A stretch of DNA of 64,000 nucleotides from an uncultured Gammaproteobacteria bacterium (lineage in GTDB: Bacteria > Pseudomonadota > Gammaproteobacteria > Eutrophobiales > Eutrophobiaceae). Every line of letters begins with the position of its first letter. The first letter of the stretch is position 1. Shown one piece after another: positions 1 to 64,000 of this stretch. The notes beneath the pieces are model-generated. The model did not search any database. It saw nothing but the letters and a program-made list of their open reading frames with translations, and was not told where the DNA came from. Position numbers and translations under genes: made by a program. The stretch spans positions 900,069 to 964,068 of the forward strand of contig CALSRS010000001.1 of NCBI GenBank assembly GCA_943788815.1. Reading direction: 5' to 3'.

Positions 1-880
1 ATAATGTATTGAATGCAACGCTACGTAAAATCCCAGGCTCAGTATTAACCCAGACCCACATGGCTATTGCCGCAATCAATGCCTCAACCATAATTCCTGC
101 GGCCGCTACCAACATGCGCTGATGTTTATTTCGAAATGAAGCTGAAGATGAGGCGTCAACATACGGAACAGGCATAAAAATCAGGAACATTACCCCCATC
201 TCATGCACTTCCCCTCCCCAACGTTTAACCGCATAGGCATGACCGAACTCATGTACCAGTTTGACAATGGGATAGATTAACCAGATTAGAAAAAGATTTT
301 CCGTGGCCAGAATACGATCGGCAAGATTTTCGGTCAGTTGTGGCCAATGGTAAGCTGCCTGAGACAAAGCCCAGAGGATAAAAACCAGCCAGATCACCGC
401 CATGACCGGGTTATAAATCCATTTGCTGAACCCAGCAGTGCGGTTCAGAAAAGCTTCCGGATCAAGTAAAGGAAATTTGACGGCAAGCGGAGATTTAATG
501 ACTGACCAGAACTTGGTTTTTCTGGCCTTTTCACGTCGTTCATTTAATTCCAGAACATCAGGGGGCATATCCGTCTGAATAACATCAACACGATGTAATT
601 GGGATAAAAGTTTGATTACCTCATCCTGTGAGGGCATATCATCACCGAGTTGCTCACCGGCACAATGCCAGATATCTTCAAGTGAACGCTGTCCATTCAT
701 TAAACCAATTAACGAATATGCTTCGTCATTGAAACGATGAAATCGACCTGTAGCATCGTCTTGAATTACATACCAGACATCACCACGGTAGACATGACGG
801 TTAATCTCAACATGAGAACGTAATTTGGGTTTAAGATTGGCAACCCGATACCAGGATTCACTAAATAGTGAAACTGACAA
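1..880 (-). CDS. Peptidase M50 (site-2 protease family) membrane metalloprotease. Only the N-terminal ~293 codons are in the window; the gene continues beyond the window start. Probable TTG start at 878-880, directly after the TAA of the upstream gene.
   Basis: My own reverse-complement translation (this ORF is not in the supplied track because it has no stop in the window). It reads ...WYRVANLKPKLRSHVEINRHVYRGDVWYVIQDDATGRFHRFNDEAYSLIGLMNGQRSLEDIWHCAGEQLGDD...IWLIYPIVKLVHEFGHAYAVKRWGGEVHEMGVMFLIFMPVPYVD... The HExxH zinc motif (HEFGH, nt 236-262) lies inside a hydrophobic helix, as in M50 proteases. The ~60-aa N-terminal segment resembles a PqqD/RRE-like peptide-binding fold (…A..L..L.DG.R(S/T)L..IW…DV…L..L….VI…). 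It sits in the same frame immediately after the TAA stop at 881-883, which suggests translational coupling. Confidence 0.6.
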   Translation of the reverse strand, partial: MSVSLFSESWYRVANLKPKLRSHVEINRHVYRGDVWYVIQDDATGRFHRFNDEAYSLIGLMNGQRSLEDIWHCAGEQLGDDMPSQDEVIKLLSQLHRVDVIQTDMPPDVLELNERREKARKTKFWSVIKSPLAVKFPLLDPEAFLNRTAGFSKWIYNPVMAVIWLVFILWALSQAAYHWPQLTENLADRILATENLFLIWLIYPIVKLVHEFGHAYAVKRWGGEVHEMGVMFLIFMPVPYVDASSSASFRNKHQRMLVAAAGIMVEALIAAIAMWVWVNTEPGILRSVAFNTL

Positions 881-2707
881 TTATGGCCACCATTCCCACA
901 GTTTCAATTTAATCCACTGTTGCAGTGGATAGGTCCAGATCCAGATAAGCTTACGTTCGTCTACCTCGATCTTACCCACGCCTTCCATCCCTGGCCGCAA
1001 CTGTAAAATTGATTCACTTAAGGTCGCCTCGACACGAAAATAATTTCCGCCATCACGGGCCTCGGTTACCGGAGTAACCTGGGTAACAATAAAGTCAAAG
1101 GTATATTCAGGTAAAGAGTTAAGAATGAGACTGCCCTGCAACTGTTCTTCGATTTCAGACATTCTATGTTCATCTACCCAGAGAATGATGCGATATTTAT
1201 CAAGTGGCGCGACCTCAAACAACACCTCGCCCTGCTCTACCGCACTGCCCAATCGCTGACTCAACTCACCACTGACAACGAGACCATCGAACGGTGCAAG
1301 CAGACGGGTCCTTGATAGTTGACTTGAAATAAGTTCTAGTTGCGCATTGTTCTGCTCGAGCTGGGCCTGGATAACTTTTGCTTCGGACCGGTTCTGCTCG
1401 GCAACAGCACTCTCATACTGGCTTTGGAGTTTGGCTTGCTCACTCATAGAACCGAGTTTTTCCAAAGTCAGATCCCTGTCATCAAGGTTAGACATAATTT
1501 GCCCTTCGGTGACATGTTCTCCAGCCCTGACATTAGCAGATTCTAGATAACCATCAAATGGCGCAACAATGGCGCGGCGGATTGACGGCTCCAGGATACT
1601 GTCAGCGGCAACTCTATAAGTTCCGGTTGCAAAGTTAAAAAATACAACGAGGGTAAGCAGGCAGATGAGTGCTAGTTTTCGTCCGAGATAACCTTTACCT
1701 ATTATCCTTTGTAGTTGTTCCACAGTGGCAGTATATAAATGGAGATACCAGGATTTATCCTGCAAATATTTTGTGCGCAGGGCCTCGCCTGAGAGTGCGA
1801 CTATACTCTGAATCTGATCAACTTCATGTTCTAGAAAAGGTTTCTCGGAATCACGTTCCAGGGTAACCGCGGCAAAATATTCTTCACCTGAATGAAGTGG
1901 AATAGAAAGTAAACTGGCATTCCCATATGAGAGTGAAAATTGAGCATGCTCCCTGTCCACCAGTAATTTATTATCATGTTCACTATTGGGGTAATTGATG
2001 ATTCCACGCTGAACAACGGCTTCATCCATTACTCCAGCAAGACGACGAATCAAATTCATCTTTTTGCCAAATTGCGCACTATGAGAAAGAGCAGCTACTT
2101 CGATTTTCAAGCCTTTATTCATGCCAATACTTACTCGTTCACAATCGAACGCAGAGGTAAGTTTATTAACGAATGTCATGGAGGCACTATTAAATCCAGT
2201 TTCTGCAAGTACAGCGCCCAATAATTCCACTGCACCAGACAACCTATCAAGTTGAGTATTTTTCTCTTTGCCATCATGACGTCGCAAAAAGAGTTCTATC
2301 CAGGCACTACCCCACTGTATTTGTTCCATGATCCTGGGTAATGCTGATTGTGGTACGCGGACAGAAAGCGCGACAACACCTTTTAACTCGTTATCAAGCC
2401 GGATGGGAAAAGCTACACCATACATACCCGAACCAAGAGAATGAACAAGACCTGCGGCTTCTTCAATTGATTCCTCTAGCAGGGAAGTCAGACTAGTAGC
2501 GGGTTGGGTCTTTTCAGGCCACAGGGCCGCAGGTTGAAAACCTGATTCACCATTATCCAGAACCAATATAGCCTGACTGATGCTATCAAGCCGAATACAG
2601 ATTAATTCAAGCCAAAACTGGCAATATTCCTCATAGCTTGATGCAGCGGAAAAGTTGACCCAGACCTCACGCAAGCTGTTCTGGGTATCATCGGAATCAA
2701 TTTGCAT
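881..2707 (-). CDS. HlyD-family periplasmic adaptor (membrane fusion protein) with a ~320-aa N-terminal cytoplasmic extension predicted to contain tandem GAF-like sensor domains.
   Basis: 608-aa ORF. A single TM segment (LALICLLTLVVFFNFATGTY, aa ~325-345) is followed by a typical MFP periplasmic region. That region has a lipoyl-like hairpin (VAPFDGYLESANVRAGEHVTEGQIM…LLAPFDGLVVSGELSQRLGSAVEQGEVLFEVAP), a short coiled coil and a beta-barrel tail. The N-terminal 320 aa are hydrophilic with two alpha/beta repeats (e.g. …AILVLDNGESGF…GVVALSVR… and …ERVSIGMNKGLKIEVAAL…), consistent with GAF. The annotated ATG at 2705-2707 has no Shine-Dalgarno sequence (the upstream mRNA is CUUAUUCCUUCCUUGUU), so the true start may differ. 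Confidence 0.7.
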   Translation of the reverse strand: MQIDSDDTQNSLREVWVNFSAASSYEEYCQFWLELICIRLDSISQAILVLDNGESGFQPAALWPEKTQPATSLTSLLEESIEEAAGLVHSLGSGMYGVAFPIRLDNELKGVVALSVRVPQSALPRIMEQIQWGSAWIELFLRRHDGKEKNTQLDRLSGAVELLGAVLAETGFNSASMTFVNKLTSAFDCERVSIGMNKGLKIEVAALSHSAQFGKKMNLIRRLAGVMDEAVVQRGIINYPNSEHDNKLLVDREHAQFSLSYGNASLLSIPLHSGEEYFAAVTLERDSEKPFLEHEVDQIQSIVALSGEALRTKYLQDKSWYLHLYTATVEQLQRIIGKGYLGRKLALICLLTLVVFFNFATGTYRVAADSILEPSIRRAIVAPFDGYLESANVRAGEHVTEGQIMSNLDDRDLTLEKLGSMSEQAKLQSQYESAVAEQNRSEAKVIQAQLEQNNAQLELISSQLSRTRLLAPFDGLVVSGELSQRLGSAVEQGEVLFEVAPLDKYRIILWVDEHRMSEIEEQLQGSLILNSLPEYTFDFIVTQVTPVTEARDGGNYFRVEATLSESILQLRPGMEGVGKIEVDERKLIWIWTYPLQQWIKLKLWEWWP

Positions 2708-2816
2708 AACAAGGAAGGAATAAGATTACTGAGTTAGATTGAAACATTCAGATATAACTGAATATTTTAAACTTGCTACTAAATAACTTTATCAACTCTG
2801 ATGATAGCCACTATAG

Positions 2817-3134
2817 CTACTCTCCAGTTGTAATCCCGCTGATCTGACCATAGCGTTCTTCATATTGATCCAGGACATTACTTAGTAATATTGACAAGCG
2901 CTTGGCAGCATATGGACTGACGAGAATACGGTCTGAGAGTTCTATCGAAACTTCTTTTTGCTGTGCATTCCAGGCCTGATTGAGACCAAAAAATAATGCG
3001 ATTTCTTCCCGAGTGCTGGCAACGTTACATACATTTGCATAAGTGCTCTTCATTTGCGAATCATCCCAATTTATCTTAGGGGGAGTATTAGTAGCAGCCG
3101 GCTTACTCGCCGTTGTGGTTTTTTTAGTGACCAT
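2817..3134 (-). CDS. Small conserved hypothetical protein, DUF3467-like, translationally coupled to the giant gene.
   Basis: 105 aa. It has a good SD (AAGGA) 7-8 nt upstream of the ATG and starts only 14 nt after the giant gene's stop codon. The motifs …INWDDSQMKSTYANVCNVASTREEIALFFG… and the C-terminal …AAKRLSILLSNVLDQYEERYGQI match my recollection of the DUF3467 family. The family assignment is from memory, not from a search. Confidence 0.45.
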   Translation of the reverse strand: MVTKKTTTASKPAATNTPPKINWDDSQMKSTYANVCNVASTREEIALFFGLNQAWNAQQKEVSIELSDRILVSPYAAKRLSILLSNVLDQYEERYGQISGITTGE

Positions 3135-3148
3135 TATTTTTCCTTATA

Positions 3149-6100
3149 TTAATTTAACCTGATTCTTTTAAGTGCATTTTCCCACTCACTATGAGACACG
3201 AGCACATCATCTTCATCTCCTAAAAAACACTGACTGTTTTCATCCCAGTACCTGACTTTTCGCTGTTTATGATGCAACTTATCGATGCCTTTTTGATCTA
3301 TTCGTATATTACCTTTACGCTCGCCATTTGTCAGTTTCCAACCAGTTAATCCTGCAAGAAGAGCGGACTCTATCACTATACTATCAGAGTACTCCGCCAT
3401 ATTATCATCGGCAATAACTAAACCTTGTTGATCTTGAGCAGGTAGCATAAAGGTTGTACCTTCTGTATTAAGATCGTTCCTGTTCGCGCCAGCCGACTCA
3501 TCTTCTTGAGCATCAGTTTCTTCTTCTGGCACACCTGGCTCTGAGTCTTCAATTTCAGATGGATCCTGAATATTGGTAGTTTCTGTTGCTGTCTCGAGTT
3601 CCTGATTTTCTGTTTCATCTGGACCCTCTTGCTGAATATCAGGCCCGCCTTCTACTTCATTAAGTTGCTGATTTTCAGTTTCATCGCTATTTAACCTTGT
3701 CTCATCTACATTTATATACTCATAAGAATGCGTGTCGATAAAGCTCTGATATTCAATAATTCCTTCTCTGGAATAAATTGTCCCTGTGTCTTCATCAATT
3801 TCTTCCGGAACATCAGGCAAGTTCAGCGGGGCAAGAAGATTACCTACGGCTTCATTCTCTTCTTCCTTATTTTCATATAGTCCAGATGTGGTTGCAGCCA
3901 ATAAATCCAGAGAGCCTTGTGCAAGGTAAGTAATAGCAATTACTTCACCATCATCTTCGTTCTGAGTAAGATACGCATATTCACCAGACAATATGTCATC
4001 CGATAATACTGCATTAAATAAATCATTACCAAAGCCGCCAAACATACTGTCATTACCATCTCCACCATCGAGAACATCATCATCACCTATAAACAACTCC
4101 GTTGTTTCTGAAATAACCAGCTGGCCATTAATAAAGGTTGCCCTACCGCCGTCACCAGAAATAAAATCACTGCCTTCATCACCATATAGCTCGTCAGCTG
4201 CTGCGCCACCAATAATTACATCATCATCTTCACCACCATGGACCTCATCCTCGCCACCATTATCTGAGAAAAGACTCTCAACCATATCTAGTGTGTTGGG
4301 ATCGGAATCTGTTAAATTAAAGACAGCGATGCCAAGATCGCCAATCACTATATCCTTACCTGCGCCGGTAAATACTAATTCATTCCCCAACCCACCGATG
4401 ACAAGGTCATTACCGGCACCGCTATCGATGGTGTCATCACCAGATGTTGTCAGGTTTGTGTCCGTCGTAAAATACTCATCCGCCAGACCATTGATATAAT
4501 CGGCAATACCATTATCACCAAAGATAATGTTATCACCGTCTGCGATGGTTACCTGATCATCACCAACACCTGCAAATACCAGGTTATTTCCACCACTTAC
4601 AGAGATGATATCATCTCCGCCCAGGGCACTTAATTCGCTTTCAACCTGGACGCGTTCACCACTACTGCCATATCTGACTGTGCCATTATCACCCAAATAA
4701 ATACTGTTACCAGCGCCAGATTCTATGGTGTCGGCACCACCCCCACCGATCACAACTTTATCGCCATCGCCCATAGTTACATTATCATTACCACCTATAT
4801 TACTTTCGGTATTAAAAATAGTGCTCTTGATCCCCGCTGTCCACTGAATCTCGCCGTTATCCCCCATTACATAATCCGTACTGTCTCCGGTATCAATGTC
4901 ATCACCGCCCACACCACCAATCACCACATTTACATCCGTGGCACTGGCACCGCCCAGCGTCAGAGTGTCTGCACCACCAGCAGTGCTGGTGCTCTTCGCC
5001 ACTTCCAATATGTTATTGGCGTCATATCCAATCTCACCCTCATCACCCACCACATAACGTGTGCCCACACTGCTCAGCGTCGTCGTCACCGTGTCCTCAC
5101 CCAGTCCAGCTATTACCACCTTGTCACCACTGCCAAGGGTAATACTGTCATTGCCACCGGCCTCACCCAGATAACTCTGCATGTTAATCAACTGCTCAGA
5201 ACCCGCAGGTCCTGTATACGTCATCACACCGTTATCGCCCACAACATGGTCGGTACTCGTCGCCGCCACTACCGTAATCGTGTCGTCATCACTGCCACCA
5301 ATTACCTGGTTCACATCCCCCGACAAGGTGATCGTGTCCTGGCCACCATCAGCATTGGCCGTGCTCTTCACCGTGCGCAACGCGCCAGTCGCATAAACGA
5401 TCTCGCCGTTGTCTCCAATCACACGGTGTATGCCAGACGTCCCGGTGTCCACCGTGTCATCCGCCATACCGGCTATCACCGTCTTCGAGCCATTACCCAG
5501 GTCAATATCATCATTGCCGCCAAACGCACTGTTGAGGCTCACCATGCTATCGATAATGCCACCCGTCCACTGAATCTCGCCGTTATCCCCCATTACATAA
5601 TCCGTACTGTCTCCGGTATCAATGTCATCACCGCCCACACCACCAATCACCACATTTACATCCGTGGCACTGGCACCGCCCAGCGTCAGAGTGTCTGCAC
5701 CACCAGCAGTGCTGGTGCTCTTCGCCACTTCCAATATGTTATTGGCGTCATATCCAATCTCACCCTCATCACCCACCACATAACGTGTGCCCACACTGCT
5801 CAGCGTCGTCGTCACCGTGTCCTCACCCAGTCCAGCTATTACCACCTTGTCACCACTGCCAAGGGTAATACTGTCATTGCCACCGGCCTCACCCAGATAA
5901 CTCTGCAGGTTAATCAACTGCTCAGAACCCGCAGGTCCTGTATACGTCATCACACCGTTATCGCCCACAACATGGTCGGTACTCGTCGCCGCCACTACCG
6001 TAATCGTGTCGTCATCACTGCCACCAATTACCTGGTTCACATCCCCCGACAAGGTGATCGTGTCCTGGCCACCATCAGCATTGGCCGTGCTCTTCACCGT

Positions 6101-9100
6101 GCGCAACGCGCCAGTCGCATAAACGATCTCGCCGTTGTCTCCAATCACACGGTGTATGCCAGACGTCCCGGTGTCCACCGTGTCATCCGCCATACCGGCT
6201 ATCACCGTCTTCGAGCCATTACCCAGGTCAATATCATCATTGCCGCCAAACGCACTGTTGAGGCTCACCATGCTATCGATAATGCCACCCGTCCACTGAA
6301 TCTCGCCGTTATCCCCCATTACATAATCCGTACTGTCTCCGGTATCAATGTCATCACCGCCCACACCACCAATCACCACATTTACATCCGTGGCACTGGC
6401 ACCGCCCAGCGTCAGAGTGTCTGCACCACCAGCAGTGCTGGTGCTCTTCGCCACTTCCAATATGTTATTGGCGTCATATCCAATCTCACCCTCATCACCC
6501 ACCACATAACGTGTGCCCACACTGCTCAGCGTCGTCGTCACCGTGTCCTCACCCAGTCCAGCTATTACCACCTTGTCACCACTGCCAAGGGTAATACTGT
6601 CATTGCCACCGGCCTCACCCAGATAACTCTGCAGGTTAATCAACTGCTCAGAACCCGCAGGTCCTGTATACGTCATCACACCGTTATCGCCCACAACATG
6701 GTCGGTACTCGTCGCCGCCACTACCGTAATCGTGTCGTCATCACTGCCACCAATTACCTGGTTCACATCCCCCGACAAGGTGATCGTGTCCTGGCCACCA
6801 TCAGCATTGGCCGTGCTCTTCACCGTGCGCAACGCGCCAGTCGCATAAACGATCTCGCCGTTGTCTCCAATCACACGGTGTATGCCAGACGTCCCGGTGT
6901 CCACCGTGTCATCCGCCATACCGGCTATCACCGTCTTCGAGCCATTACCCAGGTCAATATCATCATTGCCGCCAAACGCACTGTTGAGGCTCACCATGCT
7001 ATCGATAATGCCACCCGTCCACTGAATCTCGCCGTTATCCCCCATTACATAATCCGTACTGTCTCCGGTATCAATGTCATCACCGCCCACACCACCAATC
7101 ACCACATTTACATCCGTGGCACTGGCACCGCCCAGCGTCAGAGTGTCTGCACCACCAGCAGTGCTGGTGCTCTTCGCCACTTCCAATATGTTATTGGCGT
7201 CATATCCAATCTCACCCTCATCACCCACCACATAACGTGTGCCCACACTGCTCAGCGTCGTCGTCACCGTGTCCTCACCCAGTCCAGCTATTACCACCTT
7301 GTCACCACTGCCAAGGGTAATACTGTCATTGCCACCGGCCTCACCCAGATAACTCTGCAGGTTGCTGAGTTTTTCTGCACCTGCAACACCTGAATAGGTC
7401 ACGATCCCCTGATCACCCAATATATGGTCGGTACCATTTGCACTGATGATCGTATCTATCCCGCCACCACCGAGAACGACATTATCCCCTTGACCAGCAA
7501 TGATCTGGTCATCACCCGGTAACACAGAGACCGTGGTCCTGGTCTGATACAGGACGTCTGTCAGTGTGACCTCACGGGCATCGAACACGGCTGGATTACT
7601 TTCTATGATGTGAGTGCCTGTCGTGGTGATCAGATCAACCGCACCATGGTCACCGAAAATAATATCGTTACTGAAATCAATTAACGGATCGGCATTAAGA
7701 ATTTCACCATAGAGATAGTCGTTACCATCGCCACCAAAAATAATGTCATCACCTGCATCGCCGTAGATGATATCGACACCGTCGCCGCCCTTGATAATAT
7801 CCTCATCATTCCCGCCCCGGATCCGTACCGCTAAATCTGCGGTGGAGGCATCGATAACATCGGCGCCAGCATTACCCCAGATCTGTATGCGGCGTTCTTC
7901 AATGGGTAGTAATAATAAATTATGTGCAGGCGCCAAAAGATTATCTGTGGCAGTGATAATGATATCGTCATTACCTTCATTGGCATATAACTCTGTAATG
8001 GTAATGCCGGTCATCTCAATACTGCTCACGGTAATGGTATCGTCACCCTTACCGGCCCATACCACCAGGCCATTGTTAAAATCCCCACCCGCGGCATCAT
8101 AATTAATCGTGCCAACGGCCAGACCGCTGATACTGCCGTCTGACATCTGTGCATTTTTAGCTACGGTGTTATCAAAATCACTGATAAAGAGGGCGTTATT
8201 ACCGACGCCAGCATCAATGTTCAACTCACCCTGTACACCATCGAGATTCCCGTCGGCAAGTAACTGGTTAACAAAATAACCATCGGCAGTGGAGCTAACA
8301 TGGAATTGCTCGTCACCCACACCGGTATTAATGTTGGTGACGGTATTAAGGCTAGTGGCCTGGACATTAATAGTGTCAGTTCCGCTCCCCGTGTTGATAG
8401 TAAGGGTGTCAATTCCATAATAGTTAATGCCATCAGTCCGGGTTGCCAGTTCAGTATCACCAACAATGTCATTGATATCTGTGGCCAGGATACTGTAACC
8501 GGCATATTCACCCTGGAAGGTAAAGATAAAATCATTATCGGCTTTGACTACCGAGAAGTTATCCGTCTCAGGGTAGAATTGACGGCGTTCCTGGGTATTA
8601 TTCGGATTAAACAGGTAGTTGAGTTCGTCAAACCAGGTATCTGCATCAGCGGGATTTGCCTTAAGTTGCGGGATATCGCCGGCGCTGAAAGTCACGGACC
8701 CAACCGGAATGCCGGTGTGGTCAAGGTCACCTGGTGCGTAAACTGTTAAAACTATATTTCCACTTCCTACACTGATGGTTTGTACGGTATTTAATTCTGG
8801 TGTAGTAGTACCTTCTGTCAGGTAATTCACCCTGGCCCGTGGTGCGAATGGTGTTGTATCCGATATGGTCAGGTCGCGATGCTGGGCTTCCAGGTCAGTA
8901 AAATCTACCGTGCCGGTAGTGTAATCAACAACATATGTCCTGATTCCGCTATTAATACTCAAATTAACATTAATATTTACATCGTCTTCAATCAGTAATA
9001 ATTGTGCGACCGCTACCTTCATGTCGGCATCAGAAGCGGTAGATTCCAACACAACCTGATCGGATATTGCCCCGTCATCCCCCCTGGCCAATAACACGTA

Positions 9101-12100
9101 GCTACCGTCAACATTATCAACAATCAAGTTGAACTGACTGGATGTGCTGGCACTGGTATTCAGGGTGCCAACATTCGATACATAGAATGCAGGCACTTCA
9201 AACAGTGAGTTGTCTGGATTATAGCGCGGTGCAATATCGATGATATATTTACGTTCACCGTTACCAGGGTTGGTCTGTAGCTCTACTGCTAAAGATAACC
9301 CGCTAACATTGAGCAGGGTATTTATTATATTGGCAATATCCGTTTCATTGGCATCCCACTGTACAATTGCGCTCGATCCACTTTCCGAAGCAATCTGGTA
9401 TGTCCCGCTACTGGCTTGTGTTGTCAATGTGAACTGGTTAGCAAAAGCAATAGGCTGGGCTGTGGGTATAAAGGCTGCGATCTCGGCAATATTTTTACCT
9501 GCAGATTCACCAATGAAGGAAATCTGGTATTGCTTGATTTGATCATTGAACTGATCTGGCGTAGTGATATTGATATTGGCCACAGGTTCGCCCGTCATGA
9601 TTGCCAAAGCACCAGCAATTTCACTATCGGTTGCATCCCAATTCAACAACTCATAAGTTATGCCACCGTCAGTAGATAAATGATAGGTGCCGGCTTCGGC
9701 CTGAATATTTAGCAGGAATGTCTCTGGCACGCTGGGCATATCCAGACCAGTCAGGGTGGTATCTGTCAGCCACAGGGTATTATCATTGGTATCCCCGCTG
9801 TCATTTACAATCAGAGAATTGTTACCAAAGTCATCACCGATTATGGTTAATAACGCCATAATTTGATCAACAAGCTGGCTATCACTGCTGACGGTCACGA
9901 GATTATTATCAGCAAGTGCCTGGTCAGTGCCAAGGTTGACCATGGTATGACCGGAAATCGTTTTTATATCAATGATACTGCCACCGGCACCGGTATATAT
10001 ATTTGTCGCGCCGGCATGGGTGGCTTCTATGGTCAGGGTGTCCTTGCCGCTGCCGAGGTACAGATTAAGTTCTTCCAGGTTTGCGTAGCGAATTCCACCC
10101 GGAATATCCTGACCGGCCAGCTCTATCCCGGTACCCATACCAAAACCGGTAAGGCTTTCCGCTGTCAGTATGCCAAATTCCTCAGCCGGGCTGCCGCTGT
10201 TATTAAAATTCAGTACATCAACCTGTTCTTCCTCGACCACCCTTTCATTACGATTTAGTGGGCGGTAATAGTATTCATCATTATTGCTGTCATATCCTGT
10301 TGGCCATGTGGCCGCGAGTATCACCCGGTTACCGATCACTGCCAGTATATCCACCACATCGCCGGTTATATTACGTGTGGTCTTATCAATAAAACCAAGC
10401 TCATAAGGCGCACCATTAATGCGTGGGTCAAATCCCTGGACCTCTCCGTCATCCTGATCAAAATTTGTAACCGTTTCATCGACAAACGTAGCAAATTCTG
10501 TGATTCCAGTCTTGTCAGAGTCGGTTAGAAATTCTCTCAGAACCTGGTAATTCACTGTCGTCGTTAATTCGGGCTGGGCAAGAAAAGCCTCTAACTCGGC
10601 ACGGGTAATCGTGTTTGTAGTCGGTGTCGCCAGTTCTATCTGTATACCCGCAGTTGTTAGAGTACCGTCCTTGCTTCCGGTTGTATTGCTGGACTTTTGC
10701 CCATTGACGACCGGGTTGTTGGTTTCACCCGGCAACATTACTGGATCATTGAGATCGACATAACTCGCGGCCACCGCCCCACCCTCGATACTGATAGGTC
10801 CGCGGATCTGGTTAACCCTTTGCTCTGCCGGGGCAAAAACCTGCAGGTCTCCACCATCAACCGTATTATCATCATCTGCGGTTACCGTGACTACAAAAGA
10901 TGCAGAAGATGATGGTGTTACAGGATCTGGTGTTGAAGTTGTTTGTTTCGAATTACCAGCGCCACCGTCAGTGAATGCCCTGCTGGCATCATAGGTGGGC
11001 GTATCCAAATCGGTGACTGTGATCCCATCAGCAGACTTGGTCAGCACCGCCTTGTATGTATCATCCAGCCCGGCGAGCCAGTCAGTGAAATCCGTGCCTT
11101 TATATACGCTATCGGTATTGGTTCCATCATCGATGACCTTGTAGACCTCATATCTGCTTCCTTCATCTACATCATCCCATAGTGATGGATCTGCGGAAGC
11201 TGTCGCATCTATTTCAAAACGGTTAACCTTGATATTATTTTCATAGGCAGTAAATGTCCTGATTATTCCTTCAGCACCTGCACCCGGACCGGCAATTACA
11301 CGAATATTTTTTTCCTCTATGGTCTGATTATTAAGATTTGAATTGTGCTGCTGAATGGATACATTCAAATCATATGAGGTGCCAGGAGCCACTCCCCGCC
11401 ACTGGTAGTTATAGGGACCATAGTTATAGTTAAGATTCTCTGAATTATAGTTGCCGGTATAGTTGTCCTTGGTCTGTATAAAATAATTATATTCATATAC
11501 CGTAGACTCCAGATAACCAACCTCAACGACATAGGTACCTTCAATGTTAAAGGTGTTTTCTATATATGGATCCGCCGTAGAAGTGACCTTTACTGGATTG
11601 AGCATCATACCGGGGTATGTGGCAGACTCAGGCAAACCCTGTACATTTTGAATATACGAAACGAATCCCGCACGTAACTCAGGGGGTAATTGCTCTGAAA
11701 CCGTTGATAACTGCGCCTGCAGGGCTGCACCCGTTACCCTGGTCGAAAAATCCACCATTTCATAGATGATCAAATAAGGCGTTTTGACCAGATTTTCTTT
11801 AATATCATAGTGAACGCTGGTGGTAGTTCCCAGGGGATGAATAGCTGTGGCTGCACTATCATAAGTATAGTCACCAGCATAATTTCGCACATTCTCCTTT
11901 TCTTGTTTCACGTCATCAAGATCAAAGAGTGCACCGACACCATTGGAATTCACAGAAATATTTACGATGGCGTCATTAAGACCGGAGATTGTCAATTCGC
12001 GTATATTTACCACATCCAAACTAGCCGTATAGCCGGCCGTAACCAGGTCCTGGAGCAAATCTGCGAGTACGGTATCCATACTGGGCAGGTCACCATTGAC

Positions 12101-15100
12101 AGACGATGATGCCTGCGCGCTGGCCTTCTCAACACCGTCTATGGTGACAGTCCAGACCTTGCCGCTATAGACCGATTCCGAAGAAAAGTCATGCACATAC
12201 GTATCAAAGAATTTGACATCCGGGTCTGGGTCCTTATTCAATGTGGCGACCTTGTTTTCCACAAAGTGGAGGCTATCCACATCGAAGGGGGCATTTCCCG
12301 TTGCCGTGATTAACAGGGTATTTTTAGCCGTGTCCAGCGTGAATACATACCCCGGGAAGGCCGCATCAAGATCACTGAGCAGATCGGGGTAGACAGTAGC
12401 CGGACTACCACTGGTTGCGAGGGTGATTGAAGTTGTACTACCGTCGAGTTCAAAGTCCCAGACCTCACCGGCAACAAAACTGGTTTTGATTTTGGTAATA
12501 TCAAGTTTACCAACAAAATCGTCATCATTACTTTGTGTGGCAAAATAACTGATTTCAGTTTGCTCATCGTTCACAGCATTTGCCAGGCTAAAGCTTATGG
12601 TCGGTGCTGATGACAAATCAGTGTCATTGGTATTGTAGATATATGCGCTCGATGCCGAGGATGATTTCTGAACTTCATAGTTACCGTTTGCCGAGTATGC
12701 TGTATCGATGAGATCCAGCAAATCGCTCTGGCTGGTAGCTGATGCCGATGAACCACCGATGGTGTATTGGCCCACAATCCCTGTATTACTGATGGTCAGT
12801 TTGCGTGCCTCGAACAATGACTCCTCGGTAGCGACAGTATAATCCGCACTATCAACAACTATTGGCTGAGTATTATCACTATCCGTTAGAACAAATAGGC
12901 TACTGTTATCAGTTAGTGTGTATCCCGAGGTAGCTGTAGACCACACAGACCCGTCGAAGGTAAAATCAATATTGGTGCTGCCATTAATGACGATTTTCAG
13001 TAAATCTCCATTTTGTGCAGCTGTAAAACTGGCTGGATAGGCAATATTCGCACTACCATACAAATCAATATTGGACGGAGTAATGTTACTTAGTGTCTGG
13101 TAAGTGGCCGATACAGTGGTGATGTCTGTATCGCCATTATTTGCAATTAGTCGGCCACTATTGTCCAGGTCAAAATCTACATCACTAGAGGCCCATGCAC
13201 CCGCTGCAGTAGTATCATATTCAAAGGTAACCGTGATACCTGCAGGGCTGCCAGTCGGGTAGCTCGTGGTGTTCATGTTCACGGTAACCCTATCCCCGCT
13301 GTTGGGGCTGAGACCTGTAAGATCAGAAACCAGGAAAGCGGGGGCGTTTCTTAAGGAACTTAAAGCCTCGGTAACCGATACATCATCGTATATGGCGCTA
13401 TTAACCGTAAATGTGCCTGTAGAGGTTCGGCTGATTTCAAAATCAGTCGTACTGTCGACCATCTCATAAGTCCCATTAGAAGAAGTCCAGGTTGTGCCAT
13501 CGAAGGTAAAGGTTACGACAAATACAGAGCCATCTGTGATAATTGCCTTAAGGGTATCGCCTGTGGCCGGTATTACCGCCGGGGAGGACGGATACGTAAT
13601 ATCCGCTGGATCACCGGACGCAAAATTTCCAGTTGCATCGGTTATTGTCAGAGCATGGGTATAACCAGGATTAAATACTGCATTGGCCAATACCACCGCT
13701 GCATTAATATTATTTCCGTTAACTACTTCAAACTTCGAAGCAGGAACGGTGACATGCGTCAATGTATGATCCGGGTCAGGTGTAGTCCATGTGCTACCAT
13801 TATAGGTGAACACAACGGAATTTGTATTGATCTCGACGGTAATGGTTGAACCGGTTACGGGGGTAGTCGAAGGATCATTGATGGTCGCTGCACCGTATTC
13901 TGTCGTGTCATTATGGGACTGCGTTGAAACTGTAAAGTAATCGGCTGTATTGATATCAATATCAACCACGGTACCATCCGTGGAAGTAATTTTTCCCGTT
14001 GTCTCATTAAGGGAATAAACTGCGTCGTTGCTGGACCAGGTAACCCCATCATTGGTGATGAATGTGACCGTAGCATTGGTTCCAGAGGTACCGGCATCCT
14101 GATTGGTATCAAGGCCTACCTCGACATAATCACCGATGGCCGGAGACAGTGCCAATGATGCTTCACCACCCACCACCGGAGCGTCCGTCAGGGCGGTTAT
14201 GGGTAGCACCTGCCGCAAACTGAAGCTTGATGGTGAGGCAGAAGTATCCACCAAGATATAGGTACCGTCAATTTCCAGGGGATCAGTAAAGTTGGCATCA
14301 GCCGTATATGCAGCCACAAACGATTCGGCAAAATCATTTTCCAAACCCAGGTCCGCCACGGTAAAGGTAAAACTATTACTCCCGTCACTGAATGTCCATT
14401 TTGTCCCCACAGAGGCAGCGGCCGGTACAGGTATCAATACAGCAGCAGCCTCATTAACCGTTGGCAACTCTACGTTGTCGTAATTGATATCGAGACTGTA
14501 GGTATAACCTTCGCCTGCGGGCACCGTTATTTCCAGGGTAGTGCCATTTCTGTTTGCACTGCCACCGATCAACTGTACAAGCCTGTCGATCACCTGGGTC
14601 TGGTTGGCATAAGTTGAACTGGTTGTTACTTTATGGGTAACAGGTGTTCCACCATTGTCTATGGTCAGGATCCAGTCTTCTTTATTATAGTTGACAGTGG
14701 CTGAACCAAAATCCACTTCCATCTTCTGTCCAACACCGATTTCTGCGGGTATGCCAGTTAGCGTGACTGAAGGTGTATTTGTTTGATCCTGACTGGTCCT
14801 GGTATGTTCCACCCAGACGGAGATGGCCGCCGCAGATCCCGAGTAAACCAGGTTATTACCACTCTTGCTCAAACCAATCAGGCCGTCAAATTCAGTGGCC
14901 AGATTATCCGTAGAGCTGAGTACGGTGTAGCTTTCTATAGTATTTCCAACCTGGATAAACCACTCATCTCCATTCTCAAGATTATTGAAATTATTGAAGG
15001 TAATGGTCGCATTGGTAAAAAGAATATCGCCGTTACCGTCATGATTATCAATCACTGTTGTCCTGGCAGTGACTCTGTCCGCGGGTTGCTTGACTGTCAG

Positions 15101-18100
15101 AACCGGCGCACTGGTAAAGTAAAAAGCGGTATTGGGAGCTGCAGTCAGGGTTACAACATCCCCACTTGTACTGGCCGTTATCGCTCCGGCAGTTGATGAC
15201 TCGGCATTGATTGCATTGACCAGATTTTGGGCAAGAGACACACCCGATGTAACAACGTAATCACTGATGTTGGTTGTGGTGTGGGATGTTTCCCCGGGCT
15301 TGTTTATCACCAGAGACGCACTCAGCAACTGACCATTGATAGGGTCACCGTCCATGGTTATCGCGGCAGTCTTATACCAGTTGGCCACCAGGATAGTTGA
15401 GTTCACAGCATCAAACGTGGATCCGCCGGCACTAGTCAACATGGCTGTATTAACGACAAAATTATAGCGATCCACGGTGCCATCACCGCCACCCGAAATA
15501 GTGGTATAGGGTGTGGAAGAATCAATATTTAATTCACTGGCACCTGGCGGTATATCATCTCCAATATTTCCATTGGCAAAGGTATACCAGTTGTCTGCGT
15601 CTTTATTAGCTGGAATTGTTAGATCTGCAGGGTAGTCCGGATCTTTTACCCAGTCATCAATATTACTGCCGATAATATTGTTATTTGCGTCTTCATCCTC
15701 AAGGATAGGGTCCGGTGCAAAGGCCCAGGCGTCGCGTTTATGCCCTTCTACAGAAACTTGCAGTTCATAGTCGACACCATCCGGCAATCCCAGCTTAAAT
15801 CCTTCCTTATAGTTGTAATACCAGTCATAGCTGTTCGTCACTTCAATAACATAGGTACCAACGCTATTGATTTCATATGTATTGAAATCATCGTACCAAT
15901 ACATATCATAGGTATAATCAACCGAGTTATACGTATAATCCCACGTGCTGCCACCGCTGGCATAAGGACCTGCACTTAAATAAGTAGTATCGGTACGTGC
16001 GGCGAAGCGCTGATTATAATCAGTCGCATAGTCCTGGGGACTGACCTCGATGAACTTGGTCGAATCGGTGGGGTCTACCTTGTATAACTTAAGTTGGCTA
16101 CGCCACCAGAGATCATCACCATAGGTATAGCCCTTGTCCACATCAAGATTGACCGTCACGGAATTGCTGGCATTAGTCAGCATCGTAGAATCAATCTTGA
16201 AACTATAGAAATCTGCGCTGCCTTCCAGTTCTCCACTGATGCTGATATAAGGAAACGTGTTTGGAGCAAAAATATCCGTATCTACCTCAATACCCCACTC
16301 GGAATCCTCGAGATTCTGGGCGGTGGTGATGGTGTTATTTTTTCTGCTCTCACCAATTTCAGGTAGGCCAAAGGTACCGCTGAATTCCCATTCAGACGTG
16401 GTAGCATTATAGACACCCTGATCAAGCAGCTGCCCTTCCACGTAGACAACTTCCTGGGCCTTTTCTGTGACGATGGTGCTGCCATCTGTCTCAAGGAAGA
16501 TAATATCCTGAACCTCGTTGTCACCGATCATAACGTCCACAGAGGCAATACTAATACCGCTATATTCAGGCGCCGTTGTGGTAATGCTATGGTCGATATG
16601 ACTGTAGTGAATACCTTCAACCGCTGTGTCATCCATGGCGGAGATAGTTATCTTCGCAGCATGGTTCCAGTGGTAGATGTTATTAGCTGTATTTTCCGCT
16701 GTTCCACTATTGACAAAGGTTATGGACGATGGCTGGGTACTTAATTGTGCACCGGTATTAGGATCAACATACGGGCTTATATTTACTGTTACCGGTTGCC
16801 CCAGAGGAGGTTCTTTTGACAACATTAACTCATAGCTATCGTGATCCACCGCATAATTAGTCTGCCCTGCAGCCACATCTATCTCGCCGACTACTAATTG
16901 TTCCTGGGATGGTAATACCACCACATTCGCTGTCTGCGTATCCACTACCCTGACCACAAAATTATTGACTTCCACATTGTCATATTCATCGCCATCCACT
17001 GCACCATCTTCAACAATAGTGTGCTGTATCTGGTAGGACTGTATGCCTTCTATTCCGCCATTAAATGCACCGCTATCAACGGGTGCTGTAACCGTAATAA
17101 TGCGTTCCTGATACCAGTTGGTCTTGTCAAAAAGGAAGGTTACGCCCTTTGCACTGCCATTGAGTAATATGCCTTCCGGTCTGATCAGGGTATCAGTATT
17201 CTGGCTGTCCTCTGCATCTTCAGCAAATGCTGGCTTGGCAGAGAATGAAACAACCCCCTTGGGCGGACGGGTAAGTAATACTGCATATTGCACATAGGCA
17301 TAGGCGCCGAAAACCGCACCTGCCGGGCCTGCTCCGCCTGGGTTATCTTCAAATATGGTATTACCCGTACCAATCGGAATCAGTCTGACACCGGCTTCGT
17401 CTTCATCCATAACTTGTGTGCTGAGTGTACGAATGACATCGCTGGTCAGGGTTTCATGCTCTATCAGGCTGTTATAACCCTCAAGATCGTCGGCCACGAC
17501 AGAGACTGCATCACCGTCGGGTCCATCGCCTATATTGAAGGTATCAGAACCAAGACCGCCTATGATCTGCAATTCTGCATCAGCAGGTGTACTAAAAACG
17601 AAGAAACTATCGTTACCCTCAAGCCCATCCACAATAATCTGTTCGATTCCGTCATAGGACGTATAGCGGCCGAGGCCATAAATACCCTCATCTGTTACGA
17701 CGAAGTCATCGGCGAATTCAGTACCGATTACGGTTAATGAATCAAGGCCATCGCCACCGGCGATACGGACGGGGGAATTAATGGCATAGGAAATATAATC
17801 AGCCCCGTCACCACCATTGATATTCGTAATCGGCGCCAGTGGATCATCAGGGTCTACCAGCACAAATGATCGCACAAGGAAGTTATCACTGTCCGCACCA
17901 CCCAAAAGACTAACAGTGGCCTGGTTGCTGAGTACAGTAAAACTGTCGTCCCCGATCCCACCAATCAAGGTTGCCGCGGCACTCACACCATTGGACAGAT
18001 ATCCCTGGGTAGTGAGATAGGTAAGAAAGGTATCATCAGCACTCAAGCCCGCAAAGGTATCCCGTGGGGATTGATACATCTGTCCCAGCTGGAAGATATC

Positions 18101-21100
18101 ATCACCTTCACCAGCATCAACCGTCAGCAGCACGTTGGAATCATCAAAGATGAAAGTATCATTGCCGCCATAGGTAGACAGCGATAGTCCAGCAAATCCC
18201 GAATAATCTATTCTTTGGGCAACATCATAGCGATACAACAATGCATTACGGAACAGAAAATGGTCATCAACATCCTCGATGTCTTCAGTACTGATGACCA
18301 GAGCGTTACCGGCCGAATTGGCATCCGTTGCGATGACATCATCAAGATTGATATCCCCAGTGGCGGTACCATATATTTTCAGTTGGTAGTAATCAGCATT
18401 TGCACCGCCTGAAATATACATCCCCTCGACATTACCCACCTGGGTGACGCTGATTTCATCCTGACCGGCGCCGGTCAACAAGCTAAGGGCAGCCGCCGAT
18501 GTGACGGACGTAATATTACCGGTCTGTTCCAGCGAGAGAGTAATTTGGTCAACATCACTAATACTATCAACGTCAAAACTACTTCTCGTCGCCAGAGACA
18601 TGCCTTCGATTGTCCCTGCAATAATCACATCAGCAACGGCAATACCATCGGCAAGTTCGATATCCACGGCCCGGGAAGTGCCATTGGCAGATGTAATGAT
18701 TGCAGACTGATTTATGATCAGGTCCAGAATGTCATTAAACTGACCAGTGGTTACGACATGCATTCCATCAATTGAGCCGTCCAGATTGACGTTTGCATTG
18801 AGTGACGTATCACCCAGATCAAATACTATTGATGGGCTGCTACTATCTGCTGAAGTCACTACAGCAGTACTAATCAGATCAAGATCCAGATTGCCGTTGA
18901 CGGCATCTATATTAAATCCGTTTACAATTCCCTGTAGGTTAATATCGACACTCCCACCACCAGCTCCGGTATCAATGGAAACGGTGCCCGCGTTACCCGT
19001 GTTGTCAAAATCTATCGTATCAATTCCTGTCCCGGTAACTAGCGAGATCCCATCAACATCTCCTGCTGAGAGAAAGTTGGTAACGGTAGCTCCGTTGGCA
19101 AGATTAATATCTATGGCGCGGGAGGTGCCGTTTGCAGAGGTAATGATGGCGCCCGCCTGTATGGTCAAGTCGACAAGATCGGTAAAGACCCCTGCACTAT
19201 CCAGGAAAAATCCGTCTATGGTACCGGCAAGGTTAATGTTCGCATTAACCGAGGCACTACCCAGGTCAAAGATAATTGACGGGCTGGTACTGTCCGGTGA
19301 AGTAACCATTGCATTCACCAGCATATCGAGATCCGTAACCCCGTTATCGGCATCCAACCTGAAGCCGTTCACCGCTCCCTGCAGATTAACGTCAACCCGC
19401 GCCGCACCATCGTTGGTTTCAATGGTGACAGTACCGATAGTACCGTTACTCAGCAAATCCAGTTGATCAGCACCGCTACCCGTATCAATGGAAACATTAC
19501 CCGCATTGTCATTTATGGTGACGTCAATGATATCCGCGGCTGCGCCTGTCTCAATTACAAGGTTACCCATGCCACCGGAAACTGAGATATCAATCTCATC
19601 AACGCCATTACCAGTATCAATAGTAATGTCACCCGTGCTATCAATTGTAATGTTACCATCGCTATCAATGACAGGATTCGTAATACCAATATTCACAAAA
19701 TCTTTATCATTTTCTCCATAAAATGCTAACGAACCCTTCATTGAGATAACATTGACAGTATCCTCACCATCACTGGCAAATAACGAGACTTTACCCGCAT
19801 ATGTGCTATCAATATGAAATATATCGTCACCTCCGCCTGTGTAGATAGTGATCTCATCAAGATATTTTGCCGAATCAATACTTATTTCTTCGACGAGTAT
19901 CGTTGATGCATCATCATTAATATTCAAATTGAGATTCTCTACACCAGCAAACCATATGCCAAGATCATTCAGACCAACCACCGAATCATAGACCACGGTG
20001 TATTCAGTACCCGGTTCACGGCCTATGACAACCGATGAATCAACAACAATATCGACATCTTCAATTTTGGTAATAATGATATCGGTCGGCAAGTAGAAGC
20101 CGTCCGTATCCTGTACAGTTTTAATATCGACGCTGTGGCGCTGGTTTGCACCATCATAGATAAACAGGCCGTCACTAATGGGTACCGTGATGTCGGGAGC
20201 GGTGCGTAATGTTTGTCCAAAGGCCTCTTCAATCAACTGTGTAACCTGCAAGTCGGTAAAGAAACTGGTATCAACAGGGTTGCCAACAATACCATCGGCC
20301 GGGTCGGTAATGAGAGGATCAGCCAATGCAGCGTAATAATCATGCCGTGCAGACGTCAACTTGTTTTCAACAACCAGTGCATCCAGGTAAGCGTTCCAGT
20401 TATTCACGGTAAGGTAAACCCGGTCTGACAGTAAAGCACTTGCAGGATCAAGGGCTACCTGACCATCAACGGTCACTGGCGGCGTGATAGTATCATCACT
20501 ATCATTCAGGCGTCTTACCGCGACTGCTTCAAGGGCCTGCTTACCATCACTGTCAACACCATAGTATGAGTAGGTGTAATAGGATCGTTCATAATTGTCG
20601 ATCTCGGCAACATAGGCCCTCTCCATTTTTATTGGATCGTAACCATAAGTGAAACCATCGATACGACCTGTAATGAGATTCGATGATGACTTGTTTGCCT
20701 TGTTTCCATCCTTGTATATGACGTAGTTGATCTCGCGCAGGGTACGGCTCTCACCCAAGGTATCATTGGGCGGCAGTGCCAGATCGCCAGCCATGATCTT
20801 CGCGCCCTCCTCGTAGGGATCAAATCCGGTCGTGTTTGGTCGATTGAAGAACTCTTCTACTGGCGAATCGATTGTTTCAACTTCGCCAGGGAGAGCGGTA
20901 CGATACTCGGATTCCAGCCATATTTTCTGGTTATATTGCCAGGTGGATTCCCGCGCTGCCAGCACTGGTGAGTCCTGCTTGTACACTCGCAGCGCCGTAT
21001 CGCCGGTCCAGGAAAAACCTTCGGTAGTCCGAAGATCCTGGCTGACAGAGGTTAACTCAACAAAATGCTTGAGCTCGTTCAGGCGCGTCTCAATGGTAAC

Positions 21101-24100
21101 TGCCTCGGCAAGGGGATTGGCCAGCGCAATAGAAGCATCTTTATCCAGCAACTCGAACAAGGTCACGTTATTAAGTAAGGCATCAAGCGCGTCAAGGGAG
21201 AAATCAGCTTCACTCACAAGCGTGGTATTACCGTTGAGAATTAGCCCACGGTTTACAAAATTTTGTACAGCATCAACATAAGCCCGCTCCGCATTTGTGC
21301 CGCTTTGCAGGGCGGTGTCAAGTGCGATACTCGCCGTGTTCAGTGCATTGAGTGTTGTAGAGAGCTCAAAGATATGGGTGAGGGTATCAACCTGCAGTGA
21401 CACCGTGGCATTGGCAACGGTGTTGTCAGCAAGCTGATCGAGTATACCAATTTGGCTCTCCTTATGTGCCCTGGACAACGCATCCTGGACATCGATAGGT
21501 TCGACACCACTTGGTAGCACGGGCAGCTTGCTATAATCATAAATAAAATCTCCAAGGAGCAGTGTTTGTTCCTCAATGCTAAGGTCAAATCCGCTGTTAT
21601 CGCGGGCATTGATAGTCAACTTGTCACCATCACCAAGGCCGCCTGCAATACGCACTACCCCTTCAATTTCATTCAAGTCATAGTTCTCTGGCAGGGTTTT
21701 AATTACCGTACGCTCGGGTAATTCATCGAAGCGATAGGAAGCCGCACCCTTTTCTATCATGGTGTGCTTGATACGCTCAATGTTGATCGTGTTATCAGGT
21801 GCTGGCAAATCGACTTCATAGAACAGGCTGATCACATCCCAGAACAGGTTATTGCCTGATAGCGGTTGGGCACCACCCATACTATAGGTAGGCATCCATA
21901 CACCATCCTCACCTGTTATATGTGGCAGCCAACCATTGGCAGGTACCTGGTGAGCATAAAGATCGGTAAGGAATAGATCGGGCTCATAGAAGAAACCGTT
22001 GTTCAGCCAGTTAAAATCAGCAAAACCCCAGAAACTTCCGGAAGAAGTAGTAAAGGTCTGCTCAACGCGAGGACTGAAAAGCCCGGTACCCTCTCGTACC
22101 GGCTCTGCCCGGATCATGTCACCCGCAATAGCATGGGCAATAGCGGTGTTCATATAATTGAATAAATGCCGATCCAGCGTTATGCCGCCGGCATTGAAAT
22201 TTGTGTTTGGTGCAATGGTTTGCAGCGTATCGAAATCAACCTGTGTAGGGAGAATCGGTGACCAGTCGTTGTTCAGGGCATTGTTTAATGAGCTATAGTA
22301 GGCGACGCTATAGCTGAGACCAAGGAAGCCATGATAATAGCCATAGGAATCGACAGTCTGATAATCCCAGCGGTACTGGTTAGTATTCTGCAACTGTGCC
22401 TCGAAGGTATTCAGCGATGTCAAGAATTCGTTCTTCTCACTACGCGCACTAGCACCCCAGCTACTGGGTGAATTCTTCAGGGGGACAACACGATAAGTCG
22501 ATGCCGCCAGTTCAACTGCCTGGGCATACAGTTTAAGTGCAACGGCCAGGTTTGCTTCGAGCAGGGCCCAGTGTTTCAGACCGATATCGACGTTGAGCAA
22601 GTCTGAGGCACTTATCTCAGGGGCAACCCATTTCTTATAGAAGTCACGCCAGGCTTCATCTTTATCGGTTTGTGAAAGCAGGCTGTCCAATGAGCGATAA
22701 CGATGATTAAAAAATGCGTCATTGTAAAAAGCATTCTCATCAGCGGTGAACTCGACAGCAAGGTCCTGTTCGACGGTGTACACCGCACTGGACTCGGGAT
22801 AAGTAACGGAGAAATGCCGCTCCTCGCCACCAATTATGATTTCATCATTACCGGAACCCATGTTAATCAACAAACTGAGACTGGGGTCAATTCCATAGAG
22901 ATAAACCGTATCATCACCGGAGCCGGTCAACAGCGCGAGTCGTTCAATACTATCGATATTCTCGAGCTTGAGACCGGCGCCAAAGAGATACTGGCGGTTA
23001 TCTTCGTCGGTAAAGACATAGAATTCATCGGGAAGCGCGGTACCTGCTACAACCACGGTGTCAAAACCACTACCACCATAAATCTCAACGCGGTTGTTCT
23101 CTACATAATCGATGAGGATATCTTCATCTTCCTCGGCGATGTTGTTCTCGGCATCACCGGCACCGGCGGTGATCTGGCCGCCATCAATTTCCTCGGTGGT
23201 CATGGCACCGGGGGCACCCTTGGCCTGCAACTGCGCCTTGAGGAAAAAGGTATCATCACCGGCCTCACCGAAGAGTTCAAGTTCACCAATGTTATGGTTG
23301 ACCTCAAAGTAGTCATCATTACCGCCACCAAAAAAGGCCGCGTTGAAGCTGACTCCGGGTGTAATACCGTTCTCGCCGTCAACCACTTCAACCATGAGAC
23401 CGCCAATATCGACGGTCTTGGTCTTAATCACGCGGCCGATAAGAAAATTGTCCTTGCCTTCGTCACCGGACACCACCATGGCGGCCATGCTATCGTCGGA
23501 AATAAATGTATCGTTCCCCTTACCGCCACGGATATCAATCACCTCTACGCTGCGATCATAGTAAACGCGCTGATAAACCGTAGGATCAGACACGGATATT
23601 GACTCGCGCGTCGTCGCTGCCGCATCGGCAACATCAAGCGGCGTGCTGGCCACGTTCGTGGTAACGCCAATGGCAAAAAAGTTTTCCTTGTCATCAAGCA
23701 GTGCATCATCAAGAAAAACACGCCAGGGTGACTGGCTTGTACCTGCACCGGTGACGGTTGCCACCGTAATATCGTCCAGACTCTCAAGTGCAGCTTCTAT
23801 GTCCGTAGCGTTGGATTGGTGAGAAAGACCAGAAGTACTGGTATTACCGTTGTAGGTGACCTCAAAGGCACCGGTTTCGCCCGGCAGGATATTAAATAAT
23901 TGTGTTTCGTTTGCCGGCCGCTCGAACAGGGCATCAAGATCGGGTTTACCATCCAGCAGAGACTGTGCAAGGTCTGCCGTAATACGGGTCACCGTTGCCC
24001 GGGTCACATGCAATTTAATTTCGATATCATCGCTGAGCAGGCGGAAAAAACGACCCTCGGAGTTACGCCCAACAGTGCTGGCGTCATTAATAATGATGTT

Positions 24101-27100
24101 CCAGAGCGGGCGCGGACCGCTGGTATCGAGTTCAACATCAACATCGAGATCAACATTGGGCAGGGCTTCTAGTGCAGCTTCGATCTGGGACGCTGTTGAG
24201 TTTTGATCGAGGACAGCGGTGGTTGTTTCCCCGGCATAGGTGAGAGTGAAATTACCATCAACCGCGCTCTCAATCTGCTGACGGGATCGGTCGGCATCAA
24301 GGTGCAGAGTATCATCACCATCCCCTCCCACCATCAATACCTGGTCACTATCAGCACTACCAGTTCCGGTGTCGACGATGAATACCTTCGACTGGATCGG
24401 CGGTGGGCCGACCAGGTCGCCCTGCAGAGTGACCACATAGGTATCGCTGAGTTCGGTACCATCAAGGAACGCGGTCTGGGTAAAACCCGTAACAGCAAAA
24501 TTATTATTACTGGCACCACCGAAAAGCTCAAATATCTCAAAATTGTCAAAGCCTTCCGGGATTCCCTCAATTTCATTGATGGGATCAAACTGAGTGAAAT
24601 CCAGAAGGTTCTGTTCCAGTCCGCTGATAGTCAGAGAGCTATCAGTCAGAGAGAAATTAAGATCTCGCACTTCAAGTAGTGTGTCTGTGCCCGAGATATC
24701 TATGAAGGTATCTTTGCCGGCTCCACCGGTGACTGAGTCATCACCACTACCGGAATCGATGATATCCTCACGCGCTGTACCGACGATGCGATCATTATCC
24801 GCGCCACCAATAAAAACCAGGTTGTCGGCCGCGCGGGCTGAAATGATGTCCTGGAGGGTGACCGCGAGGTCGGGGTCATCAGGGTCTTTGGGCAGGAAGC
24901 CGGCAACAATACGATCATCACCAGCGCGACCATCAATCGTTATGATGTCGTGTTCGACAGAATTGACAAGGTCATCAAGATCGATACCGCGCACCGTGAT
25001 GATGACCCTGTCGCTGTCATCAAGTGTACCGTCACTATTCAGACGGCGATGCGTGACCTGCACGGTATCGATCTGGGTCTCTGTGATGGGATTGCCATCT
25101 TCATCTATCTCGCCAGTATCGAAGACCTCATGACCCACCAGAAAATAGTCACGCTCATCAGCTGCACCGCCACCGATATTCACGGTGTCGATGGAATGGT
25201 CAGTGACATAGACCGGGTCGGCAAAAAAGTCTGTTTTGCCGGTCAGTTCAACGGTACCGTCACCATCGAGATCGGCCCAGGTCGGTTTCTCAACGAGACG
25301 TGGACCAAGACGCTCAATGGTTTGTGCCGAGGAGATATACACACTGCTCGAAGCGAGATTAGCTGTAGCGGAAAAGCTGGCGAGTATGAGATTACTGTCC
25401 AGGATCGTGGTTAATGGCTGAAATTCATTCTCACTATCAAGTTTTTCAATAACCTGGCGTGTTTCCAGGGTGTTACTGGACAGGGCCATAAATTGCCCGT
25501 AGTCGTAGGTTGCGACAACCGGATTGTCCGGGTCGAAGCCCTCGATGGAAATCTGCCAGTTCTTATTGTCCGGATCAGAATCATCTATTATCACCGTTGC
25601 ACCAGTACCCAGTGAATCGAGCTTCGCCTGGATATCTGCGCGCGTGGATACGGTTACACCTGCAAGACTAAGGCTGTTTTCTGGCAAAACGATGGTGGCA
25701 CTCTTACCCTCATAGAAAAAGCGGGCAACCTCAACGGCGGTCGGTAAGTCGATCTGCGCTACATGGAAATCAGCAGATATACTGTTAACACTATCGTTGG
25801 CACTGACAAAATTAAGCACCTGCACGAATTCAACAATATATTCATCATTAACGGCCTCGTAAGCCACGGTGACATGTTCTAGGCCCGGCAACGTTCTCAA
25901 TCTCGACTGTAAATTAGATGCCTGGATTATAGTACTGGCATCAATATCTATTGCTGACAGAGACAGGCTGGCACCGTCATAGCCAATTTCGAGACCGTCG
26001 ATGATATCCGCTGCGGCAAGCGCCTGGATGTTTGCGTTGTTATTAATAACGCGGGCAGGAACGGTTGAGCCAGGGGCCCCATTCAAAAGTGGCAGGGCAT
26101 TGGCGAAATTAACATTAAATCCTCCCGCAGCAAAACTGACACTGACATTTTCCAGCCCGGATAGCAGCCGTAGTCGGTCCTGCAGTAATTGTGACTGGTT
26201 GGTAATGTCGTTTTCATCAATATCGGCGGCACCGAGGGTGATAATACTGCCGTCGTAAGCAAATGCACTGTCGGCGACCAGTGCACTCGCAGGGACGACC
26301 TGGTCATTGAGGGACGTACCGCTCAGCAACGCCATAAAATCAGCCGCGCTGACTACCGTTAACGCCTGTTCATCGGCGCTGTCATATATAAATAGAAAGT
26401 CGGTACCATCGGCAATGACCTGCAAGGAATTGAGACCCGTGAGCGTAGCGAGCCGAATTTGTAACAGTGCCGCCTGAGCATCGCTGTCGGCAGCATTGAT
26501 ATCAGCCGCTGTCAGGATAAGACCCGCACCATCAAAGAAAAATTGCGTGCCTGCAAGTATATCCGTGCCCGCAACAGCAGTACTCGGTACAACATCAAAG
26601 TCCGGTGTCGGATCACCAAAACTGCCAAAATCATAGCTAACGGTTACTGGGTTGGTCTCATTATAATTGTTAAGGCGAATTACCCATGGCTCAGCCGGAG
26701 TGCCTGCACCCTGTACAGCTATGGTAGCCCCGGTACCAAGACTGTCGATCTGGTTCAGCAGTTGCGTTCGTATGTCCCCTTCACTTGGCGGCGGTGTGAC
26801 GTCAATAGTGACACTCTGTGTGGCTGTACTAAAGGTTGCAGTTTCGATGTTGGCCGGTAGTTCGAGCGAACCGACAACAATATCAGCAGGAATGGCAACC
26901 TCGGCAAAGGGGCCACCGGTATTGTAGAGAACATCAATGGGACCGGGGAAGGCTACAACATAAGTTGATGCCGTTGCATCATGAAATACCGTCACATCAG
27001 CGAGCAAGGGTTCATCAGCAAGTCTGATCTTCAGTAGTTGTGCCTGGTTTGCAGTGTCAATGTTATCGATATCGGCAACACCGAGAGTGATATTAGTACC

Positions 27101-30100
27101 GTTATAGGTAATCACCGTGCCATCGACTATTGCGCTTTCGTCAATTGACTGCAGGTCAAGACCTATGGTGGGATTCGCTGCGGCATTGACTGCGCCCGCA
27201 CCGGTGTTGTAACTCAACTGCTGAACAGCCGCAAAATTGACCTCATAGAAACCGGCATTATAACTCACATTAATATTGACAAGACCGGGGATACTGACAA
27301 AATCTACCCGATAATTTGAACCCAGGTCATCATAGCTAACGACAACATCACGCAGACCTGAAACGACACGTAGACGGTTCTGTATGGTCTCGGCGATGAT
27401 CTCCGGATCAGTATTCAGACTGCCGCTGCTGATAAGTGGTGCAGAAGAATTGCCAGCATAACTGAAGGTCATCGCCGCCGTGACGTTGACTTTAGGAATG
27501 ATCTGTTGCCGTGAATCTGCGCCGGTGTTGGCCGACACATTACCGGCACCATTATTATAGAATAATGAACCCGGTACCGCCGTGGCACGAAATTTATCCT
27601 CCAACAGGCCTGCCTGTATGCCGGTATCGGCATCAAGATCCGATGCCACAAGGGTAATCATGTTGTCACCATCGGAAAACTGGGTGCCGTCTACTATGGC
27701 TGCTTCAGGGATAAGCTGAGTCTGGGAGGTCTGCGCTATGGAGACAGTCAGGGCACGGACCATGTCCTGTACCTTGACAACACGCTCGAACACAAAGGGA
27801 TTACCGAACTGGTCAGTCTCCAGATCGCGAAGAACTATATTCCAGGGCGTTTCGACCGTTTCAAGGCCCGGGTCGGCGGCTACCGCATTGCGTCCATCGT
27901 TGAAACGCAACACACTGGTGACTGTATTCACGAAATCTATTTCAAAATAATTGTCTTCAATGCGGTGACGTACCGTGACAACATCGGGATTGGCCGGATC
28001 GACAAGTGGGTCGAGCACGGTTTGCAATAAACCTGCCTGAGTTTGCGGATTATTACTGATATCTGCAGCGGAAAGTGTAACGAGACTGCCTGCAAATCGG
28101 AACTGCGTACCGACTGCTATGGACCCGGCCTCGATAGCCTGCCTCTGTAATGTATTTGTAACAGTGGCACCGATATCGGCGTTGCCATCATCATAGAATA
28201 ATTGTTGTACGGTCGAGGTGCCAAGATCGATACTATAGGGATCTGTCGCACTGGAAAAACCTACAGTAAGATTACTGAGAGTAGGATCGAGCGTGCGCAG
28301 AAGAGTCTGCAACAGCCCTGCCTGAGTGTTACCGTCTGCATCAATATCCCCGGCGCCGAGAGTGACAATACTACCGTTATAACGAAATTGTGTACCCTCG
28401 ATTACGGCTGCTGTTGGCACCGTCTGTTGTGTAAGTGTGTCCTGGATAATACTGCTACCGGTGCCACTCACCCAGACATCATTGATATTACCCATACTTT
28501 CCAATGCCGCTGTAATCTCTGCGCCACTCATACCCCGGGTAATTTCAACCGACTGGCTACCATAACGAATCGCGGCATGGTCCTGCCACCCGGCGAGGAA
28601 TATTGATTGCGTTGCGAGCTCAGCACTACGCATGCTGCGCGAGAAAGACAAGTTATTGACAGCATCGCGGGGGGTGGTCTGGATAACAGTGGCACCCTGT
28701 TCAAAGCGTTCAACTCTCACGTCGAAGAAATCGCCATTAGATGTTACATCGGCTATGACAATACGTATATCCCAGACGCCGGCAGTAACGGTATTAAGCA
28801 CATCAACCCGCGTAACACCCTTAATGGATTCCAGTGCTGCCTTGAGATCAGCCTGGGTGAAGGCACCGTTGATGTCGACGCCGCTATTACCATACCAGGC
28901 TGTAACCGGTTTGCTGTTGTCTGCTGCCGTGGCGTCGAAGCGTTGAACACGCTTACCGGGCTCGGCAATGCTCGCACTGCTATGCTGTGGCGAATTGACA
29001 TTTTCAATGACTCTGAATGTGAAGCGCTTGAAGTCATTGCTACTACCGTCGGTTGGTGTCAGCGTTACAGTCCAGTCGCCATGATCGCCCGTTACTGCCA
29101 GAGTACTATTGGACAACTCCCGCACCATCACCATAGAACCGGTGGCTAATGGAAGGGAATCATAAAGTTTCACGAGCTCGGCCTCAATAGCTGCCGCGTT
29201 CATGGTGGAATCAATTACATACTCGCGCGATCCATAACCGATAATAGCCTGCTTGGCCAAACCCTCACTATCCAGGCCATTGATATCGAGCATGTCGTCA
29301 AGCACAATACGCTGCACAGAATTACCAACGGTAGACGCCGCTTGCAGTTCTCCGCCAATGGTTAAGCTGAGGATCTCATATTCTATACCGGTAACATCGG
29401 CATCATCAGGTGCAAAGATGACCTCAAACACGCCATTTGCGCCGGTGACAGAGACACTATGATCCGTCAGTACAGTCAGAATATTAAATGCATTTTCAAG
29501 CTCCGTTGCCGACATCTCATCGTCAACAGGAATAGTGGCATCGCCATAACTAACAATGCCGTTTGTGGCACCATTGAGATCGATATGCTGGATAAGATTG
29601 GCATGTGAAATGCGTGATTCATACTGGCGTGTCACCGCAAATTCAAGCAGATGATAAGCATCGCTACCATTTCTATTGGCATCATTAAACGCGAACGTCC
29701 AGGCATCGGCCGGATTAGTGCCGGCAACTATGGAAATATCATTGACACCATCAAGCTGGGTCTCCAGGGCTGTTTCAAGATCGGCTGCCAGTATCTCAAA
29801 GGTACCCGTGTCACGAGCCAGGGTGATAGTTGCCGTATTTCGGCCAAAATAAAATTCGGTACCTTCACGAACTATGGACGCTGAAAGAACCCGTGTCGCG
29901 TCATCCGTACCGCCGCTGCCGCGCTTGAGTGCCATGATACCCTTGCCTGCATCAAAGAGGATGTCCTCGGCTTCCGCCGATGGGAAGGTAACGATGAAGT
30001 CGCTGCCATCATGAGCTACCGTGACGCTTCCCAGATTAGCAATGGTACGCAGAAATATCTGTAATTTACCGGCCTGGATGTCTTCATCGTTATCGATATC

Positions 30101-33100
30101 GCTGCCCAGCAATACCACTGCCAGGTCTAGATAGCGGAACTCTACTTCAGCTGCGTTACTCGGCAACCCGATAAGCTGATGATCATTGACATCAGCGGCC
30201 GGTATGGTGGTGCCGATGGTGGTGCGTATGACAGTAGTGCTCGGGTCAAGGTTACCACCTCCTGCGGTCAGTTCCAGTTGCAGGTTATTGATACCACCGG
30301 CAAGTTGCGCGGTATTGGTAAACTCGAATGACCAGGGTTCGTCTTCAGTGGCGCTACCTGTAACAATAACTTCAGTTATATCCGCAATCCTGCTTTCAAG
30401 ACGTCCGCGGATGTCATTGGCAGCATCATCCTGTTCGATAACAATGCCCTCATCACCATACCAGAGGATCGCATCCTGACCGCTCCCAAGCTCCCAGGTG
30501 TTAATATGCAGGAGCTGGATACGATTCGCTTCAATCAGGTTTGCCGCCGTAGCTTTCTCAATCAACACAGGCTGATCGGCTGTCGCCGGGTCACCATCAT
30601 CCAGGTACAGATACTCGGCATCCGGATCATTGATGCGATAGAAACGCTGATCCACCCGCGTGTCGTCTCGCGGTGCAAGTGTTCCAATGTAGGACTGCAC
30701 ATCATAGTGATGCGCAAAACGTTTGAACTTGCCACTGGTATCGGTATTGGCTGAGATAAGGTTGATTTTCCAGGGATCTGCCAGCGTTCCGGCACCTGTT
30801 ACTATGACATCGCCAACCTGGCTCAGGCTCTCCAGCTTACTTTCAACTTCAGCGGCACTCATACCGGCGGCAATTTCAACACTGTTACCGGGAACAAGGA
30901 CATTATCAACGATGGTGTCGGGGATGCGGCCCGACTCGGTCACATTTTCATCGTAGCCATAGAACAGATTGACACGATCAAGACCGTCGGTTAGAAAAAC
31001 TTCCTGCAGGTGTTGATCGATGTTTGCAACAGAGGGATCAAAATTAGCCGCCTGGTTGACTGCAAACAATTGCGGTGCACCGTCATCTTCATATAGATAG
31101 ACGCCGTTGGCGGCAAGATCAAATCGATAAAAATAATGGCTCTCGCGCAAATCAGGATCACTGGCCACGGTTCCGTCTGGATTATCGGCCGAGACACCAT
31201 AGTTACCAGGGAAAACAGTATGTGTTCCATCAGTATCCCGTAGCGCACTCCACATTTTCGCCAGGTCTGAACCTAACTGCAATTCAACTACCTGAATATT
31301 GGTATCGAGAAGATCGGTGACATTTATACTATCGGTACCGGTGCGAGCATTAATGCGTACATTTTCGATGAGATCCAGCAGTAGCGGATTTCCGTCTACG
31401 GTCAGCCGCGCTGTGGTGTCAGTCGTTCCAGGTGCGGCATGTTCCAGTAGAATGACATTGGCACCATCAGCAGATTCCGCGATTTTGAGATCAAGCACAT
31501 CCAGATCACCTTCACCACCTGACATATCGAGCATGGCACCGGGGGCGATGGGTTCATAAAGCCAGGAAATGGTGTCATTGCCGCTACCGGCATCGACAAC
31601 AGTTGCACCGGAACCCGCATCGATAATATCGTTACCCTGTTCACCGTAGATAGTATTAAAACCGTCTCCAGCCATGATTTCATCGAAGCCGTGACCACCA
31701 CGGATAATATCATCACCAGCACCTCCATCAATGATATCACCACTGAAATTACGCACGGTGAAGTTATCATCAGTGAGTACAACCAGTGTACCAAGACCAG
31801 TCGTAGGGTCCGGCGTATTGTCGATGGGACGCCCCATCGCATCATAATGATCAAAAGGTGTACCATCTGCCTGATAGAAATTAGAGGCACGCACCTGATC
31901 ACCAGCGGCATATCCAGAGCCTTTCTTGGTTGAATAAAGGGCGATATCGGCAGTACTATCCGGTGCGTCGAATTTATCATACTCATCGCCACCATCGAGA
32001 TAATCATTACCGCCGTTGGTAATCAGAACATCGAAACCATCAAAAACGGTATTACTACCATCACCATTATCGTCTATGCCACCAATTGCACGCTCACTAC
32101 CGTCCGCACCCATAATTGTGTCGTCACCCAGACCCCCCTGAAGCAGCACGCCATCGTAAAGGGTATTGACACCCGTGACCTTGACACGATCATCCTTGAG
32201 ACCACCCTGCAACTTGTAAGGCAGCGGATTACCAACGGTTGCGGCCAGCCCCAGTAAAGAGGCATCAATATTAATATAGTCCTCTCCATCCTCGCCGAGG
32301 ATGGTGATTGATTGCATCCAGTCAACACCGTCGTTATCAACATCACCTGCCGAGATGACGACATCAGCACCATCACCCAAAGTCAAATTCAGATGATCGA
32401 TGCGTCCGTCAATTTTCTTAAAATCATAGACATCATTACCATCCGTGCCTTCGGTAAAAATGGTATCAATCTCGGACAGCTCAAAGACCTCGACTCTGAT
32501 GTTATTACTGACTATTAATACTTCGGTTTCGGATCCGGCCCGGAGAGCAGCTAACTGGTTAGCAAGGGCTTGTTCTTCAGATACCGAGGTATAGGCGGGA
32601 TCTAGATAGCCGTTCTCAATCAGGAATGCCTGGGTGAGATCATCATCAACGGCTAACACTTCAATCTTGTATTGATGTGCGGCAACATGGCCATGGTCGT
32701 TCAGATATACATTATTACTTGCATCTCGATAACTCAGTGTAAGTGTATCTGTTGTTGTATCGAGCTGGGCTATGTCAGTTGGCGCATCAAGAGTACATTC
32801 CCAATCAAAGCTCGCGATGACCTCATCGACAAAACGCTCCATAGCCTCGAACAGTGTGATGGTACTGAATCCCAGATCAATCCCGATCCAGAAAAAGGCC
32901 TCAAGGAAAACGGTTAACTCGCCTTGTACATCGAACAGGCATTCCGGACCTTGGGTGATACGTTCAAGTATTTCACCACCAAAGAACTTACCGTCACCGA
33001 CTGGTAGATCGTTGAGAATTTCTGTTTCCTTGTCGTTGAGATCAAATTCGATAGTAGCCTCGATACCACCTTTCACCCCCGCCTCAACGATGCCCCCGAT

Positions 33101-36100
33101 CCCCAAGCTGGCAATAGCGCCAAGCTGGGCGATAAGCGTAACTTCTGGCTCGTCTGAATCCGTATTTTCCTGACCATGATCGTCCAGATAGAAGCCGTTG
33201 ATAATGCGCCAGGACTCTGCAGGATCAAAATCAAGAGCCATCCACTCACTCAGACCAGTGGTATCAAAACCGAAATCAAAATTGGTATAGGCACCAATCT
33301 TGCCAAAGATACCTACGTTTAGTCCGGGAAATACCGGATAGGTAACCTCATGCTCAAATTCCAGTGCGAGATCCGGAAGGTCGTACCAGAATAGATCGGC
33401 CTCACCACGGCCAAGCACGAAATCAAGCAGTGTAAGTGGGTCCTCCAGAACCGGGATACTAAAATTCTTTGTTGGGGGACGTTTCTTGGTCTTCGTCGCG
33501 CTACTCTTGGTGGAATCGTTGTTATCGAGACCCTGCTGATCGGGGCCCTGCAGCTTTTTCTTCTGATCATCAGTGAGATTGGAATCATCCATAACCGCAC
33601 CGGCAGCATCCTCTTCCTGAATATCTGCATCCGGATCTTCAAGCGTACTTTCAGTGAGATTAAAGGTGCCAAAATTAATCTCACCAGCATCAGCCAGGTC
33701 CACCACGGTTTCCAGAAACTCGATGGTACTCTGAATAACCAATAAGACCTTGGTCATGGTATCGACCGTCTGGCCTGGCAACCGTATGCGGGCGATATCT
33801 ATAAATCGGATCGGCGGATCGGCGATACCGCCAAGGGGAAATTCCATCAATAGAATGTCAATTACCGGTTTGATCGGTTCAACAATTTCATAGATGCCTT
33901 CGAGTGTCTCCAGTAGGAAACTATCAAATAAGCTGCCAACATCCAGGGTTACATCTTCGAGAATTAACGAAGGTGAACCAACATCGATCTCAAAACCACC
34001 ATCGGTGGAAAGCATGATCTCGCCCAGTAACTGGCTGTAACGGATGGTAGCAGAGACAGACGGCAGGAATTCTGCAGCAACGGTTTCGATTTCACCAAAC
34101 AGGTTGGCTTCTGCAAACGCCGAGGCAATAAGGGCGAAATCAACGCCTTCTCCGATTTCCCAGCGACCATCTGCATTGGCATCACGGATATCAAGACCAA
34201 GATGACCGCTGAGACCAGTATTGCCAAGTGAATTGCCATTTTCATCCTCGGTATCAAAATTCATCTTCAGAAAACCCAGCGTCCCCGTCGCGGTCGAGCC
34301 AGGGACAAGACTGGCATCAACATCAAGCGCGATCTCTTCACCTGCGATATTAACGCCGCTGGTATCAACGAAGACACCGATGTCTGGTATGCCGCTCTGG
34401 CTTAGGTTACCAATACCCAGTCCGATACCCATCAGATAATCAATCCGGGTGTCTATGGCGACGTCAACATCCAGATTCAGTCCTGGGATGCCGGCTGAGA
34501 AATCAATAGGTAATTCACCATCAACCAGGACACCACCAAACTTGAGATTAAAGGTTAATAGGCCGTTTGGTGTGAAGGTGAGTTCAATATCTTCAAAGCT
34601 GGTGGGTAGGCGTACCTGTAACTTGCCATTATCATCATAGAGATAGGCTCCATCTGCATCGACAATAGGAACCACGAAGGCAAACAGGGCATCCTCGACA
34701 GTGTCCGTATCTGGATCCAGGCCAAGCGAACGGTTGAGATCATCAAAACCACTGAATAAGGCCTTACGTAACTCGTCTAGTACAGAGTCAAAAACACTGG
34801 TTACGCCGGTGTCTATCTTATCCTGCAACCACTCCCCGAGTTTTTCACCGTCGTAATCAGTACCGATTAATTCGCCAAGCACACTGGTACGCAAACCACG
34901 CAGACTATTGGCGAGATCGTCAAAGGCCTCACCGCCGATCAGGGGCAGTTCAATGGAATCAACACCATCTGCAACAAGATCAATACCATCGAAAAATCCT
35001 TCAATACCATTAAGCATGTTGACGGGATTGTCAATATAGGCAATGAAGGCCTGCACTGCATCAAAATCGAGGCTAATGTTTGGTAGAGAAAACTCGAAGT
35101 CTGTTTGAAAGTCGAAATTTTCATCAATAGAGAATTCTGCGCTAGCATATAGTGCGTTATCAGCAAAACCGTTTCCGTCGCGGTCTGTCTCAAAACCACC
35201 AAGCGGTAAGGATTTAATTGGAAAATACATTGGCAGATCCGCCATGGCACTACCAAAGGCCTCAGCCTGAAAGGCACCGTTTAACTCACTAACATCAAGA
35301 ATACCGTCACCATCGCGGTCGGCAGAAGGATCACCCAGATTGGCGTAAAATCCCAGATCTATCTGTGCTGAACCATCTACTATAAAGAGACCGAGCGGCG
35401 GTAAGTTAATCGGACCAACGGCCGGTAGATCGATTGCCAGCGTGGCATCAATATCCGGTGCTGTACCCGAAATACTTGCGGCGATACCCGTATCCTGATC
35501 AACATAGAATATTGGTTCAAAAATATCACTTAGATCAAATCCAAAACCCAGATGCAGGCTGGCATGAGCATCGACCTCAATCGGTGCTGTCAGGCTGATA
35601 TCAAGCACATCCCCTGGATTGAAGCCCAGCCATTGCTGCAGGTTTAGTTCATCGATATCAAGGTTGAGATCAAATGTACGATCCGCCAAGGGACGATCTT
35701 CAAGATCAAAAGCAAAGTCGAGATCAAAATCAAAAGCTGAATTTTCATACTTCAGCGTGACCGGGTTTAATGCCAGTGTTACGTCACCGGTCACATCCTG
35801 CAGGAATGAATTTATTTCACTGTTTAATAGCGCCTCGGCCTCTTTAATATTACGCGCAGTTTCCCGCACAGTCCGCACAGCATCTCCAATACCGCGAGCA
35901 AAGCTGACAGATCCCCCGCCTAGAAGGTCGGCGGTGCTCTTGCCAAGTAAGGCTATTTCATCATAGAGGGCGCCATTTTTTATATTAAATGTGCCCAAAT
36001 CACCCATTGAGGTGCCAGCATCATCAATCAAGTTAACATTATCTTCACTTAATGCGTTTAGTTCGCGGATAAGAACATCGTTGGCTTCCTCCACCCTGTC

Positions 36101-39100
36101 AAGACCAAAGGCGGTCGCTTCGTACACTTCCAATATCAGATCACCCGATGGACGTACCTCGCGGCCAAAATATGAGGTTCCCAAATACTCCCATTCATAC
36201 ATGCGCAACTTGCTTCCATCTTCGAGAATTACAACCTTCGATATCTGATCTCCATCAACACCGTTAACAGGGTTATAGATACCTGTAACAAACGTGGTTC
36301 CACTCGATGACCAGCGTTCGGTATAAATCTCAAGCTGGCCATTTTCGAGCTGGCCCTCGCTGTTTAATGTCCCTCCGACGATCCGACCCAGTACGTCGCG
36401 ATCCACACCCACCATCTCATCCACCAGAGTCTCCAGAGCTTCGAGGATGAGGTCGAGGGAAATCCCATTGAAGCTGAATAAATCTTCAAGACCTGAAATC
36501 TCGATAATATTCGGCAAATTCAGCAAAAAGCCTGCCAGTCCAGCATCTTCAGGTAAAGCACTTGAAGTCGCCGATATCAGTGCCGAACCATCACTCAACT
36601 CGCCAAAGGCACCGGTTGGAACAATAGGCAATAAGAGCTCTAACTCCGTATTGCCACCAAGAGATGGAAAACCGAGTAGACCACCATTGCTATCACCCGT
36701 GATAGCATCCAGTGTCAACCTCCCTGGAATACCAAGTTCAATTTCGGTATCAAAATAAGCCAGACCATCTTCAACTGCGATACCGATAGGGCCTAGACTT
36801 GCTTCAAGTGAGAAGGCCTTACGGATTTGACCGCTGACGGTATCAGAATCAATGAACTCTTCGACTAGAATTTCAGTATCCCCATCAACCAGGGTGACAT
36901 CCAATACAGTGTAAACACCTGGATTATCAAGCGAACCTGTGACATAAAAAGTATCACCAACCTGAAGGTTTACTGCAAAGCGATCGGTGCCGGTATGATT
37001 ACCGGTAACAGTAAAACTATTATTTTCGCTATCCACAGCAATAATTTCGAGGGGCGCATCACCAAAACTCAACCCTGCAGCGAAAGTGGGGTCACTTACA
37101 AAGAAAGTGCCATTATCAGACAGACCAAAACTAAAATTCAGACCCAGATCTGCACTAAATATAAACGGGTTTGATTGTTCAATCTCCAGACCAATGTCGA
37201 TCGCAGGAAAGTTAAAATCGCCCGGGAAGTCGAGCGTCAGGCCATCAAGAGAAAGGTCAATCTCCTGCCTGAAAGAGGCAAGATCGATTTCAGCGCGAAA
37301 CTCGGTAAGATTTGAGGAATCCGTCGCAGCAAGGGATATGGAACGTCCTGCCGACAATAATCTGGAATTGACCACTTGGCGGAGCTCGTCGGTATCAGGT
37401 TCAAGCACATCAATATCATTGAAGTAATTCATCACCTCATCTGCGAGGGCACCCAGATCGTCTAATATCAACTGTGTTATGGAATCCAATGCCCCATCCA
37501 GTCCAAGCAGCGACGAGATACTTTTATCGGTAAAAGGCAGATCACCGGCACTATTAATATAATCAGCGATATCGTCTCCGATATTCTCCGCCCAGTCGGA
37601 AAACTGGTCCAGGCCATGACCCAGGGCGTTTTTATCAACACCGAGTATATCAGCGGCATCCGTGGTCGTTGGCAACGCCCTGACGTCGGCGGAAACCTCG
37701 GCATTCATGATTGAGCCAACAGTGCTGATGTCGACGAGACCGAGTACATGGCCAATCTCATGGGCTGCAACGGTAAGCAGGTCAATGGTGCCATCGCCGG
37801 GGGCCGGCCCGGTGGCGGCATTGGTATGCCAACCATAGCCAGCGGCATCATCGTCTATAAAAATAACAAATTCACCACTACCATTAAGTCCGGCATGCCC
37901 GAGGATCAGGTCATCAAGAAAGTCAGGGTGAGTTTCAAAGTCAATTACTTCATAACTGATGGTATCAAGCTGGTTCAGAACCGGAGAATCTGCTGATAAC
38001 GGGCCGATGGCCCAGCTGGCAATCGCCGCATCCTTAACTTCCTGGGCGATGTCGTCACCAAGGGTCAGGGTGCTGCCCTGTAATGAAGGTCCCGGCCCAT
38101 CGGCAGCCACCTGAGGCAGGAAGAATTTTTTCTTTAATTTTTTTGCAAGCTTTTCACCGAATGAGTCCGTGCTTACCACTTCAAAATTGCCATATGCCAC
38201 TACCGAATCTGTGACTACGCCACCAACCTCAAAATAATAAATAGTTGGTGAATTGTCTCCGATGATACTGATCAGATCGCCGACCGGGTTCTCGCTAAAT
38301 AGATTGGCAATCCCGTCGACTGCCTGTCGTATTAGGGTATCCTTCGGTAATGCTGAGAAATCAAGGATATCGAGACCACCACCACTGATGACAATGTCGT
38401 GGCCCCAGCCGGATTCAAACGAGAAAACATTGCTACCATGATTACCGATAAGTAAATCATTACCTTCGCCACCACGGGCGTTTTCAATGCTGGTAAAAAT
38501 ACTGGCATCGTTCGGTGCGGGACTGAACTTAATCAATCCCGGGGCATCGGCAATCATTTTTGTACCTGCTATGATGCCGGTTGTGGTTGTGGTGAGGGCT
38601 GGTGTGACACCGTCCGTCACCAGATACCATGTTTTGCCAGCAGCGCCAATGAGGACATTGACATTGCCACTGCCAACCGCACCCAGGTCTTCAAGTTCAC
38701 TCATAAGGGTTGATGCGTTGGCATCGAATGAAATCTGTGAGGTTTTATCGGCCCCATCACTTATTGAGAAGATACCAGCATCGGCATCGATGCTGAGGAC
38801 TTCATAGACTTGTGCCAGACTGCCACCGGCATTGACGGCAATGCTGACTCCTGGCGGCACGGTGCCAATTTTACCGATAACAAGCATAATGTCCTCGGCG
38901 CTACCGATATAAGCATCCCCATCAATGCCGTTAACTGCGGCGGCAAGCCCGGAGGCTACATCCTGGGGAGTGTCTCCACTGGTAACTGTGTACATGTAAG
39001 CATTAGTGTCCACGGTCACGACCCATTCGTCACCAACGACAACAGACACCGCTGTAAGGTCGATGGTTACCGTAACGACATTGGTCCCCAGAGTCATATC

Positions 39101-42100
39101 GGCGGTATTGGGACCCAGAACCGACAACGCGGTGGCCGTCCCGCTCGGATCTGTAACCACAATCGTCGAACCGTCGGCTGCAGCAGCAAGATTAATGGTC
39201 TCCGAGGCATCAAGTTTGCGTGCCAGCTTGGCAGCGATAATTTCGAGTGTATCACTGGACTTGGCTTCATATTCGTAATCCGTCCCGCCGTAGGTGATTC
39301 GCCAAATATCACTTGCGTTTACAGTGCCGGTGAGTTGAATCGTTTCGGAGACTGCAGTTACAGTATCTATTGGAGCACTCATAACAGGTTCAATGCGCGT
39401 CTCAATCACAGGAACAACGGTCGCACCCGGTTTCACCATGACAATGCTCAGACCCTCAACCATTGCCACCACATCACCGCTCATATTTATTTCAGATGCA
39501 AGGCCGGCAAGGGTATCGGCGAGATTGACCGTGGCTACAGGATGCGTGAAGTCCTCTATATCAACCGTGATGACCCAGGTATCACCCACCACCGGTGTGC
39601 CCTGTAGCGCGATGAGTGTCGTGGAGGCGCTGTTTAGTACTGAGATAGATCCTTGTGCCCCGTCAATGCTTGCATTAGGTAAACCGCCCAGGATATTCGA
39701 GATAATTACATCGTTGTTCAAGGCTTTGGCGGTGATACCCTCCGCTGCATCAATGAGTGCGGCCAGGTCCAGCGCAAGCTGGTCGTGGGTGGGTGGTGTG
39801 GACGGGATAGTGACCTCGTAGTCGATGCCCTGGACAGTGATCTTCCAGATATCACCATTAACCAGAGTATTGGTCTGATCCAGCGTGACGACCTGAGTTT
39901 CGATAGCCTCGATGGTCGCCGAACCCGGCGACGGTCCACTTGCAAAACCATACTGAGATAGAATTGTCCCAGCAGCAAAGGTCAGACCACTGGAATCAAG
40001 AGAGATTGATTTTATCTCGGTGGTAGAATCGGTTTTGAATTGCGTGCCATCGGGCGTCTTGAAACTGATGACGAAGGTTCCGGCCTCGGTACCCGCCGTA
40101 ACCTCAACATTGAGTTCCCTGCCATCTTCAAGCATGGTGACATTATTTCCATCGACATCTTTGAAATGGGTAAATCCGCCATCAAGATTCAGTGCATTGG
40201 CGATGTTCTGACGAAGCACAGAGGCATCGGGATCAAATGAAATTACCTCCGTGGTAAGTATACGCTTGGCAATAGGTTTCCCGATAAGATCCGTCACACC
40301 CAAATATCCAGCGATCTCACTCAGGGCACCACTATCGTCTTCAAAACTGAGTTTGAACGTCCCACCGTCGGCATTCCCGATATCGACGATTTGTTTTAGA
40401 TCACCATCATCATCGAATTCATATACACCAGTTGATTCCAGTACGATGGTGGCCCCCGTGGTATTGCCCTTATAACTGATGGTATCAGCACCGCTACCAC
40501 CGTTGACCGTGTCCTGTCCACCAGCACCGATGACAAAAAGATTGGCATCCCGATTGCCAGTGATAAAATCATTTCCAGAAGTGCCAATAACATTATCCAG
40601 ACCCGAAACCGCATGTTTACGGAAAAAATCATCGGCCACGCCAGCATCACCAAAGATCTCACCGATACCTCCAAACCGATAGCCTAGGAAACCCTGCGCA
40701 AGTCCGAAGTTCTGTTTTATTCCCTGTGTCTTTCCAAGCAGGGGAATTGTGATAGAAGGAATCAGTACGCGCTCACCGGTGCTAGCATCGACGATGATAC
40801 CGGCGTCGGCACCGCCGTCGACCGTGGTATAGGCAAAGGGTGAGACAGCTTCACCATCGGGATTGACCAACCCAGAGGCATTGACTATCAAGTTTTCAAG
40901 ATTTGCAGTTGAATCGAAGGTGACCTCAAATACACCGGCGGCGATACTCAGGGGTTCCACCGCCACCGTGATGCCCGCCGCACTGAGCAGGATATCTAGT
41001 TCTGTTTTGATATTAGTAGCCGTGGTTGTTGGCGCGAGGTCAATGGCAATATTGTTGGTCGGCGGCAGGGGGGTTCCGGGATTATCGGGGTCATCGATGG
41101 TGAGGGTAAAGTTCTGACCGTGATTGGCCCCCCGCAAATCGATGACCTGCCGTTCCTTGATGATGCCGGAAGGGTCGCCATATTTAGAGTAATCCAGCAC
41201 AACTTTACCGGTGAGACCAGTGGCAGTTATGGTACCGGGCAGGGTTGCCCCGTCATGCAGGACAAAGGTATTTATCCCTTTACCACCAATAATATTTTCA
41301 ATATCGGTGGCGAACACAACACTACCGGACACCACCTCAAAAAATGGCGTGCCTGCCAGAAAATCACGGATGATCGGCAAGTCGGCGATGGTACTGTCGC
41401 GGGCGATGATAAAGGTCATGCCCACATCGAGGAAATCAGAAAGATTACTGGGCCCCGTTGCTCCCTGAAGTGCATTTACCTGGGACTGAAACTGCCCGGC
41501 AAGCGCATCCTTGTTCTGTGAGGTCACCTCGTAAATATCGAAGCGCATATTGGAGGCGATACCCGAAAAATCCAGGGTATCCTGACCATCGGTCAGATCA
41601 CCAACAAATGGGATAGGATTGGGCAGTTCAAGTACCGCACCCAAGCCCCAGAAACCATTGAATTTGTAGGTATCACCACCGCTGAGTCCAGCAAGCACAT
41701 GAACACCCGGATTAAACGGGGTATCCATTAAACTGCCCAGTTCCACCTTCAGCTTAGCTTTTAGCTCTTTTAGCAAGAGCTTTTGTGCCTCGGTTTTCAA
41801 GGCCTTAGCTACGAACGCAGCAGCCTTACCAACATCGCTCTCCGGTGGATTAGCAGTAAGCGCTCCGAATTTCGCCATCAGCTGGCCGAGCTTGGAATTC
41901 GGGTTACTCGCATCGAGTAAGGCCGTACCCTCGAAGATCTTGGTACCGCCGGTTTTGAGTTGCTTGGTCAGATAGTCAAACAGTGTCTGACCCTTGTTCA
42001 GCGTAAAGACATCACCGCCGAAAAGATTGCTGAGGATATTTCCACCGACGGCACTGAATCCACCACCATTAGCCGTTTCAAAGAGGCTGTCAATATACAG

Positions 42101-45100
42101 GTCTGAACCGACAAAGGCATTCAGGCCATATCCGAAGTTAACACCAGTTATATTTCTCAGAGTACCACTGAACCCCGACAGGGACTGGCTAACATCATTG
42201 GAAGTGATTGCCTGAATTGGTACCTGTGCACCCGCAGTATTAAATGTGATAACAAAGGGATCATTCTTGGTACCAGTGCCATCGACAGTTTCAATCAGGG
42301 GTGATTCCCCCGCAGTATTCAGGGCAAGCTTGATTGCATCCTTATCAGCGGTATGATCGAGTACCCCGGTCGCAATACCATTGATGACCAGCCGGTATTC
42401 TCCGGACTTGAGCTGATTGACCAGGTGCTGGACTTCTTTGACCGCAGTCCCACCAGCCTTGACTTCTACTGCAATGACATTGTCATTTGCCAGTGTTTGT
42501 TTTAGTGCTGCCGAATTCAATACTAATGTAGGAAAGTCTTTACCGGCATCCGTACCGGTGAAATCAAGAGTCCAGATGTTTTGACCAATAGTCTTGGTCG
42601 CAATGACTTCAAGCTTGAGCTTATCCATGAGGGCGGCCTCAAGGTCGGCCTTGGAGATATCATAGGCCAATGCATCGGTCTCACTGCCATCCATCGAGAG
42701 GGTAAAGCTGCCATGATTGGCAATAAATTTCAGTTCCTGCTTTTCGTTAGATGCGGCGATGACATCATTGAGTTTGTTATTGGTATGTGACCCGCTCGAT
42801 CCTGAACCCAGTTGTACCGTTAAGCTGCCGGCAGCTATGGGATTAACCTTCAGGGTGAAGGCCGGGTCACCGTTCAGGGCGCGGCTTAGTTTAAAACTAT
42901 TGAATGCACTGGTGGCAGAAGAACCGCCGCTAATCTGGCCAAGCTCAATTTTAATCGCCTGTAATACGCTGTCGAGATTCTGGTTCCAGGTGATATTATT
43001 GGTGGTCTTGCCGCCGTAGCCAAGGGTAAAGGTATCACCATCGGCCATGCCCGAAAAGGAAAAGACCCATGCCTCTAGTGCTGCGGGATGTCCATCCTCC
43101 AGGGTGATTATCTGCGCGATGGGTGCATTGGTAGCTCGACTTAGACCAGAAAGATTCAGACTACTAAGGCCAGCCGGAATAAAACCAGCCTTGGCTGTGT
43201 AATTGATGCGAAAGGGGTCTGTGGCCGCACCGCTACCAGTCACCTTCACAGAGTTTTGTTCAAACTTAGTTATATCAATATTATCTTTCAGCAGTTTTTC
43301 GAGTGCACTGGCAGTCACAGCAGCCGGGATATTGGCGACTGGATTACCTTCAATGGTAAGATTGAAGCTACCTATGGCGGTGTCGGTAATAATGAGATGT
43401 TGCGTAACTGAACGATTGAGGGTGTTTTGGTCGTCAAGTAGTGTGCCGAGCACTACAAGTTCGCCACCGAGCTCTTCAAATATAATGTCACCTTCCAGCT
43501 TCATGGTTGGCACATCTCGGGGCGACTGGAAAGTCACCAGGAAACGGGCGTCGGCATTTTCCCATACAACAACAGCAGCGTTCGCACCCAGGGTTTTATC
43601 ATCATTGAGCGCTGCCTGTATAGCCTCAGCAGTTTTGTCACCGTTAAAATCAATATCACGTTCTGCACGTGTGCCATCGACCTTTTTCAGATCAATATTG
43701 GTGGTGTTCCTGGTCGTGCCTGCTTGATCGACCACGGTCAACTTGAATCCGCCGGTCTTGCCTGTGACATAGATATATTGTTGTTCCTGGGTACCAGGTG
43801 TTCCGGCTACACCCTCGGTTTTGGTAATGATTTTAACCGCGGGCGCCTCCACCGTGCGCCCAACGATAATGGACGAGGCGGTAATCAGGGGCTTGGTACC
43901 AGCCGTGGTAAAGCTGATTTCATAAATGCCATCCGATGCACCGGGAGTGACCGTGATGTCACCCTCACTGATATTACTAAGGGTTTCCAGACCCTCCTTG
44001 ATTTTAGCTGCGGTGAACTCGGGATTGACGGCAATCAGCTCAATGGGGCTTGCTGTGGTCTGGCCGTCGAAGTTGAGGTTGAAGCCTCCAAAGCTGGCGC
44101 CAGTTGGCAGTATCAATCTTTGCACGGCAACGCCGCTATCACCGCGTACTGCTGTGGTGGCACCAATTGTAGACTTGTCTGGCAAAGTCAGTAGGGAGCC
44201 GGTGGAGTAAGGGATCCCTTTGACGTTCCCCTGCGGTACCTTAGAGATATCAACGGTATTGGTAACCAGCAGCTGTGGTACCTGCAGGCCGCTGGCCTCT
44301 TTAAGATTGTTGAACGTGAGTAATGCTGACGCCGGGCGGAAACCTGTTCCACCTTCGAGCGTGCCGGCATAGCTTGCTCCGCTACCCAGGGTATAGGTAT
44401 TTGCATTGCCGCCGCCTTTGATAATGGTATTGGCATCGACATTGCTAAAGGTCACTTTGTTATAATGTGTCGGTTGAGGTATGAGTTTTTTCTCTACCAA
44501 CTTACCTATTGGGGAAGCGTTCGCAAATAGACTGGAAGAATTATCTATCTTGCTGACGCTGAGGCTTGTACGCACGTCTTTGTCCAGTAATGTCACGGAT
44601 TTGCCTGCTCCACCACCGGATATTTCGAGCGCGATGATTTCATCTGTAGTGGTATCGGCCTTATCAAAGCTGACTATCCAGCGCTGGGCGGCACTGGGAC
44701 CATCTATGACCGTGACATCGAGATTTTCGCCATTGGCATATTTCAGCTTGTTAAGCTCCGCCGCTACGGTGGCGGCATCAGCATCAAAGTTAATCTGTGC
44801 GGTGGTCTGTTGTGCAGCGATCTCGACATTGAGACTAGCAGAGCCTGCAGTGACTGCGAGATTTGATGTGACACCCTTGGTGTGGAAGGTGACCCTGAAT
44901 GTACGTAGCGTTTCATCTAGAACTCGCACACTCACACCCGTCTTGACTGAGAAACTTGATACTTCTTTTTCAATCGCGCGTTCAATATTGTAGGCAGTAT
45001 CCTTAACACCACTCACAATTTTTATATCGTTGATATTCAGGGTGGCACCACCATCCGGGTCTGTCATGCTTAAATTAAAGGTGCCGGAAGTCTGGCTATT

Positions 45101-48100
45101 AAGGTTGAGTGTCAGGGTTTCAGAATCCTTATATATCAGTTGGACAGTACCACCTGAAAGATCATGATCGAGTGCCTGGACCGAGTAAACTTTAGACTCA
45201 AACTTAAAATTGAGTTCATTAGTTACATTACTGAAATCGATCTCAAGCTCATAACCTCCGGCCGAAACCAGGCTGGTATCAACGGTGATCTCTTTCGCGG
45301 GGCCAGTCTCCACACCCCAGTCATCTCCGAAGATAAAACGGTTGCTCGCATTGGCGGCGACGATGTTTTCAATATTAGCAAGACCTGATTCTTCCTTGCC
45401 ATCCTGCAAGGTGGTGACTAAACCCGGGGCCTCAACAAACTTCGAACCATCCTGTTTAAGAATTATAACCTCTGGTAGGTCTTTCAGCTCAGGGGCATTG
45501 AACTGAACATCAAACTGATTCGTCCCACTAACCGTTACCGTAACAGTGAACTTGGGATCGGAGATAAGCTTGGTCAACGTCGACAAAAACCCGTTCTTCT
45601 GACTCAACAAATCCAGCTTTTGATCAATATTTGTCCGTGTCTCCTCATCGGTGGTACCAATTTGAATGGCATCACTAATCGAACCACCGATGTCGATCTT
45701 GAACGTACCAGTGGGCGCACCGGCAAGTGAAAAATCAATACGCTGTTTCTCATTAAGTTTTCCGAGCTCGACTTCATTAGTTAAGGTCACACCGGTTGAA
45801 GTAACGGCGGCGTCAAACTCATCTTTCAGGGCGGCTGTATTGATTATCAGCAGCGGGGGAGGCTCATTAAAATTCAAAAATTCAACCAGGAACTCATTGG
45901 CATTGCCGGCCATTACGGTGATCTTGGCACCCTTCAAGGCTGATACGAATACGTTGCCGATAATGAGCTCGGTCAGGGACTTCTGAATGGTCTCGGCAAG
46001 AACATTCTTATCCTCGGAATACTGAATAGATATGCTTGGATTTCCCTGGTAGCTCAGTGTGAAGCTGCCAGAGGCACTGTTGCCGAGATTGACGTTCTGT
46101 ATCGGGTTGATCTTCTGCACATTTGGCACTTCAAGCAGATTGCTACCCGTATAGAGGCCCGAGGAATCTCCAGTCGCAGTAAAACTGCGTTGCCAGGAGT
46201 CGGTATTGGTAGGCGTAAATATACCATCACCTGTTCGTAGTGCGCCCTTATTCAGCACATGGGTCAAGGTGGTGGTGACTCCCGAAAAATCAATGGTATC
46301 GTTACCACCATTTTTACCATCAAAAATTTCGGCGGTACCCCAGTTTTCACTGATCGCATAGGTATCATCGCCATCACCACCGGTGAGTTCGTTGTCTATA
46401 CCGCCCTTGATTTCAATGCGGTCGTTGCCGGCATTTCCATAAATAATATTGCTATCGAATTCCGCAATCAGGATGTCGTCACCACCGCCGCCAAATACAA
46501 GATCATTTCCTGCGCCGGGTTCGATGGTGTCGTTGCCAGTACCGCCCTCAATGTAATCATCGTTATCTAGCCCATAGATAGAATCCTGACCTGAACCACC
46601 GAGTAATTTATCAATCCCCGTACTACCATTTAAAGTGTCATTACCAACAGAACCATCAAGAATATCCTGGGTAATGCTGGCGTTAAGTAAGTCATCACCT
46701 GAGGATCCGGTTACAGTTTGTTTGTTGTCCGTATCTGCAGTAAAGGTAATCCCGGTACCACCACCAATAACCTCATGAACTGGAGCGAGAAACTTACTGA
46801 AACCTGGTGCATCGTCTGTGGTTAAATCGATTATTGCAGCAATGTTTTCATATTCCGAATAATCAAGAATATTGAGTTGGTCGGGCGCCACCGGGGTGTT
46901 GGCCTTGACCTCTCCGCTGAGAGCATTGGCGGCTTTTATAACGTAGGTATTGACGCCTTTACCACCAACCAGATTGGCAATACCCTTGGCTTTCACAATA
47001 AACTCATAATTTTTTTGGAATGGATAACCCTCATGACGCACTACGGTTGCAGTAACCTTCACTACGCCGTCTCCTTCGAGTTCAAACCGTAGAGTATGGT
47101 CAATACCAACGTCAGAAAAATCGAGGGTACCCTTGTTCAAACCAGCTGCGGAGTCATCGATCGTGAAGACGTGTATGGGTGTCTTATCATCCGGGGGATC
47201 GGGATCGAAGTAACCCCAGTAGTCATGGAAGCGATAAATGTTGGTGCCACTACCACCCTCCAGCTTTTCGATGTTTGCCGCATCAGTGATTTTATTTATG
47301 CTGCTTCCCGTTTGTTTAACCTGAACGCCCTTAGGTCCGGCGGCAGCTGCTGAATGGTAAATATCGAATTCAAGGTTGGCAGCGACAGTAGAGAAATTCA
47401 GCAGATCGCCGGTTCCTGCATCAGGTAACTCTTTGACGGTATCGGTGCCCCAGTTAGGATCGAATCGAATCTCGTCGTTGCCGGCACCCAGTTCAAATGT
47501 CTGGGCAGAAGAACTGCCAATTGCGATATCGGAATCTTCTCCTCCATAAATATTTCCCGCATATTCAATCTTATGATAACCCTTATCAACTCGTATATCG
47601 CCAAAATCACTGGCCGAGATGTTGGTGAATTTTATAATGCCGGGGATACGTAATGGGTCTGAATTTATTACGCTGATGAGTGCGGGATGATTTGAGTCGC
47701 TGCTATCGAGAGCACCATCAGGCAAATTGATATTGAGTTTTGATGCTGACGGGAAGTCTGTAGCCTTGATCAGTTCATTTACCTGACCACCCTTTAAGAG
47801 AATAAGGTCAATATTACCGGAACCGGCTTTACCAAAATGAAGCTGATCGAGTACCGCCTCGTTGACTTTAACTGCGACCGAACCGGCAGTACCCACAGCG
47901 GCGAAGGTGTCGGTTTCATTTTTACCAATTGCGAATTGTAGAGACAGTATGTTACGGGCATCGAGTTCACCGATGCCGACTTTGTTGAGTATAACCTTGA
48001 TGTTCTGATCGGAGTCCGCCGTACTGCCAACCATGAGTGTCTCAAGTCCGCCATCGCCGGCCTTGACCACATACGTTGCAGAATTACCGTTTGTATGTTC

Positions 48101-49360: not shown

Positions 49361-49618
49361 TAACCTGAACTAATCCTGAGTATCAGCAAGCCATATAATT
49401 CGCAATTGGCGATATACCTGAGCCGAGGCTTTGTAAAACAGTTGAAATTCACGTTAACGCTGATATTCACTCAAATGTCCTTAGGTGTTTTTATCTGACT
49501 GGTTTAATGTCCAGTCATCCTTATGAATAATTATTAAAAGTTTTATTTACTATTTTTATAACAAGTTATTTGTTTTATTGAACTGGCCCACATCCATTAC
49601 GTTTTTTTATGAACAATA

Positions 49619-50959
49619 TTACCTCTCCAACATCTGGTTGATCTGTTGCAGATCATCTGGAGTCAGAATACCAACCAGCGCCTTGAGCCTGAGCCCATTC
49701 AACAAATAATCATATTTTGCTCCTGCCAGGTCTCGTTTAACGGCATATAGATCACGTTCCGCATCGAGCACACTAATGGCTGTCTGTAACCGTGCTTCAT
49801 AGGCTGCACGCCTTAGATCCAGTGTTGCCTGCTGTGCGGAAAGTGCCTGTTTCAATGCATCTATTCTCTTTACCGCTGTCTCAACACTCCAGTAAGCATC
49901 TCGGGACTGACGCCGTGACTCGCGCATGATTCGAGTCAGTTCTTGCAAGGCACTACTATGGCGGGCAATCGCTTCGCGTTTTTTTGAACTAACCGCACCG
50001 CCAGAGTACAAGGGCATTGAAAATCTCAGCAAAATCTCCTGGGTCCCAACTTCGCTACCGCCGCCAAACAGCGTTCCTTTGGTATCCTGATTGTTATAAC
50101 GTGCAACTGCATCCAGTGTCGGATAATGCCCGGCTTTCTGGCGGGTAATTTCCGTACTCGCAACCTCAACCGCATGCTGCTGGGCCACCAGTGCCGGGTT
50201 TTGTTTCATGGCAGCATCCACCCAATGCTGCTCATCTGCGGGTTCAGGACTCCGCAGGGTGATCTCTTCCTGCAAGGCATTTAAAGAGTCTGCGTCTCTC
50301 CCCACGATTTCATAAAGTGCCTCTTGAGCGTCTCTCAACAAAACCTGCGCAGCAGCATAATCCGCTTCGACAGATGCCATTCTTGCCAGGGCATCATAGG
50401 TATCAACTGAGCGACCCACCGCAGCCTGTTCCCTGCCCCTTGCCAATTCCAGTTGTTTTCCTACTGCGATGCGTTCTGCATCCAGAAAACTGATTTCATC
50501 CTCAGCTGCGAGGGCAGAAAGATAGGCCTCGGATACCCGTAGTATTAAGTCCTGCTGTGCCTGTATCAGTTTCGCATCTGCCAATTTCAATTCTTCTTTT
50601 GCCTGACCAATACGCTTATAATTGGCATACCTGAAAATTGGCTGACTGACCGACAGTGTCCACGTGGTGGTAGGAAAGCTGGTCTTACCCTGTTCAAACA
50701 CAGCATTATCACTGCGCTTGATTTTCTGGGTGGTTTCGATCCTATCCACCTCGAAAGTAGCCGTTGGTCGATAGCCAGCCCAGGCCTGGGGTATGACTTC
50801 CTGGGTTGCGGTATGATCAAAGATTGCTGTGTTTAATTTGGGATCAGCCTGAAGTGCCTCCTGGTATAACCCAAGAAGATCATCAGCATTAGCTGAAGAT
50901 AATAAAAGAATAAATAAAAGAACAATCCTGTAAGCAGGAGCAATTAAAAACCGTTCCAT
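49619..50959 (-). CDS. tolC: TolC-family outer-membrane channel protein (type I secretion outer-membrane component).
   Basis: 446 aa with an N-terminal signal peptide (LLFILLLSSANA) and the motif DDLLGLYQEALQADPKLNTA typical of TolC N-termini. Two internal repeat halves have a coiled-coil/beta pattern. The gene lies 258 bp upstream of the giant gene on the same strand. Confidence 0.85.
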   Translation of the reverse strand: MERFLIAPAYRIVLLFILLLSSANADDLLGLYQEALQADPKLNTAIFDHTATQEVIPQAWAGYRPTATFEVDRIETTQKIKRSDNAVFEQGKTSFPTTTWTLSVSQPIFRYANYKRIGQAKEELKLADAKLIQAQQDLILRVSEAYLSALAAEDEISFLDAERIAVGKQLELARGREQAAVGRSVDTYDALARMASVEADYAAAQVLLRDAQEALYEIVGRDADSLNALQEEITLRSPEPADEQHWVDAAMKQNPALVAQQHAVEVASTEITRQKAGHYPTLDAVARYNNQDTKGTLFGGGSEVGTQEILLRFSMPLYSGGAVSSKKREAIARHSSALQELTRIMRESRRQSRDAYWSVETAVKRIDALKQALSAQQATLDLRRAAYEARLQTAISVLDAERDLYAVKRDLAGAKYDYLLNGLRLKALVGILTPDDLQQINQMLER

Positions 50960-51264
50960 ATACCACTCCTATTTTTGAAATTATTTATTTTTGAACCTGA
51001 CCAGAAAAGAAGCCGATTTTTTCAAAAAAACTTACTAAAAGAATACCACAAAAAACATAAATACAGCATTAAAACAAATAAGAAGATGACCCGTAAGGCT
51101 AGAGCGTTTTTGCAACTTTTTTTTTGCATTATGCGACGCAATTTGCAACAACCAGTGTGCGCAATCGAATAGCGTATGTATCCCGTCAAAGCATATGAGA
51201 CAGAATTGAGCTGATTTCTAAGAGAGACTTCTGATAAGTTAAACTTATAAATAGGAGTCTCATT

Positions 51265-51624
51265 ATGAGCAATAATAGCGAGAAATTAGTTAAAGATATA
51301 CGTCGTCGTACCCGTAAGAAGTATTCCTCTGAAGAAAAGATCCGAATTGTACTGGAAGGGATGCGTGGAGAAGAAAGCATTGCCGAGCTGTGTCGCCGTG
51401 AAGGATTGAATCAAAACGTGTATTACCGCTGGAGTAAGGAGTTCCTGGAAGCGGGTAAACAGCGTCTGGCGGGCGATATAAAACGGGAAGCAAACTCCAC
51501 TGAAGTGACCGACCTGAAGAAAGAAAATGACCAGCTCAAACGCCTGGTGGCTGACATCATGCTGAAGAACGAGGTACTTAAAAAAAGTGTGCTTGGCTTG
51601 GAGTCGACCTGGGAAGACGAATGA
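51265..51624 (+). CDS. IS3-family transposase OrfA (HTH, leucine-zipper-like C-terminus).
   Basis: 119 aa. The protein …EEKIRIVLEGMRGEESIAELCRREGLNQNVYYRWSKEFLEAGKQRL… is characteristic of IS3/IS911 OrfA. Confidence 0.85.
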   Translation: MSNNSEKLVKDIRRRTRKKYSSEEKIRIVLEGMRGEESIAELCRREGLNQNVYYRWSKEFLEAGKQRLAGDIKREANSTEVTDLKKENDQLKRLVADIMLKNEVLKKSVLGLESTWEDE

Positions 51625-52607
51625 GTCTTTCAGCAGCTGAAAAGCTGGAAGTGATCCGCTTGGTAGAGGCGTCGGAATTACCCGTGAAACGCACTCTGGC
51701 CGAGTTAGGTGTGAGCCGCAGCAGTTTCTATCGTTGGTATCGGCAATACCTGGATGATGGTCCAGAGGGCCTGGAGCCAGATAATCGGTCCCCGAGACAG
51801 TTCTGGAATAAGATACCTGAGATGGTGAAGGAGCAGTGTCTGGAGCTCGCGTTACAGTACCCTGACAAATCGCCTCGGGAACTTGCCTGGACCATCACCG
51901 ATGAGCACAACTACTTCATCTCGGAATCCAGCGTTTATCGACTGTTAAAGCAGTACGATCTCATTACCAGTCCTGCTTATATCCTGATGCAAGCGGGTGA
52001 TTCGTTTCAGAATCCAACACGACGAGTCAACGAGCTTTGGCAGACTGACTTCACCTACTTTCGTATTGTTGGTTGGGGGTGGTATTACCTGTCCACTGTT
52101 CTAGATGATTACTCCCGCTACATCATTGCCTGGAAGTTAACAACCAGCATGGCAGCTGATGACGTGAAGCAGACGCTGGATGCGGCGATTGAGACCACGG
52201 GAGTCAACGAGATAACGGTCAAACACCGACCTCGCTTACTGAGTGATAACGGGCCTTGTTATATCTCCTCGGAATTGAAGGATTATCTGAGTAAATATCA
52301 GATGCAACACACCCGTGGCGCACCGTACCATCCCATGACACAAGGCAAGATAGAGCGATATCACCGCTCCATGAAGAACGTCGTGAAGCTGGAGCACTAT
52401 TATTATCCGTGGGAACTCGAACATGCTATCCGGCAATTTGTACAATACTACAATCATGAACGTTACCATGAGTCACTTGATAATATTACGCCGGCAGATA
52501 TGTATTTTGGCCGCTATCATGAAATTATGGATAGAAGAACCATTATCAAATACGAAACATTACAACAGAGGAGAAAGGAAAATTTAAGAATATATATAAA
52601 TCAGTGA
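51621..52607 (+). CDS. IS3-family transposase OrfB (integrase/rve DDE catalytic domain).
   Basis: 328 aa. The protein …WQTDFTYFRIVGWGWYYLSTVLDDYSRYIIAW…LLSDNGPCYISSELKDYL…HTRGAPYHPMTQGKIERYHRSMK… shows the D, D(35)E motifs of the rve domain. It is in the -1 frame relative to orfA (gacgaATGAgtc). Confidence 0.85.
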   Translation: MSLSAAEKLEVIRLVEASELPVKRTLAELGVSRSSFYRWYRQYLDDGPEGLEPDNRSPRQFWNKIPEMVKEQCLELALQYPDKSPRELAWTITDEHNYFISESSVYRLLKQYDLITSPAYILMQAGDSFQNPTRRVNELWQTDFTYFRIVGWGWYYLSTVLDDYSRYIIAWKLTTSMAADDVKQTLDAAIETTGVNEITVKHRPRLLSDNGPCYISSELKDYLSKYQMQHTRGAPYHPMTQGKIERYHRSMKNVVKLEHYYYPWELEHAIRQFVQYYNHERYHESLDNITPADMYFGRYHEIMDRRTIIKYETLQQRRKENLRIYINQ

Positions 52608-52895
52608 AACAAGACTATAATAGTTAAAAGTCTCTCTTAATATTTACGCTATTTTGTCCCAAATCTTTTGACGACTTACACTTTGACGGGATACACTTAT
52701 AAGGTTTATAGAAAGTTATTTATTGAAGGACCTTATTTGGAATTGACGGAGAGAGAGGGACTGACCCGCCCCTTGGCCCAGGCCAGCATCTCGACTGTTT
52801 CGGTCTCACCTTCTCCATGGCCTTCGCGGCACTTGCACTTCCAAATGCATTGAGATTCGTAACCCTCTTTCTCGGGTTCGAATAACTTTTTTCTT

Positions 52896-52938
52896 CCAGA
52901 TATAACAAAGGGGCTGAAAGCCCCTTTGTTATATCTGG
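52896..52938. other. Perfect 18-bp-stem hairpin overlapping the tRNA-Ser CCA end.
   Basis: ccagatataacaaagggg ctgaaag cccctttgttatatctgg. There is no U-tract after it on the minus strand (AAGAAAAAAG follows), so it is not a canonical intrinsic terminator. Confidence 0.6.
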
Positions 52939-53026
52939 CGGAGAGAGAGGGATTCGAACCCTCGATGGGCTTTTGACCCATACTCCCTTAGCAGGGGAGC
53001 GCCTTCAGCCACTCGGCCATCTCTCC
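52936..53026 (-). tRNA. tRNA-Ser (anticodon GCU), 91 nt including the encoded CCA.
   Basis: Reverse complement: GGAGAGATGGCCGAGTGGCTGAAGGCGCTCCCCTGCTAAGGGAGTATGGGTCAAAAGCCCATCGAGGGTTCGAATCCCTCTCTCTCCGCCA. It has a 7-bp acceptor stem, a D-arm, an anticodon stem CTCCC/GGGAG with loop CUGCUAA, a long variable arm, a T-arm GGTTCGAATCC and a terminal GCCA. Its position downstream of csrA matches the serV context in enterobacteria and pseudomonads. Confidence 0.9.
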
Positions 53027-53170
53027 AAATTCTTTTATAAAATATTTATTTAAAAATATCTCTTCTATTTGTGCGCTCCTTCGCGCCCTATTCCGTACAT
53101 CCATGTATTCCACCCCTTCGAGGCCGTTGTCGCTATGCTCCAACGTTCAAATCTGCTCCAGGCAGATTTG

Positions 53171-53202
53171 TCAGCCACTCGGCCATCTCTCCAAATTCTT
53201 TT
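53171..53202 (-). other. 32-bp direct duplicate of the tRNA-Ser 5' end (22 nt) plus 10 nt of its 5' leader. It is a tRNA gene fragment.
   Basis: tcagccactcggccatctctccaaattctttt occurs at 53005-53036 (inside and upstream of the intact tRNA) and again at 53171-53202. The flanking sequences differ, and the second copy does not continue into a complete tRNA. Confidence 0.7.
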
Positions 53203-53282
53203 TTATTTAATACGATACAAAAATTATATCAGCATACATCTCGAACAGATTTATAAATCACCTATAATCTAAATTGCTTGTT

Positions 53283-53480
53283 CTAATCTGCTTCGGGATT
53301 ATTTCCTTCATCGTCATTTTCGTGCTGAATTTTATCGTAGATCTCTTCGCGATGAACTGCGACATCTTTAGGTGCATTGACCCCAATACGAACCTGATTC
53401 CCTCTGATACCTAACACTGTGACATTGACATTGTCACCGATCATCAATGATTCACCTATCCTGCGTGTCAATATTAACAT
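53283..53480 (-). CDS. csrA: Carbon storage regulator CsrA (RsmA), an RNA-binding global regulator.
   Basis: 65 aa. [48 protein letters not shown] is near-identical to the canonical CsrA core and is followed by an acidic tail. Confidence 0.93.
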
Positions 53481-53654
53481 GGCTGTTAACTCCTTATTTT
53501 CCCTGGTATATCCGATTGTAACTCAATGTAAGTTCTATAATAACTATTTCATATTATAGACGCTGAATTATTTAAGCTCAGACACAGAATCTATCAGGTA
53601 ATTCCTTGAAATATCTTAACCCATATAAACCGTCAGAATATTACTTTGATTACG

Positions 53655-54887
53655 CTATTTTTCCAGAAAACCATCTTTTTCCAGACCAAATGCAGCGTGT
53701 AATGTACGCACTCCCAATTCCAGATACTTTTCATCAATGACGACAGATACCTTTATTTCCGAAGTTGAGATCACTTGTATATTAATCCCTTCATCAGCCA
53801 GGGCTTTAAACATATTGCTCGCTATTCCAGCATGGGACCGCATTCCTACGCCGACGATAGAAAGCTTTGCAATCTTGTTATCACCATTGACTTCTCGCGC
53901 GCCCGTTTCTATGGCAGTCTTATTTAAGATCGCTAATGCTTTTTCATAATCATTTCGGTGCACAGTAAATGTAAAGTCAGTTGTGCTATCTGCACCAACG
54001 TTTTGGACTATCATATCGACTTCAATATTTGCATCTGCAATTGGACCCAATATATTAAAAGCAATGCCTGGTTTATCCGGCACTCCAACAACAGTCAGTT
54101 TTGCTTCATCTCGATTATGAGCAATACCAGATATCAACGCTTGTTCCATTTCTTCATCCTCACCGGTTATCAATGTGCCTTCGCCTTTGGTAAAACTTGA
54201 TAACACTCTTAATGGCACATTATATTTATTCGCAAATTCAACGGAGCGAATTTGTAATACTTTTGATCCAAGACTCGCCATCTCCAGCATTTCTTCATAA
54301 CTAATGCGTGACATACGACGGGCATCCGCAACGATTCTGGGATCGGCCGTGTATACACCATCGACATCAGTATATATTCTGCATTCGTCTGCTTTCATTG
54401 CAGCCGCAATGGCAACAGCAGTAGTGTCGGTTCCACCTCGACCTAAGGTCGTAATATTTCCTGCACTGTCTATGCCCTGAAAACCGGCGACAACCACTAT
54501 CTGTCCATCAGTTAACGCCTGGCGAATATTTTCAGTATCGATTTTTTCAATTCTTGCTTTGTTGTGGGCGCTGTCTGTATGGATACGGATTTGACTACCC
54601 GTAAAAGACCGGGCCACACAGCCCTTTGATTGTAATGCAATACAAAGCAATGCAACGGAAACCTGTTCGCCCGTAGACATCAATACATCAAGCTCTCTGG
54701 GATCTGGATTGCCTGAGATATCTTTGGCCAAGGATATCAATCGATCGGTTTCACCCGACATGGCTGACAGAACTACAATGACCTGGTCACCCTCGCTTTG
54801 GGTCTCCAGGACCTGCTCGGTAACTGCCATGATCCGCTCGATAGAACCTACGGATGTACCACCAAATTTTTCGACAATAAGGGCCAT
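53655..54887 (-). CDS. lysC: Aspartate kinase (monofunctional, with C-terminal ACT domains).
   Basis: 410 aa. MALIVEKFGGTSVGS…VVVLSAMSGETDRLI…GRGGTDTTAVAIAAAM…YTDVDGVYTADPRIV… has the typical aspartokinase motifs. The gene sits in the conserved alaS-lysC-csrA arrangement. Confidence 0.9.
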   Translation of the reverse strand: MALIVEKFGGTSVGSIERIMAVTEQVLETQSEGDQVIVVLSAMSGETDRLISLAKDISGNPDPRELDVLMSTGEQVSVALLCIALQSKGCVARSFTGSQIRIHTDSAHNKARIEKIDTENIRQALTDGQIVVVAGFQGIDSAGNITTLGRGGTDTTAVAIAAAMKADECRIYTDVDGVYTADPRIVADARRMSRISYEEMLEMASLGSKVLQIRSVEFANKYNVPLRVLSSFTKGEGTLITGEDEEMEQALISGIAHNRDEAKLTVVGVPDKPGIAFNILGPIADANIEVDMIVQNVGADSTTDFTFTVHRNDYEKALAILNKTAIETGAREVNGDNKIAKLSIVGVGMRSHAGIASNMFKALADEGINIQVISTSEIKVSVVIDEKYLELGVRTLHAAFGLEKDGFLEK

Positions 54888-54955
54888 GTTTATGTATTAA
54901 ACATTCAAAAAGGTCGCGAATTTTAACGAATTCTGAATGGATAACAAGTATTCAT

Positions 54956-57562
54956 TCAATTTAGCTGCTGTTTTATCCAGCCAGGGACGCCTTCCAGGGC
55001 CCCGGGTAAGCCAGCAGGGTCATTTCCACCTGCCTGGGCCATGTCTGGTCGGCCTCCACCATGACCACCAACTTGTTCTGCAACAAAGTTCACTAACTCA
55101 CCTGCCTTGATTTTGTTTGTCGTATCTTTGGTCACACCTGCAACCAGGGTGATTTTATTGCCGCTGACACTAGCCAGTACTATGGCTGCTGTACCCAGTT
55201 TATTTTTTAACTGGTCCAGGGTGTCACGTAATGATTTTTGGTCAATGTCATCTAAGGATTTTGCCAGTATCTTAATACCGTCAACAACGATGGCTTCAGA
55301 TGCCAGGTCACCTCCGGCCTTACTTGCCAGGGTCGACTTAAGACGGCTAATTTCTTTTTCTTGAGTTTTGACTTTATCTAACACCTGACCAAGTTTTGTT
55401 TCAATATTTGCCTGATCAGATTTTAGTAATCCTGCCAGCGTATGTATCTTTGCTTCATTCGCTCTGACATAGCTGATGGCTGCATTACCTGTTAACGCTT
55501 CGATACGTCTGACGCCGGCGGCAATCCCCGTTTCTGTAATAATTTTAAATAGTCCAATATCACCCGCTAGATTGACATGGGTACCACCACATAACTCAAC
55601 TGAAAATTCACCCCCCATTTTGAGGACCCGCACAGTGTCACCATACTTCTCTCCGAACAAGGACATGGCGCCGGTTTTTTTTGCCTCTTCAAGTGCCATA
55701 ATTTCGGTATTTGCTCTGGTGTTCTCCAGGATTTTTTCATTAACCAAATCTTCAATCTGCATTAATTCTTCTGTGGTCAAGCCATCAGGATGAGAGAAAT
55801 CAAATCGTAACCTGGCTGCTTCGACCAATGAGCCTTTCTGCTTAACATGGTTCCCGAGCACCTGCCTAAGGGCAGCGTGTAATAGATGGGTTGCAGAGTG
55901 ATTACGAATAATATTTCGTCTGAGTTCCGCATCTACTGCTGCACAAAGTTTTTGACCAACCTTGATTTCACCGCTTTGTAGATTGCCTGTATGGACATGC
56001 GCCCCACCAAATTTTTGAGTATCGCTTACACTAAAATTAGCGTCATCGGATAATAGTCGCCCTGTATCGCCTACCTGACCACCTGACTCTGCATAAAAAG
56101 GTGTCTCTTTAAGTATAATTCCTGCCTTATCCCCTTTGTTGATACTCTCTACGGAATTTCCATTGTGGAGTATCGCAATGACTTCAGATTCTGCCTCCAG
56201 GTTTTCATAACCGACAAAATCAGATGAGTATTCAATGTTGGTATCACCTGCTGACATATCCATGTCAAACTTGCTGGCCGCACGTGCACGGTTTCTTTGG
56301 GCGTCCATTTCTTTTTCAAACCCGGTCAAGTCCATTTCAAGATTGCGCTCTCTCGCAATATCAGAGGTTAAATCTACGGGAAAACCGTAGGTATCATAGA
56401 GTTTAAAAATCACCTCTCCAGGAATTAGCTTGTCCTTCAGTGAGGAAATGGCGTCCTCCAGATGCTTCAAACCCAGATCCAGGGTTTCAGCAAACCGTTG
56501 CTCTTCGGCTAACAAGGTTTTTTCGACGAAATCTTTTTGATCCAGCAGGACTGTGCCCATATCTCCCATGGCATCGGCGAGTGAGGAAACTAATTGATAG
56601 AAAAAGGGTTCAGAAAAACCCAGCTTACTACCATGTCTGATCGCTCTTCGAATTATTCTTCTTAAAACATAGCCTCGACCCTCATTTGAGGGAACGATGC
56701 CATCAGCAATGAGAAACGCACAAGAACGTATATGGTCAGCAATGACACGTTGGGACGTCAGATCTTCACTATTTTCAAAACCCTCCAGTGACTGGATAGA
56801 CGAGATTATTTTTTTAAAAATATCAATTTCATAATTGTTATGAACACCTTGAAGTATTGCTGAAATTCTTTCCAGACCCATACCGGTATCTACTGATGGC
56901 TTGGGGATTTCAGTTAAGGTGCCATCCTTAGCGCGGTCATACTGGGTAAAGACCAGATTCCAGATCTCAATATAACGATCACCATCTGCATCCGGACTAC
57001 CGGGTGGACCACCGGGTATCTCCTCACCATGATCATAGAAAATCTCACTGCAAGGACCACATGGACCTGTATCACCCATGGCCCAGAAATTATCTGCCTC
57101 ACCGCATCGGCTGAATCGATCTTTACTCACACCAATGGAGTTCAACCAGATATCCGCTGCGTCATCATCATCTTCATAAACGGTAATCCAGAGTTTTTCT
57201 TTGGGAATTTCAAGGAAGACTGTTAAGAATTCCCAGGCAAATTCGATAGCTTCACGTTTGAAATAATCACCAAAGCTAAAGTTACCTAGCATTTCAAAAA
57301 AAGTATGATGGCGTGCGGTATAACCGACATTATCCAGATCATTGTGCTTACCACCCGCACGTATACAACGCTGTGTTGTGGTTGCTCGCGTATATGAACG
57401 TACTTCCTTACCAAGAAATAATTCTTTAAATTGAACCATCCCCGCGTTGGTGAATAACAGGGTTGGATCATTAGCAGGAATTAACGGGCTGCCTGGGACT
57501 ATCTCGTGATCTTTGTCGCGAAAATATTTCAGGAAGGCTGCTCTAACTTCGTTACTGGTCAT
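54956..57562 (-). CDS. alaS: Alanine--tRNA ligase.
   Basis: 868 aa. [29 protein letters not shown]…[10 protein letters not shown]… The class II motifs and C-terminal editing/DHHA1 regions are recognizable. The start codon abuts the recX stop (TAAATG). Confidence 0.95.
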
Positions 57563-57988
57563 TTAGTCTTCACCCTTATACAACTTTCTTATCTGCTCTG
57601 AGGTGAAGCCACGATATAGTAAAAAACGTGATTCCTTAGTCTGTCCTTTAAAATCCTTGGGTAGATTTTGTCCAAACTTTTTAACTCTCACAGAAGTTAA
57701 TGTCTCCATCCAGTTAATATCAAGCTCATCGATACAACTATTTGTCATTTCTTTATCAATACCCCGTTCACTCAACTCCATCCCTAGACGAACGGGGCCA
57801 CAACCCTTATGGATTCTGCTTCGTAGATAGGATTCAGTATACCGCTGGTCACTTTGCAGACCTTCTGCAGCCAATCGATCTAATACTTCATCGATACAAT
57901 CTGAATTAAAACTTCTGGCCCTGAGTTTTTGTCCTAATTCTTTACGGCTATGTTCGCGCCTGGCAAGAAGTCCTATGGCACATTCCAT
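57563..57988 (-). CDS. recX: Regulatory protein RecX (RecA inhibitor).
   Basis: 141 aa with an alpha-helical repeat protein pattern (…LLARREHSRKELGQKL…YLRSR…). It lies immediately downstream of recA, as in most bacteria. Confidence 0.85.
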   Translation of the reverse strand: MECAIGLLARREHSRKELGQKLRARSFNSDCIDEVLDRLAAEGLQSDQRYTESYLRSRIHKGCGPVRLGMELSERGIDKEMTNSCIDELDINWMETLTSVRVKKFGQNLPKDFKGQTKESRFLLYRGFTSEQIRKLYKGED

Positions 57989-58008
57989 GGCCTGCTTTTC
58001 ATCGCTAC

Positions 58009-59043
58009 TCAGGCTTCTGCTTCCTCTTCTTGCGACTCTACAACTTTATTCAGATCAGGCAGGACCTTCTCTCTTAATTTCGCTTCGATTTCCATCGTTA
58101 TCTGAGGATTCTCCTTGAGATAAGTTCTGACATTTTCCTTACCCTGACCTATTCTCTCGCCGTTGTAACTGTACCAGGCGCCTGATTTCTCGATAATCTC
58201 ATGCAAGGTACCAAGACTAATTATTTCACTCTCACGGGAGATACCTTCTCCGTAGAGAATATCAAACTCCACTTGCTTGAACGGCGGAGCGACCTTATTT
58301 TTCAATACCTTCACCCTGGTCTCGTTACCGACTATTTCATCACCTCGTTTAATTGCGCCGATGCGGCGTATATCCAGACGAACTGATGCGTAAAATTTCA
58401 GTGCATTACCACCGGTTGTGGTTTCTGGACTACCAAACATGACGCCGATCTTCATACGGATTTGATTGATAAAAATAACCAGGGTATTGGATCGTTTAAT
58501 ATTACCAGTCAACTTTCTTAACGCTTGTGACATTAAGCGGGCCTGTAATCCCATATGACTATCACCCATATCTCCTTCTATTTCAGCCTTGGGTGTTAAC
58601 GCTGCCACCGAATCTATAATTACCAGGTCAACTGCACTAGAGCGTACCAACATATCGGTAATTTCCAGGGCCTGTTCGCCGGTATCGGGTTGTGATATCA
58701 ATAGATCATTAATTTTCACACCCAGCTTTTCAGCATATTTTGGATCCATTGCATGTTCTGCATCGACAAATGCAGCGGTACCACCTGCCTTTTGGATCTC
58801 TGCGGCAGCATGTAATGCGAGGGTAGTTTTGCCTGAAGATTCAGGACCAAAAATCTCCACGACACGACCACGAGGGAAACCGCCTATACCCAGCGCGATA
58901 TCCAATCCTAAGGAACCTGTTGAGACTGCTTCGACGTCCTTAACAATACTGTCTTCGCTCATACGCATTATTGAGCCTTTACCAAACTGTTTTTCAATCT
59001 GGCTCAGGGCAATGTCTAATGCCTGTTTCTTTTTCTCATCCAT
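58009..59043 (-). CDS. recA: Recombinase RecA.
   Basis: 344 aa. …[21 protein letters not shown]…[48 protein letters not shown]… with Walker A and the L1/L2 loops conserved. Confidence 0.97.
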
Positions 59044-59101
59044 TGATCAAATCTCCACGTTATTGGTTTACTGAACAATCAATTATCCCACAAAAATGAC
59101 G

Positions 59102-59602
59102 TCAGGTAAGTGGCCACGTTTTAAGTACACTGTATTTAGCCCCCTGTGGCAGGGTTTTTGATTCCACCAGGCTGAATTTTGACACCTGCATGGCAAAGTC
59201 CTGAGATTCCAGGTGAATTTGGGTCTTAATTTTGCGCGCCAAGGTCATATGAGGCCGGTAAGGACGATCCTCAACAGCGATATTATTCATGACCGCCAGC
59301 TCTGATAGATTATTCACCAGAGTGATTAACTCCCCTGGAATGTTGTCGGGGGCTAGCCAGAACACCCCAGAGCGCTTGAAAGACCCGAATCGAGATAGTT
59401 TAAGGCGGAATTTTGGACATTGGATGGTGTCTGTACCACTAAGTATGGCCATAGCCAGCTCATCTTGAATATCACCTAAAAATAACAGTGTGAGATGCAG
59501 GTTTTCCGGTGGAATAACTTTACCTACATTTAGATTGCGTGAAATTGATGCTAATTTTTCACGGGTGTGGTCATCAGGCCAGATTGCATAAAAAAGCCTC
59601 AA
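59102..59602 (-). CDS. thpR: RNA 2',3'-cyclic phosphodiesterase (2H phosphoesterase, LigT/ThpR family).
   Basis: 166 aa with two H-x-T/S-x motifs (HLTLLFLG and HMTLAR) characteristic of the 2H superfamily. Confidence 0.7.
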   Translation of the reverse strand: MRLFYAIWPDDHTREKLASISRNLNVGKVIPPENLHLTLLFLGDIQDELAMAILSGTDTIQCPKFRLKLSRFGSFKRSGVFWLAPDNIPGELITLVNNLSELAVMNNIAVEDRPYRPHMTLARKIKTQIHLESQDFAMQVSKFSLVESKTLPQGAKYSVLKTWPLT

Positions 59603-59656
59603 TTTACTGATTCCCTGGATAATAAAATTTTAATACGCTTTTTCAGAGCTGCCTGA

Positions 59657-60166
59657 CTATGTATTTTGACGATCTTCCATCTTCTCCATCAGTTCGAACA
59701 CACCCTGAATTGCCATCATAATAGCCTGCTCCCTGATTGCTATTCTATCACCCGTGAAATTCATCATGGCATTTAAAACAGTATGGTTGAGTGCCGTCCA
59801 TGCAAAGCATACCGTCCCTACAGGCTTATCCATCGTTCCTCCGTCGGGTCCGGCGATACCCGTGACTGACAAACTGACCTGTGCATGGCTATTATTCAAT
59901 GCGCCTAGTGCCATTTCATTCGCCGTTTCAATACTTACCGCACCATATAACTCTAATGTCGAGGCAGATACATTTAACAGTTCCATTTTCGATTCATTGG
60001 AGTAAGTCACCATTCCCCGATCAAACCAGGCTGAACTGCCCGGCAAACTTGTCATTGCCTTTGCGACCCCACCACCTGTGCAGGATTCTGCGACGACTAT
60101 TTTCCATTTTTTGTCGATTAATATTTCAGACAGCTTATGAAGGATATAATCAGTTGAATCTTTCAT
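59657..60166 (-). CDS. pncC: CinA C-terminal domain / nicotinamide-nucleotide amidohydrolase PncC-like protein.
   Basis: 169 aa. …KIVVAESCTGGGVAKAMTSLPGSSAWFDRGMVTYSNESKMELLNV…SVTGIAGPDGG… matches the CinA C-terminal family. It occupies the usual position upstream of recA. Confidence 0.75.
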   Translation of the reverse strand: MKDSTDYILHKLSEILIDKKWKIVVAESCTGGGVAKAMTSLPGSSAWFDRGMVTYSNESKMELLNVSASTLELYGAVSIETANEMALGALNNSHAQVSLSVTGIAGPDGGTMDKPVGTVCFAWTALNHTVLNAMMNFTGDRIAIREQAIMMAIQGVFELMEKMEDRQNT

Positions 60167-60168
60167 AA

Positions 60169-60627
60169 CTACCGCCTTGCTTTGAAAAATCGTTTTAGTA
60201 ATTCGGCGCAGTCGTGATCCATCACGCCACCAATAATAGTTGCATGATGATTTAGTTTAGGATTAGAGAACAAATCCACAACACTGCCAGCGCTGCCTGC
60301 CTTGAGATCATATGCCCCAAATACAACCCGAAGAATTCTTGAATGAAAAATTGCACCTGCACACATAACACATGGCTCTAGAGTGCAGTATAAAGTGGCA
60401 TCAATCAGACGATAATTTTTAAGTTTAGATGTTGCAGATCGTATTGCCCGTATTTCTGCATGAGCGGTTGTATCAATTGATGCAATTGGCTGGTTCCATC
60501 CTTCAGAGACTAGTTCATTATTAATGACAATCAGGGCACCAACCGGAACCTCGCCATCTTCCTCAGCTCGCTTTGCAAGATTAATTGCCTGACGCATCCA
60601 GAACTCATCATCTTTCATCGGACACAA
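60169..60627 (-). CDS. tadA: tRNA-specific adenosine deaminase.
   Basis: 152 aa with the CMP/dCMP deaminase zinc motifs HAEIRAI and TLEPCVMCAGAI. Confidence 0.87.
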   Translation of the reverse strand: MCPMKDDEFWMRQAINLAKRAEEDGEVPVGALIVINNELVSEGWNQPIASIDTTAHAEIRAIRSATSKLKNYRLIDATLYCTLEPCVMCAGAIFHSRILRVVFGAYDLKAGSAGSVVDLFSNPKLNHHATIIGGVMDHDCAELLKRFFKARR

Positions 60628-60654
60628 GTGATAGGCGTGAATCTAAGCAGTTTG

Positions 60655-61647
60655 TTATTTCTTGTCAGTCAACTGAGAGGAGATATCTGACAACAAATTT
60701 TCATTCGCATTTTCTGCTGCGGCTTTAGCCGCCATAGCACGTTCTTTTATGCGTTTCATATGTTCTAGCGTTGTCGTTGAATTTGCATATTCTCTTTCTG
60801 CCTCATCAAGCTCTTCCTTAAACCCTGCAAGATCTGCTTGTAGCTTCTTGCGCAGTTCCTCTTCTTCTGCTTTTTTCTTTAGCAGGTCTTCTTCGTTGAC
60901 CTTTTGAGCGACAACAACTTTTTCTTCTTCTTTTTCTGCCTTCGCAGCTGATTCTGCGGCCAAGGCCAGTTTTTGCTGGGCAGACTTAATCTTTGTTTGC
61001 ATCTGGTCCTTTATCGCCTCACTGACAGTAACGTCTTCCTGGGCCTGTTTGACCTTTAATGCAGTAACCTCAGCTAATGCCGCTCTTTTCATTGCCTCAG
61101 CTTCTGCCTTGGCTTTGTGAATTTCCTGCATAGCGATTTGTATTTTTTTCTGTTCTTCTTCGAGCTTCATGCGCTCTTCCTTGATGCGTTGCTCTTGCTC
61201 ATCTCTGGACTGATCCTGCTTCGCCTGCATTTCCTTGACCATCAATTCCGCCTCTTCCTTGGCGGCGGTCCGGGCTGCTTCTGCAATTGCCTTTTCTTTA
61301 CGGGCTGTCTCAATTTCAATATTATTCCTGGCAACCTCCTCAGCCAGTTTTCGGCGTTCTATCTCGAGCATTTTTCTGGCTTCCAATTCGATTTTTTTCC
61401 GCATCTCCTCCTGGGCTTGTTGCTGTTTGATCGCAGCCTCTTCCATTGCCTGTTTTGCTGCTTCCATTTCCATCTTTAACTTCTGCGTATCCTGCTTGTT
61501 TTTCCTGGACTCCTCGGCTTCTTTTTCCAGACGCTCTCTGTCGACTTTCAGTTTTGCCTCTGTATCCGCCTTGAGTTGTTCAAGCTTTTCCATTTCTTCA
61601 GCATTTTTTGCGTAAACGTCCTCAATCTTTTTCCTTTCTTCTTGCAT
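60655..61647 (-). CDS. K/E/A/Q-rich coiled-coil protein. Very likely the 3' portion of a single ~833-codon gene interrupted by an in-frame TAG at 61651-61653.
   Basis: 330 aa of near-continuous heptad-like charged sequence (…EEAEESRKNKQDTQKLKMEMEAAKQAMEEAAIKQQQ…). The reading frame is continuous with the upstream ORF: the reverse complement of 61641-61665 reads GTT CAG CAA CAA GCC GAT TAG CAA ATG CAA GAA. Confidence 0.5.
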   Translation of the reverse strand: MQEERKKIEDVYAKNAEEMEKLEQLKADTEAKLKVDRERLEKEAEESRKNKQDTQKLKMEMEAAKQAMEEAAIKQQQAQEEMRKKIELEARKMLEIERRKLAEEVARNNIEIETARKEKAIAEAARTAAKEEAELMVKEMQAKQDQSRDEQEQRIKEERMKLEEEQKKIQIAMQEIHKAKAEAEAMKRAALAEVTALKVKQAQEDVTVSEAIKDQMQTKIKSAQQKLALAAESAAKAEKEEEKVVVAQKVNEEDLLKKKAEEEELRKKLQADLAGFKEELDEAEREYANSTTTLEHMKRIKERAMAAKAAAENANENLLSDISSQLTDKK

Positions 61648-61650
61648 TTG

Positions 61651-63156
61651 CTAATCGGCTTGTTGCTGAACTATCTTGAGCCTCTCTTCCTCCTGCTGAC
61701 GCATCTTCTGGACTTCCGCTTCAACCTTTACCCTCTCAGCCTTTAAGCGTTCTTTTTCTTCTTCAAGCTTTTTAGCGGTTTCCTGATTACTAATGACCGT
61801 TTGATCAGATTTTTTTGCACGTTCTATCTCCATGCGGGTCCGTGTCAGCTCCGTGTCTATCATCGTAGCCATAATCTCGGGATCCATCTCTTCATCTTCA
61901 ACACCTGAATCTTGAGTAGGCACGGGAGCCTTCACATCATGTTTAGCAGGTTCTGCCGATGATGTTGCGGCTTTTTCTCTAGAAGCTGGTTTTTGAGTAT
62001 CGGATTTGGCTGGTGGTGGTGGTTTAGGTATCTGGGTTACTTCATCATCAGGCGCAAGTTCCGGGTGATTTACCAGACCACCGTCCAGATAAAATGCGTT
62101 TATCCCTCTGTCAGTTAATAAAAATGCACCTGCCGAACTACGTCCTCCGGTATCACAGTACACTACATAATGTAGACTGGGGTCCAGCTTGTCTGCCTGC
62201 ATACGCAAGATATTCAGTGGGACATGAATTGAGCCATCTATGTGCGATCTCTCATGCTCATTTTTAAACCTTACATCAAGCCACTTACCGCCCTGGCTTA
62301 TTATCTCCTCAGCCTTTTCATTTGAAACAGCCTTGAGTGTCGAGCTCTGAATTAGGGAAACAAAGTTATCCTTGCTTAACTGGGCAACAAGACCATCTGT
62401 TTTCATTCTGATTGTGGCATTACGGACAGTTTCGGTAATCAAGGCCTCTTCACCGAATCCATCTCCCGCAGATAATTGTGCGAGTTTTAATTCCTTGGCA
62501 CCGGGTTTAGTCTGGCGCAATACATCGCATTTTCCTTCCTGGATTATATAATAATGCTCACCCGTCTCTCCCTGGGTAATAATATTGTCACCTTTTTTGT
62601 ATTCTATGGGTTCCAACAACACAAACAACTTATGCATATTTGCTGACGGCATGCTTGCAAAAATTTCTGACTGCAACATCCGAGTCATCCAGTCCACGCT
62701 TTCATTTTCATCACCATCTATAATATCAACTTCAAGGGTGGAGGTGTTGTCTCCAAGACCATCACCGAACGCATCAGCTGACTCCCCTTGCCCCTGATGC
62801 ACAACCAGTAATTTATCCAGGCTGTTCCGATCAATTCGCATGACGATAGAGTTCACTTTTGCAACACCTGTAAACTGCCGTGGTTGAAGCTGAGCCATGG
62901 GATACTTAGATCTATCAGTTGATGCCTTGATTGAACTGCTGACCTGAGCGTTTGCGACCAGATCGATTTCACCTTCTATGAGGTAAAAAGAGTAACCGTC
63001 CCTGTCTCCTTGATTAAATATCTGATCTTTCTTATTAAGTTCGATAAGGTCAGCATTTTTGATGATCTCATTTTGGACCTCGGCAGGTAATTCATTGACC
63101 GGGATCAACTGACGGATAGTCTCAGCGTATGCTTGTTTTTCTTCAGGTATGGCCAT
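61651..63156 (-). CDS. Multidomain signalling protein with two cyclic-nucleotide-binding (CAP effector-like) domains, a rhodanese domain, a Pro-rich linker and the start of a coiled coil.
   Basis: 501 aa. The cNMP-binding-like segments are …FNQGDRDGYSFYLIEGEIDL… and …ITQGETGEHYYIIQEGKCDVLR…GDGFGEEALI…R…T. The rhodanese core is …WLDVRFKNEHERSHIDGSIHVPL…YVVYCDTGGRSSAGAFLL… (catalytic Cys in CDTGGRS). A PPPP linker is followed by a K/E coiled coil. Confidence 0.7.
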   Translation of the reverse strand: MAIPEEKQAYAETIRQLIPVNELPAEVQNEIIKNADLIELNKKDQIFNQGDRDGYSFYLIEGEIDLVANAQVSSSIKASTDRSKYPMAQLQPRQFTGVAKVNSIVMRIDRNSLDKLLVVHQGQGESADAFGDGLGDNTSTLEVDIIDGDENESVDWMTRMLQSEIFASMPSANMHKLFVLLEPIEYKKGDNIITQGETGEHYYIIQEGKCDVLRQTKPGAKELKLAQLSAGDGFGEEALITETVRNATIRMKTDGLVAQLSKDNFVSLIQSSTLKAVSNEKAEEIISQGGKWLDVRFKNEHERSHIDGSIHVPLNILRMQADKLDPSLHYVVYCDTGGRSSAGAFLLTDRGINAFYLDGGLVNHPELAPDDEVTQIPKPPPPAKSDTQKPASREKAATSSAEPAKHDVKAPVPTQDSGVEDEEMDPEIMATMIDTELTRTRMEIERAKKSDQTVISNQETAKKLEEEKERLKAERVKVEAEVQKMRQQEEERLKIVQQQAD

Positions 63157-63305
63157 AAATTTACAACTTATTAGTTAAAATGAAAATTCCATTTTTCCCC
63201 CTGCATTTATTATATATAGGGCTATTTAATTATTCTTATTAAGATCAAAAATGCTACAGTATTCAAAACCGTTGGGAAACCGGTTTTCTAGTAGTATTTA
63301 ATTTT

Positions 63306-63983
63306 ATGCTTGATGAACTCCCAAAAATCGACGCGTTAATGAACCTTCCCGTATTAATATCCGGGTGCATCGGAATCATATTCGGCTGCCTCGCTATATA
63401 TTATTTGTACAAGAAGAAAATTGTAAGATGCTGTATTCAAAGCGTTTTTGCCTTGAGTTTTCTAGGCTTAAGCGTTGTGGTTATGATGCTTGCGGTAAAT
63501 CTTCATACTTATCAAAGACTTACAAAAGAAGAAGCAATTGCCACTATTCAGTTCTGGCAATCGGGACCTCAACAGTACCTTGCGGTCCTGTCATCTGAAT
63601 CTCAAGAACACGAACAAAGCTTTGTTCTTTATGGTGACGAATGGCAAATAGATGCCAGGATAGTTAAATGGACTCCACCCGCGACCCTCGCTGGACTGGA
63701 TTCCAGATATCGTCTTGAAAGATTAAGTGGTCGATACCGGGATATTAATCAGGAAAAATTTGATCAGCGTAGTGTATTTGATCTGACTGATGAACCGGGA
63801 ATCGCGTTTTGGCCTTTATTAATAAAATTACAAGCTTATCTTGACTGGATTGATACTTACTATGGCAACAGTGTGTATCTCCCCATGGCGGACGAAGCAG
63901 TGTTTCAAATTGTCCTGACCCAGTCAGGAATTATAACCAGGCCACAGAATACGCAAGCAATACTTGCTATCACAAACTGGTAA
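63306..63983 (+). CDS. Hypothetical membrane protein with two N-terminal TM helices and a soluble C-terminal domain.
   Basis: 225 aa. The hydrophobic segments are LPVLISGCIGIIFGCLAIYYLY and VFALSFLGLSVVVMMLAV. I recognize no diagnostic motif. It is divergently oriented from the cNMP/rhodanese gene. Confidence 0.45.
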   Translation: MLDELPKIDALMNLPVLISGCIGIIFGCLAIYYLYKKKIVRCCIQSVFALSFLGLSVVVMMLAVNLHTYQRLTKEEAIATIQFWQSGPQQYLAVLSSESQEHEQSFVLYGDEWQIDARIVKWTPPATLAGLDSRYRLERLSGRYRDINQEKFDQRSVFDLTDEPGIAFWPLLIKLQAYLDWIDTYYGNSVYLPMADEAVFQIVLTQSGIITRPQNTQAILAITNW

Positions 63984-64000
63984 AGCCTATGTATCAGCAA

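Follow-up and report, generated by a model that had tools for sequence, protein, structure and literature searches.

A locus with a SecA paralogue, an M50 protease and three HlyD-type proteins, and LEPR-XLL giant proteins as its likely cargo

In the stretch of DNA analysed here (64,000 nucleotides, referred to as the window), the gene of a giant LEPR-XLL protein stands beside the start of a conserved core of four genes, which encode a GAF-extended HlyD adaptor (GAF-HlyD), an M50 protease, a SecA-like ATPase and a short HlyD protein. The giant is the likely cargo of this core, an assignment that seems to be new. Together with TolC, the core most likely constitutes a one-step, TolC-dependent exporter driven by the SecA paralogue, recognising and probably cleaving the LEPR-XLL leader of the adjacent giant. 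We infer this mechanism, and the probability of the reading is put at roughly 0.6.

All cluster genes of the window lie on the minus strand. Within 1-3134 lie the genes of a DUF3467 protein and of the GAF-HlyD adaptor as well as the first 293 codons of the Peptidase_M50 gene, and the giant LEPR-XLL/DUF4347/RTX gene and a TolC gene are located upstream of these three. The coordinates and spacings reported for these genes in an earlier note were all confirmed when the open reading frames were re-examined, and its DUF3467, GAF-HlyD, M50 and LEPR-XLL assignments were borne out by Pfam and NCBIfam profile scores. The cluster comprises the following features:

1..880, minus strand: M50 protein, N-terminal 293 residues of 715 aa, running off the window (Peptidase_M50 score)
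881..2707, minus strand: GAF-HlyD adaptor, 608 aa (GAF, HlyD_3 and HlyD_D23 matches)
2817..3134, minus strand: DUF3467 protein, 105 aa, an accessory between cargo and adaptor (PF11950, 79.6 bits)
3149..49360, minus strand: giant protein of 15,403 aa, the putative cargo; contains an LEPR-XLL leader, DUF4347 and RTX repeats (domain matches)
3230..3370, minus strand: conserved C-terminal element of the giant, containing ESALLAGLTGWKLTNGERKGNIRIDQKGIDKLHHKQRKVRYWDE (local HMM, alignment)
48281..48727, minus strand: DUF4347 domain of the giant, aa 212-360 (PF14252, 174 bits)
49232..49300, minus strand: LEPR-XLL motif of the giant, aa 21-43, containing LQFEQLEPRILLSADLG (NF012209, 33.5 bits)
49619..50959, minus strand: TolC-family outer-membrane channel, first gene of the cluster (TIGR01844, 270.9 bits)

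The TolC assignment is based on a score above the TIGR01844 cut-off of 225.15, and the DUF3467 protein likewise exceeds the PF11950 cut-off of 25. The DUF3467 gene begins 14 nt after the stop codon of the giant, and it occupies the same slot, on the cargo side of the adaptor, in 37 of 64 related loci. Its product has no transmembrane segment and shows an average identity of 44% among relatives. An AF2 model (pLDDT 68) predicts four strands followed by a long C-terminal helix; fold and sequence comparisons of this protein gave no significant match.

The GAF-HlyD adaptor carries a GAF domain at aa 178-309 (37.8 bits, cut-off 22.4), together with matches to HlyD_3 (60.3 bits) and HlyD_D23 (43.3 bits). 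Because its sole hydrophobic (transmembrane) segment is placed at aa 345-363, about 344 N-terminal, cytoplasmic residues precede the membrane anchor, and the C-terminal part is a periplasmic HlyD-type barrel-sandwich/beta-barrel. The protein matches only generic HlyD/RND-adaptor domains, reaching 39.8 bits with the type_I_hlyD model TIGR01843, below the cut-off of 208.65. Its family comprises 2,270 representatives at E<=1e-30, counted as cluster representatives at 50% identity.

The M50 gene starts with a TTG codon immediately after the stop codon of the GAF-HlyD gene. The reading frame at 1-880, previously proposed to be an M50 protease, indeed scores 30.6 bits with Peptidase_M50 against a gathering score of 27.2. 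The full-length protein of 715 aa, completed from the metagenome contig L083 (100.000% identical to the window over 12,000 nt), reaches 36.4 bits with this profile and 25.0 bits with HlyD_3. Its N-terminus is a cytoplasmic RRE/PqqD-like domain (aa ~24-97), in which a three-stranded sheet is followed by three helices, as in the PqqD-like fold. HEFGH (aa 210-214) lies within the first membrane helices, and the NPLLRFD(G/A)YY motif conserved across family members is found past the window start as NPLLRFDAYY. The site-2 protease signature, a membrane-helix HExxH with a downstream NxxPxxxxD(G), is present in this way, and the catalytic motifs vary little or not at all among relatives. The portion past the window start also includes further transmembrane helices and a C-terminal periplasmic HlyD-like domain.

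The curated families nearest to the M50 protein are RiPP leader peptidases, namely daptide_HExxH (NF041824; 159.6 bits, cut-off 300) and YydH/LiaK (NF058609; 33.5 bits, cut-off 225). Membership in either family was rejected on these sub-cut-off scores, and the protein is related to them only. RefSeq labels for it are 'PqqD family peptide modification chaperone' or 'hypothetical protein'.

Beyond the M50 gene, L083 encodes a SecA paralogue in truncated form (660 aa) and the short HlyD protein (15955-16767 of that contig, 270 aa; HlyD_D23 63 bits, Biotin_lipoyl 27 bits), and the core genes abut or overlap by 4 nt. The operon order is DUF3467, GAF-HlyD, RRE-M50-HlyD, truncated SecA paralogue, short HlyD. 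The paralogue scores 342 bits with SecA_DEAD and also matches SecA_PP_bind and P-loop_SecA; the Pfam search gave no SecA_SW or SEC-C match. It keeps the Walker A, DEVD and TNMAGRGTD motifs and aligns with residues 21-607 of B. subtilis SecA, the alignment stopping at 607. In SecA, SecY is engaged by the two-helix finger and the helical wing, both of which belong to the C-terminal third. With this third absent and every NCBIfam cut-off missed (596.8 bits vs 814 for SecA; 547 vs 1085, 489 vs 930 and 435 vs 725 bits for SecA2 models), assignment of the paralogue as a full SecA or SecA2 was rejected. In RefSeq it is labelled 'prepilin peptidase' or 'DEAD/DEAH box helicase'.

A SecA-type ATPase could also work through the housekeeping SecYEG and deliver the giant, or the adaptors, to the periplasm, in which case the M50 protein would act as an unconventional LEPR-XLL signal peptidase and HlyD and TolC would serve a separate outer-membrane step. 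The N-terminal position of the LEPR-XLL leader and its basic n-region recall a signal peptide, and a precedent is provided by the accessory SecA2 proteins of Gram-positive bacteria, which act via SecYEG or SecY2. However, the paralogue is devoid of the SecY-engaging parts, the leader has no hydrophobic core and no transmembrane-like segment in aa 1-150, and a SecY2-like gene is absent from the loci; this route is regarded as improbable. With the accessory SecA2 systems known from mycobacteria and Gram-positive bacteria, the locus would share the use of a second SecA-family ATPase for a few special, often very large surface proteins. The present locus differs in its diderm hosts, in its HlyD, TolC and M50 partners instead of SecY2 and Asp proteins, and in an ATPase that is truncated and fails all SecA2 cut-offs.

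According to the earlier note, an ABC gene might lie beyond the window start, but what L083 carries there is the SecA paralogue and a third HlyD-like protein, and no ABC transporter is encoded in the 9 kb past the window start. No ABC-transporter reading frame appears in the lists for 1-8000 and 49300-64000 of the window, the interval between them (8000-49300) being the giant reading frame itself. Nor do related loci have an ABC exporter beside the core, except for ABC-like reading frames in 2 of 82 (L052 and L065), which are distant (2-4 kb past the core) and not conserved. Among the checked LEPR genes without the core, no ABC families were found adjoining.

Classical type I systems (HlyB-HlyD-TolC; LapBCE) share with this cluster the TolC channel, HlyD-type adaptors, a cargo gene within the cluster, and a very large cargo with calcium-binding RTX repeats near its C-terminus. 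In contrast to them, the place of the ABC transporter is taken here by an S2P-type protease together with the truncated SecA paralogue, three distinct HlyD-type proteins occur instead of one, the adaptor stays below the type_I_hlyD cut-off, and the cargo bears a conserved N-terminal motif.

Comparison covered 80 related genome loci, which belong to Gamma-, Beta- and Alphaproteobacteria, Desulfobacterota, Acidobacteriota and Nitrospira; essentially all of them have the four-gene core. In related loci, GAF-HlyD lies directly upstream of the M50 gene (67/67), and the C-terminal HlyD domain of the M50 protein (72/72), the SecA-like gene (61/62) and the short HlyD gene (52/58) recur; a TolC gene adjoins the core in some of them. 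RefSeq plasmids show the gene order found here, with giants of ~26.5-38.8 kb (8,800-12,900 aa), and on a Methylosinus plasmid the TolC gene stands at the end of the set.

The core was described in silico as the 'secondary SecA_DEAD' locus (Kamneva, Poudel & Ward, PLoS One 2015; PMC4452313), with META1p2402-2399 of Methylobacterium extorquens AM1 as an example. Thus the GAF-HlyD/M50/SecA_DEAD/HlyD arrangement, which the earlier note did not know to be described, was already on record, without its cargo. In that study, the SecA_DEAD protein was proposed as an ATPase replacing the ABC ATPase and the M50 protein as a possible membrane component. The wide taxonomic range was taken to suggest horizontal transfer, an OEP/TolC gene was sometimes adjacent, and in M. 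extorquens the GAF gene alone was expressed in exponential phase. The locus analysed here agrees in gene content and order (GAF+HlyD, Peptidase_M50(+HlyD), SecA_DEAD, HlyD/Biotin_lipoyl), with all four genes found across the window and L083, and in its comparably wide taxonomic range. The terms RTX, HemolysinCabind, DUF3467 and DUF4347 do not occur in the text of PMC4452313, which names no cargo and reports no RRE domain, and no experimental follow-up of the locus was found in the literature. Beyond that study, the LEPR-XLL giant is put forward here as likely cargo; this assignment and the association described below seem to be new. The accessories DUF3467 and SapC and the leader-recognition fold are further additions.

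The association between core and giant holds in both directions and is far beyond chance. A huge same-strand RTX-type reading frame is located directly upstream of the core in 38 of 50 assessable loci, and LEPR-XLL is present in all 12 of the 12 visible N-termini of core-adjacent giants; some related loci show no giant within the flank. In an independent metagenome scan, the core was found within 10 kb upstream of 17 of 47 LEPR N-termini (about a third), 14 further ones were near TolC, SapC or DUF3467, and 16 had none of these genes in the flank. Much of this last group could be explained by the giant gene itself separating the genes. The LEPR-XLL motif occurs eight times in 1.42 Mb, always at such giant N-termini. 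These counts substantiate the previously suggested enrichment of the M50/GAF-HlyD pair beside LEPR-XLL giants, and the fusion of an RRE fold to the protease speaks for the proposal that LEPR-XLL is a recognition or cleavage signal. This fold and the co-occurrence suggest that the RRE domain may bind the LEPR-XLL leader.

The core might instead export or mature a small RiPP-like leader peptide or another cargo, the giant being adjacent through shared TolC use or co-transfer. The kinship of the M50 protein with RiPP leader peptidases (sub-cut-off in both cases), an RRE fold typical of RiPP pathways and the loci without a giant in the flank agree with such a role. It is nevertheless highly improbable: the sole conserved small reading frame is that of DUF3467, which at its 44% identity lacks leader-like variability, RiPP-modifying enzymes are not conserved in the loci, and the two-way association with a motif as rare as LEPR-XLL would be left to coincidence. 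RiPP leader systems (lasso-peptide B1/B2; daptide and YydH/LiaK; peptidase-containing ABC exporters) also act on substrates of tens of residues, whereas the presumed substrate here has thousands. In addition, the protease of the present locus has a periplasmic HlyD-like domain and a SecA-like ATPase partner, is accompanied by no modifying enzymes and stays below the equivalog cut-offs.

In the giant itself, the LEPR-XLL motif (LEPR-8K model; cut-off 17) is preceded by a Lys/Arg-rich stretch, and 39 GGxGxD-type motifs are present, with RTX repeats in the last ~700 aa. DUF4347 alone also occurs on plasmids, where the single neighbourhood inspected was without the cassette. The C-terminal element consists of a short hydrophobic AxAG-xGW stretch (~14 aa, under transmembrane length), a basic stretch and RRxxRW. 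Its local HMM matches only the extreme C-termini of reading frames upstream of the core, and the element is found in about half of the cargos; it was not found in the alphaproteobacterial giants examined and is therefore lineage-restricted. Exosortase and rhombosortase substrates combine a C-terminal motif with a full transmembrane helix and a basic cluster, whereas the shorter hydrophobic stretch followed by basic residues seen here is non-universal, and the candidate paired enzyme belongs to another family.

The RTX repeats and the C-terminal element would be compatible with transport that starts from the C-terminus, the mode of classical type I secretion, and fit an N-terminal leader less easily. 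Starting from such transport, possibly by an ABC type I system encoded elsewhere, the locus could be a module for retention and release in the manner of LapD/LapG, in which RRE-M50 would hold the LEPR-XLL segment at the inner membrane until GAF-controlled intramembrane proteolysis frees the adhesin. Besides the C-terminal features, the conserved M50 active site, the GAF sensor fused to the adaptor and the leader-binding RRE fold speak for this. In the LapA system, too, a giant RTX adhesin may be anchored in the envelope by its N-terminus until proteolysis, controlled by a ligand-sensing protein of the inner membrane, sets it free. Yet it leaves the conserved ATPase with its preprotein clamp (61 of 62 loci) without a role, ABC-like reading frames are confined to 2 of the 82 related loci, the checked LEPR loci having none, and three HlyD-type proteins with TolC exceed the needs of a release switch. 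In the Lap system, the protease LapG is a periplasmic enzyme of the cysteine type, the c-di-GMP receptor LapD has a HAMP-GGDEF-EAL architecture, and LapA is exported via an ABC transporter. No Pfam or NCBIfam match to a LapG-type protease or a LapD-type receptor was found among the cluster proteins, in which the protease is M50 and the sensor GAF-HlyD. Overall, a retention-release function appears unlikely.

In the preferred reading, that of a TolC-dependent exporter with a SecA-paralogue motor, the cytoplasmic RRE domain of the M50 protein would first bind the cargo leader, composed of the basic stretch and LEPRxLLSAD. The SecA paralogue, with its ATPase core and preprotein clamp kept and its SecY-docking parts gone, would then provide the energy and thread the unfolded chain. 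The bridge to TolC would be formed by the M50 membrane domain and three HlyD-type periplasmic domains, and the leader would be cleaved, or the cargo otherwise released, by the conserved M50 active site. The GAF domain may serve as a gate responding to a small ligand or to cargo, and back-sliding would be blocked by extracellular, calcium-driven RTX folding. Such logic would resemble that of a peptidase-containing bacteriocin exporter or a lasso-peptide B1/B2 pair, with SecA, S2P and HlyD parts replacing the ABC transporter. We know of no component that acts as an inner-membrane protein-conducting channel, nor of S2P proteases that form one.

More tentatively, and at somewhat less than even odds, the locus might represent a distinct, widespread diderm secretion system built from a SecA-derived motor, an RRE-S2P protease, three HlyD adaptors and TolC. 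Its cargo would be the largest class of bacterial proteins known, with the N-terminal LEPR-XLL read like a RiPP leader and cleaved in the membrane. If this is true, LEPR-XLL would count as a secretion signal of a new type, and a route would become available to giants 'lacking known signals'; among the candidate users would be two symbiosis proteins of Chlorobium chlorochromatii with sapC and tolC in their flanks (a putative link).

A locus with a 'broader biological role completely unknown' since 2015 gains a candidate, testable function, the export of LEPR-XLL giants of 10,000-15,000 residues, and a concrete recognition hypothesis, the binding of the LEPR-XLL leader by the RRE domain. If confirmed, this would provide a secretion route for many surface giants of marine, soil and symbiotic bacteria, on a scale indicated by the GAF-HlyD family alone, with its >2,000 cluster representatives. 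It would also mean that a SecA-type motor can take the role of the ABC transporter in TolC-dependent, type I-like secretion.

The secretion cluster is laid out on the minus strand, from upstream to downstream in the order TolC, giant, DUF3467, GAF-HlyD and M50. Its genes, together with the elements of the giant gene discussed below, are listed here.

Features of the secretion cluster, in window coordinates
49619-50959, minus strand: TolC-family protein (TIGR01844 270.9 bits, cut-off 225)
3149-49360, minus strand: giant ORF of 15,403 aa (NF012209, DUF4347, RTX nonapeptides)
3230-3370, minus strand: C-terminal element of the giant, aa ~15331-15377 (hydrophobic AxAG-xGW, basic stretch, RRxxRW)
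4830, 5556, 6282 and 7008: starts of the 726-nt repeat copies in the giant gene
2817-3134, minus strand: DUF3467 protein of 105 aa (PF11950 79.6 bits)
881-2707, minus strand: GAF-HlyD protein of 608 aa (GAF 37.8 bits at aa 178-309; HlyD_3 60.3; HlyD_D23 43.3)
1-880, minus strand: M50 ORF crossing the window start (Peptidase_M50 30.6 bits, gathering score 27.2; HEFGH)

The factual statements of the earlier note on these genes are all confirmed by coordinates and domain scores, including its assignment of the ORF at 1-880 to Peptidase_M50. The giant carries the LEPR-XLL signature at aa 21-43 (NF012209, 33.5 bits; cut-off 17), a DUF4347 domain at aa 212-360 (174 bits) and RTX nonapeptides within its last ~700 residues. 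Its stop codon precedes the DUF3467 gene start by 14 nt, and the M50 ORF opens with TTG immediately after the stop of GAF-HlyD, a protein with one hydrophobic anchor (aa 345-363). No ABC transporter was found among the ORFs of 1-8000 and 49300-64000, and scans for promoters and terminators (1-3600 and 49200-51400) gave no signal above shuffled background.

An IS3-family transposase of two ORFs (HTH_Tnp_1 and an rve integrase core; 51265-52607, plus strand) lies immediately upstream of TolC, between the secretion cluster and a lysC-alaS-recX-recA housekeeping block, and may be the boundary of an island gained by horizontal transfer. Within the giant gene, the 726-nt unit forms four tandem copies that are 99% identical (4830-7733). 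Metagenome contig L085 appears to have one copy fewer, so populations probably differ in copy number. This array also explains the plus-strand ORF at 5246-7393 (715 aa), which is an antisense artefact. Further away, a 330-aa Glu/Lys/Ala-rich protein, probably a coiled coil (60655-61647, minus strand), is encoded directly after a 501-aa ORF (61651-63156); these ORFs have no connection to the secretion finding.

The exact GAF-HlyD protein occurs in 25 collection blocks, and 23 metagenome contigs with GAF-HlyD were read. The 341-kb metagenome contig L083 is 100.000% identical to window positions 1-12000 and adds 9.1 kb past the window start. On this contig the M50 gene is complete (715 codons). 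Its product comprises an N-terminal domain resembling a RiPP recognition element (RRE, a PqqD-like leader-binding fold), a membrane core with the motifs HEFGH and NPLLRFDAYY, another hydrophobic segment (aa 427-445) and, at the C-terminus, an HlyD_3/biotin-lipoyl-like domain. A 660-aa SecA-family gene (SecA_DEAD 342 bits, SecA_PP_bind 87 bits, P-loop_SecA 161 bits) abuts the M50 gene and overlaps by 4 nt the gene of a short, 270-aa HlyD adaptor with an N-terminal hydrophobic segment. GAF-HlyD, the M50 protein, the SecA paralogue and the short HlyD are here called the core. The earlier note had allowed for an ABC transporter gene beyond the window start; none was found in these 9.1 kb, nor near LEPR genes. 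L083 also carries a second DUF4347 gene (20071-21827), separated from the short HlyD gene upstream of it by about 3.3 kb that encode an amidohydrolase and a small membrane protein. The variant leader of this gene begins ...LKALEPRIMLDAAA and reaches 17.5 bits with NF012209, a marginal value at the cut-off; its product is a possible additional cargo of the system.

A scan with an M50 alignment, taking one genome per species, gave 521 relatives, and the best 80 of the 521 loci were kept. The closest belong to an uncultured gammaproteobacterium (78% identity) and Marinobacterium rhizophilum (77%), followed by a Pseudomonadales MAG (72%) and Amphritea (71%), and the range of the best 80 extends to Beta- and Alphaproteobacteria, Desulfobacterota, Acidobacteriota and Nitrospira. 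Among those of the best 80 on contigs long enough to assess, GAF-HlyD is directly upstream of M50 at 67/67 loci and the M50 protein has an HlyD-like C-terminus at 72/72. The SecA paralogue is present at 61 of 62 such loci, the short HlyD at 52 of 58, DUF3467 at 37 of 64 (58%), and TolC in the flanks of 4 of 31. ABC-like ORFs occur at two related loci only, some kb distant and not conserved. The GAF-HlyD family as a whole has 2,270 representatives (50% identity clusters, E<=1e-30).

Exactly this locus has already been described by Kamneva, Poudel and Ward (PLoS One 2015, PMC4452313): next to a 'secondary SecA_DEAD domain protein' it encodes a GAF-domain HlyD, a Peptidase_M50 and an HlyD/Biotin_lipoyl protein, and an OEP gene is added in some cases. 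These authors suggested that the SecA_DEAD protein provides the ATPase and that M50 is possibly the membrane part, and they termed the biological role completely unknown. Because of this description, the earlier note was wrong to regard the gene set as not described, but a cargo had not been proposed for it. RTX, HemolysinCabind, DUF3467, DUF4347 and cargo are not mentioned within the text of PMC4452313. No literature follow-up to that locus was found, and nothing relevant was found on LEPR-XLL, DUF3467 or DUF4347, on SecA-like proteins with TolC and HlyD, or on SecA with PqqD and HlyD; the available portions of the type I secretion review PMC8277102 do not discuss an M50 or SecA-driven variant. 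The locus belongs to a kind described in silico and never characterised, and the added value of the present analysis lies in assigning a cargo to it and in the logic of leader recognition.

This assignment draws on both directions, from the core to its neighbours and from LEPR leaders to the core. Fifty loci have 3 kb or more of upstream sequence; in 38 of them DUF3467/GAF-HlyD is immediately preceded by a large ORF on the same strand that carries RTX motifs, and 35 of these 38 ORFs run past the 10-kb flank (> ~2,400 aa). Four RefSeq plasmids (Pseudosulfitobacter, Pontibrevibacter, Mesorhizobium ciceri and Methylosinus) have giants of ~26.5-38.8 kb (~8,800-12,900 aa) at that position. Two are named 'LEPR-XLL domain-containing protein' by NCBI, and the remaining two, named Ig-like and LamG-like, start ...HFEALEPRLLLSADF and ...FDTLEPRVLLNADV. 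NF012209 is passed by 9/9 testable giant N-termini (17.5-36.3 bits); the window giant and the NCBI-labelled pair bring the count of giants with LEPR-XLL to 12/12. In each leader a Lys/Arg-rich stretch precedes (F)(E/D)xLEPRxLLSAD, located 26-70 residues from the start; none has a hydrophobic core. In a six-frame translation of 1.42 Mb of related loci, the LEPR motif was found at eight places, all of them 28-83 codons into very long ORFs that adjoin the core.

A reverse scan of metagenomes with the pattern LEPR[LIV][LM][LY][SDN]A[DAT] found 65 loci, 47 of them with at least 1.5 kb upstream. Core genes lie within 10 kb upstream in 17 of the 47, only TolC, SapC or DUF3467 in 14 further loci, and none of these in 16, whose neighbours include no ABC, HlyD or OEP families. 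These figures are lower bounds, because the giant gene usually separates its own N-terminus from the core. DUF4347 was rejected as a marker of the system: plasmids of Phaeobacter, Azospirillum, E. coli and cyanobacteria carry it too, and no core lies near the DUF4347 gene of Phaeobacter inhibens pPGA1_262, the single neighbourhood examined.

Two accessory families recur around these genes. DUF3467 is cytosolic, highly conserved and free of hydrophobic segments. Its model consists of four strands and a helix; structural and profile comparisons gave no significant match, and a SecB-like role is not supported. SapC (PF07277) turns up beside TolC, immediately upstream of LEPR-XLL genes and, on the Pseudosulfitobacter plasmid, within the core itself, with occurrences at L086 (19100-19921), L009, L018, L044, L069, L076, L103, L115, L121, L146, L150, L152 and other loci; it is absent from the window and L083. 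In the Cellvibrionaceae locus L069 (2981-7945), TolC, two ORFs without a Pfam match, a radical-SAM protein and SapC stand, in this order, between an RTX cargo and the core, which hints at optional modification genes.

Many relatives of the M50 protein are called 'PqqD family' by NCBI, and Pfam PqqD is sub-threshold in it (17 bits). On the four plasmids (L086, L087, L089, L090) the labels are 'PqqD family peptide modification chaperone', 'PqqD family protein', 'site-2 protease family protein' and 'hypothetical protein'. An AlphaFold model of the 293 M50 residues in the window (pLDDT 81) shows strand-strand-strand-helix-helix-helix at aa 24-97. The model matches TfuB1 with leader peptide (score 10.2; 82/85 residues aligned), TbiB1 with leader (10.0), PqqD (9.5), TglI (8.0) and PbtF (7.4), and in its membrane part SpoIVFB (7.1), M. 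jannaschii S2P (6.4) and RseP (5.2). In this model the M50 protease carries a leader-recognition (RRE) fold. Across the family HExxH is invariant and the second motif nearly so, indicating that selection maintains the protease as an enzyme. Among curated families, those of RiPP intramembrane leader peptidases come nearest, with scores below cut-off for daptide_HExxH (159.6 bits) and YydH/LiaK (33.5 bits). Export of an unrelated small peptide, a reading to be set beside these RiPP affinities and the linkage to giants, is improbable.

The SecA-like protein aligns with B. subtilis SecA residues 21-607 (E 3.5e-128), retains MKTGEGKT, DEVD and TNMAGRGTD intact, and ends about ten residues past this alignment. 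It has no match to Pfam SecA_SW or SEC-C and stays below every SecA and SecA2 NCBIfam cut-off (for example, 596.8 bits vs 814). In SecA, the C-terminal third contains the zinc-binding tail, the helical wing and most of the helical scaffold, as well as the two-helix finger inserted into SecY. By alignment, the protein is a truncated paralogue that lacks this third and keeps the ATPase core and preprotein clamp. The plasmid copies (L086, L087, L089, L090) are labelled 'prepilin peptidase' or 'DEAD/DEAH box helicase'. A two-step route via SecYEG, against which the missing SecY-engaging parts speak, is improbable.

A dedicated exporter of LEPR-XLL giants is the reading we favour, with a probability of about 0.6. 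It builds on the gene set and its conservation, the linkage to LEPR-XLL giants, the domain make-up, the intact ATPase and protease motifs, the RRE fold, the SecY-engaging parts missing from the SecA paralogue and the lack of an ABC transporter at the locus. The RRE would bind the LEPR-XLL leader, the SecA paralogue would drive the unfolded chain, and the M50 membrane domain with three HlyD-type domains would form the link to TolC. M50 would cut the leader, GAF may gate the process, and RTX folding outside the cell could act as a ratchet. A weak point of this reading is that the locus parts include no known protein-conducting channel.

The far end of the cargo bears on a variant of this scheme. 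The C-terminal element is common to cargos of many gamma-, deltaproteobacterial and acidobacterial loci, and a local HMM of it matches cargo C-termini only; a database search with its alignment gave no match at E<=0.001. It was rejected as a universal signal, being absent from four alphaproteobacterial plasmid giants and many other loci, and is a lineage-restricted feature that may serve as a signal, an anchor or a protease site. Together with RTX repeats near the C-terminus, it also fits C-terminus-first export. The N-terminus would then be held and later released, the LapD/LapG-like picture of the earlier note, which appears unlikely. That note's interpretation of a LEPR-XLL sorting system with GAF-HlyD and M50 is supported in part.

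Giants of Chlorobium chlorochromatii are flanked by sapC and tolC and 'lack known signals', and one secA of this species, Cag_1676, is reported as recently acquired (bioRxiv 10.64898/2026.03.19.712371); Chlorobi are among the carriers of the locus in PMC4452313. A system of the present kind may export these Chlorobium giants. With a cargo assigned and a logic of leader recognition proposed, the 'secondary SecA' question, now a decade old, can be put to a direct test.

Follow-up and report, generated by a model that had tools for sequence, protein, structure and literature searches.

A PqqD/RRE-like domain on an M50-HlyD fusion protein in a conserved gene cassette associated with giant LEPR-XLL proteins

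The window, the whole 64-kb stretch of DNA analysed here, carries on its minus strand a gene cluster with components of a putative export system and a gene for a giant protein. The cassette reads in the order TolC, giant LEPR-XLL protein, DUF3467, GAF-HlyD, RRE-M50-HlyD, truncated SecA and short HlyD. The features within the window are as follows.

Positions 1..880, minus strand: 5' part of the RRE-M50-HlyD fusion gene, encoding residues 1-293 of 715 (translation, Pfam, NCBIfam).
Positions 239..253, minus strand: zinc-binding motif HEFGH, residues 210-214 (sequence).
Positions 575..826, minus strand: PqqD/RRE-like winged-helix domain, residues ~19-102 (Pfam, profile against the PDB, AF2, Foldseek).
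Positions 827..880, minus strand: N-terminal extension SxSWYRVxxLKP, residues 1-18, preceding the RRE fold (family alignment).
Positions 881..2707, minus strand: GAF-domain membrane-fusion (HlyD-like) protein, 608 aa (Pfam GAF, HlyD_3, HlyD_D23).
Positions 2817..3134, minus strand: DUF3467 small accessory protein, 105 aa (Pfam DUF3467, 1.8e-22).
Positions 3149..49360, minus strand: giant ORF of 15,403 aa, the presumed cargo (ORF list; LEPR-XLL and DUF4347 matches).
Positions 49232..49300, minus strand: LEPR-XLL motif of the giant, residues 21-43, ...NLQFEQLEPRILLSADLG..., the candidate leader for the RRE (NCBIfam NF012209).
Positions 49619..50959, minus strand: TolC-family outer-membrane channel gene, the first gene of the cluster (Pfam OEP, 2.3e-49).

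Cassette loci number more than 579 in genomes, and the organization of 80 related loci was compared. In nearly all of those with adequate flank, the GAF-HlyD gene lies directly upstream of the M50 gene, and a SecA-like ORF of ~664 aa lies directly downstream of it (the same order in ~80). On the source contig (L081), the M50 gene is followed by genes for a SecA-like protein of 660 aa and a short membrane-fusion protein (MFP) of 270 aa, and the stop and start codons of the DUF3467, GAF-HlyD, M50, SecA-like and short MFP genes abut or overlap. This translational coupling implies that the products form a tight complex. The SecA-like protein can be aligned to B. subtilis SecA over residues 18-604 only; this paralogue retains the motor, an intact preprotein-binding domain (SecA_PP_bind) and the first helix of the scaffold, but the wing domain, the two-helix finger and the C-terminal tail are missing. 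The DUF3467 gene is present at about half of the loci (39 of 80 by tblastn). Its product gave no match in sequence and profile searches of the PDB and only a mediocre AF2 model (pLDDT 67.5, four strands and a long helix), and a role as a SecB-like chaperone found no support; the one paper found on DUF3467 was uninformative. TolC genes also lie upstream of the cassette at L025 and L072. Loci L006, L038 and L046 are in cultivable hosts such as Maricurvus nonylphenolicus KU41E, Marinobacterium mangrovicola and Mesorhizobium. No ABC exporter gene was found in the window (64 kb) or in the adjoining 10 kb, and thus the HlyB-like ABC inner-membrane component that defines a classical type I secretion system (T1SS) is missing from the locus. 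The cassette works like a T1SS in having an MFP and TolC, yet it is not a canonical member of that class.

The M50 gene starts with a TTG codon at 880-878, directly after the TAA stop codon (883-881) of the GAF-HlyD gene, so that the two codons abut. This start agrees with the N-termini of 92 homologues, and the predicted protein begins with MSVSLFSESWYRV... in the minus-strand frame at position 880. The ORF is cut at residue 293 by the edge of the window; the complete gene, on the source contig at L081:11828-13975, encodes 715 aa, of which the first 293 are identical to those in the window. The original prediction had named the protein an M50 protease, and this assignment holds on sequence grounds. 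The window protein matches Pfam Peptidase_M50 at 2.7e-7 (30.6 bits, over the 27.2-bit cut-off), and the M50 protein matches the NCBIfam daptide_HExxH model at 1e-34. H210, E211, G213 and H214 of the HExxH motif are invariant in the family alignment. The NxxPxxxxD motif with the third zinc ligand lies beyond the window as NGNPLLRFD (residues ~306-314 in L081), and the pattern N[GA]NPLL[RK][FY]D is kept throughout the family. The C-terminal half of the protein matches HlyD_3/HlyD_D23 and RND_mfp. Topology was reasoned from the positions of the motifs and the basic loops. The domains found form one polypeptide, which we predict to be an inner-membrane protein with a cytoplasmic RRE, a site-2-type M50 core and a periplasmic HlyD-like adaptor. 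The family comprises 2155 cluster representatives, with full-length members of 712-727 aa and the RRE always at residues 1-124.

That the M50 protein carries a PqqD/RRE-like segment at its N-terminus, as originally predicted, was borne out by sequence profile, structure modelling and structure comparison. Pfam PqqD (PF05402) matches residues 37-101 over all 67 model positions with E=0.0077 and 17.0 bits, compared with a gathering score of 23.4 bits; a homologue that is 72% identical (L001) reaches 23.8 bits and exceeds this cut-off. Precomputed PF05402 matches exist for many homologues, which NCBI names 'PqqD family peptide modification chaperone'. When a profile of 54 sequences covering residues 1-125 was searched against all PDB sequences, the best match was PqqD 3g2b (E=0.0014, residues 18-101 on 13-93 of 95), followed by PqqD 5sxy. 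AF2, with the family alignment as input, modelled the region with a pLDDT of 86.8. The model contains strands at 24-31, 34-41 and 46-50 and helices at 52-59, 67-81 and 85-97, giving the order b-b-b-a-a-a, in which a three-stranded antiparallel sheet is followed by three helices, as expected of the winged-helix topology of the RRE fold. Strand beta3 is RFHRF and helix alpha3 is QDEVIKLLSQLHR. Foldseek against the PDB returned leader-bound RREs, namely TfuB1 6jx3_B, TbiB1 5v1v/5v1u (TM 0.71-0.76, normalised to target), PqqD 5sxy, CteB, LynD, TglI and ThcOx; across PqqD and the RREs of RiPP pathways the TM scores span 0.69-0.76. As profile and structure agree independently, a chance match to PqqD was rejected, and the model and the profile together confirm the fold assignment for residues ~19-102.

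The boundaries differ from those proposed at the outset, which placed the domain in the first ~60 residues; the string quoted then, RFHRF...HRVDVI, corresponds to residues 46-102. The RRE instead follows a conserved N-terminal extension, whose fuller pattern in the alignment is SxSWYRVxxLKPRLR and which is near-invariant at S7, W10, Y11, R12, V13, L16 and P18. Within the RRE, the alignments show conservation of R49, Q85, L91, L95 and H96, positions that lie on beta3 and alpha3. The notion that such a segment is simply part of all M50 proteins stood only in part: the RRE is constant in every member of its own M50 subfamily, but it is absent from M50 proteins generally, e.g. RseP. A basic linker and the TM count predict that the RRE is cytoplasmic.

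The giant protein consists of a basic N-region, the LEPR-XLL motif, DUF4347 (Pfam, 2.3e-51), sparse RTX repeats and a matrixin-like segment. NF012209, a model for an N-terminal motif of ~24 aa, matches the giant at 1.9e-8 with 33.5 bits against a threshold of 17 bits, which places the protein in the LEPR-XLL family. The motif, for which a logo was drawn from 62 distinct sequences, reads F-E-x-L-E-P-R-x-L-L-S-A-D, and the candidate leader peptide of the giant is NSRKAAKRKENLQFEQLEPRILLSADLGITL. A second DUF4347 giant lies downstream on the source contig, with ...KALEPRIMLDAAA. LEPR-XLL was rejected as a classical Sec signal peptide because E, P and R break up its hydrophobic stretch, which is also not long enough. 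The two papers found to name 'LEPR-XLL' give it a single mention each.

We examined how often such proteins accompany the cassette. A giant or a LEPR-XLL ORF adjoins it at 44 of the 80 loci, which represent several phyla and include both gene orders. Wherever the N-terminus of an adjoining large ORF taken as cargo can be seen, it carries LEPR-XLL. At 32 loci a large ORF on the same strand ends just upstream of the cassette, all but one of them exceeding the flank (up to >2700 aa); the C-terminal region of the window giant is common to 4 further loci. An ORF with an N-terminal LEPR-XLL lies just downstream of the cassette at 8 loci and upstream at L032. A giant gene is absent within 10 kb at about a quarter of the adequately flanked loci. 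In the reciprocal direction, the entire cassette lies immediately upstream of P0152 and P0127, two DUF4347 proteins that are LEPR-positive, and a LEPR-negative cyanobacterial DUF4347 protein has no cassette upstream. Three of five sampled LEPR-positive proteins have no full cassette within 10 kb; one of these flanks holds nothing related, one a DUF3467 gene only and one an MFP gene only. Since the cassette adjoins giants with an N-terminal LEPR-XLL tag, this tag is the most likely ligand of the RRE in the M50 protein.

The nearest known relatives of the M50 core point in the same direction. Against NCBIfam models, the core alone, with its HExxH and NPxxxxD motifs, is closest of all to the daptide peptidase (2e-29), followed by YydH/LiaK (3.6e-6) and, far weaker, RseP (0.058), suggesting that it is most closely related to RiPP leader peptidases. 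Together with the strong reciprocal neighbourhood of cassette and LEPR-XLL, this lends indirect support to the idea in the original prediction of substrate-specific recognition. The daptide peptidase MpaP/DapP has an N-terminal RRE fused to an intramembrane site-2 protease, and MpaP cleaves off a leader at the end of its conserved motif ELExMEAP, in which the two hydrophobic positions are essential (Ren et al., bioRxiv 10.1101/2023.03.08.531785). LEPR-XLL and ELExMEAP appear alike in their hydrophobic-E-x-hydrophobic-E spacing, an analogy that concerns a short pattern. The protein described here has the same succession of RRE and M50 core and is collinear with NF041824, the MpaP/DapP model, over positions 2-360 of 379. 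By sequence it is homologous to the daptide peptidase but falls outside the equivalog, as its NF041824 score of 120-135 bits is far under the 300-bit cut-off. The isolated N-domain does not match NF041824 whereas the M50 core alone does; we therefore claim the shared RRE-M50 architecture and not orthology of the RREs. The architecture as such is already annotated in databases and published for daptide MpaP. The two systems also differ in the additional periplasmic HlyD-like domain of ~270 aa here, in substrate size (~50-aa peptides for daptides, 1,500 to >15,000 aa for the presumed substrates here) and in the Gram-negative hosts with TolC and SecA-like partners. None of the daptide genes (aminotransferase, ADH, decarboxylase, methyltransferase, DUF-RRE, short precursors) was found in the window or in L081, and identity as a daptide or RiPP BGC was rejected since there are no tailoring genes.

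The RRE resembles those of RiPP systems (PqqD 3g2b/5sxy, TfuB1, TbiB1, CteB, LynD) in its three-stranded sheet and three-helix bundle; it differs from them in sequence (14-22% identity), in its conserved 18-residue N-terminal extension and in its fusion to a membrane protease-adaptor, and its ligand is a candidate one. RseP with its PDZ domain and SpoIVFB with its CBS domain likewise combine a soluble accessory domain with an M50 core whose membrane helices carry HExxH and NPxxxxD. Here, however, that domain is an RRE, and we saw no sign of site-1 cleavage or of a signalling role. In peptidase-containing ABC transporters (C39/PCAT) and C39-like RTX T1SS exporters, the inner-membrane part of the HlyD/TolC tripartite machine includes a cytoplasmic module that recognises a leader or substrate and cleaves it. 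Their likeness to the RRE-M50 protein is a functional analogy only, as a cysteine protease and an RRE with a zinc intramembrane protease are unrelated in fold and catalytic class. They also draw energy from ABC domains rather than from a SecA-like DEAD motor, and their signal is a leader of the double-glycine type or an RTX signal at the C-terminus where the present system would use the N-terminal LEPR-XLL.

The cassette itself has been described before. An in silico study of a 'secondary SecA_DEAD' locus in Proteobacteria, Nitrospirae, Planctomycetes, Verrucomicrobia and Chlorobi proposed a relation to T1SS in which SecA would be the ATPase and M50 the membrane component, and called its biological role 'completely unknown' (Kamneva, Poudel & Ward 2015, PMC4452313). 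Its components, Peptidase_M50/HlyD, GAF/HlyD, truncated SecA_DEAD, an extra HlyD and sometimes OEP/TolC, identify it as the present cassette. That study makes no mention of a PqqD/RRE domain, DUF3467, cargo or LEPR-XLL, and we found no paper that joins PqqD, M50 and HlyD.

We propose, with about even confidence, that the RRE-M50-HlyD, GAF-HlyD and short HlyD proteins, TolC and the truncated SecA form a type-1-like, envelope-spanning exporter of the neighbouring giants. The basic N-region of the cargo and its F-E-x-L-E-P-R-x-L-L-S-A-D motif would serve as the leader. The RRE would bind this leader as an extra strand of its sheet, in the way known for RREs and RiPP leaders, and keep it at the M50 active site, predicted to face the cytoplasm. 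There the M50 core could clip it, gate it or both; by analogy with daptides, a cut would be expected at LEPR or just behind it. The SecA-like ATPase may then thread the unfolded chain, N-terminus first, through a conduit of M50, HlyD and TolC. More tentatively, and somewhat short of an even chance, we suggest that the RRE, the site-2-type protease, HlyD/TolC and the SecA-derived motor constitute a separate secretion pathway that exports giant surface proteins of up to >15,000 aa N-terminus first, with LEPR-XLL as its dedicated cleavable signal.

Recognition of the leader need not lie with the RRE. The intact preprotein-binding domain of the SecA-like protein could read LEPR-XLL on its own, leaving the RRE as a regulatory or scaffold module that gates the M50 core or docks the SecA-like ATPase, DUF3467 or GAF. 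Soluble domains such as PDZ in RseP and CBS in SpoIVFB control substrate access in other S2P proteases, the coupled genes imply a tight complex, and the RRE is invariant also at loci that show no neighbouring giant gene. We nevertheless consider this explanation rather unlikely. The closest RRE structures are leader-bound complexes, to our knowledge every RRE studied by experiment binds a linear leader peptide, and the daptide RRE-S2P of the same architecture is leader-dependent; DUF3467, present at only about half of the loci, cannot be a universal RRE ligand. A different division of labour would make the giants ordinary T1SS cargo, secreted with the C-terminus leading by an ABC transporter from another locus, with LEPR-XLL as a surface anchor that the RRE-M50 protein cleaves in the manner of LapG and the SecA-like ATPase serving in extraction or quality control. 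RTX repeats, a hallmark of classical T1SS cargo with a C-terminal signal, occur near the C-terminus in the window giant as well as in giants at related loci, and the LapA/LapG paradigm is an established case of RTX/T1SS adhesins that an N-terminal module retains and proteolysis sets free. This reading seems improbable to us. The window and the next 10 kb offer three adaptors, TolC and an ATPase but no ABC exporter, and from sequence the RRE and the M50 active site are predicted to face the cytoplasm whereas a retained N-terminus would be periplasmic or on the surface. Kamneva et al. likewise found no ABC transporter at such loci (PMC4452313).

It is very improbable that the actual cargo is an unrecognised small RiPP- or bacteriocin-like peptide, comparable to daptides or epipeptides, and that the adjacent giants are incidental or reflect island structure. 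RiPP leader peptidases are indeed the nearest relatives of the M50 core, and for M50 enzymes of the EpeP type a double role in peptide cleavage and export has been proposed (PMC10885120). However, neither tailoring enzymes nor a conserved short precursor ORF is found beside the cassette, the adjacency to giants or LEPR-XLL proteins recurs at 44 of 80 loci across phyla and gene orders, and a motor of the SecA type that has a preprotein-binding domain fits long unfolded chains.

Should the fold assignment alone hold, it would be routine annotation of a kind already in public databases. The wider interest lies in the proposed exporter of giants. Since 2015 the secondary-SecA/M50/HlyD locus has stood as a machine with no role assigned to it, and linking it to LEPR-XLL giants through a leader-binding RRE yields a concrete and cheaply testable model. 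If true, it would mean a new export route in which a RiPP leader-recognition domain is used on full-size proteins, and genomes could be mined for giant adhesins and toxins by way of RRE-M50-HlyD together with a short SecA. Many of the largest known bacterial proteins bear LEPR-XLL, among them the 20,000-36,000-aa symbiosis proteins of Chlorochromatium. An Omnitrophota giant-gene preprint describes SecA domains within the giant proteins themselves, which is a different situation. According to a 2026 preprint, the Chlorochromatium giants with LEPRxLL 'lack known signals for transport' and are co-expressed with a secA gained by horizontal transfer.

The flagged gene, which encodes an M50 protease at the window edge, belongs to one gene cluster on the minus strand of the window, together with genes for TolC, the giant protein, DUF3467 and a GAF-HlyD protein.

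50959..49619, minus strand: TolC-family gene (Pfam OEP, 2.3e-49)
49360..3149, minus strand: giant, 15,403-aa ORF with LEPR-XLL (NCBIfam NF012209, residues 21-43) and a DUF4347 domain
3134..2817, minus strand: DUF3467 protein, 105 aa
2707..881, minus strand: GAF plus HlyD-like adaptor, 608 aa
TTG start at 880, minus strand: flagged M50 gene, leaving the window start after 293 codons
53655-59043, minus strand, beyond the cluster: housekeeping block (aspartokinase, alaS, recX, recA)

In 92 homologues the N-terminus falls at the position of this TTG start. In the 10,000 residues of the giant that were scanned, Pfam matches were limited to DUF4347, two small RTX repeat patches and a matrixin-like (Peptidase_M10) segment at residues ~3843-3908 (window ~37637-37834, minus strand). 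An IS element (an HTH_Tnp_1 ORF and an rve integrase ORF, 51265-52607, plus strand) lies between the TolC gene and the housekeeping block, suggesting that a secretion/giant-gene island adjoins core genes.

The original prediction placed a PqqD-like RiPP recognition element (RRE) in the first ~60 residues of the protease. Such a domain was recovered at the N-terminus with a different extent: it spans residues ~19-102 behind a conserved 18-residue extension, and the peptide quoted in the prediction corresponds to residues 46-102. Pfam PqqD matched the window protein alone below threshold (E=0.0077; residues 37-101, model positions 2-67 of 67). In L001, the closest genomic relative at 72% identity, the match exceeded the PqqD gathering score, and PF05402 together with the NCBI name "PqqD family peptide modification chaperone" is already assigned to many homologues in databases. 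When a 54-sequence profile of residues 1-125 was compared with all PDB sequences, the best match was Xanthomonas PqqD 3g2b (E=0.0014, over 81 of its 95 residues), followed by Methylobacterium PqqD 5sxy. The confident AlphaFold2 model from the 54-sequence alignment (pLDDT 86.8) showed three strands and then three helices, the order of an RRE. The structural comparison that the prediction had proposed bore it out: Foldseek against the PDB returned the leader-bound RREs TfuB1 (6jx3_B), TbiB1 (5v1v/5v1u), PqqD (5sxy), CteB, LynD, TglI and ThcOx with TM scores of 0.69-0.76 on the target. Given the Pfam, PDB profile, AlphaFold2 and Foldseek results, the PqqD-like segment is real rather than a pattern arising by chance. 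Among 1.84 billion representatives searched with a profile, 2155 proteins have this N-domain; the full-length ones are 712-727 aa and have it at residues 1-124 in every case. The RRE-M50-HlyD architecture is fixed and widespread.

Sequence beyond the window was taken from ENA ERZ10646601 contig_20711 (341.5 kb), which matched exactly through the GAF-HlyD protein. The full-length protease on the source contig is 715 aa. Its RRE is followed by a basic linker, an M50 membrane core with HEFGH and a later NGNPLLRFD, a strongly basic loop, one further membrane helix and, in the periplasm, an HlyD-like adaptor domain of ~270 aa. The Peptidase_M50 match around HEFGH (210-214) was significant in the window protein. 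As the adaptor must be periplasmic, the K/R-rich loops lie opposite, and the segment following HExxH looks like an S2P re-entrant loop, we infer seven membrane crossings that would leave the RRE and both zinc-ligand motifs on the cytoplasmic side.

By its model scores (daptide 2e-29, YydH/LiaK 3.6e-6, RseP 0.058), the M50 core is far nearer to the leader peptidases of RiPP pathways than to RseP. The daptide peptidase model is collinear with the whole RRE+M50 module (model positions 2-360 of 379), which scores 120-135 bits against a 300-bit cut-off and is a homologue rather than a member. In the daptide paper (bioRxiv 10.1101/2023.03.08.531785), MpaP is described as RRE-dependent and is proposed to cut off a leader that has a conserved ELExMEAP motif directly next to the cleavage site; both hydrophobic positions of this motif were shown there to be essential for MpaB/MpaC processing. 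LEPR-XLL (F-E-x-L-E) has the same hydrophobic-E-x-hydrophobic-E spacing, a parallel that is only suggestive because the isolated RRE had no match to the daptide model.

A scan with one genome per species yielded >579 loci, 80 of which were retrieved for gene-context counts. The GAF-HlyD gene is immediately upstream of the M50 gene in essentially all of these with enough flank, and DUF3467 is present in 39. DUF3467 had no fold match in the PDB, and its mediocre AF2 model has four strands and a long helix; the protein, conserved in about half of cassettes, also occurs near a LEPR-positive DUF4347 gene lacking the cassette (L084). The ~664-aa ORF immediately downstream of the M50 gene is a truncated SecA (SecA_DEAD, SecA_PP_bind, P-loop_SecA; NCBIfam SecA 5e-183). 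It aligns to B. subtilis SecA residues 18-604 only and therefore lacks the wing domain, two-helix finger and C-terminal tail. The order on the source contig is DUF3467, GAF-HlyD, RRE-M50-HlyD, SecA-like (660 aa) and short adaptor (270 aa). The TAA stop of GAF-HlyD abuts the TTG start of M50 (window 878-883), the M50 stop is directly followed by the start of the SecA-like gene (L081:13975-13976, source contig) and the SecA-like and short adaptor genes overlap by 4 nt (L081:15955-15958). The genes are translationally coupled, implying that the products are co-translated as a complex. TolC genes also adjoin the cassette in L025 and L072. This cassette was described by Kamneva, Poudel and Ward 2015 (PMC4452313) as the T1SS-related "secondary SecA_DEAD" locus, with SecA as suggested ATPase, the M50 protein as suggested membrane component and a biological role "completely unknown"; neither PqqD nor DUF3467 appears in that paper, which names no cargo either.

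Of the 80 loci, 32 have a large ORF on the cassette strand whose end lies just before the cassette, and 31 of these ORFs extend beyond the 10-kb flank, with lengths of up to >2700 aa. Four further loci share the giant's C-terminal region. When six-frame translations were searched with a small motif HMM, eight loci had a same-strand ORF with N-terminal LEPR-XLL ~1-2 kb downstream of the SecA-like gene, L032 had one upstream of the cassette, and there was no comparable match elsewhere. Combined, these give a giant or LEPR-XLL neighbour in 44 of 80 loci, about three in four of the loci that have adequate flanks. Every adjoining large ORF judged to be cargo and having a visible N-terminus carries the motif; the helicase-like ORFs of L030 and L075, ~2 kb away and lacking it, were left out. 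Downstream of the cassette, the source contig carries a second giant gene with DUF4347 (L081:20071-21827, ~20 kb past the window start); its leader is a variant, ...KALEPRIMLDAAA, so one cassette may serve two cargo proteins differing in their post-LEPR sequences.

Of 120 proteins related to the N-terminal region of the giant, 66 have the motif, which is absent from the cyanobacterial DUF4347 proteins (Planktothrix, Microcoleus, Nostoc) that begin directly with DUF4347; the leader is a separable module. Its logo shows a basic N-region (median 20 residues, 25% K+R), then hydrophobic-hydrophobic-F-E-x-L-E-P-R-hydrophobic-L-L-S-A-D. Reciprocally, we examined 10-kb flanks for five LEPR-positive proteins from long contigs and one LEPR-negative cyanobacterial example. 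A complete cassette was directly upstream in two of the five (P0152, P0127); the others had within 10 kb a DUF3467 gene, an adaptor gene and nothing, respectively, and nothing related was near the LEPR-negative example.

We propose that the LEPR-XLL leader would be captured by the cytoplasmic RRE and clipped or gated by the M50 core, after which the short SecA would feed the unfolded polypeptide into the adaptor/TolC conduit starting from its N-terminus, with regulation from the GAF domain and DUF3467 as accessory. The arrangement is functionally similar to that of peptidase-domain ABC exporters of HlyD/TolC systems, with an RRE and zinc protease in place of C39 and a SecA-derived motor in place of the ABC domains. 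The fold and cassette are very well supported and the giants are probably the cargo. The four-step mechanism as a whole has about an even chance of being right, and the predicted RRE-leader contact perhaps slightly less. Alternatively, the RRE could be a gating or docking module, with the leader read by the preprotein-binding domain of SecA. The giants could also exit via a classical ABC T1SS by an RTX C-terminus, with RRE-M50 cutting an N-terminal retention element, or the true cargo could be an unseen small peptide.

A PqqD-like domain on such M50 proteases is already in public annotation, the RRE-M50 architecture is published for daptides, and the cassette was described in 2015. In the available literature we found neither a link between this RRE and LEPR-XLL giants nor the export route that would follow from it, guided by a leader, powered by a SecA-like motor and dependent on TolC. 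A 2026 preprint reports LEPRxLL giants without known transport signals and a horizontally acquired secA co-expressed with them. The proposed export route is of solid interest because it would join two orphan observations in one testable model, built on comparative genomics only.

A 715-aa ORF antisense within the giant gene (5246-7393, plus strand) is most likely spurious, its length matching that of the M50 protein by coincidence. A protein of 501 aa that combines two cNMP-binding domains with a rhodanese domain (61651-63156, minus strand) adjoins a 330-aa ORF (60655-61647, minus strand) that had no match in a Pfam search; both appear unrelated to the RRE-M50 finding.

Follow-up and report, generated by a model that had tools for sequence, protein, structure and literature searches.

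A tandem-GAF membrane-fusion protein encoded in a conserved gene module with an M50 protease and a SecA-like ATPase

Described relatives of the GAF-bearing adaptor

A protein that joins a GAF domain to an HlyD-type adaptor was described by Kamneva, Poudel and Ward in 2015 as part of a module with a Peptidase_M50 protein, a secondary SecA-like protein and another protein of the HlyD type, exemplified by META1p2402-2399 of Methylobacterium extorquens AM1 (PMC4452313). The authors suggested a sensory role for the GAF+HlyD protein, and the experimental side of their study, as given in the account of the module, was a re-analysis of microarray data (PMC4452313). The GAF+HlyD protein is accordingly not new as a kind, nor is its sensory reading. 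Our literature search found no further work on the module, including on any link to LEPR-XLL, DUF3467 or DUF4347 proteins, and a 2026 preprint on the giant proteins of Chlorochromatium does not treat it.

The locus reported here lies in a 64,000-nucleotide stretch of DNA from an uncultured gammaproteobacterium (the window) and shares with the published module its domain composition and order, namely GAF-HlyD, Peptidase_M50, SecA_DEAD and HlyD, with OEP/TolC present at times. META1p2402 is matched to the GAF-HlyD protein by this composition and gene order. The published account of the module reports a single GAF domain and mentions neither DUF3467 nor LEPR-XLL/DUF4347 giants. Our analysis adds that the GAF arrangement is tandem, that a DUF3467 gene lies ahead of the module in most loci, that a giant open reading frame (ORF) lies upstream in 35 of 44 loci and that the second GAF domain carries an invariant polar set.

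In overall design, the protein resembles HlyD and other TM-anchored adaptors, with a cytoplasmic N-terminus, one transmembrane (TM) helix, a barrel-sandwich, a coiled-coil hairpin, a beta-barrel and a TolC partner. It differs in its cytoplasmic part, which spans about 340 residues and holds two GAF domains, whereas that of HlyD has about 60 residues. The sequence-only reading of this DNA had presumed that membrane-fusion proteins normally have a short cytoplasmic N-terminus, an overstated premise given that the TM-anchored adaptors of ABC, MFS and type I secretion systems (T1SS) possess sizable cytoplasmic domains that these systems require in order to recognize substrates and to assemble (PMC8277102).

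Start codon, topology and adaptor part

The 608-residue protein is organized as GAF-A, a connecting helix, GAF-B, a helical linker, the TM helix and an HlyD-type periplasmic adaptor (Table 1). Public data contain a 100% identical protein and more than 2000 homologues.

Table 1. Features of the GAF-HlyD gene and its neighbours in the window (residue numbers refer to the encoded protein)
Feature	Position	Strand	Basis or remark
Peptidase_M50 gene, 5' part	1..880	-	begins 1 nt past GAF-HlyD stop, exits window
GAF-HlyD ORF, complete, 608 aa	881..2707	-	stop codon 881-883
Trp-rich C-terminal tail, aa 586-608, IWTxxLxxWxxLxxWxWWP, conserved	884..952	-	alignment
Periplasmic membrane-fusion part (HlyD/RND_mfp-type): barrel-sandwich, 66-aa coiled-coil hairpin, beta-barrel (predicted)	953..1618	-	HMMs
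Single TM helix, aa 343-363, N-terminus inside (predicted)	1619..1681	-	sole hydrophobic segment
Two helices from GAF-B to the membrane, aa 293-342	1682..1831	-	model, alignment
GAF-B, aa 171-292 (Pfam GAF match aa 178-309)	1832..2197	-	Pfam, conservation, model
Inter-GAF helix, aa 118-170, Trp-rich motif MEQLQWGxxWxELLxRR conserved	2198..2356	-	model, alignment
GAF-A, aa 1-117, divergent GAF fold without HMM match	2357..2707	-	model, conservation
DUF3467 protein, 105 aa, directly upstream of GAF-HlyD	2817..3134	-	Pfam; in most related loci
15,403-aa giant, presumed substrate	3149..49360	-	LEPR-XLL aa 21-43, DUF4347 aa 212-360, RTX repeats
TolC-family outer-membrane channel	49619..50959	-	TIGR01844, 270.9 bits (cut-off 225)

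The start of the ORF is the first start codon possible downstream of an in-frame stop. No Shine-Dalgarno sequence is visible before the ATG at position 2707, as the sequence-only reading had pointed out in calling the start uncertain, and a real start further downstream would leave the GAF-like region outside the protein as an annotation artefact. Such a sequence is, however, also missing from three other family members, and the start itself is backed by the family: the aligned methionine is the first residue in 110 of 115 homologues, and conservation sets in at position 16, with overall identity of about 30-40%. Since, in addition, Trp16, Trp32, Leu33, Pro59, Trp63 and Pro64 are conserved in at least 90% of this set, in homologues from several phyla, we conclude that the N-terminal region is translated. 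The next in-frame methionine (residue 95) falls within the GAF-A fold, and the AlphaFold model of residues 1-168 is confident (pLDDT 90.3). We therefore rejected a wrong start codon on the strength of the conserved N-terminus and the fold model, and regard the chance of an artefact as negligible.

The motif KGYLGRK sits on the N-terminal side of the only TM helix, which, by the positive-inside rule, places the N-terminus in the cytoplasm; a periplasmic location of the GAF module was rejected. The sequence thus places the tandem GAF module in the cytoplasm and the adaptor part in the periplasm, in agreement with the earlier proposal of a cytoplasmic extension ahead of the membrane.

The assignment of the adaptor part to the HlyD family relies on barrel-sandwich and beta-barrel HMMs together with the N-terminal membrane anchor. 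HlyD_3 matched residues 469-573 (60.3 bits, cut-off 22.2) and HlyD_D23 residues 380-574 (43.3 bits, cut-off 30), while TIGR01730 (84.4 bits) and TIGR01843 (39.8 bits) scored under their cut-offs of 94.9 and 208.65, respectively. As the TIGR01730 match covers only model positions 21-250 of 322, the membrane-proximal domain is apparently absent. At E <= 1, a Pfam scan of the protein returned HlyD, GAF and biotin-lipoyl families only.

Two GAF folds ahead of the membrane

Profile and structural comparisons both identify GAF folds in the cytoplasmic part, and together with the HlyD matches they bear out the description of the protein as a membrane-fusion protein with a tandem GAF-like extension. 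GAF-B is recognized by Pfam PF01590 (37.8 bits, cut-off 22.4). No HMM matched within residues 1-170, and GAF-A was identified using Foldseek with the model of residues 1-168, for which the best matches in the PDB are GAF domains. The top match is the Nlh2 GAF domain (4g3v_A, E 2e-5, TM-score 0.60/0.62), followed by 3p01, 3e0y and the PtsP, CodY, NifA and fRMsr GAF domains. Nlh2, PtsP, CodY and NifA are bacterial regulators, and the GAF domains of several of them bind metabolites. The antiparallel sheet with flanking helices that defines the fold is present in both halves according to the models and Foldseek. The model of residues 1-340 (pLDDT 87.2) matched the tandem-GAF regions of PDE6, PDE5 and PDE2A and phytochrome GAF-PHY regions over 350-430 columns, with E-values of 3.5e-10 for the first match and 4e-7 for the fiftieth, although TM-scores against the PDE tandems are low (0.33-0.39).

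The claim of a two-repeat module holds for the folds, of which there are two, but not for the sequence, in which a duplication is not recognizable: aligning domain 1 with domain 2 in hhalign yielded an E-value of 0.004 and a probability of 8%, so that a repeat is barely detectable. The tandem assignment therefore rests on structure.

The two domains are conserved in different ways. In GAF-A, the invariant or near-invariant residues are Trp16, Trp32, Pro59, Trp63, Pro64 and Pro101, and the core varies from 74 to 103 residues across the family. In GAF-B, Ser208, Met227, Glu229, His254 and Glu284 are invariant and Ser210, Asn218, Gln233, Arg252, Thr282 and Arg285 nearly so, all within the insert between beta2 and beta3 and the last strand. 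The order of secondary-structure elements and the GAF topology suggest that the polar set of Ser208, Glu229, His254 and Glu284 faces the pocket. The connecting elements keep their length: the inter-GAF helix comprises 53-54 residues, the segment from GAF-B to the TM helix (residues 286-342) measures 57 residues in 107 of 115 homologues, and the lengths of the TM helix and coiled-coil hairpin are likewise fixed. We take this constancy as a sign of rigid coupling, which counts in favour of the reading proposed below.

The sequence-only reading considered cNMP or c-di-GMP as a ligand, in which case the tandem GAF would bind cAMP, cGMP or c-di-GMP and act as a LapD-like switch of secretion or processing. 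The layout does recall the GAF-A/B pairs of the cGMP-binding PDE2, PDE5 and PDE6 and of cyanobacterial CyaB cyclases, in which a long helix joins two GAF folds and a helical linker leads on to the output domain; the constant linker is typical of signalling proteins and the conserved polar set of GAF-B suggests a specific ligand. These proteins are nonetheless set apart from the GAF-HlyD protein by the lack of sequence similarity, by the low TM-scores and by its output, a non-enzymatic transmembrane adaptor. The NKFDE motif, sought with the regular expression NK..F...DE, has no match in the 608-residue protein and is absent from 114 of 115 family members (one match), and the GAF-B profile found only uncharacterized structural-genomics GAF domains among PDB sequences, with no PDE or cyclase GAF. 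On these two grounds a cNMP-type GAF was rejected. Domain 1 is, moreover, nearest to the GAF domains of bacterial regulators, and Pfam detected no GGDEF, EAL, HAMP or cyclase domain either in the protein itself or in those neighbouring genes that were scanned. Gating by a second messenger thus appears very unlikely.

The inside-out logic of LapD, which was also invoked, is reduced to a loose analogy by the Pfam result. What the LapD/LapG-LapA system shares with the present one is a concept, that of a cytoplasmic sensor which acts through the membrane on a periplasmic step and thereby governs a giant surface protein of the RTX type. LapD consists of a HAMP domain, a degenerate GGDEF-EAL module and a periplasmic LapG-binding domain, none of which was found in the GAF-HlyD protein (Pfam, E <= 1). 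The protease also differs, as it is an intramembrane M50 enzyme here and a periplasmic cysteine protease in the LapG type.

The tandem GAF could instead serve purely as a scaffold that has lost ligand binding, oligomerizes the adaptor and holds the SecA-like ATPase, the M50 protease or DUF3467 at the membrane. Each related locus that we examined has the module, which occurs specifically in this family of adaptors, and the universal, invariant conservation of the module fits a constitutive structural role equally well as a regulatory one. Furthermore, conservation in GAF-A and the connecting helix falls mainly on tryptophans and hydrophobic residues located on helices, as is typical of interfaces, and the pocket side of GAF-A is where the length varies. 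GAF-A and the Trp-rich helix are more probably involved in oligomerization or partner contact than in ligand binding. The invariant residues of GAF-B, in contrast, are polar or charged (Ser, Glu, His and Glu, along with Arg, Asn, Gln and Thr) and belong to pocket-forming elements, a pattern seen more typically in specific binding sites than in packing surfaces. We consider it unlikely that the whole module is a scaffold, and ligand gating by the tandem GAF, although putative, is plausible.

Conserved gene order and a proposed export apparatus

The M50 gene runs past the start of the window, and an identical contig that extends further on this side shows the GAF+HlyD, Peptidase_M50, ~660-residue SecA_DEAD and short HlyD genes adjacent to each other in that order, the last two encoding a 660-residue SecA-like ATPase and a short secreted adaptor. 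The M50 protein has 715 residues, with a weak PqqD-like N-terminus, the motif HEFGH, about six TM helices and an HlyD-like region at the C-terminus, and its nearest relatives are RiPP leader-processing proteases. The Walker A (MKTGEGKTL) and Walker B (VDEVD) motifs of the SecA-like protein are intact, and DUF3467 had no significant match among PDB sequences. Unlike the loci of ABC, MFS and T1SS adaptors, this locus carries no ABC, RND or MFS transporter gene, its neighbours being the M50 protease, the SecA-like ATPase and the second adaptor. The type I secretion trio is incomplete, with TolC and adaptors present and no ABC exporter found at the locus. A repeat search also detected repeats of 726 nucleotides.

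The genes of the module strictly occur together and in one order. The tandem-GAF module is found in 1,951 cluster representatives, and at least 458 species genomes contain relatives. In the best 150 representatives, the module is always N-terminal; all but two match in a single stretch across both GAF domains, and most are 590-645 residues long. The order GAF-HlyD, M50, SecA-like, short HlyD is kept in nearly all of 80 genome loci where the contig is long enough, drawn from Gamma-, Alpha-, Beta- and Zetaproteobacteria, Desulfobacterota, Nitrospirota, Rokubacteria and Acidobacteria. It also recurs in 3 of 3 loci reached via the SecA-like protein, for which the relatives listed were all at least 47% identical and of the same clade. 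Cultured carriers include Marinobacterium rhizophilum, Amphritea japonica, Geomonas paludis and Desulfoluna limicola, as well as Methylobacterium extorquens as published (PMC4452313).

A DUF3467 gene precedes the module in most loci. The survey of LEPR-XLL or RTX giants beside GAF-HlyD genes that the sequence-only reading had proposed found adjoining giant-type ORFs in most cases, as an ORF on the same strand, free of stops over at least 2000 residues, exits the upstream end in those 35 of 44 loci; giants with called ORFs range from 6,215 to 15,403 residues. Two Syntrophaceae loci have the core genes and no giant upstream of them, so the cargo link is not universal.

We favour the reading, with a probability of roughly 0.6, that the product of the ORF is the adaptor subunit, equipped with GAF domains, of a conserved T1SS-like export apparatus that spans the envelope and lacks an ABC transporter, with the tandem GAF serving in sensing or docking. 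The apparatus would comprise the TolC-family channel, the giant LEPR-XLL/DUF4347/RTX cargo, DUF3467, GAF-HlyD, the M50-adaptor fusion, the SecA-like ATPase and the short adaptor, and export of the giant seems to employ the SecA-like motor in place of an ABC transporter. On its cytoplasmic end, the adaptor would sense or dock by means of the tandem GAF, with GAF-B engaging a specific partner, either a small metabolite or metal or part of the cargo, of the ATPase or of DUF3467. The helical linker of fixed length and the TM helix would convey the occupancy of GAF-B to the periplasmic adaptor, and this adaptor would control assembly with TolC. The cytoplasmic N-terminal domains of type I secretion adaptors play an analogous part when substrates are recognized and complexes assembled.

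A more specific version, which we offer tentatively and think somewhat doubtful, is that the Ser208/Glu229/His254/Glu284 site is a dedicated receptor, for a metabolite or metal or for part of the cargo leader or of the SecA-like motor, and that this receptor licenses the assembly of a secretion machine that dispenses with an ABC transporter, is powered by SecA, depends on TolC and handles proteins of 6,000-15,000 residues.

Current database names, which label GAF-HlyD proteins as multidrug or RND efflux adaptors, are misleading. To our knowledge, the export of proteins of more than 10,000 residues by bacteria is largely unexplained, and the widespread module described here appears to exchange the T1SS ABC exporter for a SecA-like ATPase and an intramembrane protease. 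As the sole component with a recognizable sensory fold, the GAF adaptor is a natural entry to the export trigger, and the invariant residues of GAF-B are direct targets for mutagenesis. If the receptor proposal is true, the adaptor would be the checkpoint of an uncharacterized type of secretion system, in which a GAF domain on one side of the inner membrane reports to a ring of periplasmic adaptors on the other.

Architecture and translation start of the GAF-adaptor

The GAF-adaptor carries two GAF domains (GAF-A and GAF-B) ahead of a transmembrane (TM) helix and a HlyD-type adaptor part, and belongs to a module with M50, SecA-like and short adaptor genes. A Pfam search identified PF01590 (GAF) at residues 178-309 (37.8 bits versus a cut-off of 22.4), with sub-cut-off GAF_2 and GAF_3 matches coinciding with this stretch, and HlyD_3 (residues 469-573) and HlyD_D23 (residues 380-574), both above cut-off. 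NCBIfam adaptor models were matched only below threshold, and the adaptor sequence seems to lack the membrane-proximal domain, since the TIGR01730 match (84.4 bits versus 94.9) spans only model positions 21-250 of 322. Residues 343-363 form the sole hydrophobic stretch and directly follow KGYLGRK, indicating that the N-terminus is cytoplasmic and the adaptor part periplasmic. The protein closes with a Trp-rich tail kept family-wide (IWTxxLxxWxxLxxWxWWP), perhaps a membrane-interface or M50-contact element.

An AlphaFold2 model of residues 1-340, built on an alignment of 115 near-full-length homologues (mean pLDDT 87.2), comprises two α/β units (strands 43-117 and 191-285) with a long helix (120-168) between them and two helices (293-336) running from GAF-B toward the membrane. 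The 50 PDB matches listed by Foldseek include the tandem-GAF regulatory regions of PDE6, PDE5 and PDE2A and phytochrome GAF-PHY modules (E-values 3.5e-10 to 4e-7 over ~330-440 alignment columns); the low TM-scores (0.31-0.39) probably stem from an inter-domain orientation that differs from the PDB tandems. Since GAF-A has no HMM match, residues 1-168 were modeled separately (pLDDT 90.3). Their top PDB match is the single GAF Nlh2 (4g3v_A, E 2e-5, TM-score 0.60/0.62), the other leading single-GAF matches being 3p01, 3e0y, PtsP (3ci6), Nlh1, CodY, the IclR-type PcaR, fRMsr and NifA. The matches of both models show each half to have a GAF fold; the sequence relation between GAF-A and GAF-B is barely detectable (hhalign E 0.004, probability 8%). 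Together with the HlyD domains, the domain search and structure prediction bear out the sequence-only reading of a tandem GAF-like extension on a membrane-fusion protein.

The ATG at 2707 is the earliest possible start downstream of an in-frame stop, and no Shine-Dalgarno (SD) motif was found in the preceding sequence, ttccttccttgtt. No obvious SD was found either for family members of Thiomicrorhabdus, Geobacter and one further genome, giving 0/4 members inspected with a recognizable motif (window 2708-2752; related loci L004-L006, upstream of position 10001). The missing motif might reflect a subunit whose translation is kept deliberately low or is coupled. A true start downstream of the GAF-like region, envisaged earlier, is rejected because the aligned Met is the start in 110 of the 115 homologues (41-81% identity), conservation begins at W16 (W16, W32, L33, P59, W63 and P64, each at least 90% conserved) and the next in-frame Met, residue 95, lies within the fold.

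The putative secretion locus

Minus-strand genes run in the order TolC-family channel, giant, DUF3467, GAF-adaptor, M50. L001, a metagenomic contig identical to the window and reaching beyond its start, continues with the rest of the M50 gene, the SecA-like gene and the gene of a 270-residue adaptor that bears a signal peptide. The start of the M50 gene lies 1 nt past the GAF-adaptor stop, which suggests translational coupling.

Features of the locus (window coordinates unless L001 is stated)
Feature	Position	Strand	Description
M50 protein gene	1-880; L001 11828-13975	-	strand given for window part; runs off window; 715 aa in full
GAF-adaptor ORF	881..2707	-	608 aa; feature of the sequence-only reading (1747-2707) is its 5' half
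Trp-rich tail	884-952	-	aa 586-608 of GAF-adaptor
DUF3467	2817-3134	-	directly upstream of GAF-adaptor
Giant	3149-49360	-	15,403 aa; LEPR-XLL aa 21-43 (NF012209), DUF4347 aa 212-360
Direct repeats	4830-7307	-	four, 726-nt period, within giant gene
TolC-family channel	49619-50959	-	TIGR01844 above cut-off
IS3-type transposase pair	51265-52607	+	HTH_Tnp_1 ORF, then rve integrase ORF
SecA-like protein	L001 13976-15958		660 aa; just past window start; intact Walker A and Walker B
Second large DUF4347-containing ORF	L001 20071-21827		begins ~3 kb downstream of apparatus genes

A tblastn survey of 80 genome loci recovered GAF-adaptor, M50, SecA-like and short adaptor genes in this order in almost every locus with a long enough contig, and DUF3467 directly upstream of the GAF-adaptor in most. 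The survey suggested earlier, of whether GAF-HlyD fusions are confined to loci with LEPR-XLL or RTX giants, placed the fusion beside giant ORFs in most loci. Of 44 long loci, nearly all of which include the complete 10 kb upstream flank, 35 show a stop-free same-strand stretch that spans at least 2000 aa and continues past the upstream end, and called giants in three other genomes measure 6,215, 10,547 and 11,432 aa. The GAF-adaptor was present in all three loci located through the SecA-like protein, two of which, the Syntrophaceae loci L087 and L089 (~1-3700), have no giant upstream and keep the five-gene core of DUF3467, GAF-adaptor, M50, SecA-like and short adaptor. Upstream lie a radical-SAM gene and a methyltransferase in L087 and an identified methyltransferase alone in L089; an Amidohydro_3 gene lies downstream, likewise in L001. 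The cargo may differ in these two loci.

The M50 protein has an HEFGH motif, ~6 TM helices, an adaptor-like C-terminal region and a weakly PqqD-like (leader-peptide-binding type) N-terminus. The closest NCBIfam models are those of intramembrane proteases that process RiPP leaders (daptide, YydH/LiaK), with daptide nearest and below cut-off, and the M50 protein is a candidate protease for the LEPR-XLL leader of the giant. The SecA-like protein, a SecA paralog publicly labeled 'preprotein translocase SecA' or even 'prepilin peptidase', falls below all SecA/SecA2 NCBIfam cut-offs; it appears to lack the C-terminal portion found in canonical SecA, as the matches end near model position 600 of ~790-810. 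No DUF3467 relative was found among PDB sequences; one idea is that DUF3467 is a putative chaperone or targeting factor for the giant cargo.

The giant bears RTX repeats near both ends. Its 726-nt repeats (99-100% identical over the 300 nt compared) encode near-identical ~242-residue blocks in its C-terminal part, suggesting either that the array expanded recently or that the assembly is at risk of collapse. The IS3 pair separates the TolC gene from the housekeeping block lysC-alaS-recX-recA, and a mobile element may bound the secretion locus. Given the second DUF4347-containing ORF, the system may have a further giant cargo.

Family spread and relation to known systems

Full-length searches returned more than 2000 matches, the best 120 of which are nearly all 600-640 aa (coverage 96-100%), most with precomputed GAF matches. 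Source names include 'HlyD family/efflux RND transporter periplasmic adaptor subunit', 'multidrug resistance efflux pump' and 'GAF domain-containing protein'. The N-terminal 335 residues alone retrieved 1,951 cluster representatives at 50% identity (177 with E ≤ 1e-30). In all of the best 150, mostly 590-645 aa with shorter proteins that look like contig-truncated fragments, the module is N-terminal, and 148 matched as one stretch over both GAFs; this marks the tandem module as specific to the adaptor family. When one genome was scanned per species, at least 458 genomes contained relatives, including Gamma-, Alpha-, Beta- and Zetaproteobacteria, Desulfobacterota, Nitrospirota, Rokubacteria and one acidobacterium.

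The GAF-adaptor is a HlyD-type adaptor by domain content and, because the locus lacks an ABC exporter, lies outside canonical type I secretion. The GAF+HlyD fusion itself was already published in 2015: Kamneva, Poudel and Ward (PLoS One 2015, PMC4452313) describe a module of conserved GAF + HlyD/Biotin_lipoyl, Peptidase_M50, secondary SecA_DEAD and HlyD genes, sometimes joined by an OEP gene, and the GAF-adaptor is a member of that GAF+HlyD family. A literature search found no experimental work on the module later than 2015.

Conserved residues and proposed role

Segment lengths are strikingly constant across the family for the inter-GAF helix (53-54 aa), the GAF-B to TM linker (57 aa in 107/115 homologues), the TM helix (21 aa) and the coiled-coil hairpin (66 aa); the GAF-A core varies (74-103 aa). 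W32, P101 and W132, invariant in the GAF-A/connecting helix region, and the helix motif MEQLQWGxxWxELLxRR look like an interface. In GAF-B, S208, M227, E229, H254 and E284 are invariant and S210, N218, Q233, R252, T282 and R285 nearly so; they sit in the β2-β3 inserted loop, helices and last strand, elements that shape the ligand pocket in GAF domains, a placement based on topology.

Ligand gating as such is plausible. Gating by cNMP or c-di-GMP, as first proposed, finds no support: this protein, like 114 of 115 family members, lacks the NKFDE motif of cNMP-binding GAFs, which leads us to reject that identity, and the GAF-B profile matches only uncharacterized bacterial GAFs among PDB sequences. 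The LapD analogy is likewise unsupported, as nothing is shared at the domain level.

HlyD requires its ~60-residue cytoplasmic N-terminus for the recruitment of TolC that substrate triggers. In TM-anchored adaptors, a review describes the cytoplasmic domains as essential both for recognizing substrates and for assembling the complex (PMC8277102). In the best reading, the adaptor uses its tandem GAF for sensing or docking on the cytoplasmic side. A specific partner would bind GAF-B, either a metabolite or metal or part of the cargo, SecA-like motor or DUF3467, and we infer that the occupancy of GAF-B would be relayed via the rigid helix and TM helix to the periplasmic adaptor.

New here are a second GAF that HMM searches miss, the set of invariant residues in GAF-B, the coupling segments of fixed length and a consistent association with DUF3467 and giant ORFs, here with LEPR-XLL, DUF4347 and RTX repeats. 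The host system of the GAF-adaptor is a testable problem in giant-protein export.

Follow-up and report, generated by a model that had tools for sequence, protein, structure and literature searches.

A 46-kb gene for a 1.6-megadalton RTX protein and a conserved gene set that may export it in an uncultured gammaproteobacterium

Bacterial genomes commonly encode giant proteins, of which hardly any has been studied, and how a chain of 1.6 MDa can leave the cell is an open question. The 64,000-nucleotide stretch of gammaproteobacterial DNA analysed here (the window) raises it in a concrete form: on the minus strand, a single reading frame of 15,403 codons (3149..49360, (-)) predicts a protein of approximately 1.63 MDa with a pI of 4.05 and only 4 Cys residues, referred to as the giant. 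It was therefore asked whether the frame is one gene, which modules its product contains and by which route such a product could leave the cell.

The reading frame and the uncertainty in its length

The ORF listing of the window contains exactly one ORF at these positions; it starts with ATG, its translation gives 15,403 residues followed by the terminal stop, and the window is free of any N. With approximately 3/64 stops per random codon (our own arithmetic), the probability of 15,403 stop-free codons arising at random is approximately 10^-322, and the reading frame must therefore be a selected one. Ten contigs that were compared share 99.94–99.99% identity over the first 12.4 kb of the gene, and on one further contig the giant was called as a protein of 14,919 aa. 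Scans for promoters and terminators around the gene returned no more sites than in shuffled sequences.

We also considered whether the single frame could have been created during assembly or polishing, or could belong to a pseudogene in decay, the true state being several genes or one of very different size, in view of three observations, namely that the giant is called in 2–6 pieces on the ENA contigs ERZ106465xx–ERZ10646601, that an array of 726-nt repeats with 99–100% identity could have collapsed or expanded, and that an IS element is found in the vicinity. The breaks, however, are 1-nt gaps at positions that differ from contig to contig, as expected for indel errors of the assemblies rather than for a real interruption. 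Furthermore, in four short-read assemblies from other samples the frame runs uninterrupted from its start until the contig stops, up to the repeat, over 14,114 aa (JGI 3300028829), 14,046 aa (ENA ERZ27295583), 14,009 aa (Logan ERR9769285) and 12,395 aa (JGI 3300028844). An ORF of this length is not attainable by chance, and giants of 6,150 to 12,502 aa occupy the same place in related genomes, so that we regard an artefact as very improbable. The 46-kb ORF is one genuine gene for a 1.6-megadalton protein, as the original prediction from the sequence had proposed.

The exact length is less certain, by one repeat of 242 aa. A near-identical tandem array of approximately 3.5 copies of a 726-nt/242-aa RTX-like unit (4839..7363, (-)) was found by repeat searching and BLAST; it is missed by Tandem Repeats Finder with its period limit of 500, and self-BLAST of the whole giant gave the trivial match only, chunked BLAST and phmmer being used for the repeats. 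The array is one copy shorter in two contigs (L003, L004) than in the window and in three other contigs (L001, L002, L005). Since nothing else differs and the copy number is 3 or 4 depending on the assembly, the length of the giant is 15,161 or 15,403 aa, or it varies in the population. Two short-read contigs that enter from the side of the downstream genes (L007, L008) start only approximately 100–700 nt past the array, and L007 opens with repeat-derived sequence. The description of the giant as being among the largest bacterial proteins was overstated: with 15,403 aa it is large, yet well under the published records, proteins of 36,805 and 85,804 aa having been reported (bioRxiv 10.1101/2023.11.21.568195).

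Modules of the giant

A basic segment (aa 1–20) precedes a LEPR-XLL leader at aa 21–43 (...EQLEPRILLSADLG; 49232..49300, (-)), which scores 32.3 bits against a cutoff of 17 with NF012209, the model of this N-terminal domain of approximately 24 aa. The leader sequence in the giant is EQLEPRILLSAD, and its signature reads LEPRILLSAD. Of 117 DUF4347 homologs, 71 contain the motif, with a median position of 22, and in 57 of these 71 SAD comes after it. A DUF4347 domain (PF14252) follows at aa 212–360 (48281..48727, (-)), with an E-value of 2.5e-50 and 170.9 bits against a cutoff of 24.6 over profile positions 12–161 of 164. By taking both models into account, each above its cutoff, the giant is assigned to the LEPR-XLL/DUF4347 family, of which a protein of approximately 8,000 aa of Vibrio sp. 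VB16 is an example (PMC10868602). It shares with the family (NF012209, PF14252) the leader, the DUF4347 domain, great length, RTX repeats and serralysin-like matches, and it differs in being approximately twice as long as the length cited for it. A query with the N-terminus in a word-indexed protein search returned short or partial proteins only, the giant itself being absent from the matches. No experimentally established function or export route of the family was found in the searchable literature.

The structural model of the DUF4347 domain has a predicted caspase-hemoglobinase fold of the type of caspases and of toxin cysteine protease domains (CPD), i.e. that of clan CD. In an alignment of 121 sequences, C298 is invariant and H255 is conserved in at least 90%, which makes them the candidate catalytic pair. 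The Pseudomonas aeruginosa protein Tce1 also contains DUF4347 and has been described as a putative cysteine protease, the protease activity of DUF4347 itself being called putative in the same study, with His186 and Cys240 aligning with the dyad of the TcdB CPD (PMC13323088). Its structure (PDB 9qpe) was only marginally detected (E 0.056) when the PDB was searched with a profile of the N-terminal alignment, and it was the fold comparison that linked it with the domain of the giant. Compared with the cysteine protease domains of clan CD (Tce1, the CPDs of TcdA/TcdB and of MARTX toxins, CHAT and caspases), the domain of the giant stands apart as an N-proximal module of a giant exoprotein; it differs both from Tce1, a small cargo of a type VI secretion system, and from the toxin CPDs, which are internal domains.

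The body of the giant is a mosaic of RTX blocks, copies of one repeated module, a metzincin-like site and long unique stretches. The N-proximal block of RTX nonapeptides that had been predicted was confirmed at aa approximately 879–1000 (46361..46726, (-); PF00353, E 1.3e-15; CyaA RTX, E 1.2e-17). Iterative HMM searches recovered approximately 33 copies of a module of approximately 100 aa, with no matches in 10 shuffles, which are arranged in two blocks, the first with 13 copies at aa 1092–3629 (38474..46087, (-)) and the second with 20 copies and one RTX unit at aa 6138–8608 (23537..30949, (-)). The module has no match in Pfam; its consensus contains TAADIEAALESL flanked by strand-like segments, and from its sequence it looks mixed alpha/beta more than all-beta. 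The dozens of diverged beta-rich modules initially envisaged are thus only partly borne out, as copies of one module whose all-beta character is doubtful, and large parts of the protein are non-repetitive and without any match.

Between the two blocks, at aa 3843–3908 (37637..37834, (-)), the anticipated metalloprotease-like site is found, with the sequence HEIGHVLGLVD (aa 3867) followed by a SIM turn. The PF00413 match reaches 28.9 bits (cutoff, 24) and covers profile positions 95–154 of 159 only, i.e. the C-terminal half, with Asp rather than His at the position of the third zinc ligand. The motif is kept as HEIGHVAGIEH in a homolog (P0252). The unique stretches are exemplified by aa 4401–5500 (32861..36160, (-)), which have no match in Pfam, NCBIfam or the PDB and for which only 8 homologs were found; the AF2 model obtained from a 9-sequence alignment has a mean pLDDT of 45.9 and no fold was drawn from it. 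Overall, approximately half of the sequence of the giant matches nothing known, and a sequence search of PDB chains with the whole protein returned RTX matches only.

The C-terminal region of approximately 800 aa (aa 14587–15401; 3158..5602, (-)) contains RTX units (PF00353, E 2e-14 over the final 703 aa) and is common to giants with similar gene neighbourhoods, with 39–40% identity to those of Marinobacterium and Thiomicrorhabdus and 33% to that of Desulforhopalus. At the extreme C-terminus, past an acidic linker (3152..3370, (-)), four aligned giants conserve the end motif AGLxGWKLxxGERxG...HKQRK...WDE..QCF, which includes one of the 4 Cys residues of the giant. Both the C-terminal RTX repeats and the acidic stretch of the original prediction are therefore present; the latter, however, is not the very end of the protein, since the conserved basic motif comes after it.

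The neighbouring genes and their conservation

A gene for a TolC-family outer membrane channel lies 258 nt upstream of the giant (49619..50959, (-); PF02321, E 2.3e-49; TIGR01844, 270.9 against a cutoff of 225.15). Downstream, a gene for a 105-residue DUF3467 protein (2817..3134, (-); PF11950, E 1.8e-22) starts 14 nt past the stop codon of the giant and occupies the same position in other genomes; a PDB profile search with DUF3467 found nothing. The idea that it is a SecB-like chaperone was not supported, hhalign giving a probability of 0.4% against Escherichia coli SecB. The DUF3467 gene is followed by one for a 608-residue membrane fusion protein (881..2707, (-)), which has one transmembrane segment (aa 345–363) and a GAF domain on the cytoplasmic side, and by one for a 715-residue protein that combines an M50 metalloprotease (HEFGH) with a fusion-protein domain, the first 293 codons of which lie in the window and which is cut by its edge (1..880, (-)). 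Beyond the window edge, the genes for a SecA-like ATPase and for a small fusion protein come after the M50 gene, and a second LEPR-XLL/DUF4347 gene is found downstream of this cassette in the same genome.

The M50 protein belongs to the M50/site-2 protease family (PF02163, 36.4 against 27.2), with at least 5 hydrophobic segments and with the zinc-site residues H210, E211, H214, N304, P307 and D312 invariant in 24 sequences. By sequence, its closest named relatives are those of Marinobacterium (67%), Neptunomonas (65%) and Amphritea (64–65%). Among functionally named families, the best matches, both under cutoff, are leader peptidases of ribosomally synthesized peptides (RiPPs), namely the daptide HExxH protease (1.2e-46) and YydH/LiaK (3.4e-08). 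A PqqD-like region at the N-terminus is on record for several homologs; in the M50 protein of this locus the match is weak and under cutoff (E 0.012). The M50 core and the zinc site resemble those of the RiPP leader-removing enzymes, whereas the cassette protein is fused to a periplasmic fusion-protein domain, has a length fixed at approximately 715 aa across classes and is linked with megadalton proteins rather than with short peptides.

The SecA-like ATPase retains both nucleotide-binding domains, with intact Walker motifs (TGEGKT and DEVD), and the preprotein cross-linking domain as in SecA/SecA2. It aligns with residues 18–604 only of Bacillus subtilis SecA, lacks the scaffold, wing and C-terminal parts, and remains under every SecA/SecA2 equivalog cutoff (best, 596.8 against 814). 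In this respect it is similar to the SecA_DEAD domains, also without scaffold and wing, that are fused into giant proteins of Omnitrophota and Actinobacteria (bioRxiv 10.1101/2023.11.21.568195). It differs from both these and SecA2 in being the product of a separate 660-aa gene, within a TolC/fusion-protein cassette without SecY2 or accessory Sec genes.

An identical arrangement (giant, then DUF3467, GAF fusion protein of approximately 608 aa, M50 fusion protein of approximately 715 aa, SecA-like ATPase of approximately 660 aa, small fusion protein of approximately 265 aa) is found in Marinobacterium aestuarii (giant of 6,150 aa), Thiomicrorhabdus (6,215 aa), Desulforhopalus (8,040 aa), Candidatus Sedimenticola (10,905 aa) and a gammaproteobacterial MAG (12,502 aa), the giant described here being the longest of the six sized. 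Among species-representative genomes, the M50 fusion protein has at least 586 relatives, and the cassette is present in nearly all of the 80 loci examined, in most cases next to very large ORFs. Its carriers span hundreds of species and at least the Alpha-, Beta-, Gamma- and Deltaproteobacteria, Nitrospira and Omnitrophota. An upstream flank of 3 kb or more is available for 52 loci; in 29 of them, an ORF on the same strand, 1,000 aa or longer and with GGxGxD motifs, continues past the end of the locus. A TolC gene can be seen close to the cassette at no more than 4 of 83 loci, the upstream flank being usually filled by the giant gene.

The link with the leader was also apparent, as adjacent large ORFs with a visible start bear LEPR-XLL. 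Among 1,054 ORFs with 300 aa or more in the cassette loci, only 4 match the strict LEPR-XLL pattern (0–1 in shuffles). In all 4 the match is close to the beginning of a large ORF that lies downstream of the cassette, in three cases at a distance of no more than approximately 1 kb; one, from an Omnitrophota MAG, has the leader without DUF4347. A Nitrospira DUF4347 protein adjoins genes for a TolC-like protein, a fusion protein and an M50 fusion protein. Against the link, no cassette is found within 10 kb of one DUF4347 protein that was examined (L105). No description of this gene set (LEPR-XLL, DUF4347, DUF3467; SecA, M50, HlyD and TolC together) was found in the searchable literature, so that this widely conserved set of probable export genes is apparently undescribed.

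A possible export route and its alternatives

By taking into account the composition of the giant (27 GGxGxD motifs, the low pI and the near absence of Cys, all features of secreted proteins) and the conserved gene neighbourhood, we propose that it is a very acidic, almost Cys-free, calcium-binding (RTX) surface or secreted protein and that it is the cargo of a dedicated, TolC-dependent and envelope-spanning export apparatus encoded around it, which would operate without an ABC transporter. A probability of approximately 0.6 is assigned to this joint reading. The basic N-terminal leader ending in LEPRxLLSAD would act as the address tag, to be recognized, and probably removed, by the M50 protein; the latter step is suggested because the M50 relatives strip leaders from ribosomal peptides and the N-terminus is weakly PqqD-like. 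The SecA-like motor would then feed the unfolded chain into a duct formed by the fusion proteins and TolC, and folding would be driven by calcium that the RTX blocks bind once they are outside. The N-proximal DUF4347 domain, with its predicted fold and His/Cys pair, may cut the giant itself or a partner. As to function, a surface fibre or adhesin that includes enzymatic parts seems most likely, although this is a guess by analogy and from composition.

Similarities with type I systems (LapA, SiiE, MpIBP; HlyBD-TolC) are evident in the TolC-family channel, the fusion proteins of the HlyD/RND-adaptor type, the acidic and Cys-poor cargo and the C-terminal RTX repeats. The giant could accordingly be a classical RTX adhesin or toxin of the LapA/SiiE/MpIBP kind that leaves the cell C-terminus first through an ABC transporter, HlyD and TolC encoded elsewhere, the cassette serving, for example, the efflux of peptides or small molecules. 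The conserved C-terminal region and end motif would also suit an export signal at the C-terminus of the type I kind, the TolC gene adjoins that of the giant, and the nearest named M50 relatives act on small ribosomal peptides. On the other hand, the genes called in the approximately 10 kb downstream of the giant and those beyond TolC on the other side include no ABC transporter, of the HlyB type or any other, and ABC-like ORFs are found in only 4 of 83 cassette loci; their place is taken by the truncated SecA-like ATPase and the M50 protease. Three proteins with fusion domains are present instead of one, and they score 39.8, 22.9 and 18.8 bits against the cutoff of 208.65 of the HlyD-family type I adaptor (TIGR01843). 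The giant has no match to models of type I C-terminal target domains, and no chunk of it matches the LapA-like retention module or bacterial Ig-like (BIg) repeats in Pfam or NCBIfam, a conserved N-terminal leader being found where type I giant adhesins have the retention module. Furthermore, the order of the cassette beside giants is fixed across proteobacterial classes and the leader tracks with it. Classical type I export is therefore considered unlikely, and of the flanking TolC and secretion accessory genes originally predicted, TolC is well supported while the accessory genes do not correspond to the ABC/HlyD pair of a type I system.

Still less probable, in our estimate, is a multifunctional toxin of the MARTX kind, in which DUF4347 would be a host-activated autoprocessing cysteine protease that frees effector segments, such as the metzincin-like part, in a eukaryotic cell. 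The CPD-like fold is located at the extreme N-terminus and not between effector domains, at variance with the internal C80 CPD and the N- and C-terminal repeats that define MARTX proteins. No MARTX repeat or effector family was matched, the matches of the giant being to generic RTX units, DUF4347, LEPR-8K and, partially, M10, besides a few weak sub-threshold ones. The genes for MARTX-type ABC secretion are absent, and the DUF4347 family is widespread in free-living sulfur oxidisers, sulfate reducers, Nitrospira and cyanobacteria.

Returning to dedicated export of the giant, a wider and more tentative proposal, which we hold at somewhat below even odds, is that the cassette of TolC, three fusion proteins, M50 protease, truncated SecA and DUF3467 protein represents a distinct and widespread secretion pathway of diderm bacteria, in which megadalton LEPR-XLL cargo would be moved by a SecA-type motor, N-terminus first and with removal of the leader by the M50 protein. 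The giant would then be its largest cargo so far.

The giant also exposes gaps in present catalogues, in which its approximately 100-aa module is absent from Pfam and thousands of its residues have almost no relatives among 1.8 billion representative proteins. For the question of how such a chain is exported, the locus offers a concrete and testable answer in the form of a fixed five-gene cassette with TolC and large leader-bearing ORFs alongside, in which the ABC transporter of type I systems is swapped for a truncated SecA motor and a membrane protease similar to leader peptidases. Genetic work is feasible, since carriers that can be cultured are available (Marinobacterium aestuarii CP015839, Neptuniibacter caesariensis MED92 and Thiomicrorhabdus sp. 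Milos-T2). The parallel between the truncated SecA and the SecA_DEAD domains of the giant proteins of Omnitrophota and Actinobacteria is a hint that SecA-type motors and very long cargo may be connected more generally.

Reality and length of the giant gene

Window 3149..49360 (-) holds one ORF that starts with ATG and runs over 15,403 codons; its sole stop is the terminal one, and the window is free of N. A stop-free run of this length would occur by chance with a probability of about 10^-322 (arithmetic value, for approx. 3/64 stops per random codon). More than 20 contigs obtained from other samples and with other assemblers carry the locus. In four short-read contigs that begin at the adjoining IS element or TolC gene, the frame stays open as far as the contig end, over 14,114, 14,046, 14,009 and 12,395 codons; the three longest stop at aa ~14,000-14,100, at the onset of near-identical repeats. 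Two other short-read contigs, which come from the cassette side (L007 and L008), start merely ~100-700 nt past the repeat array. The giant gene is real, and the single 46.2-kb stop-free ORF of the original prediction was borne out. In the ENA contigs ERZ106465xx-ERZ10646601 the whole gene is spanned, yet called in pieces; the breaks are 1-nt gaps whose positions differ from contig to contig (identity 99.94-99.99%), a pattern that indicates indel errors of the assemblies.

The one real uncertainty about the gene is the copy number of a 726-nt (242-aa) unit, repeated over window 4839-7363 with copies 99-100% identical. Two contigs of the same locus (L003 and L004) lack exactly one of the units present in the window and in three others (L001, L002 and L005), so that the giant is 15,403 or 15,161 aa long, or varies. 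The apparent frameshifts proved to be shifting 1-nt gaps, in favour of the gene, but the concern about collapsed repeats persists for its exact size, at the level of one unit. The claim that the protein is among the largest in bacteria was overstated: a preprint that terms proteins of >10,000 aa ‘large’ and of ≥30,000 aa ‘giant’ reports up to 85,804 aa (10.1101/2023.11.21.568195).

A 715-aa antisense ORF at window 5246-7393 (+), wholly within the repeat array and with a strongly negative GC skew (−0.27 to −0.35), most likely stems from the codon composition of the repeats and is no gene.

Anatomy of the giant protein

The product (~1.63 MDa, pI 4.05; Asp+Glu 15%, Lys+Arg 4.7%, 27 GGxGxD motifs) matches a calcium-dependent exoprotein in its composition. 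It contains four cysteines, one being the invariant Cys of DUF4347 and one lying in the C-terminal end motif. A segment of basic composition (aa 1-20) precedes the LEPR-XLL domain (aa 21-43; NF012209, 32.3 bits versus a cutoff of 17), together forming the leader, and a stable structure is not predicted for aa 1-~125. DUF4347 follows at aa 212-360 (E 2.5e-50), and the AlphaFold2 model of the N-terminus is confident across aa 210-350. In an alignment of 121 homologs G297-C298 is invariant and S254-H255-G256 is conserved at ≥90%; from these data a clan CD protease-like domain with putative catalysis is proposed near the N-terminus.

RTX nonapeptides form a block at aa ~880-1000 and weaker blocks near aa 2930, 3630, 5900, 8200, 13860 and 14870-15110, so that the predicted N-proximal RTX block was confirmed along with the basic N-terminus and LEPR-XLL motif. 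An iterative profile (seed aa 7290-7385) converged on ~33 copies of a ~100-aa module, with two blocks at aa 1092-3629 and 6138-8608 and the consensus GGFTLSYAGNT...TAADIEAALESL...VTVTG...PWRVTF; ten shuffled controls gave no matches, the reversed sequence two, and neither the consensus nor either block has a Pfam match. The expected metalloprotease-like site was located, reading HEIGHVLGLVD...SIM (HEIGHVAGIEH in one homolog), with a matrixin match (aa 3843-3908; 28.9 bits versus a cutoff of 24) that is partial, covering the C-terminal half of the profile. The C-terminal ~800 aa align with those of the giants from Marinobacterium and Thiomicrorhabdus at 39-40% identity, and with those of the Desulforhopalus giant at 33%. 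The predicted acidic tail exists as a variable linker but is not terminal, being followed by an end motif conserved among giants, AGLxGWKLxxGERxG...HKQRK...WDE..QCF.

About half of the giant gave no family, repeat or PDB signal. For aa 11001-12200, a HMMER scan of 1.84 billion representative proteins returned 88 matches, just one of full length. Within the word-indexed collection, aa 4401-5500 (window 32861-36160; mean pLDDT of the predicted structure, 45.9) have eight homologs only, 45-74% identical. Three of the eight, on short contigs, are labelled as Planctomycetes MAG (45-62% identity, two of them at 60-62%), reflecting either horizontal transfer of segments of the giant gene or misbinning.

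The proposed export cassette and its conservation

A TolC-family gene lies 258 nt upstream of the giant. Past it are found an IS3-type element (HTH_Tnp_1 orfA and rve orfB; window 51265-52607 (+)), at which short-read contigs break, tRNA-Ser(GCT) (52936-53026 (-)), csrA (~53283-53480 (-)), an aspartokinase gene, alaS, recX and recA. The G+C content of the giant locus (0.46-0.53) is above that of the housekeeping flank (0.42-0.45); with the IS, this could reflect an island inserted at the tRNA, or merely Gly/Asp/Ala-rich coding. Among the housekeeping genes, window 60655-61647 (-) encodes a 330-aa ORF without Pfam match.

Downstream, the first gene begins 14 nt past the stop of the giant, with no terminator-like site found in between, and encodes a 105-aa DUF3467 protein. 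Cassette-linked DUF3467 proteins (loci L009-L091) are unusually conserved (column identity across classes averages 59%; W23, D24, Y32, N34-V38, R42-E44 and F49-G50 are among the invariant residues), and similarity to SecB is not detectable in them. Next comes a 608-aa membrane fusion protein with one TM segment (window 881-2707; L001:10001-11827). Its ~340 N-terminal residues are cytoplasmic, include a GAF domain and are conserved in the family, which suggests small-molecule gating of export; nothing connects this protein with the cNMP-binding/rhodanese protein encoded at window 61651-63156. The next gene runs over the window edge and encodes the 715-aa M50 protein, in which a weakly PqqD-like N-terminus is joined to an M50 protease core and a HlyD-like domain predicted to be periplasmic. 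Outside the window lie the genes for a SecA-like ATPase (660 aa, read from identical contigs) and a small fusion protein (270 aa), then those for an amidohydrolase, for two short products and for another DUF4347 protein (L001:20071-21827, ~8 kb past the left edge; E 1.2e-53). The latter has a basic leader, LKALEPRIMLDAAA, so that at least two putative cargoes are encoded at the locus.

The SecA-like protein retains TGEGKT, DEVD and TNMAGRGTDI, and in the M50 protein H210, E211, H214, N304, P307 and D312 are invariant among 24 diverse homologs; both keep their catalytic residues. The former aligns to residues 18-604 only of B. subtilis SecA and so lacks the helical scaffold, including its two-helix finger, as well as the wing domain and C-terminal tail.

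For the M50 protein, at least 7,751 relatives were counted at cluster level (E ≤ 1e-10), strikingly constant in length (713-716 aa), and at least 586 in a scan of species-representative genomes. Eighty loci were examined, from Alpha-, Beta-, Gamma- and Deltaproteobacteria, Nitrospira and Omnitrophota, and nearly all have the order GAF fusion protein, M50 fusion, SecA-like gene and small fusion protein. Where ≥3 kb of upstream sequence was available, 29 of 52 loci have a same-strand ORF of ≥1,000 aa with GGxGxD, running off the fetched stretch; ABC-like ORFs occur in 4/83 cassette loci. From gene calls, giants in the same gene order are present in Marinobacterium aestuarii (6,150 aa), Thiomicrorhabdus (6,215 aa), Desulforhopalus (8,040 aa), Ca. 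Sedimenticola (10,905 aa) and a gammaproteobacterial MAG (12,502 aa). A conserved cassette, devoid of an ABC transporter, is a fixed neighbour of giant genes of this type.

The leader tracks with the cassette. Its motif is present in 71 of 117 DUF4347 homologs with a Met start (median position, 22), after a net-positive segment and followed by SAD in 57 of the 71. The strict LEPR-XLL pattern matches 4 of 1,054 long ORFs in cassette loci (shuffles, 0-1), each near the start of a large ORF downstream of the cassette, three within ~1 kb. One is in an Omnitrophota MAG (L081:12648-22094) whose cassette has no separate SecA-like gene; this ORF, at least 3,149 aa long, comes after the cassette and bears the leader ...RRARPAHFEAMESRILLSAN but no DUF4347. 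In Nitrospira, a DUF4347 protein is encoded next to a TolC-like protein, a fusion protein and an M50 fusion; for one DUF4347 protein of a gammaproteobacterium, no cassette lies within 10 kb.

Comparison with known systems and proposed mechanism

The giant carries the features tested for the LEPR-XLL and DUF4347 families, which are annotation-level, as well as RTX repeats; a family member of ~8,000 aa is mentioned in a Vibrio genome paper, without functional data (PMC10868602). MARTX toxin and LapA-like adhesin were rejected as identities of the giant. A classical type I substrate system was also rejected, as tests for an ABC transporter, the type I HlyD model and C-terminal target-domain models were negative. 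TolC adjoins the giant as predicted, but the accessory set, with no ABC transporter among the neighbouring genes, is not of type I; overall, the original interpretation was supported in part.

SecA_DEAD domains without scaffold and wing have been reported fused inside giant proteins of Omnitrophota, the host phylum of L081, and of actinobacteria (10.1101/2023.11.21.568195). The truncated SecA of the cassette matches them in what is missing, but here the motor is a separate gene. No description of the cassette was found in literature searches.

In the proposed mechanism, the leader would serve as the export tag. The M50 protein may bind and cleave it, by analogy with the leader peptidases of RiPPs, which resemble it best among named families, at scores below family cutoffs. 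The SecA-like motor would push the chain, unfolded and probably with the N-terminus leading, into a duct that the fusion proteins form with TolC; extracellular folding of the RTX repeats would pull it through, and DUF4347 may process the giant. By analogy, the favoured role of the giant is that of a surface fibre or an adhesin that has enzymatic parts. The locus is rated as one for TolC-dependent one-step secretion of RTX giants with a different engine, with a substantial chance of it being a distinct secretion pathway, and the export cassette with its accompanying leader, rather than the size of the giant, is the more interesting result.

Follow-up and report, generated by a model that had tools for sequence, protein, structure and literature searches.

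A 726-nt higher-order repeat with two copy-number alleles in a giant LEPR-XLL gene of an uncultured gammaproteobacterium

In the 64,000-nt stretch of DNA from an uncultured gammaproteobacterium analysed here (the window), a giant gene contains a 726-nt (242-aa) unit in 3.48 tandem copies, spanning positions 4839-7363 on the minus strand (2525 nt), and the number of copies differs between closely related strains. The array is probably a higher-order solenoid repeat in which recombination or gene conversion between copies accounts both for concerted evolution and for the alleles of 2.48 and 3.48 copies. It offers a natural example of these two processes, concerted evolution and copy-number polymorphism, inside one giant gene of this uncultured marine bacterium, drawn from environmental long-read assemblies. 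The features concerned are as follows.

3149-49360, minus strand: host gene (open reading frame) for a 15,403-aa protein with LEPR-XLL, DUF4347, scattered RTX nonapeptide blocks and a conserved C-terminal domain
4839-7363, minus strand: tandem array of near-identical copies, aa 14000-14841 (offset-726 self-identity, repeat search, translation)
6638-7363, 5912-6637 and 5186-5911, minus strand: full copies of the array unit
4839-5185, minus strand: terminal partial copy of 347 nt at the array end
5182, minus strand: sole mismatch within the array, ATG (Met14727) against CTG (Leu) elsewhere, missing from contig L003
4712, minus strand: synonymous polymorphism in the codon of Ala14883 (GCT/GCC), 127 nt beyond the array on its downstream side
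7364-8134, minus strand: upstream in-register paralogous block, deeply diverged, aa 13743-13999, 29-35% aa identity to the unit
4130-4810, minus strand: a set of four ~60-aa sub-repeats, diverged but of the array's own type, immediately downstream of it, aa 14851-15077 (sub-repeat HMM, blastp)

When the window is compared with itself at an offset of 726, every position from 4839 to 6637 except 5182 equals its partner, a match at 1798 of 1799 positions that cannot be reached by chance. A repeat search likewise returned four in-register copies at successive spacings of 726, 726 and 726 nt, composed of three full units and a further 347 nt. As 726 is 3 x 242, the array remains in frame within the open reading frame 3149-49360; near-identity at the DNA level together with a unit length that is a multiple of three qualifies the host as a tandem-repeat gene. 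The original prediction of 3.5 in-frame copies of a 726-bp unit is therefore correct apart from the start of the array, which lies at 4839 and not 4838. The single SNP that it had reported is also present: the window has T at 5182, which belongs to the terminal partial copy, but G at both 5908 and 6634, a nonsynonymous change from Leu to Met. According to the repeat search, no other long near-identical direct repeat occurs in the 46-kb gene. Tandem Repeats Finder, whose longest period is 500, did not report the array. An antisense open reading frame at 5246-7393 (715 aa) was discarded as a candidate gene, having only Pfam noise below threshold, and is due to a stop-free frame of the repeat.

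The unit is itself a higher-order repeat made of four ~60-aa RTX-like modules with the approximate pattern GGxDxIxLGxGxxxVIAGxGxDTVxT...VIGDNGEIxY. Mapping with a sub-repeat HMM places ~19 modules in one run (aa 13948-15077), within which the boundaries of the array are sharp and fall at sub-repeat ends. The block directly upstream had been regarded as an older copy at 7364-8200. It is indeed related and in register, but as an ancient paralog with 29% aa identity to the unit (aa 13743-13998, blastp) rather than a slightly diverged copy; at the DNA level, ungapped identity between this flank and the unit is 53-58% in the first 120 nt and random farther out.

At E<=0.01 the unit matches no family in Pfam (PF00353, HemolysinCabind, included) or NCBIfam; nor does it match any sequence in the PDB. 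An AlphaFold2 model of two units is an all-beta solenoid (pLDDT 91.8, pTM 0.91), and its PDB matches are exclusively calcium beta-rolls and beta-helices, led by 7usl_C, the RTX domain of Bordetella CyaA (E=6e-5), and 3p4g, the calcium beta-helix of MpAFP (probability 1.0), with low TM-scores of 0.16-0.50 against solved beta-rolls. On this model, the unit would resemble the RTX nonapeptide repeat in fold only, without a profile match, and calcium binding is predicted from fold class and motif resemblance. Homologs were collected with an exhaustive protein search, a word-indexed search with the unit having returned just three short matches. The ~60-aa repeat family defined in this way has 783 cluster representatives and no Pfam model. 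Windowed self-comparison of the top 150 representatives found internal repeats of >=95% identity in 16 of them, and the 30 highest-identity internal repeats have periods mostly near 2, 3, 4, 5, 6 or 8 sub-repeats. A widespread calcium-solenoid-like family, often present as near-identical higher-order blocks, is thus now defined.

Copy number was compared across samples at the assembly level and is not one fixed value. In six long contigs, which come from different samples, the flanks are 99.9-100% identical; four of the six carry 3.48 copies and two carry 2.48, as read from metagenome assemblies and not from counts of spanning reads.

3.48 copies: contigs L001/L144, L004/L148, L005/L149 and L145
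2.48 copies: contigs L002/L146 and L003/L147

This difference between otherwise near-identical sequences bears out the claim that the array is recombinationally active. At the flanking site 4712, the C allele is found in both 2.48-copy contigs, in one 3.48-copy contig (L145) and in the short-read contigs L006/L150, L008 and L151. Perfect linkage of this allele with 2.48 copies is hence broken by L145, and three haplotypes of SNP and copy number can be distinguished. The two 2.48-copy contigs are alike at 4712 but unlike at the array SNP 5182. With two alleles seen and a common C flank allele, a single deletion event could suffice to explain the 2.48-copy contigs.

The polymorphism had initially been interpreted as a classic contingency mechanism for varying the length of an adhesin. 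That natural populations differ in copy number, that high-identity blocks recur in the repeat family and that precedents exist in the streptococcal alpha C protein and staphylococcal SasG/Aap would all agree with selection for a hypervariable locus, tuning adhesin reach or varying an antigen. However, the unit is 726 nt long rather than ~1-9 nt, and the frame is always kept, so that no on/off switching can result. One unit makes up only 242 of 15,403 aa (1.6% of the protein) and the array is located in a C-terminal beta-roll-like region and not in an extender. Moreover, the contigs show no more than two alleles, domain searches of the protein detected neither an Ig-like extender nor a known ligand-binding domain, and the adhesin role is itself putative. 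The array is thus not a classic contingency locus, and an adaptive contingency locus maintained by selection is unlikely. The copy-number variation in the 726-bp array is real, yet of a familiar kind.

The original prediction also warned of an assembly risk, and this was well founded. Short-read contigs L006-L009 start either 30-144 nt into the last copy or 134-404 nt past the downstream end of the array, and contigs of two related lineages likewise begin within their own arrays. The array explains why such genes are truncated at this point in short-read MAGs. Because all sequences are metagenome assemblies, because short-read contigs fail at the array or within 0.4 kb of it and because the long contigs contain homopolymer indel errors, the array itself, or the existence of both 2.48- and 3.48-copy versions, might be the product of repeat collapse or expansion around a true number that is fixed and possibly higher. 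We give this only a small probability, since the array recurs with the same boundaries and SNP in six independently assembled contigs from different samples, and since the two 2.48-copy contigs, differing at the array SNP while sharing the flank SNP, resemble real haplotypes and not random collapse. In addition, 2.5 kb is short against typical long reads. Indels in the long contigs are 1-nt insertions, mostly in homopolymer runs, an error pattern from which these contigs are likely to derive from long reads able to span the array. One 2.48-copy contig (L003) has a single gene call across the array region; the other (L002) has its gene calls broken at the site of 1-nt insertions, ~4 kb upstream of the array. 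Part of the copy-number difference could nevertheless reflect assembler choice in mixed populations.

A scan of genome contigs (GTDB representatives) found no close relative, the best being MAGs at 29-40% identity, and a metagenome scan using generic RTX-like patterns found two useful relatives, L064 and L065. Two related lineages keep the same period. Contig L061 (P0016) has an array with 77.5% nt identity to that of the window and the 726-nt period: its nt 1-179 recur unchanged, at an offset of 726, as nt 727-905 (100% identity in the overlap that is visible), and its terminal partial copy ends no more than about 30 nt from where that of the window array does. The more distant homolog P0011 has at least 3.4 copies of 242-aa units in the same phase, which share 93-98% aa identity among themselves and 63-64% with the window unit. 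Identity within lineages is therefore 100% for the window array, 100% for L061 (visible overlap) and 93-98% for P0011, compared with 77.5% nt or 63-79% aa between lineages. Because lineages keep the period and are alike inside but diverged between each other, these sequences point to an old array that is homogenised by concerted evolution, through unequal recombination or gene conversion. The proposal of a very recent expansion accordingly holds in that copies are near-identical and vary in number, but not in age, the period being kept in relatives at 77.5% nt and 63-64% aa identity. That a single very recent, neutral duplication burst occurred in this strain alone, with no older array, is very unlikely: it would fit the one mismatch in 1799 compared positions and the want of a second near-identical repeat in the gene, but not the 726-nt period, identical copies and matching partial end of the L061/P0016 array or the phase shared with P0011, as independent bursts are unlikely to recreate the same unit phase and partial terminal copy.

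In the mechanism that we favour, that of a higher-order solenoid array subject to exchange between its copies, the ~19 modules would form one continuous calcium-type beta-solenoid near the C-terminus of a giant, putatively secreted protein. DNA-level identity of the 726-nt copies would allow homologous recombination in misaligned register, or gene conversion between copies, to add or remove whole in-frame units, giving rise to the 2.48- and 3.48-copy alleles in nature. The same exchange would erase new mutations, keeping copies uniform within a lineage while lineages drift apart. Likely routes are misalignment during replication or an unequal sister-chromosome exchange mediated by RecA. Since the unit starts and ends at corresponding positions in the solenoid, adding or removing one would be structurally seamless, making the rod longer or shorter by ~12-13 turns, or roughly 6 nm (an estimate, not a measurement), and its phenotypic effect is probably small or neutral. 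The non-integer copy number, with its 347-nt terminal copy, would need an extra event such as the end of a gene-conversion tract or homeologous exchange.

The host protein has two N-terminal domains: LEPR-XLL (NCBIfam NF012209) at aa 21-43, which scores 32.3 bits where the cutoff is 17, and DUF4347 at aa 212-360. In Pfam/NCBIfam scans, these two domains stand at the place of the retention module known from the RTX adhesins of LapA, MpIBP and FrhA type, for which a survey with criteria is available and among which some key domains are often missed by profile scans (bioRxiv 10.1101/2025.09.30.679566). Matches to PF00353 lie within the last 1404 aa, giving the protein a C-terminal RTX beta-roll by sequence and by the modelled fold of the unit. 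No Ig-like Pfam family was found along the 15,403 aa at the sequence level, and outside the C-terminal block there is almost no internal sequence repetition. The protein shares NF012209 and DUF4347 with the LEPR-XLL giant proteins, a family defined by its N-terminal motif only, and an LExRxLL start recurs in several further giant proteins that carry this C-terminal repeat family. A literature search found no paper on function or repeat dynamics of the LEPR-XLL family.

Comparison with RTX adhesins, such as MpAFP/MpIBP and the surveyed set, reveals both likenesses and differences. In Marinomonas primoryensis MpAFP/MpIBP, region II consists of ~120 identical 104-aa repeats (PMC4083281, PMC5550230). 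Like these giant calcium-dependent exported Gram-negative proteins, the host protein, itself putatively exported and calcium-binding, has in-frame, DNA-identical repeats that vary in number among homologs and at which short-read assemblies break. However, the unit of RTX adhesins is an Ig-like extender of ~250-650 bp, often present in >20 copies and forming the bulk of the protein, whereas the window array is a C-terminal 726-bp block of four RTX-like solenoid modules in 2.5-3.5 copies, the remainder of the protein is essentially non-repetitive and the gene cluster has no ABC transporter. Judged by its LEPR-XLL/DUF4347 N-terminus and absence of Ig-like extenders, the host protein is not a canonical RTX adhesin. 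In its modelled fold, a Gly/Asp-rich all-beta solenoid, the unit is similar to the beta-roll blocks of CyaA (7usl, 7rah, 6sus) and to MpAFP region IV (3p4g), but its GGxDxIxLG-like motif is set in a ~60-aa super-module instead of a plain nonapeptide or 19-residue repeat. A literature search on RTX adhesins and concerted evolution returned unrelated papers only.

Size-variable surface proteins with in-frame repeats that evolve in concert are represented by streptococcal alpha C/Rib and staphylococcal SasG/Aap. By analogy, the window array would share with them long identical in-frame repeats, strain-variable copy number and recombinational homogenisation. However, those proteins are wall-anchored in Gram-positive bacteria and have other folds, and a change in their repeats alters a large fraction of the protein.

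The surroundings of the array may be a larger prize than the array itself. The giant gene is flanked by the following genes.

49619-50959, minus strand: TolC-family outer-membrane channel, directly upstream of the giant gene (TIGR01844, 270.9 bits, above cutoff)
2817-3134, minus strand: DUF3467 protein, 105 aa, directly downstream of the giant gene and first gene of the conserved cassette
881-2707, minus strand: membrane-fusion (HlyD/RND adaptor-type) protein with a GAF domain, 608 aa

The cluster encodes TolC, a SecA-like ATPase and three membrane-fusion-type proteins, one of which is a fusion with an M50-like protease. The window and the 10 kb beyond it contain no ABC transporter, and by this gene content the locus does not qualify as a type I export system, although the genome may have an unlinked ABC transporter elsewhere. 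With TolC and membrane-fusion proteins paired with a SecA-like ATPase and not with an ABC transporter, the cassette may represent a new export route for giant proteins; no paper describing it was found in a literature search. It is conceivable, though rather doubtful, that the giant LEPR-XLL protein is handled by a non-type-I tripartite machine and that the array is the variable part of a module at its C-terminus serving export or anchoring. If so, the solenoid would be tuned in unit number and kept uniform because it is relevant to ratcheting or spacing a 15,000-residue chain. A SecB-like role for the DUF3467 protein is unsupported, with an hhalign probability of 0.3% against an approximate E. 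coli SecB sequence, and the DUF3467 profile has no PDB match. The proposed machine would be built from TolC, the DUF3467 protein, a SecA-like ATPase in truncated form, an M50/HExxH membrane protein to which a membrane-fusion segment is fused, and two other membrane-fusion proteins, of which one contains a GAF domain. The cassette is conserved beside such giant genes in gamma- and deltaproteobacterial MAGs.

The repeat array at the C-terminal end of the giant gene, a 15,403-aa ORF at 3149-49360 (-), is as follows.

4839-7363, (-) coding strand: array of 2525 nt, 3.48 copies of 726 nt, encoding aa 14000-14841

Compared with its own sequence shifted by 726 nt, the window is identical over 4839-6637 at all positions bar 5182, and a direct-repeat search recovered four in-register copies at 726-nt spacing, with no other long near-identical direct repeats in 3149-49360. 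The original prediction of 3.5 near-identical in-frame 726-bp copies with one SNP was right in its coordinates to within one base (the start being 4839). The array stays in frame within the single ORF (726 = 3 x 242), and the sole mismatch gives the terminal partial copy a Met (ATG) instead of a Leu (CTG), at residue 14727. Tandem Repeats Finder did not report the array because the period exceeds its maximum of 500. An antisense ORF of 715 aa (5246-7393, (+)) spans the array. It owes its length to the absence of stop codons from that frame of the repeated unit and its Pfam matches are all sub-threshold noise, so a real gene is very improbable here.

Identity ends abruptly on both sides of the array: within 120 nt of its ends the flanks match the unit at 50-58%, and farther out the match is no better than random. 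The 3' boundary coincides with the end of the second of four modules (...GDNGEIQWT), leaving a partial fourth copy of 347 nt. The block just upstream (aa 13743-13998, window about 7364-8134), first described as a diverged older copy, is related to the unit and aligns with it in register, but at only 29% aa identity it is a deep paralog belonging to an ancient module array.

The 242-aa unit itself has no Pfam or NCBIfam match and no PDB sequence match. It consists of four modules of ~60 aa with the common pattern GGxDxIxLGxGxxxVIAGxGxDTVxT...VIGDNGEIxY, and an HMM built from these four placed about 19 consecutive modules at aa 13948-15077 (14 within the identical array, 1 upstream and 4 downstream). 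Two consecutive units were modelled with AlphaFold2 from a 14-sequence alignment, giving a confident (pLDDT 91.8, pTM 0.91), all-beta structure. Its best structural matches in the PDB are the Bordetella CyaA RTX domain (7usl_C, E=6e-5; also 7rah and 6sus) and the calcium-dependent beta-helix of a Marinomonas antifreeze/adhesin (3p4g, probability 1.0, target-relative TM 0.50), supporting a predicted calcium beta-roll or solenoid, a support that reaches fold class only because TM-scores are low.

Copy number in natural populations was assessed on contigs of public assemblies, retrieved by exact match to the DUF3467 and membrane-fusion proteins encoded nearby; six long ones (25-346 kb) came from six ENA samples. 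One of them, L001/L144 (paired numbers denote one contig), matches 13.1 kb of the window at 100% identity. A comparison of copy number among strains, proposed with the original prediction, shows that it varies among assembled contigs: four carry 3.48 copies (L001/L144, L004/L148, L005/L149 and L145) and two carry 2.48 (L002/L146 and L003/L147), the latter with flanks 99.9-100% identical. Differences in the flanks are few and consist of 1-nt insertions, mostly in homopolymer runs, an error pattern of long-read assemblies, and such reads should span the 2.5-kb array. The array SNP is absent from L003, and a synonymous C at window 4712 is found in both 2.48-copy contigs as well as in the 3.48-copy L145 and in short-read contigs; this haplotype structure argues that the 2.48/3.48 difference reflects real alleles. 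The anticipated assembly risk is also real, since the starts of four short-read contigs (L006-L009) fall either within the last copy, at a depth of 30-144 nt, or beyond the array, 134-404 nt downstream.

Whether the array is the product of a very recent expansion, as initially claimed, can be judged from its relatives. In contig L061, whose sample (named in PMC11334935) was water of South San Francisco Bay, a C-terminal fragment of a related protein (P0016) has a unit 79% identical in aa and 77.5% in nt to that of the window. The contig starts within its array, nt 1-179 matching nt 727-905 at 100% and so again giving a 726-nt period, and its terminal partial copy ends about 30 nt or less from the end of the window array. 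The 6446-aa homolog P0011, with an LExRxLL N-terminus, carries 242-aa copies in phase with the window array, three complete and a fourth cut by the sequence end; the complete ones share 93-98% identity with one another but only 63-64% with the window unit. In a further relative (L065, 58% identical in the best-matching segment), the contig begins ten codons into the terminal partial copy. Copies cluster by lineage, not by position, which is the signature of an old array evolving in concert and points away from a one-off recent burst. The original interpretation is thus partly right: recombination is active in the array, and the array is polymorphic and an assembly hazard. It is, however, old, with the 726-nt/242-aa period kept in the L061 and P0011 lineages.

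Near-identical multi-module blocks are general behaviour across the repeat family. An exhaustive HMMER search gave 783 cluster representatives at E<=1e-3, of which 133 reach E<=1e-30; many are proteins of several thousand residues, with as many as 25 matched stretches. Sixteen of the top 150 representatives have internal repeats of 95% identity or more over a length of 150 aa or more, and a further 15 have repeats 80-95% identical, so that ~20% of these members (P0011-P0160) have multi-module blocks 80-100% identical. In the 30 cases of highest identity, most periods lie close to 2, 3, 4, 5, 6 or 8 modules. Family-wide homogenisation would leave such genes systematically truncated in short-read MAGs.

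Directly observed are DNA copies that are identical and in frame, alleles that differ in copy number by whole units, and copies made uniform within each lineage. In the inferred mechanism, misaligned homologous recombination or gene conversion between the 726-nt copies would alter copy number, and the same exchange would wipe out new mutations. The partial terminal copy may show where a conversion tract stopped, at a conserved module boundary. Gain or loss of a unit would be seamless in the protein because both unit ends occupy equivalent solenoid positions. The rise per turn of a beta-roll is usually ~0.48 nm; with modules of about three turns each, the estimated gain in length is roughly 6 nm per unit. 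We think that the functional effect of a copy-number change is small or neutral, since one unit is 1.6% of the giant protein and lies in its C-terminal beta-roll-like block. The proposal of a contingency mechanism for adhesin length was thus overstated, the unit being in frame and so small a fraction of a protein whose adhesin role is only putative. The array is not a classic contingency switch; giant exported proteins with in-frame tandem repeats of variable copy number form a well-known class, of which it is a further case. It is of modest interest, to which the uncharacterised repeat family and the unusual neighbouring secretion cassette add a little.

The giant protein carries an N-terminal LEPR-XLL (NF012209, above cutoff), a DUF4347 domain and scattered PF00353 blocks, with most of its length lacking a Pfam match and no Ig-like extender families in a Pfam-level sequence search. 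Outside the C-terminal block there is almost no internal repetition in the 15,403 aa, the best other pair being 56% identical (aa 9956-10316, offset 149, window 18413-19495); this is unusual for a protein so large. A matrixin-like match (PF00413, 27.7 bits, cutoff 24) at aa 3843-3908 (window 37637-37834) contains the only HExxH motif of the protein, HEIGHVLGLxD followed by SIM, and may be an embedded metzincin-type protease domain. The last ~70 aa (window 3152-3361), following an acidic low-complexity linker, are basic, tryptophan-containing and strongly conserved, with invariant W500, K501, R507, W531, Q536 and W552 (numbering of the 562-aa alignment query) and no Pfam match. This C-terminal segment is presumably unlike typical type I secretion signals. 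Compared with RTX adhesins, the giant protein fails two defining features listed for them (bioRxiv 10.1101/2025.09.30.679566).

The most unusual thing in the window, though outside the array finding, is a five-gene cassette following the giant gene, encoding in order a DUF3467 protein, a membrane-fusion protein with a GAF domain, an M50-like fusion, a SecA-like ATPase and a second membrane-fusion protein.

49619-50959, (-): TolC-family gene directly upstream of the giant gene
881-3134: DUF3467 and the membrane-fusion protein with a GAF domain
L001 10001-17194 / L144 9574-16767: remainder of the cassette, beyond the window start

The M50-like membrane protein (715 aa, HEFGH motif) is fused to a membrane-fusion segment. 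The SecA-like ATPase is truncated (660 aa) and below all SecA/SecA2 cutoffs, with Walker A (MKTGEGKT) and Walker B (DEVD) intact. No ABC transporter was found in the gene cluster (window and fetched neighbouring loci), which, as predicted from its genes, is not a canonical type I secretion system. The cassette, whole or cut by a contig end, adjoins RTX-like C-termini in 25 fetched loci, with hosts including gammaproteobacterial, deltaproteobacterial, Chromatiaceae, Desulfobacteraceae and Neptunomonas MAGs; no published description of it was found in the literature searched. A second gene with a DUF4347 N-terminus (L144 20071-21827, about 9 kb beyond the left end of the window) begins some 3 kb past the cassette, on its downstream side, and extends beyond the end of the L144 locus, so the cassette may sit between two such genes.

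The surrounding context is chromosomal (recA-recX-alaS-lysC), with exact copies of the products on a 2.18-Mb NCBI contig. The closest named RecA relatives are "MAG: Gammaproteobacteria bacterium", and no close relatives were present among the GTDB species representatives searched. Between the TolC gene and lysC lies an IS3-like element (window 51265-52607, (+)), comprising an HTH_Tnp_1 ORF and an rve integrase ORF, which is adjoined by a tRNA gene (window 52939-53026, (-)).
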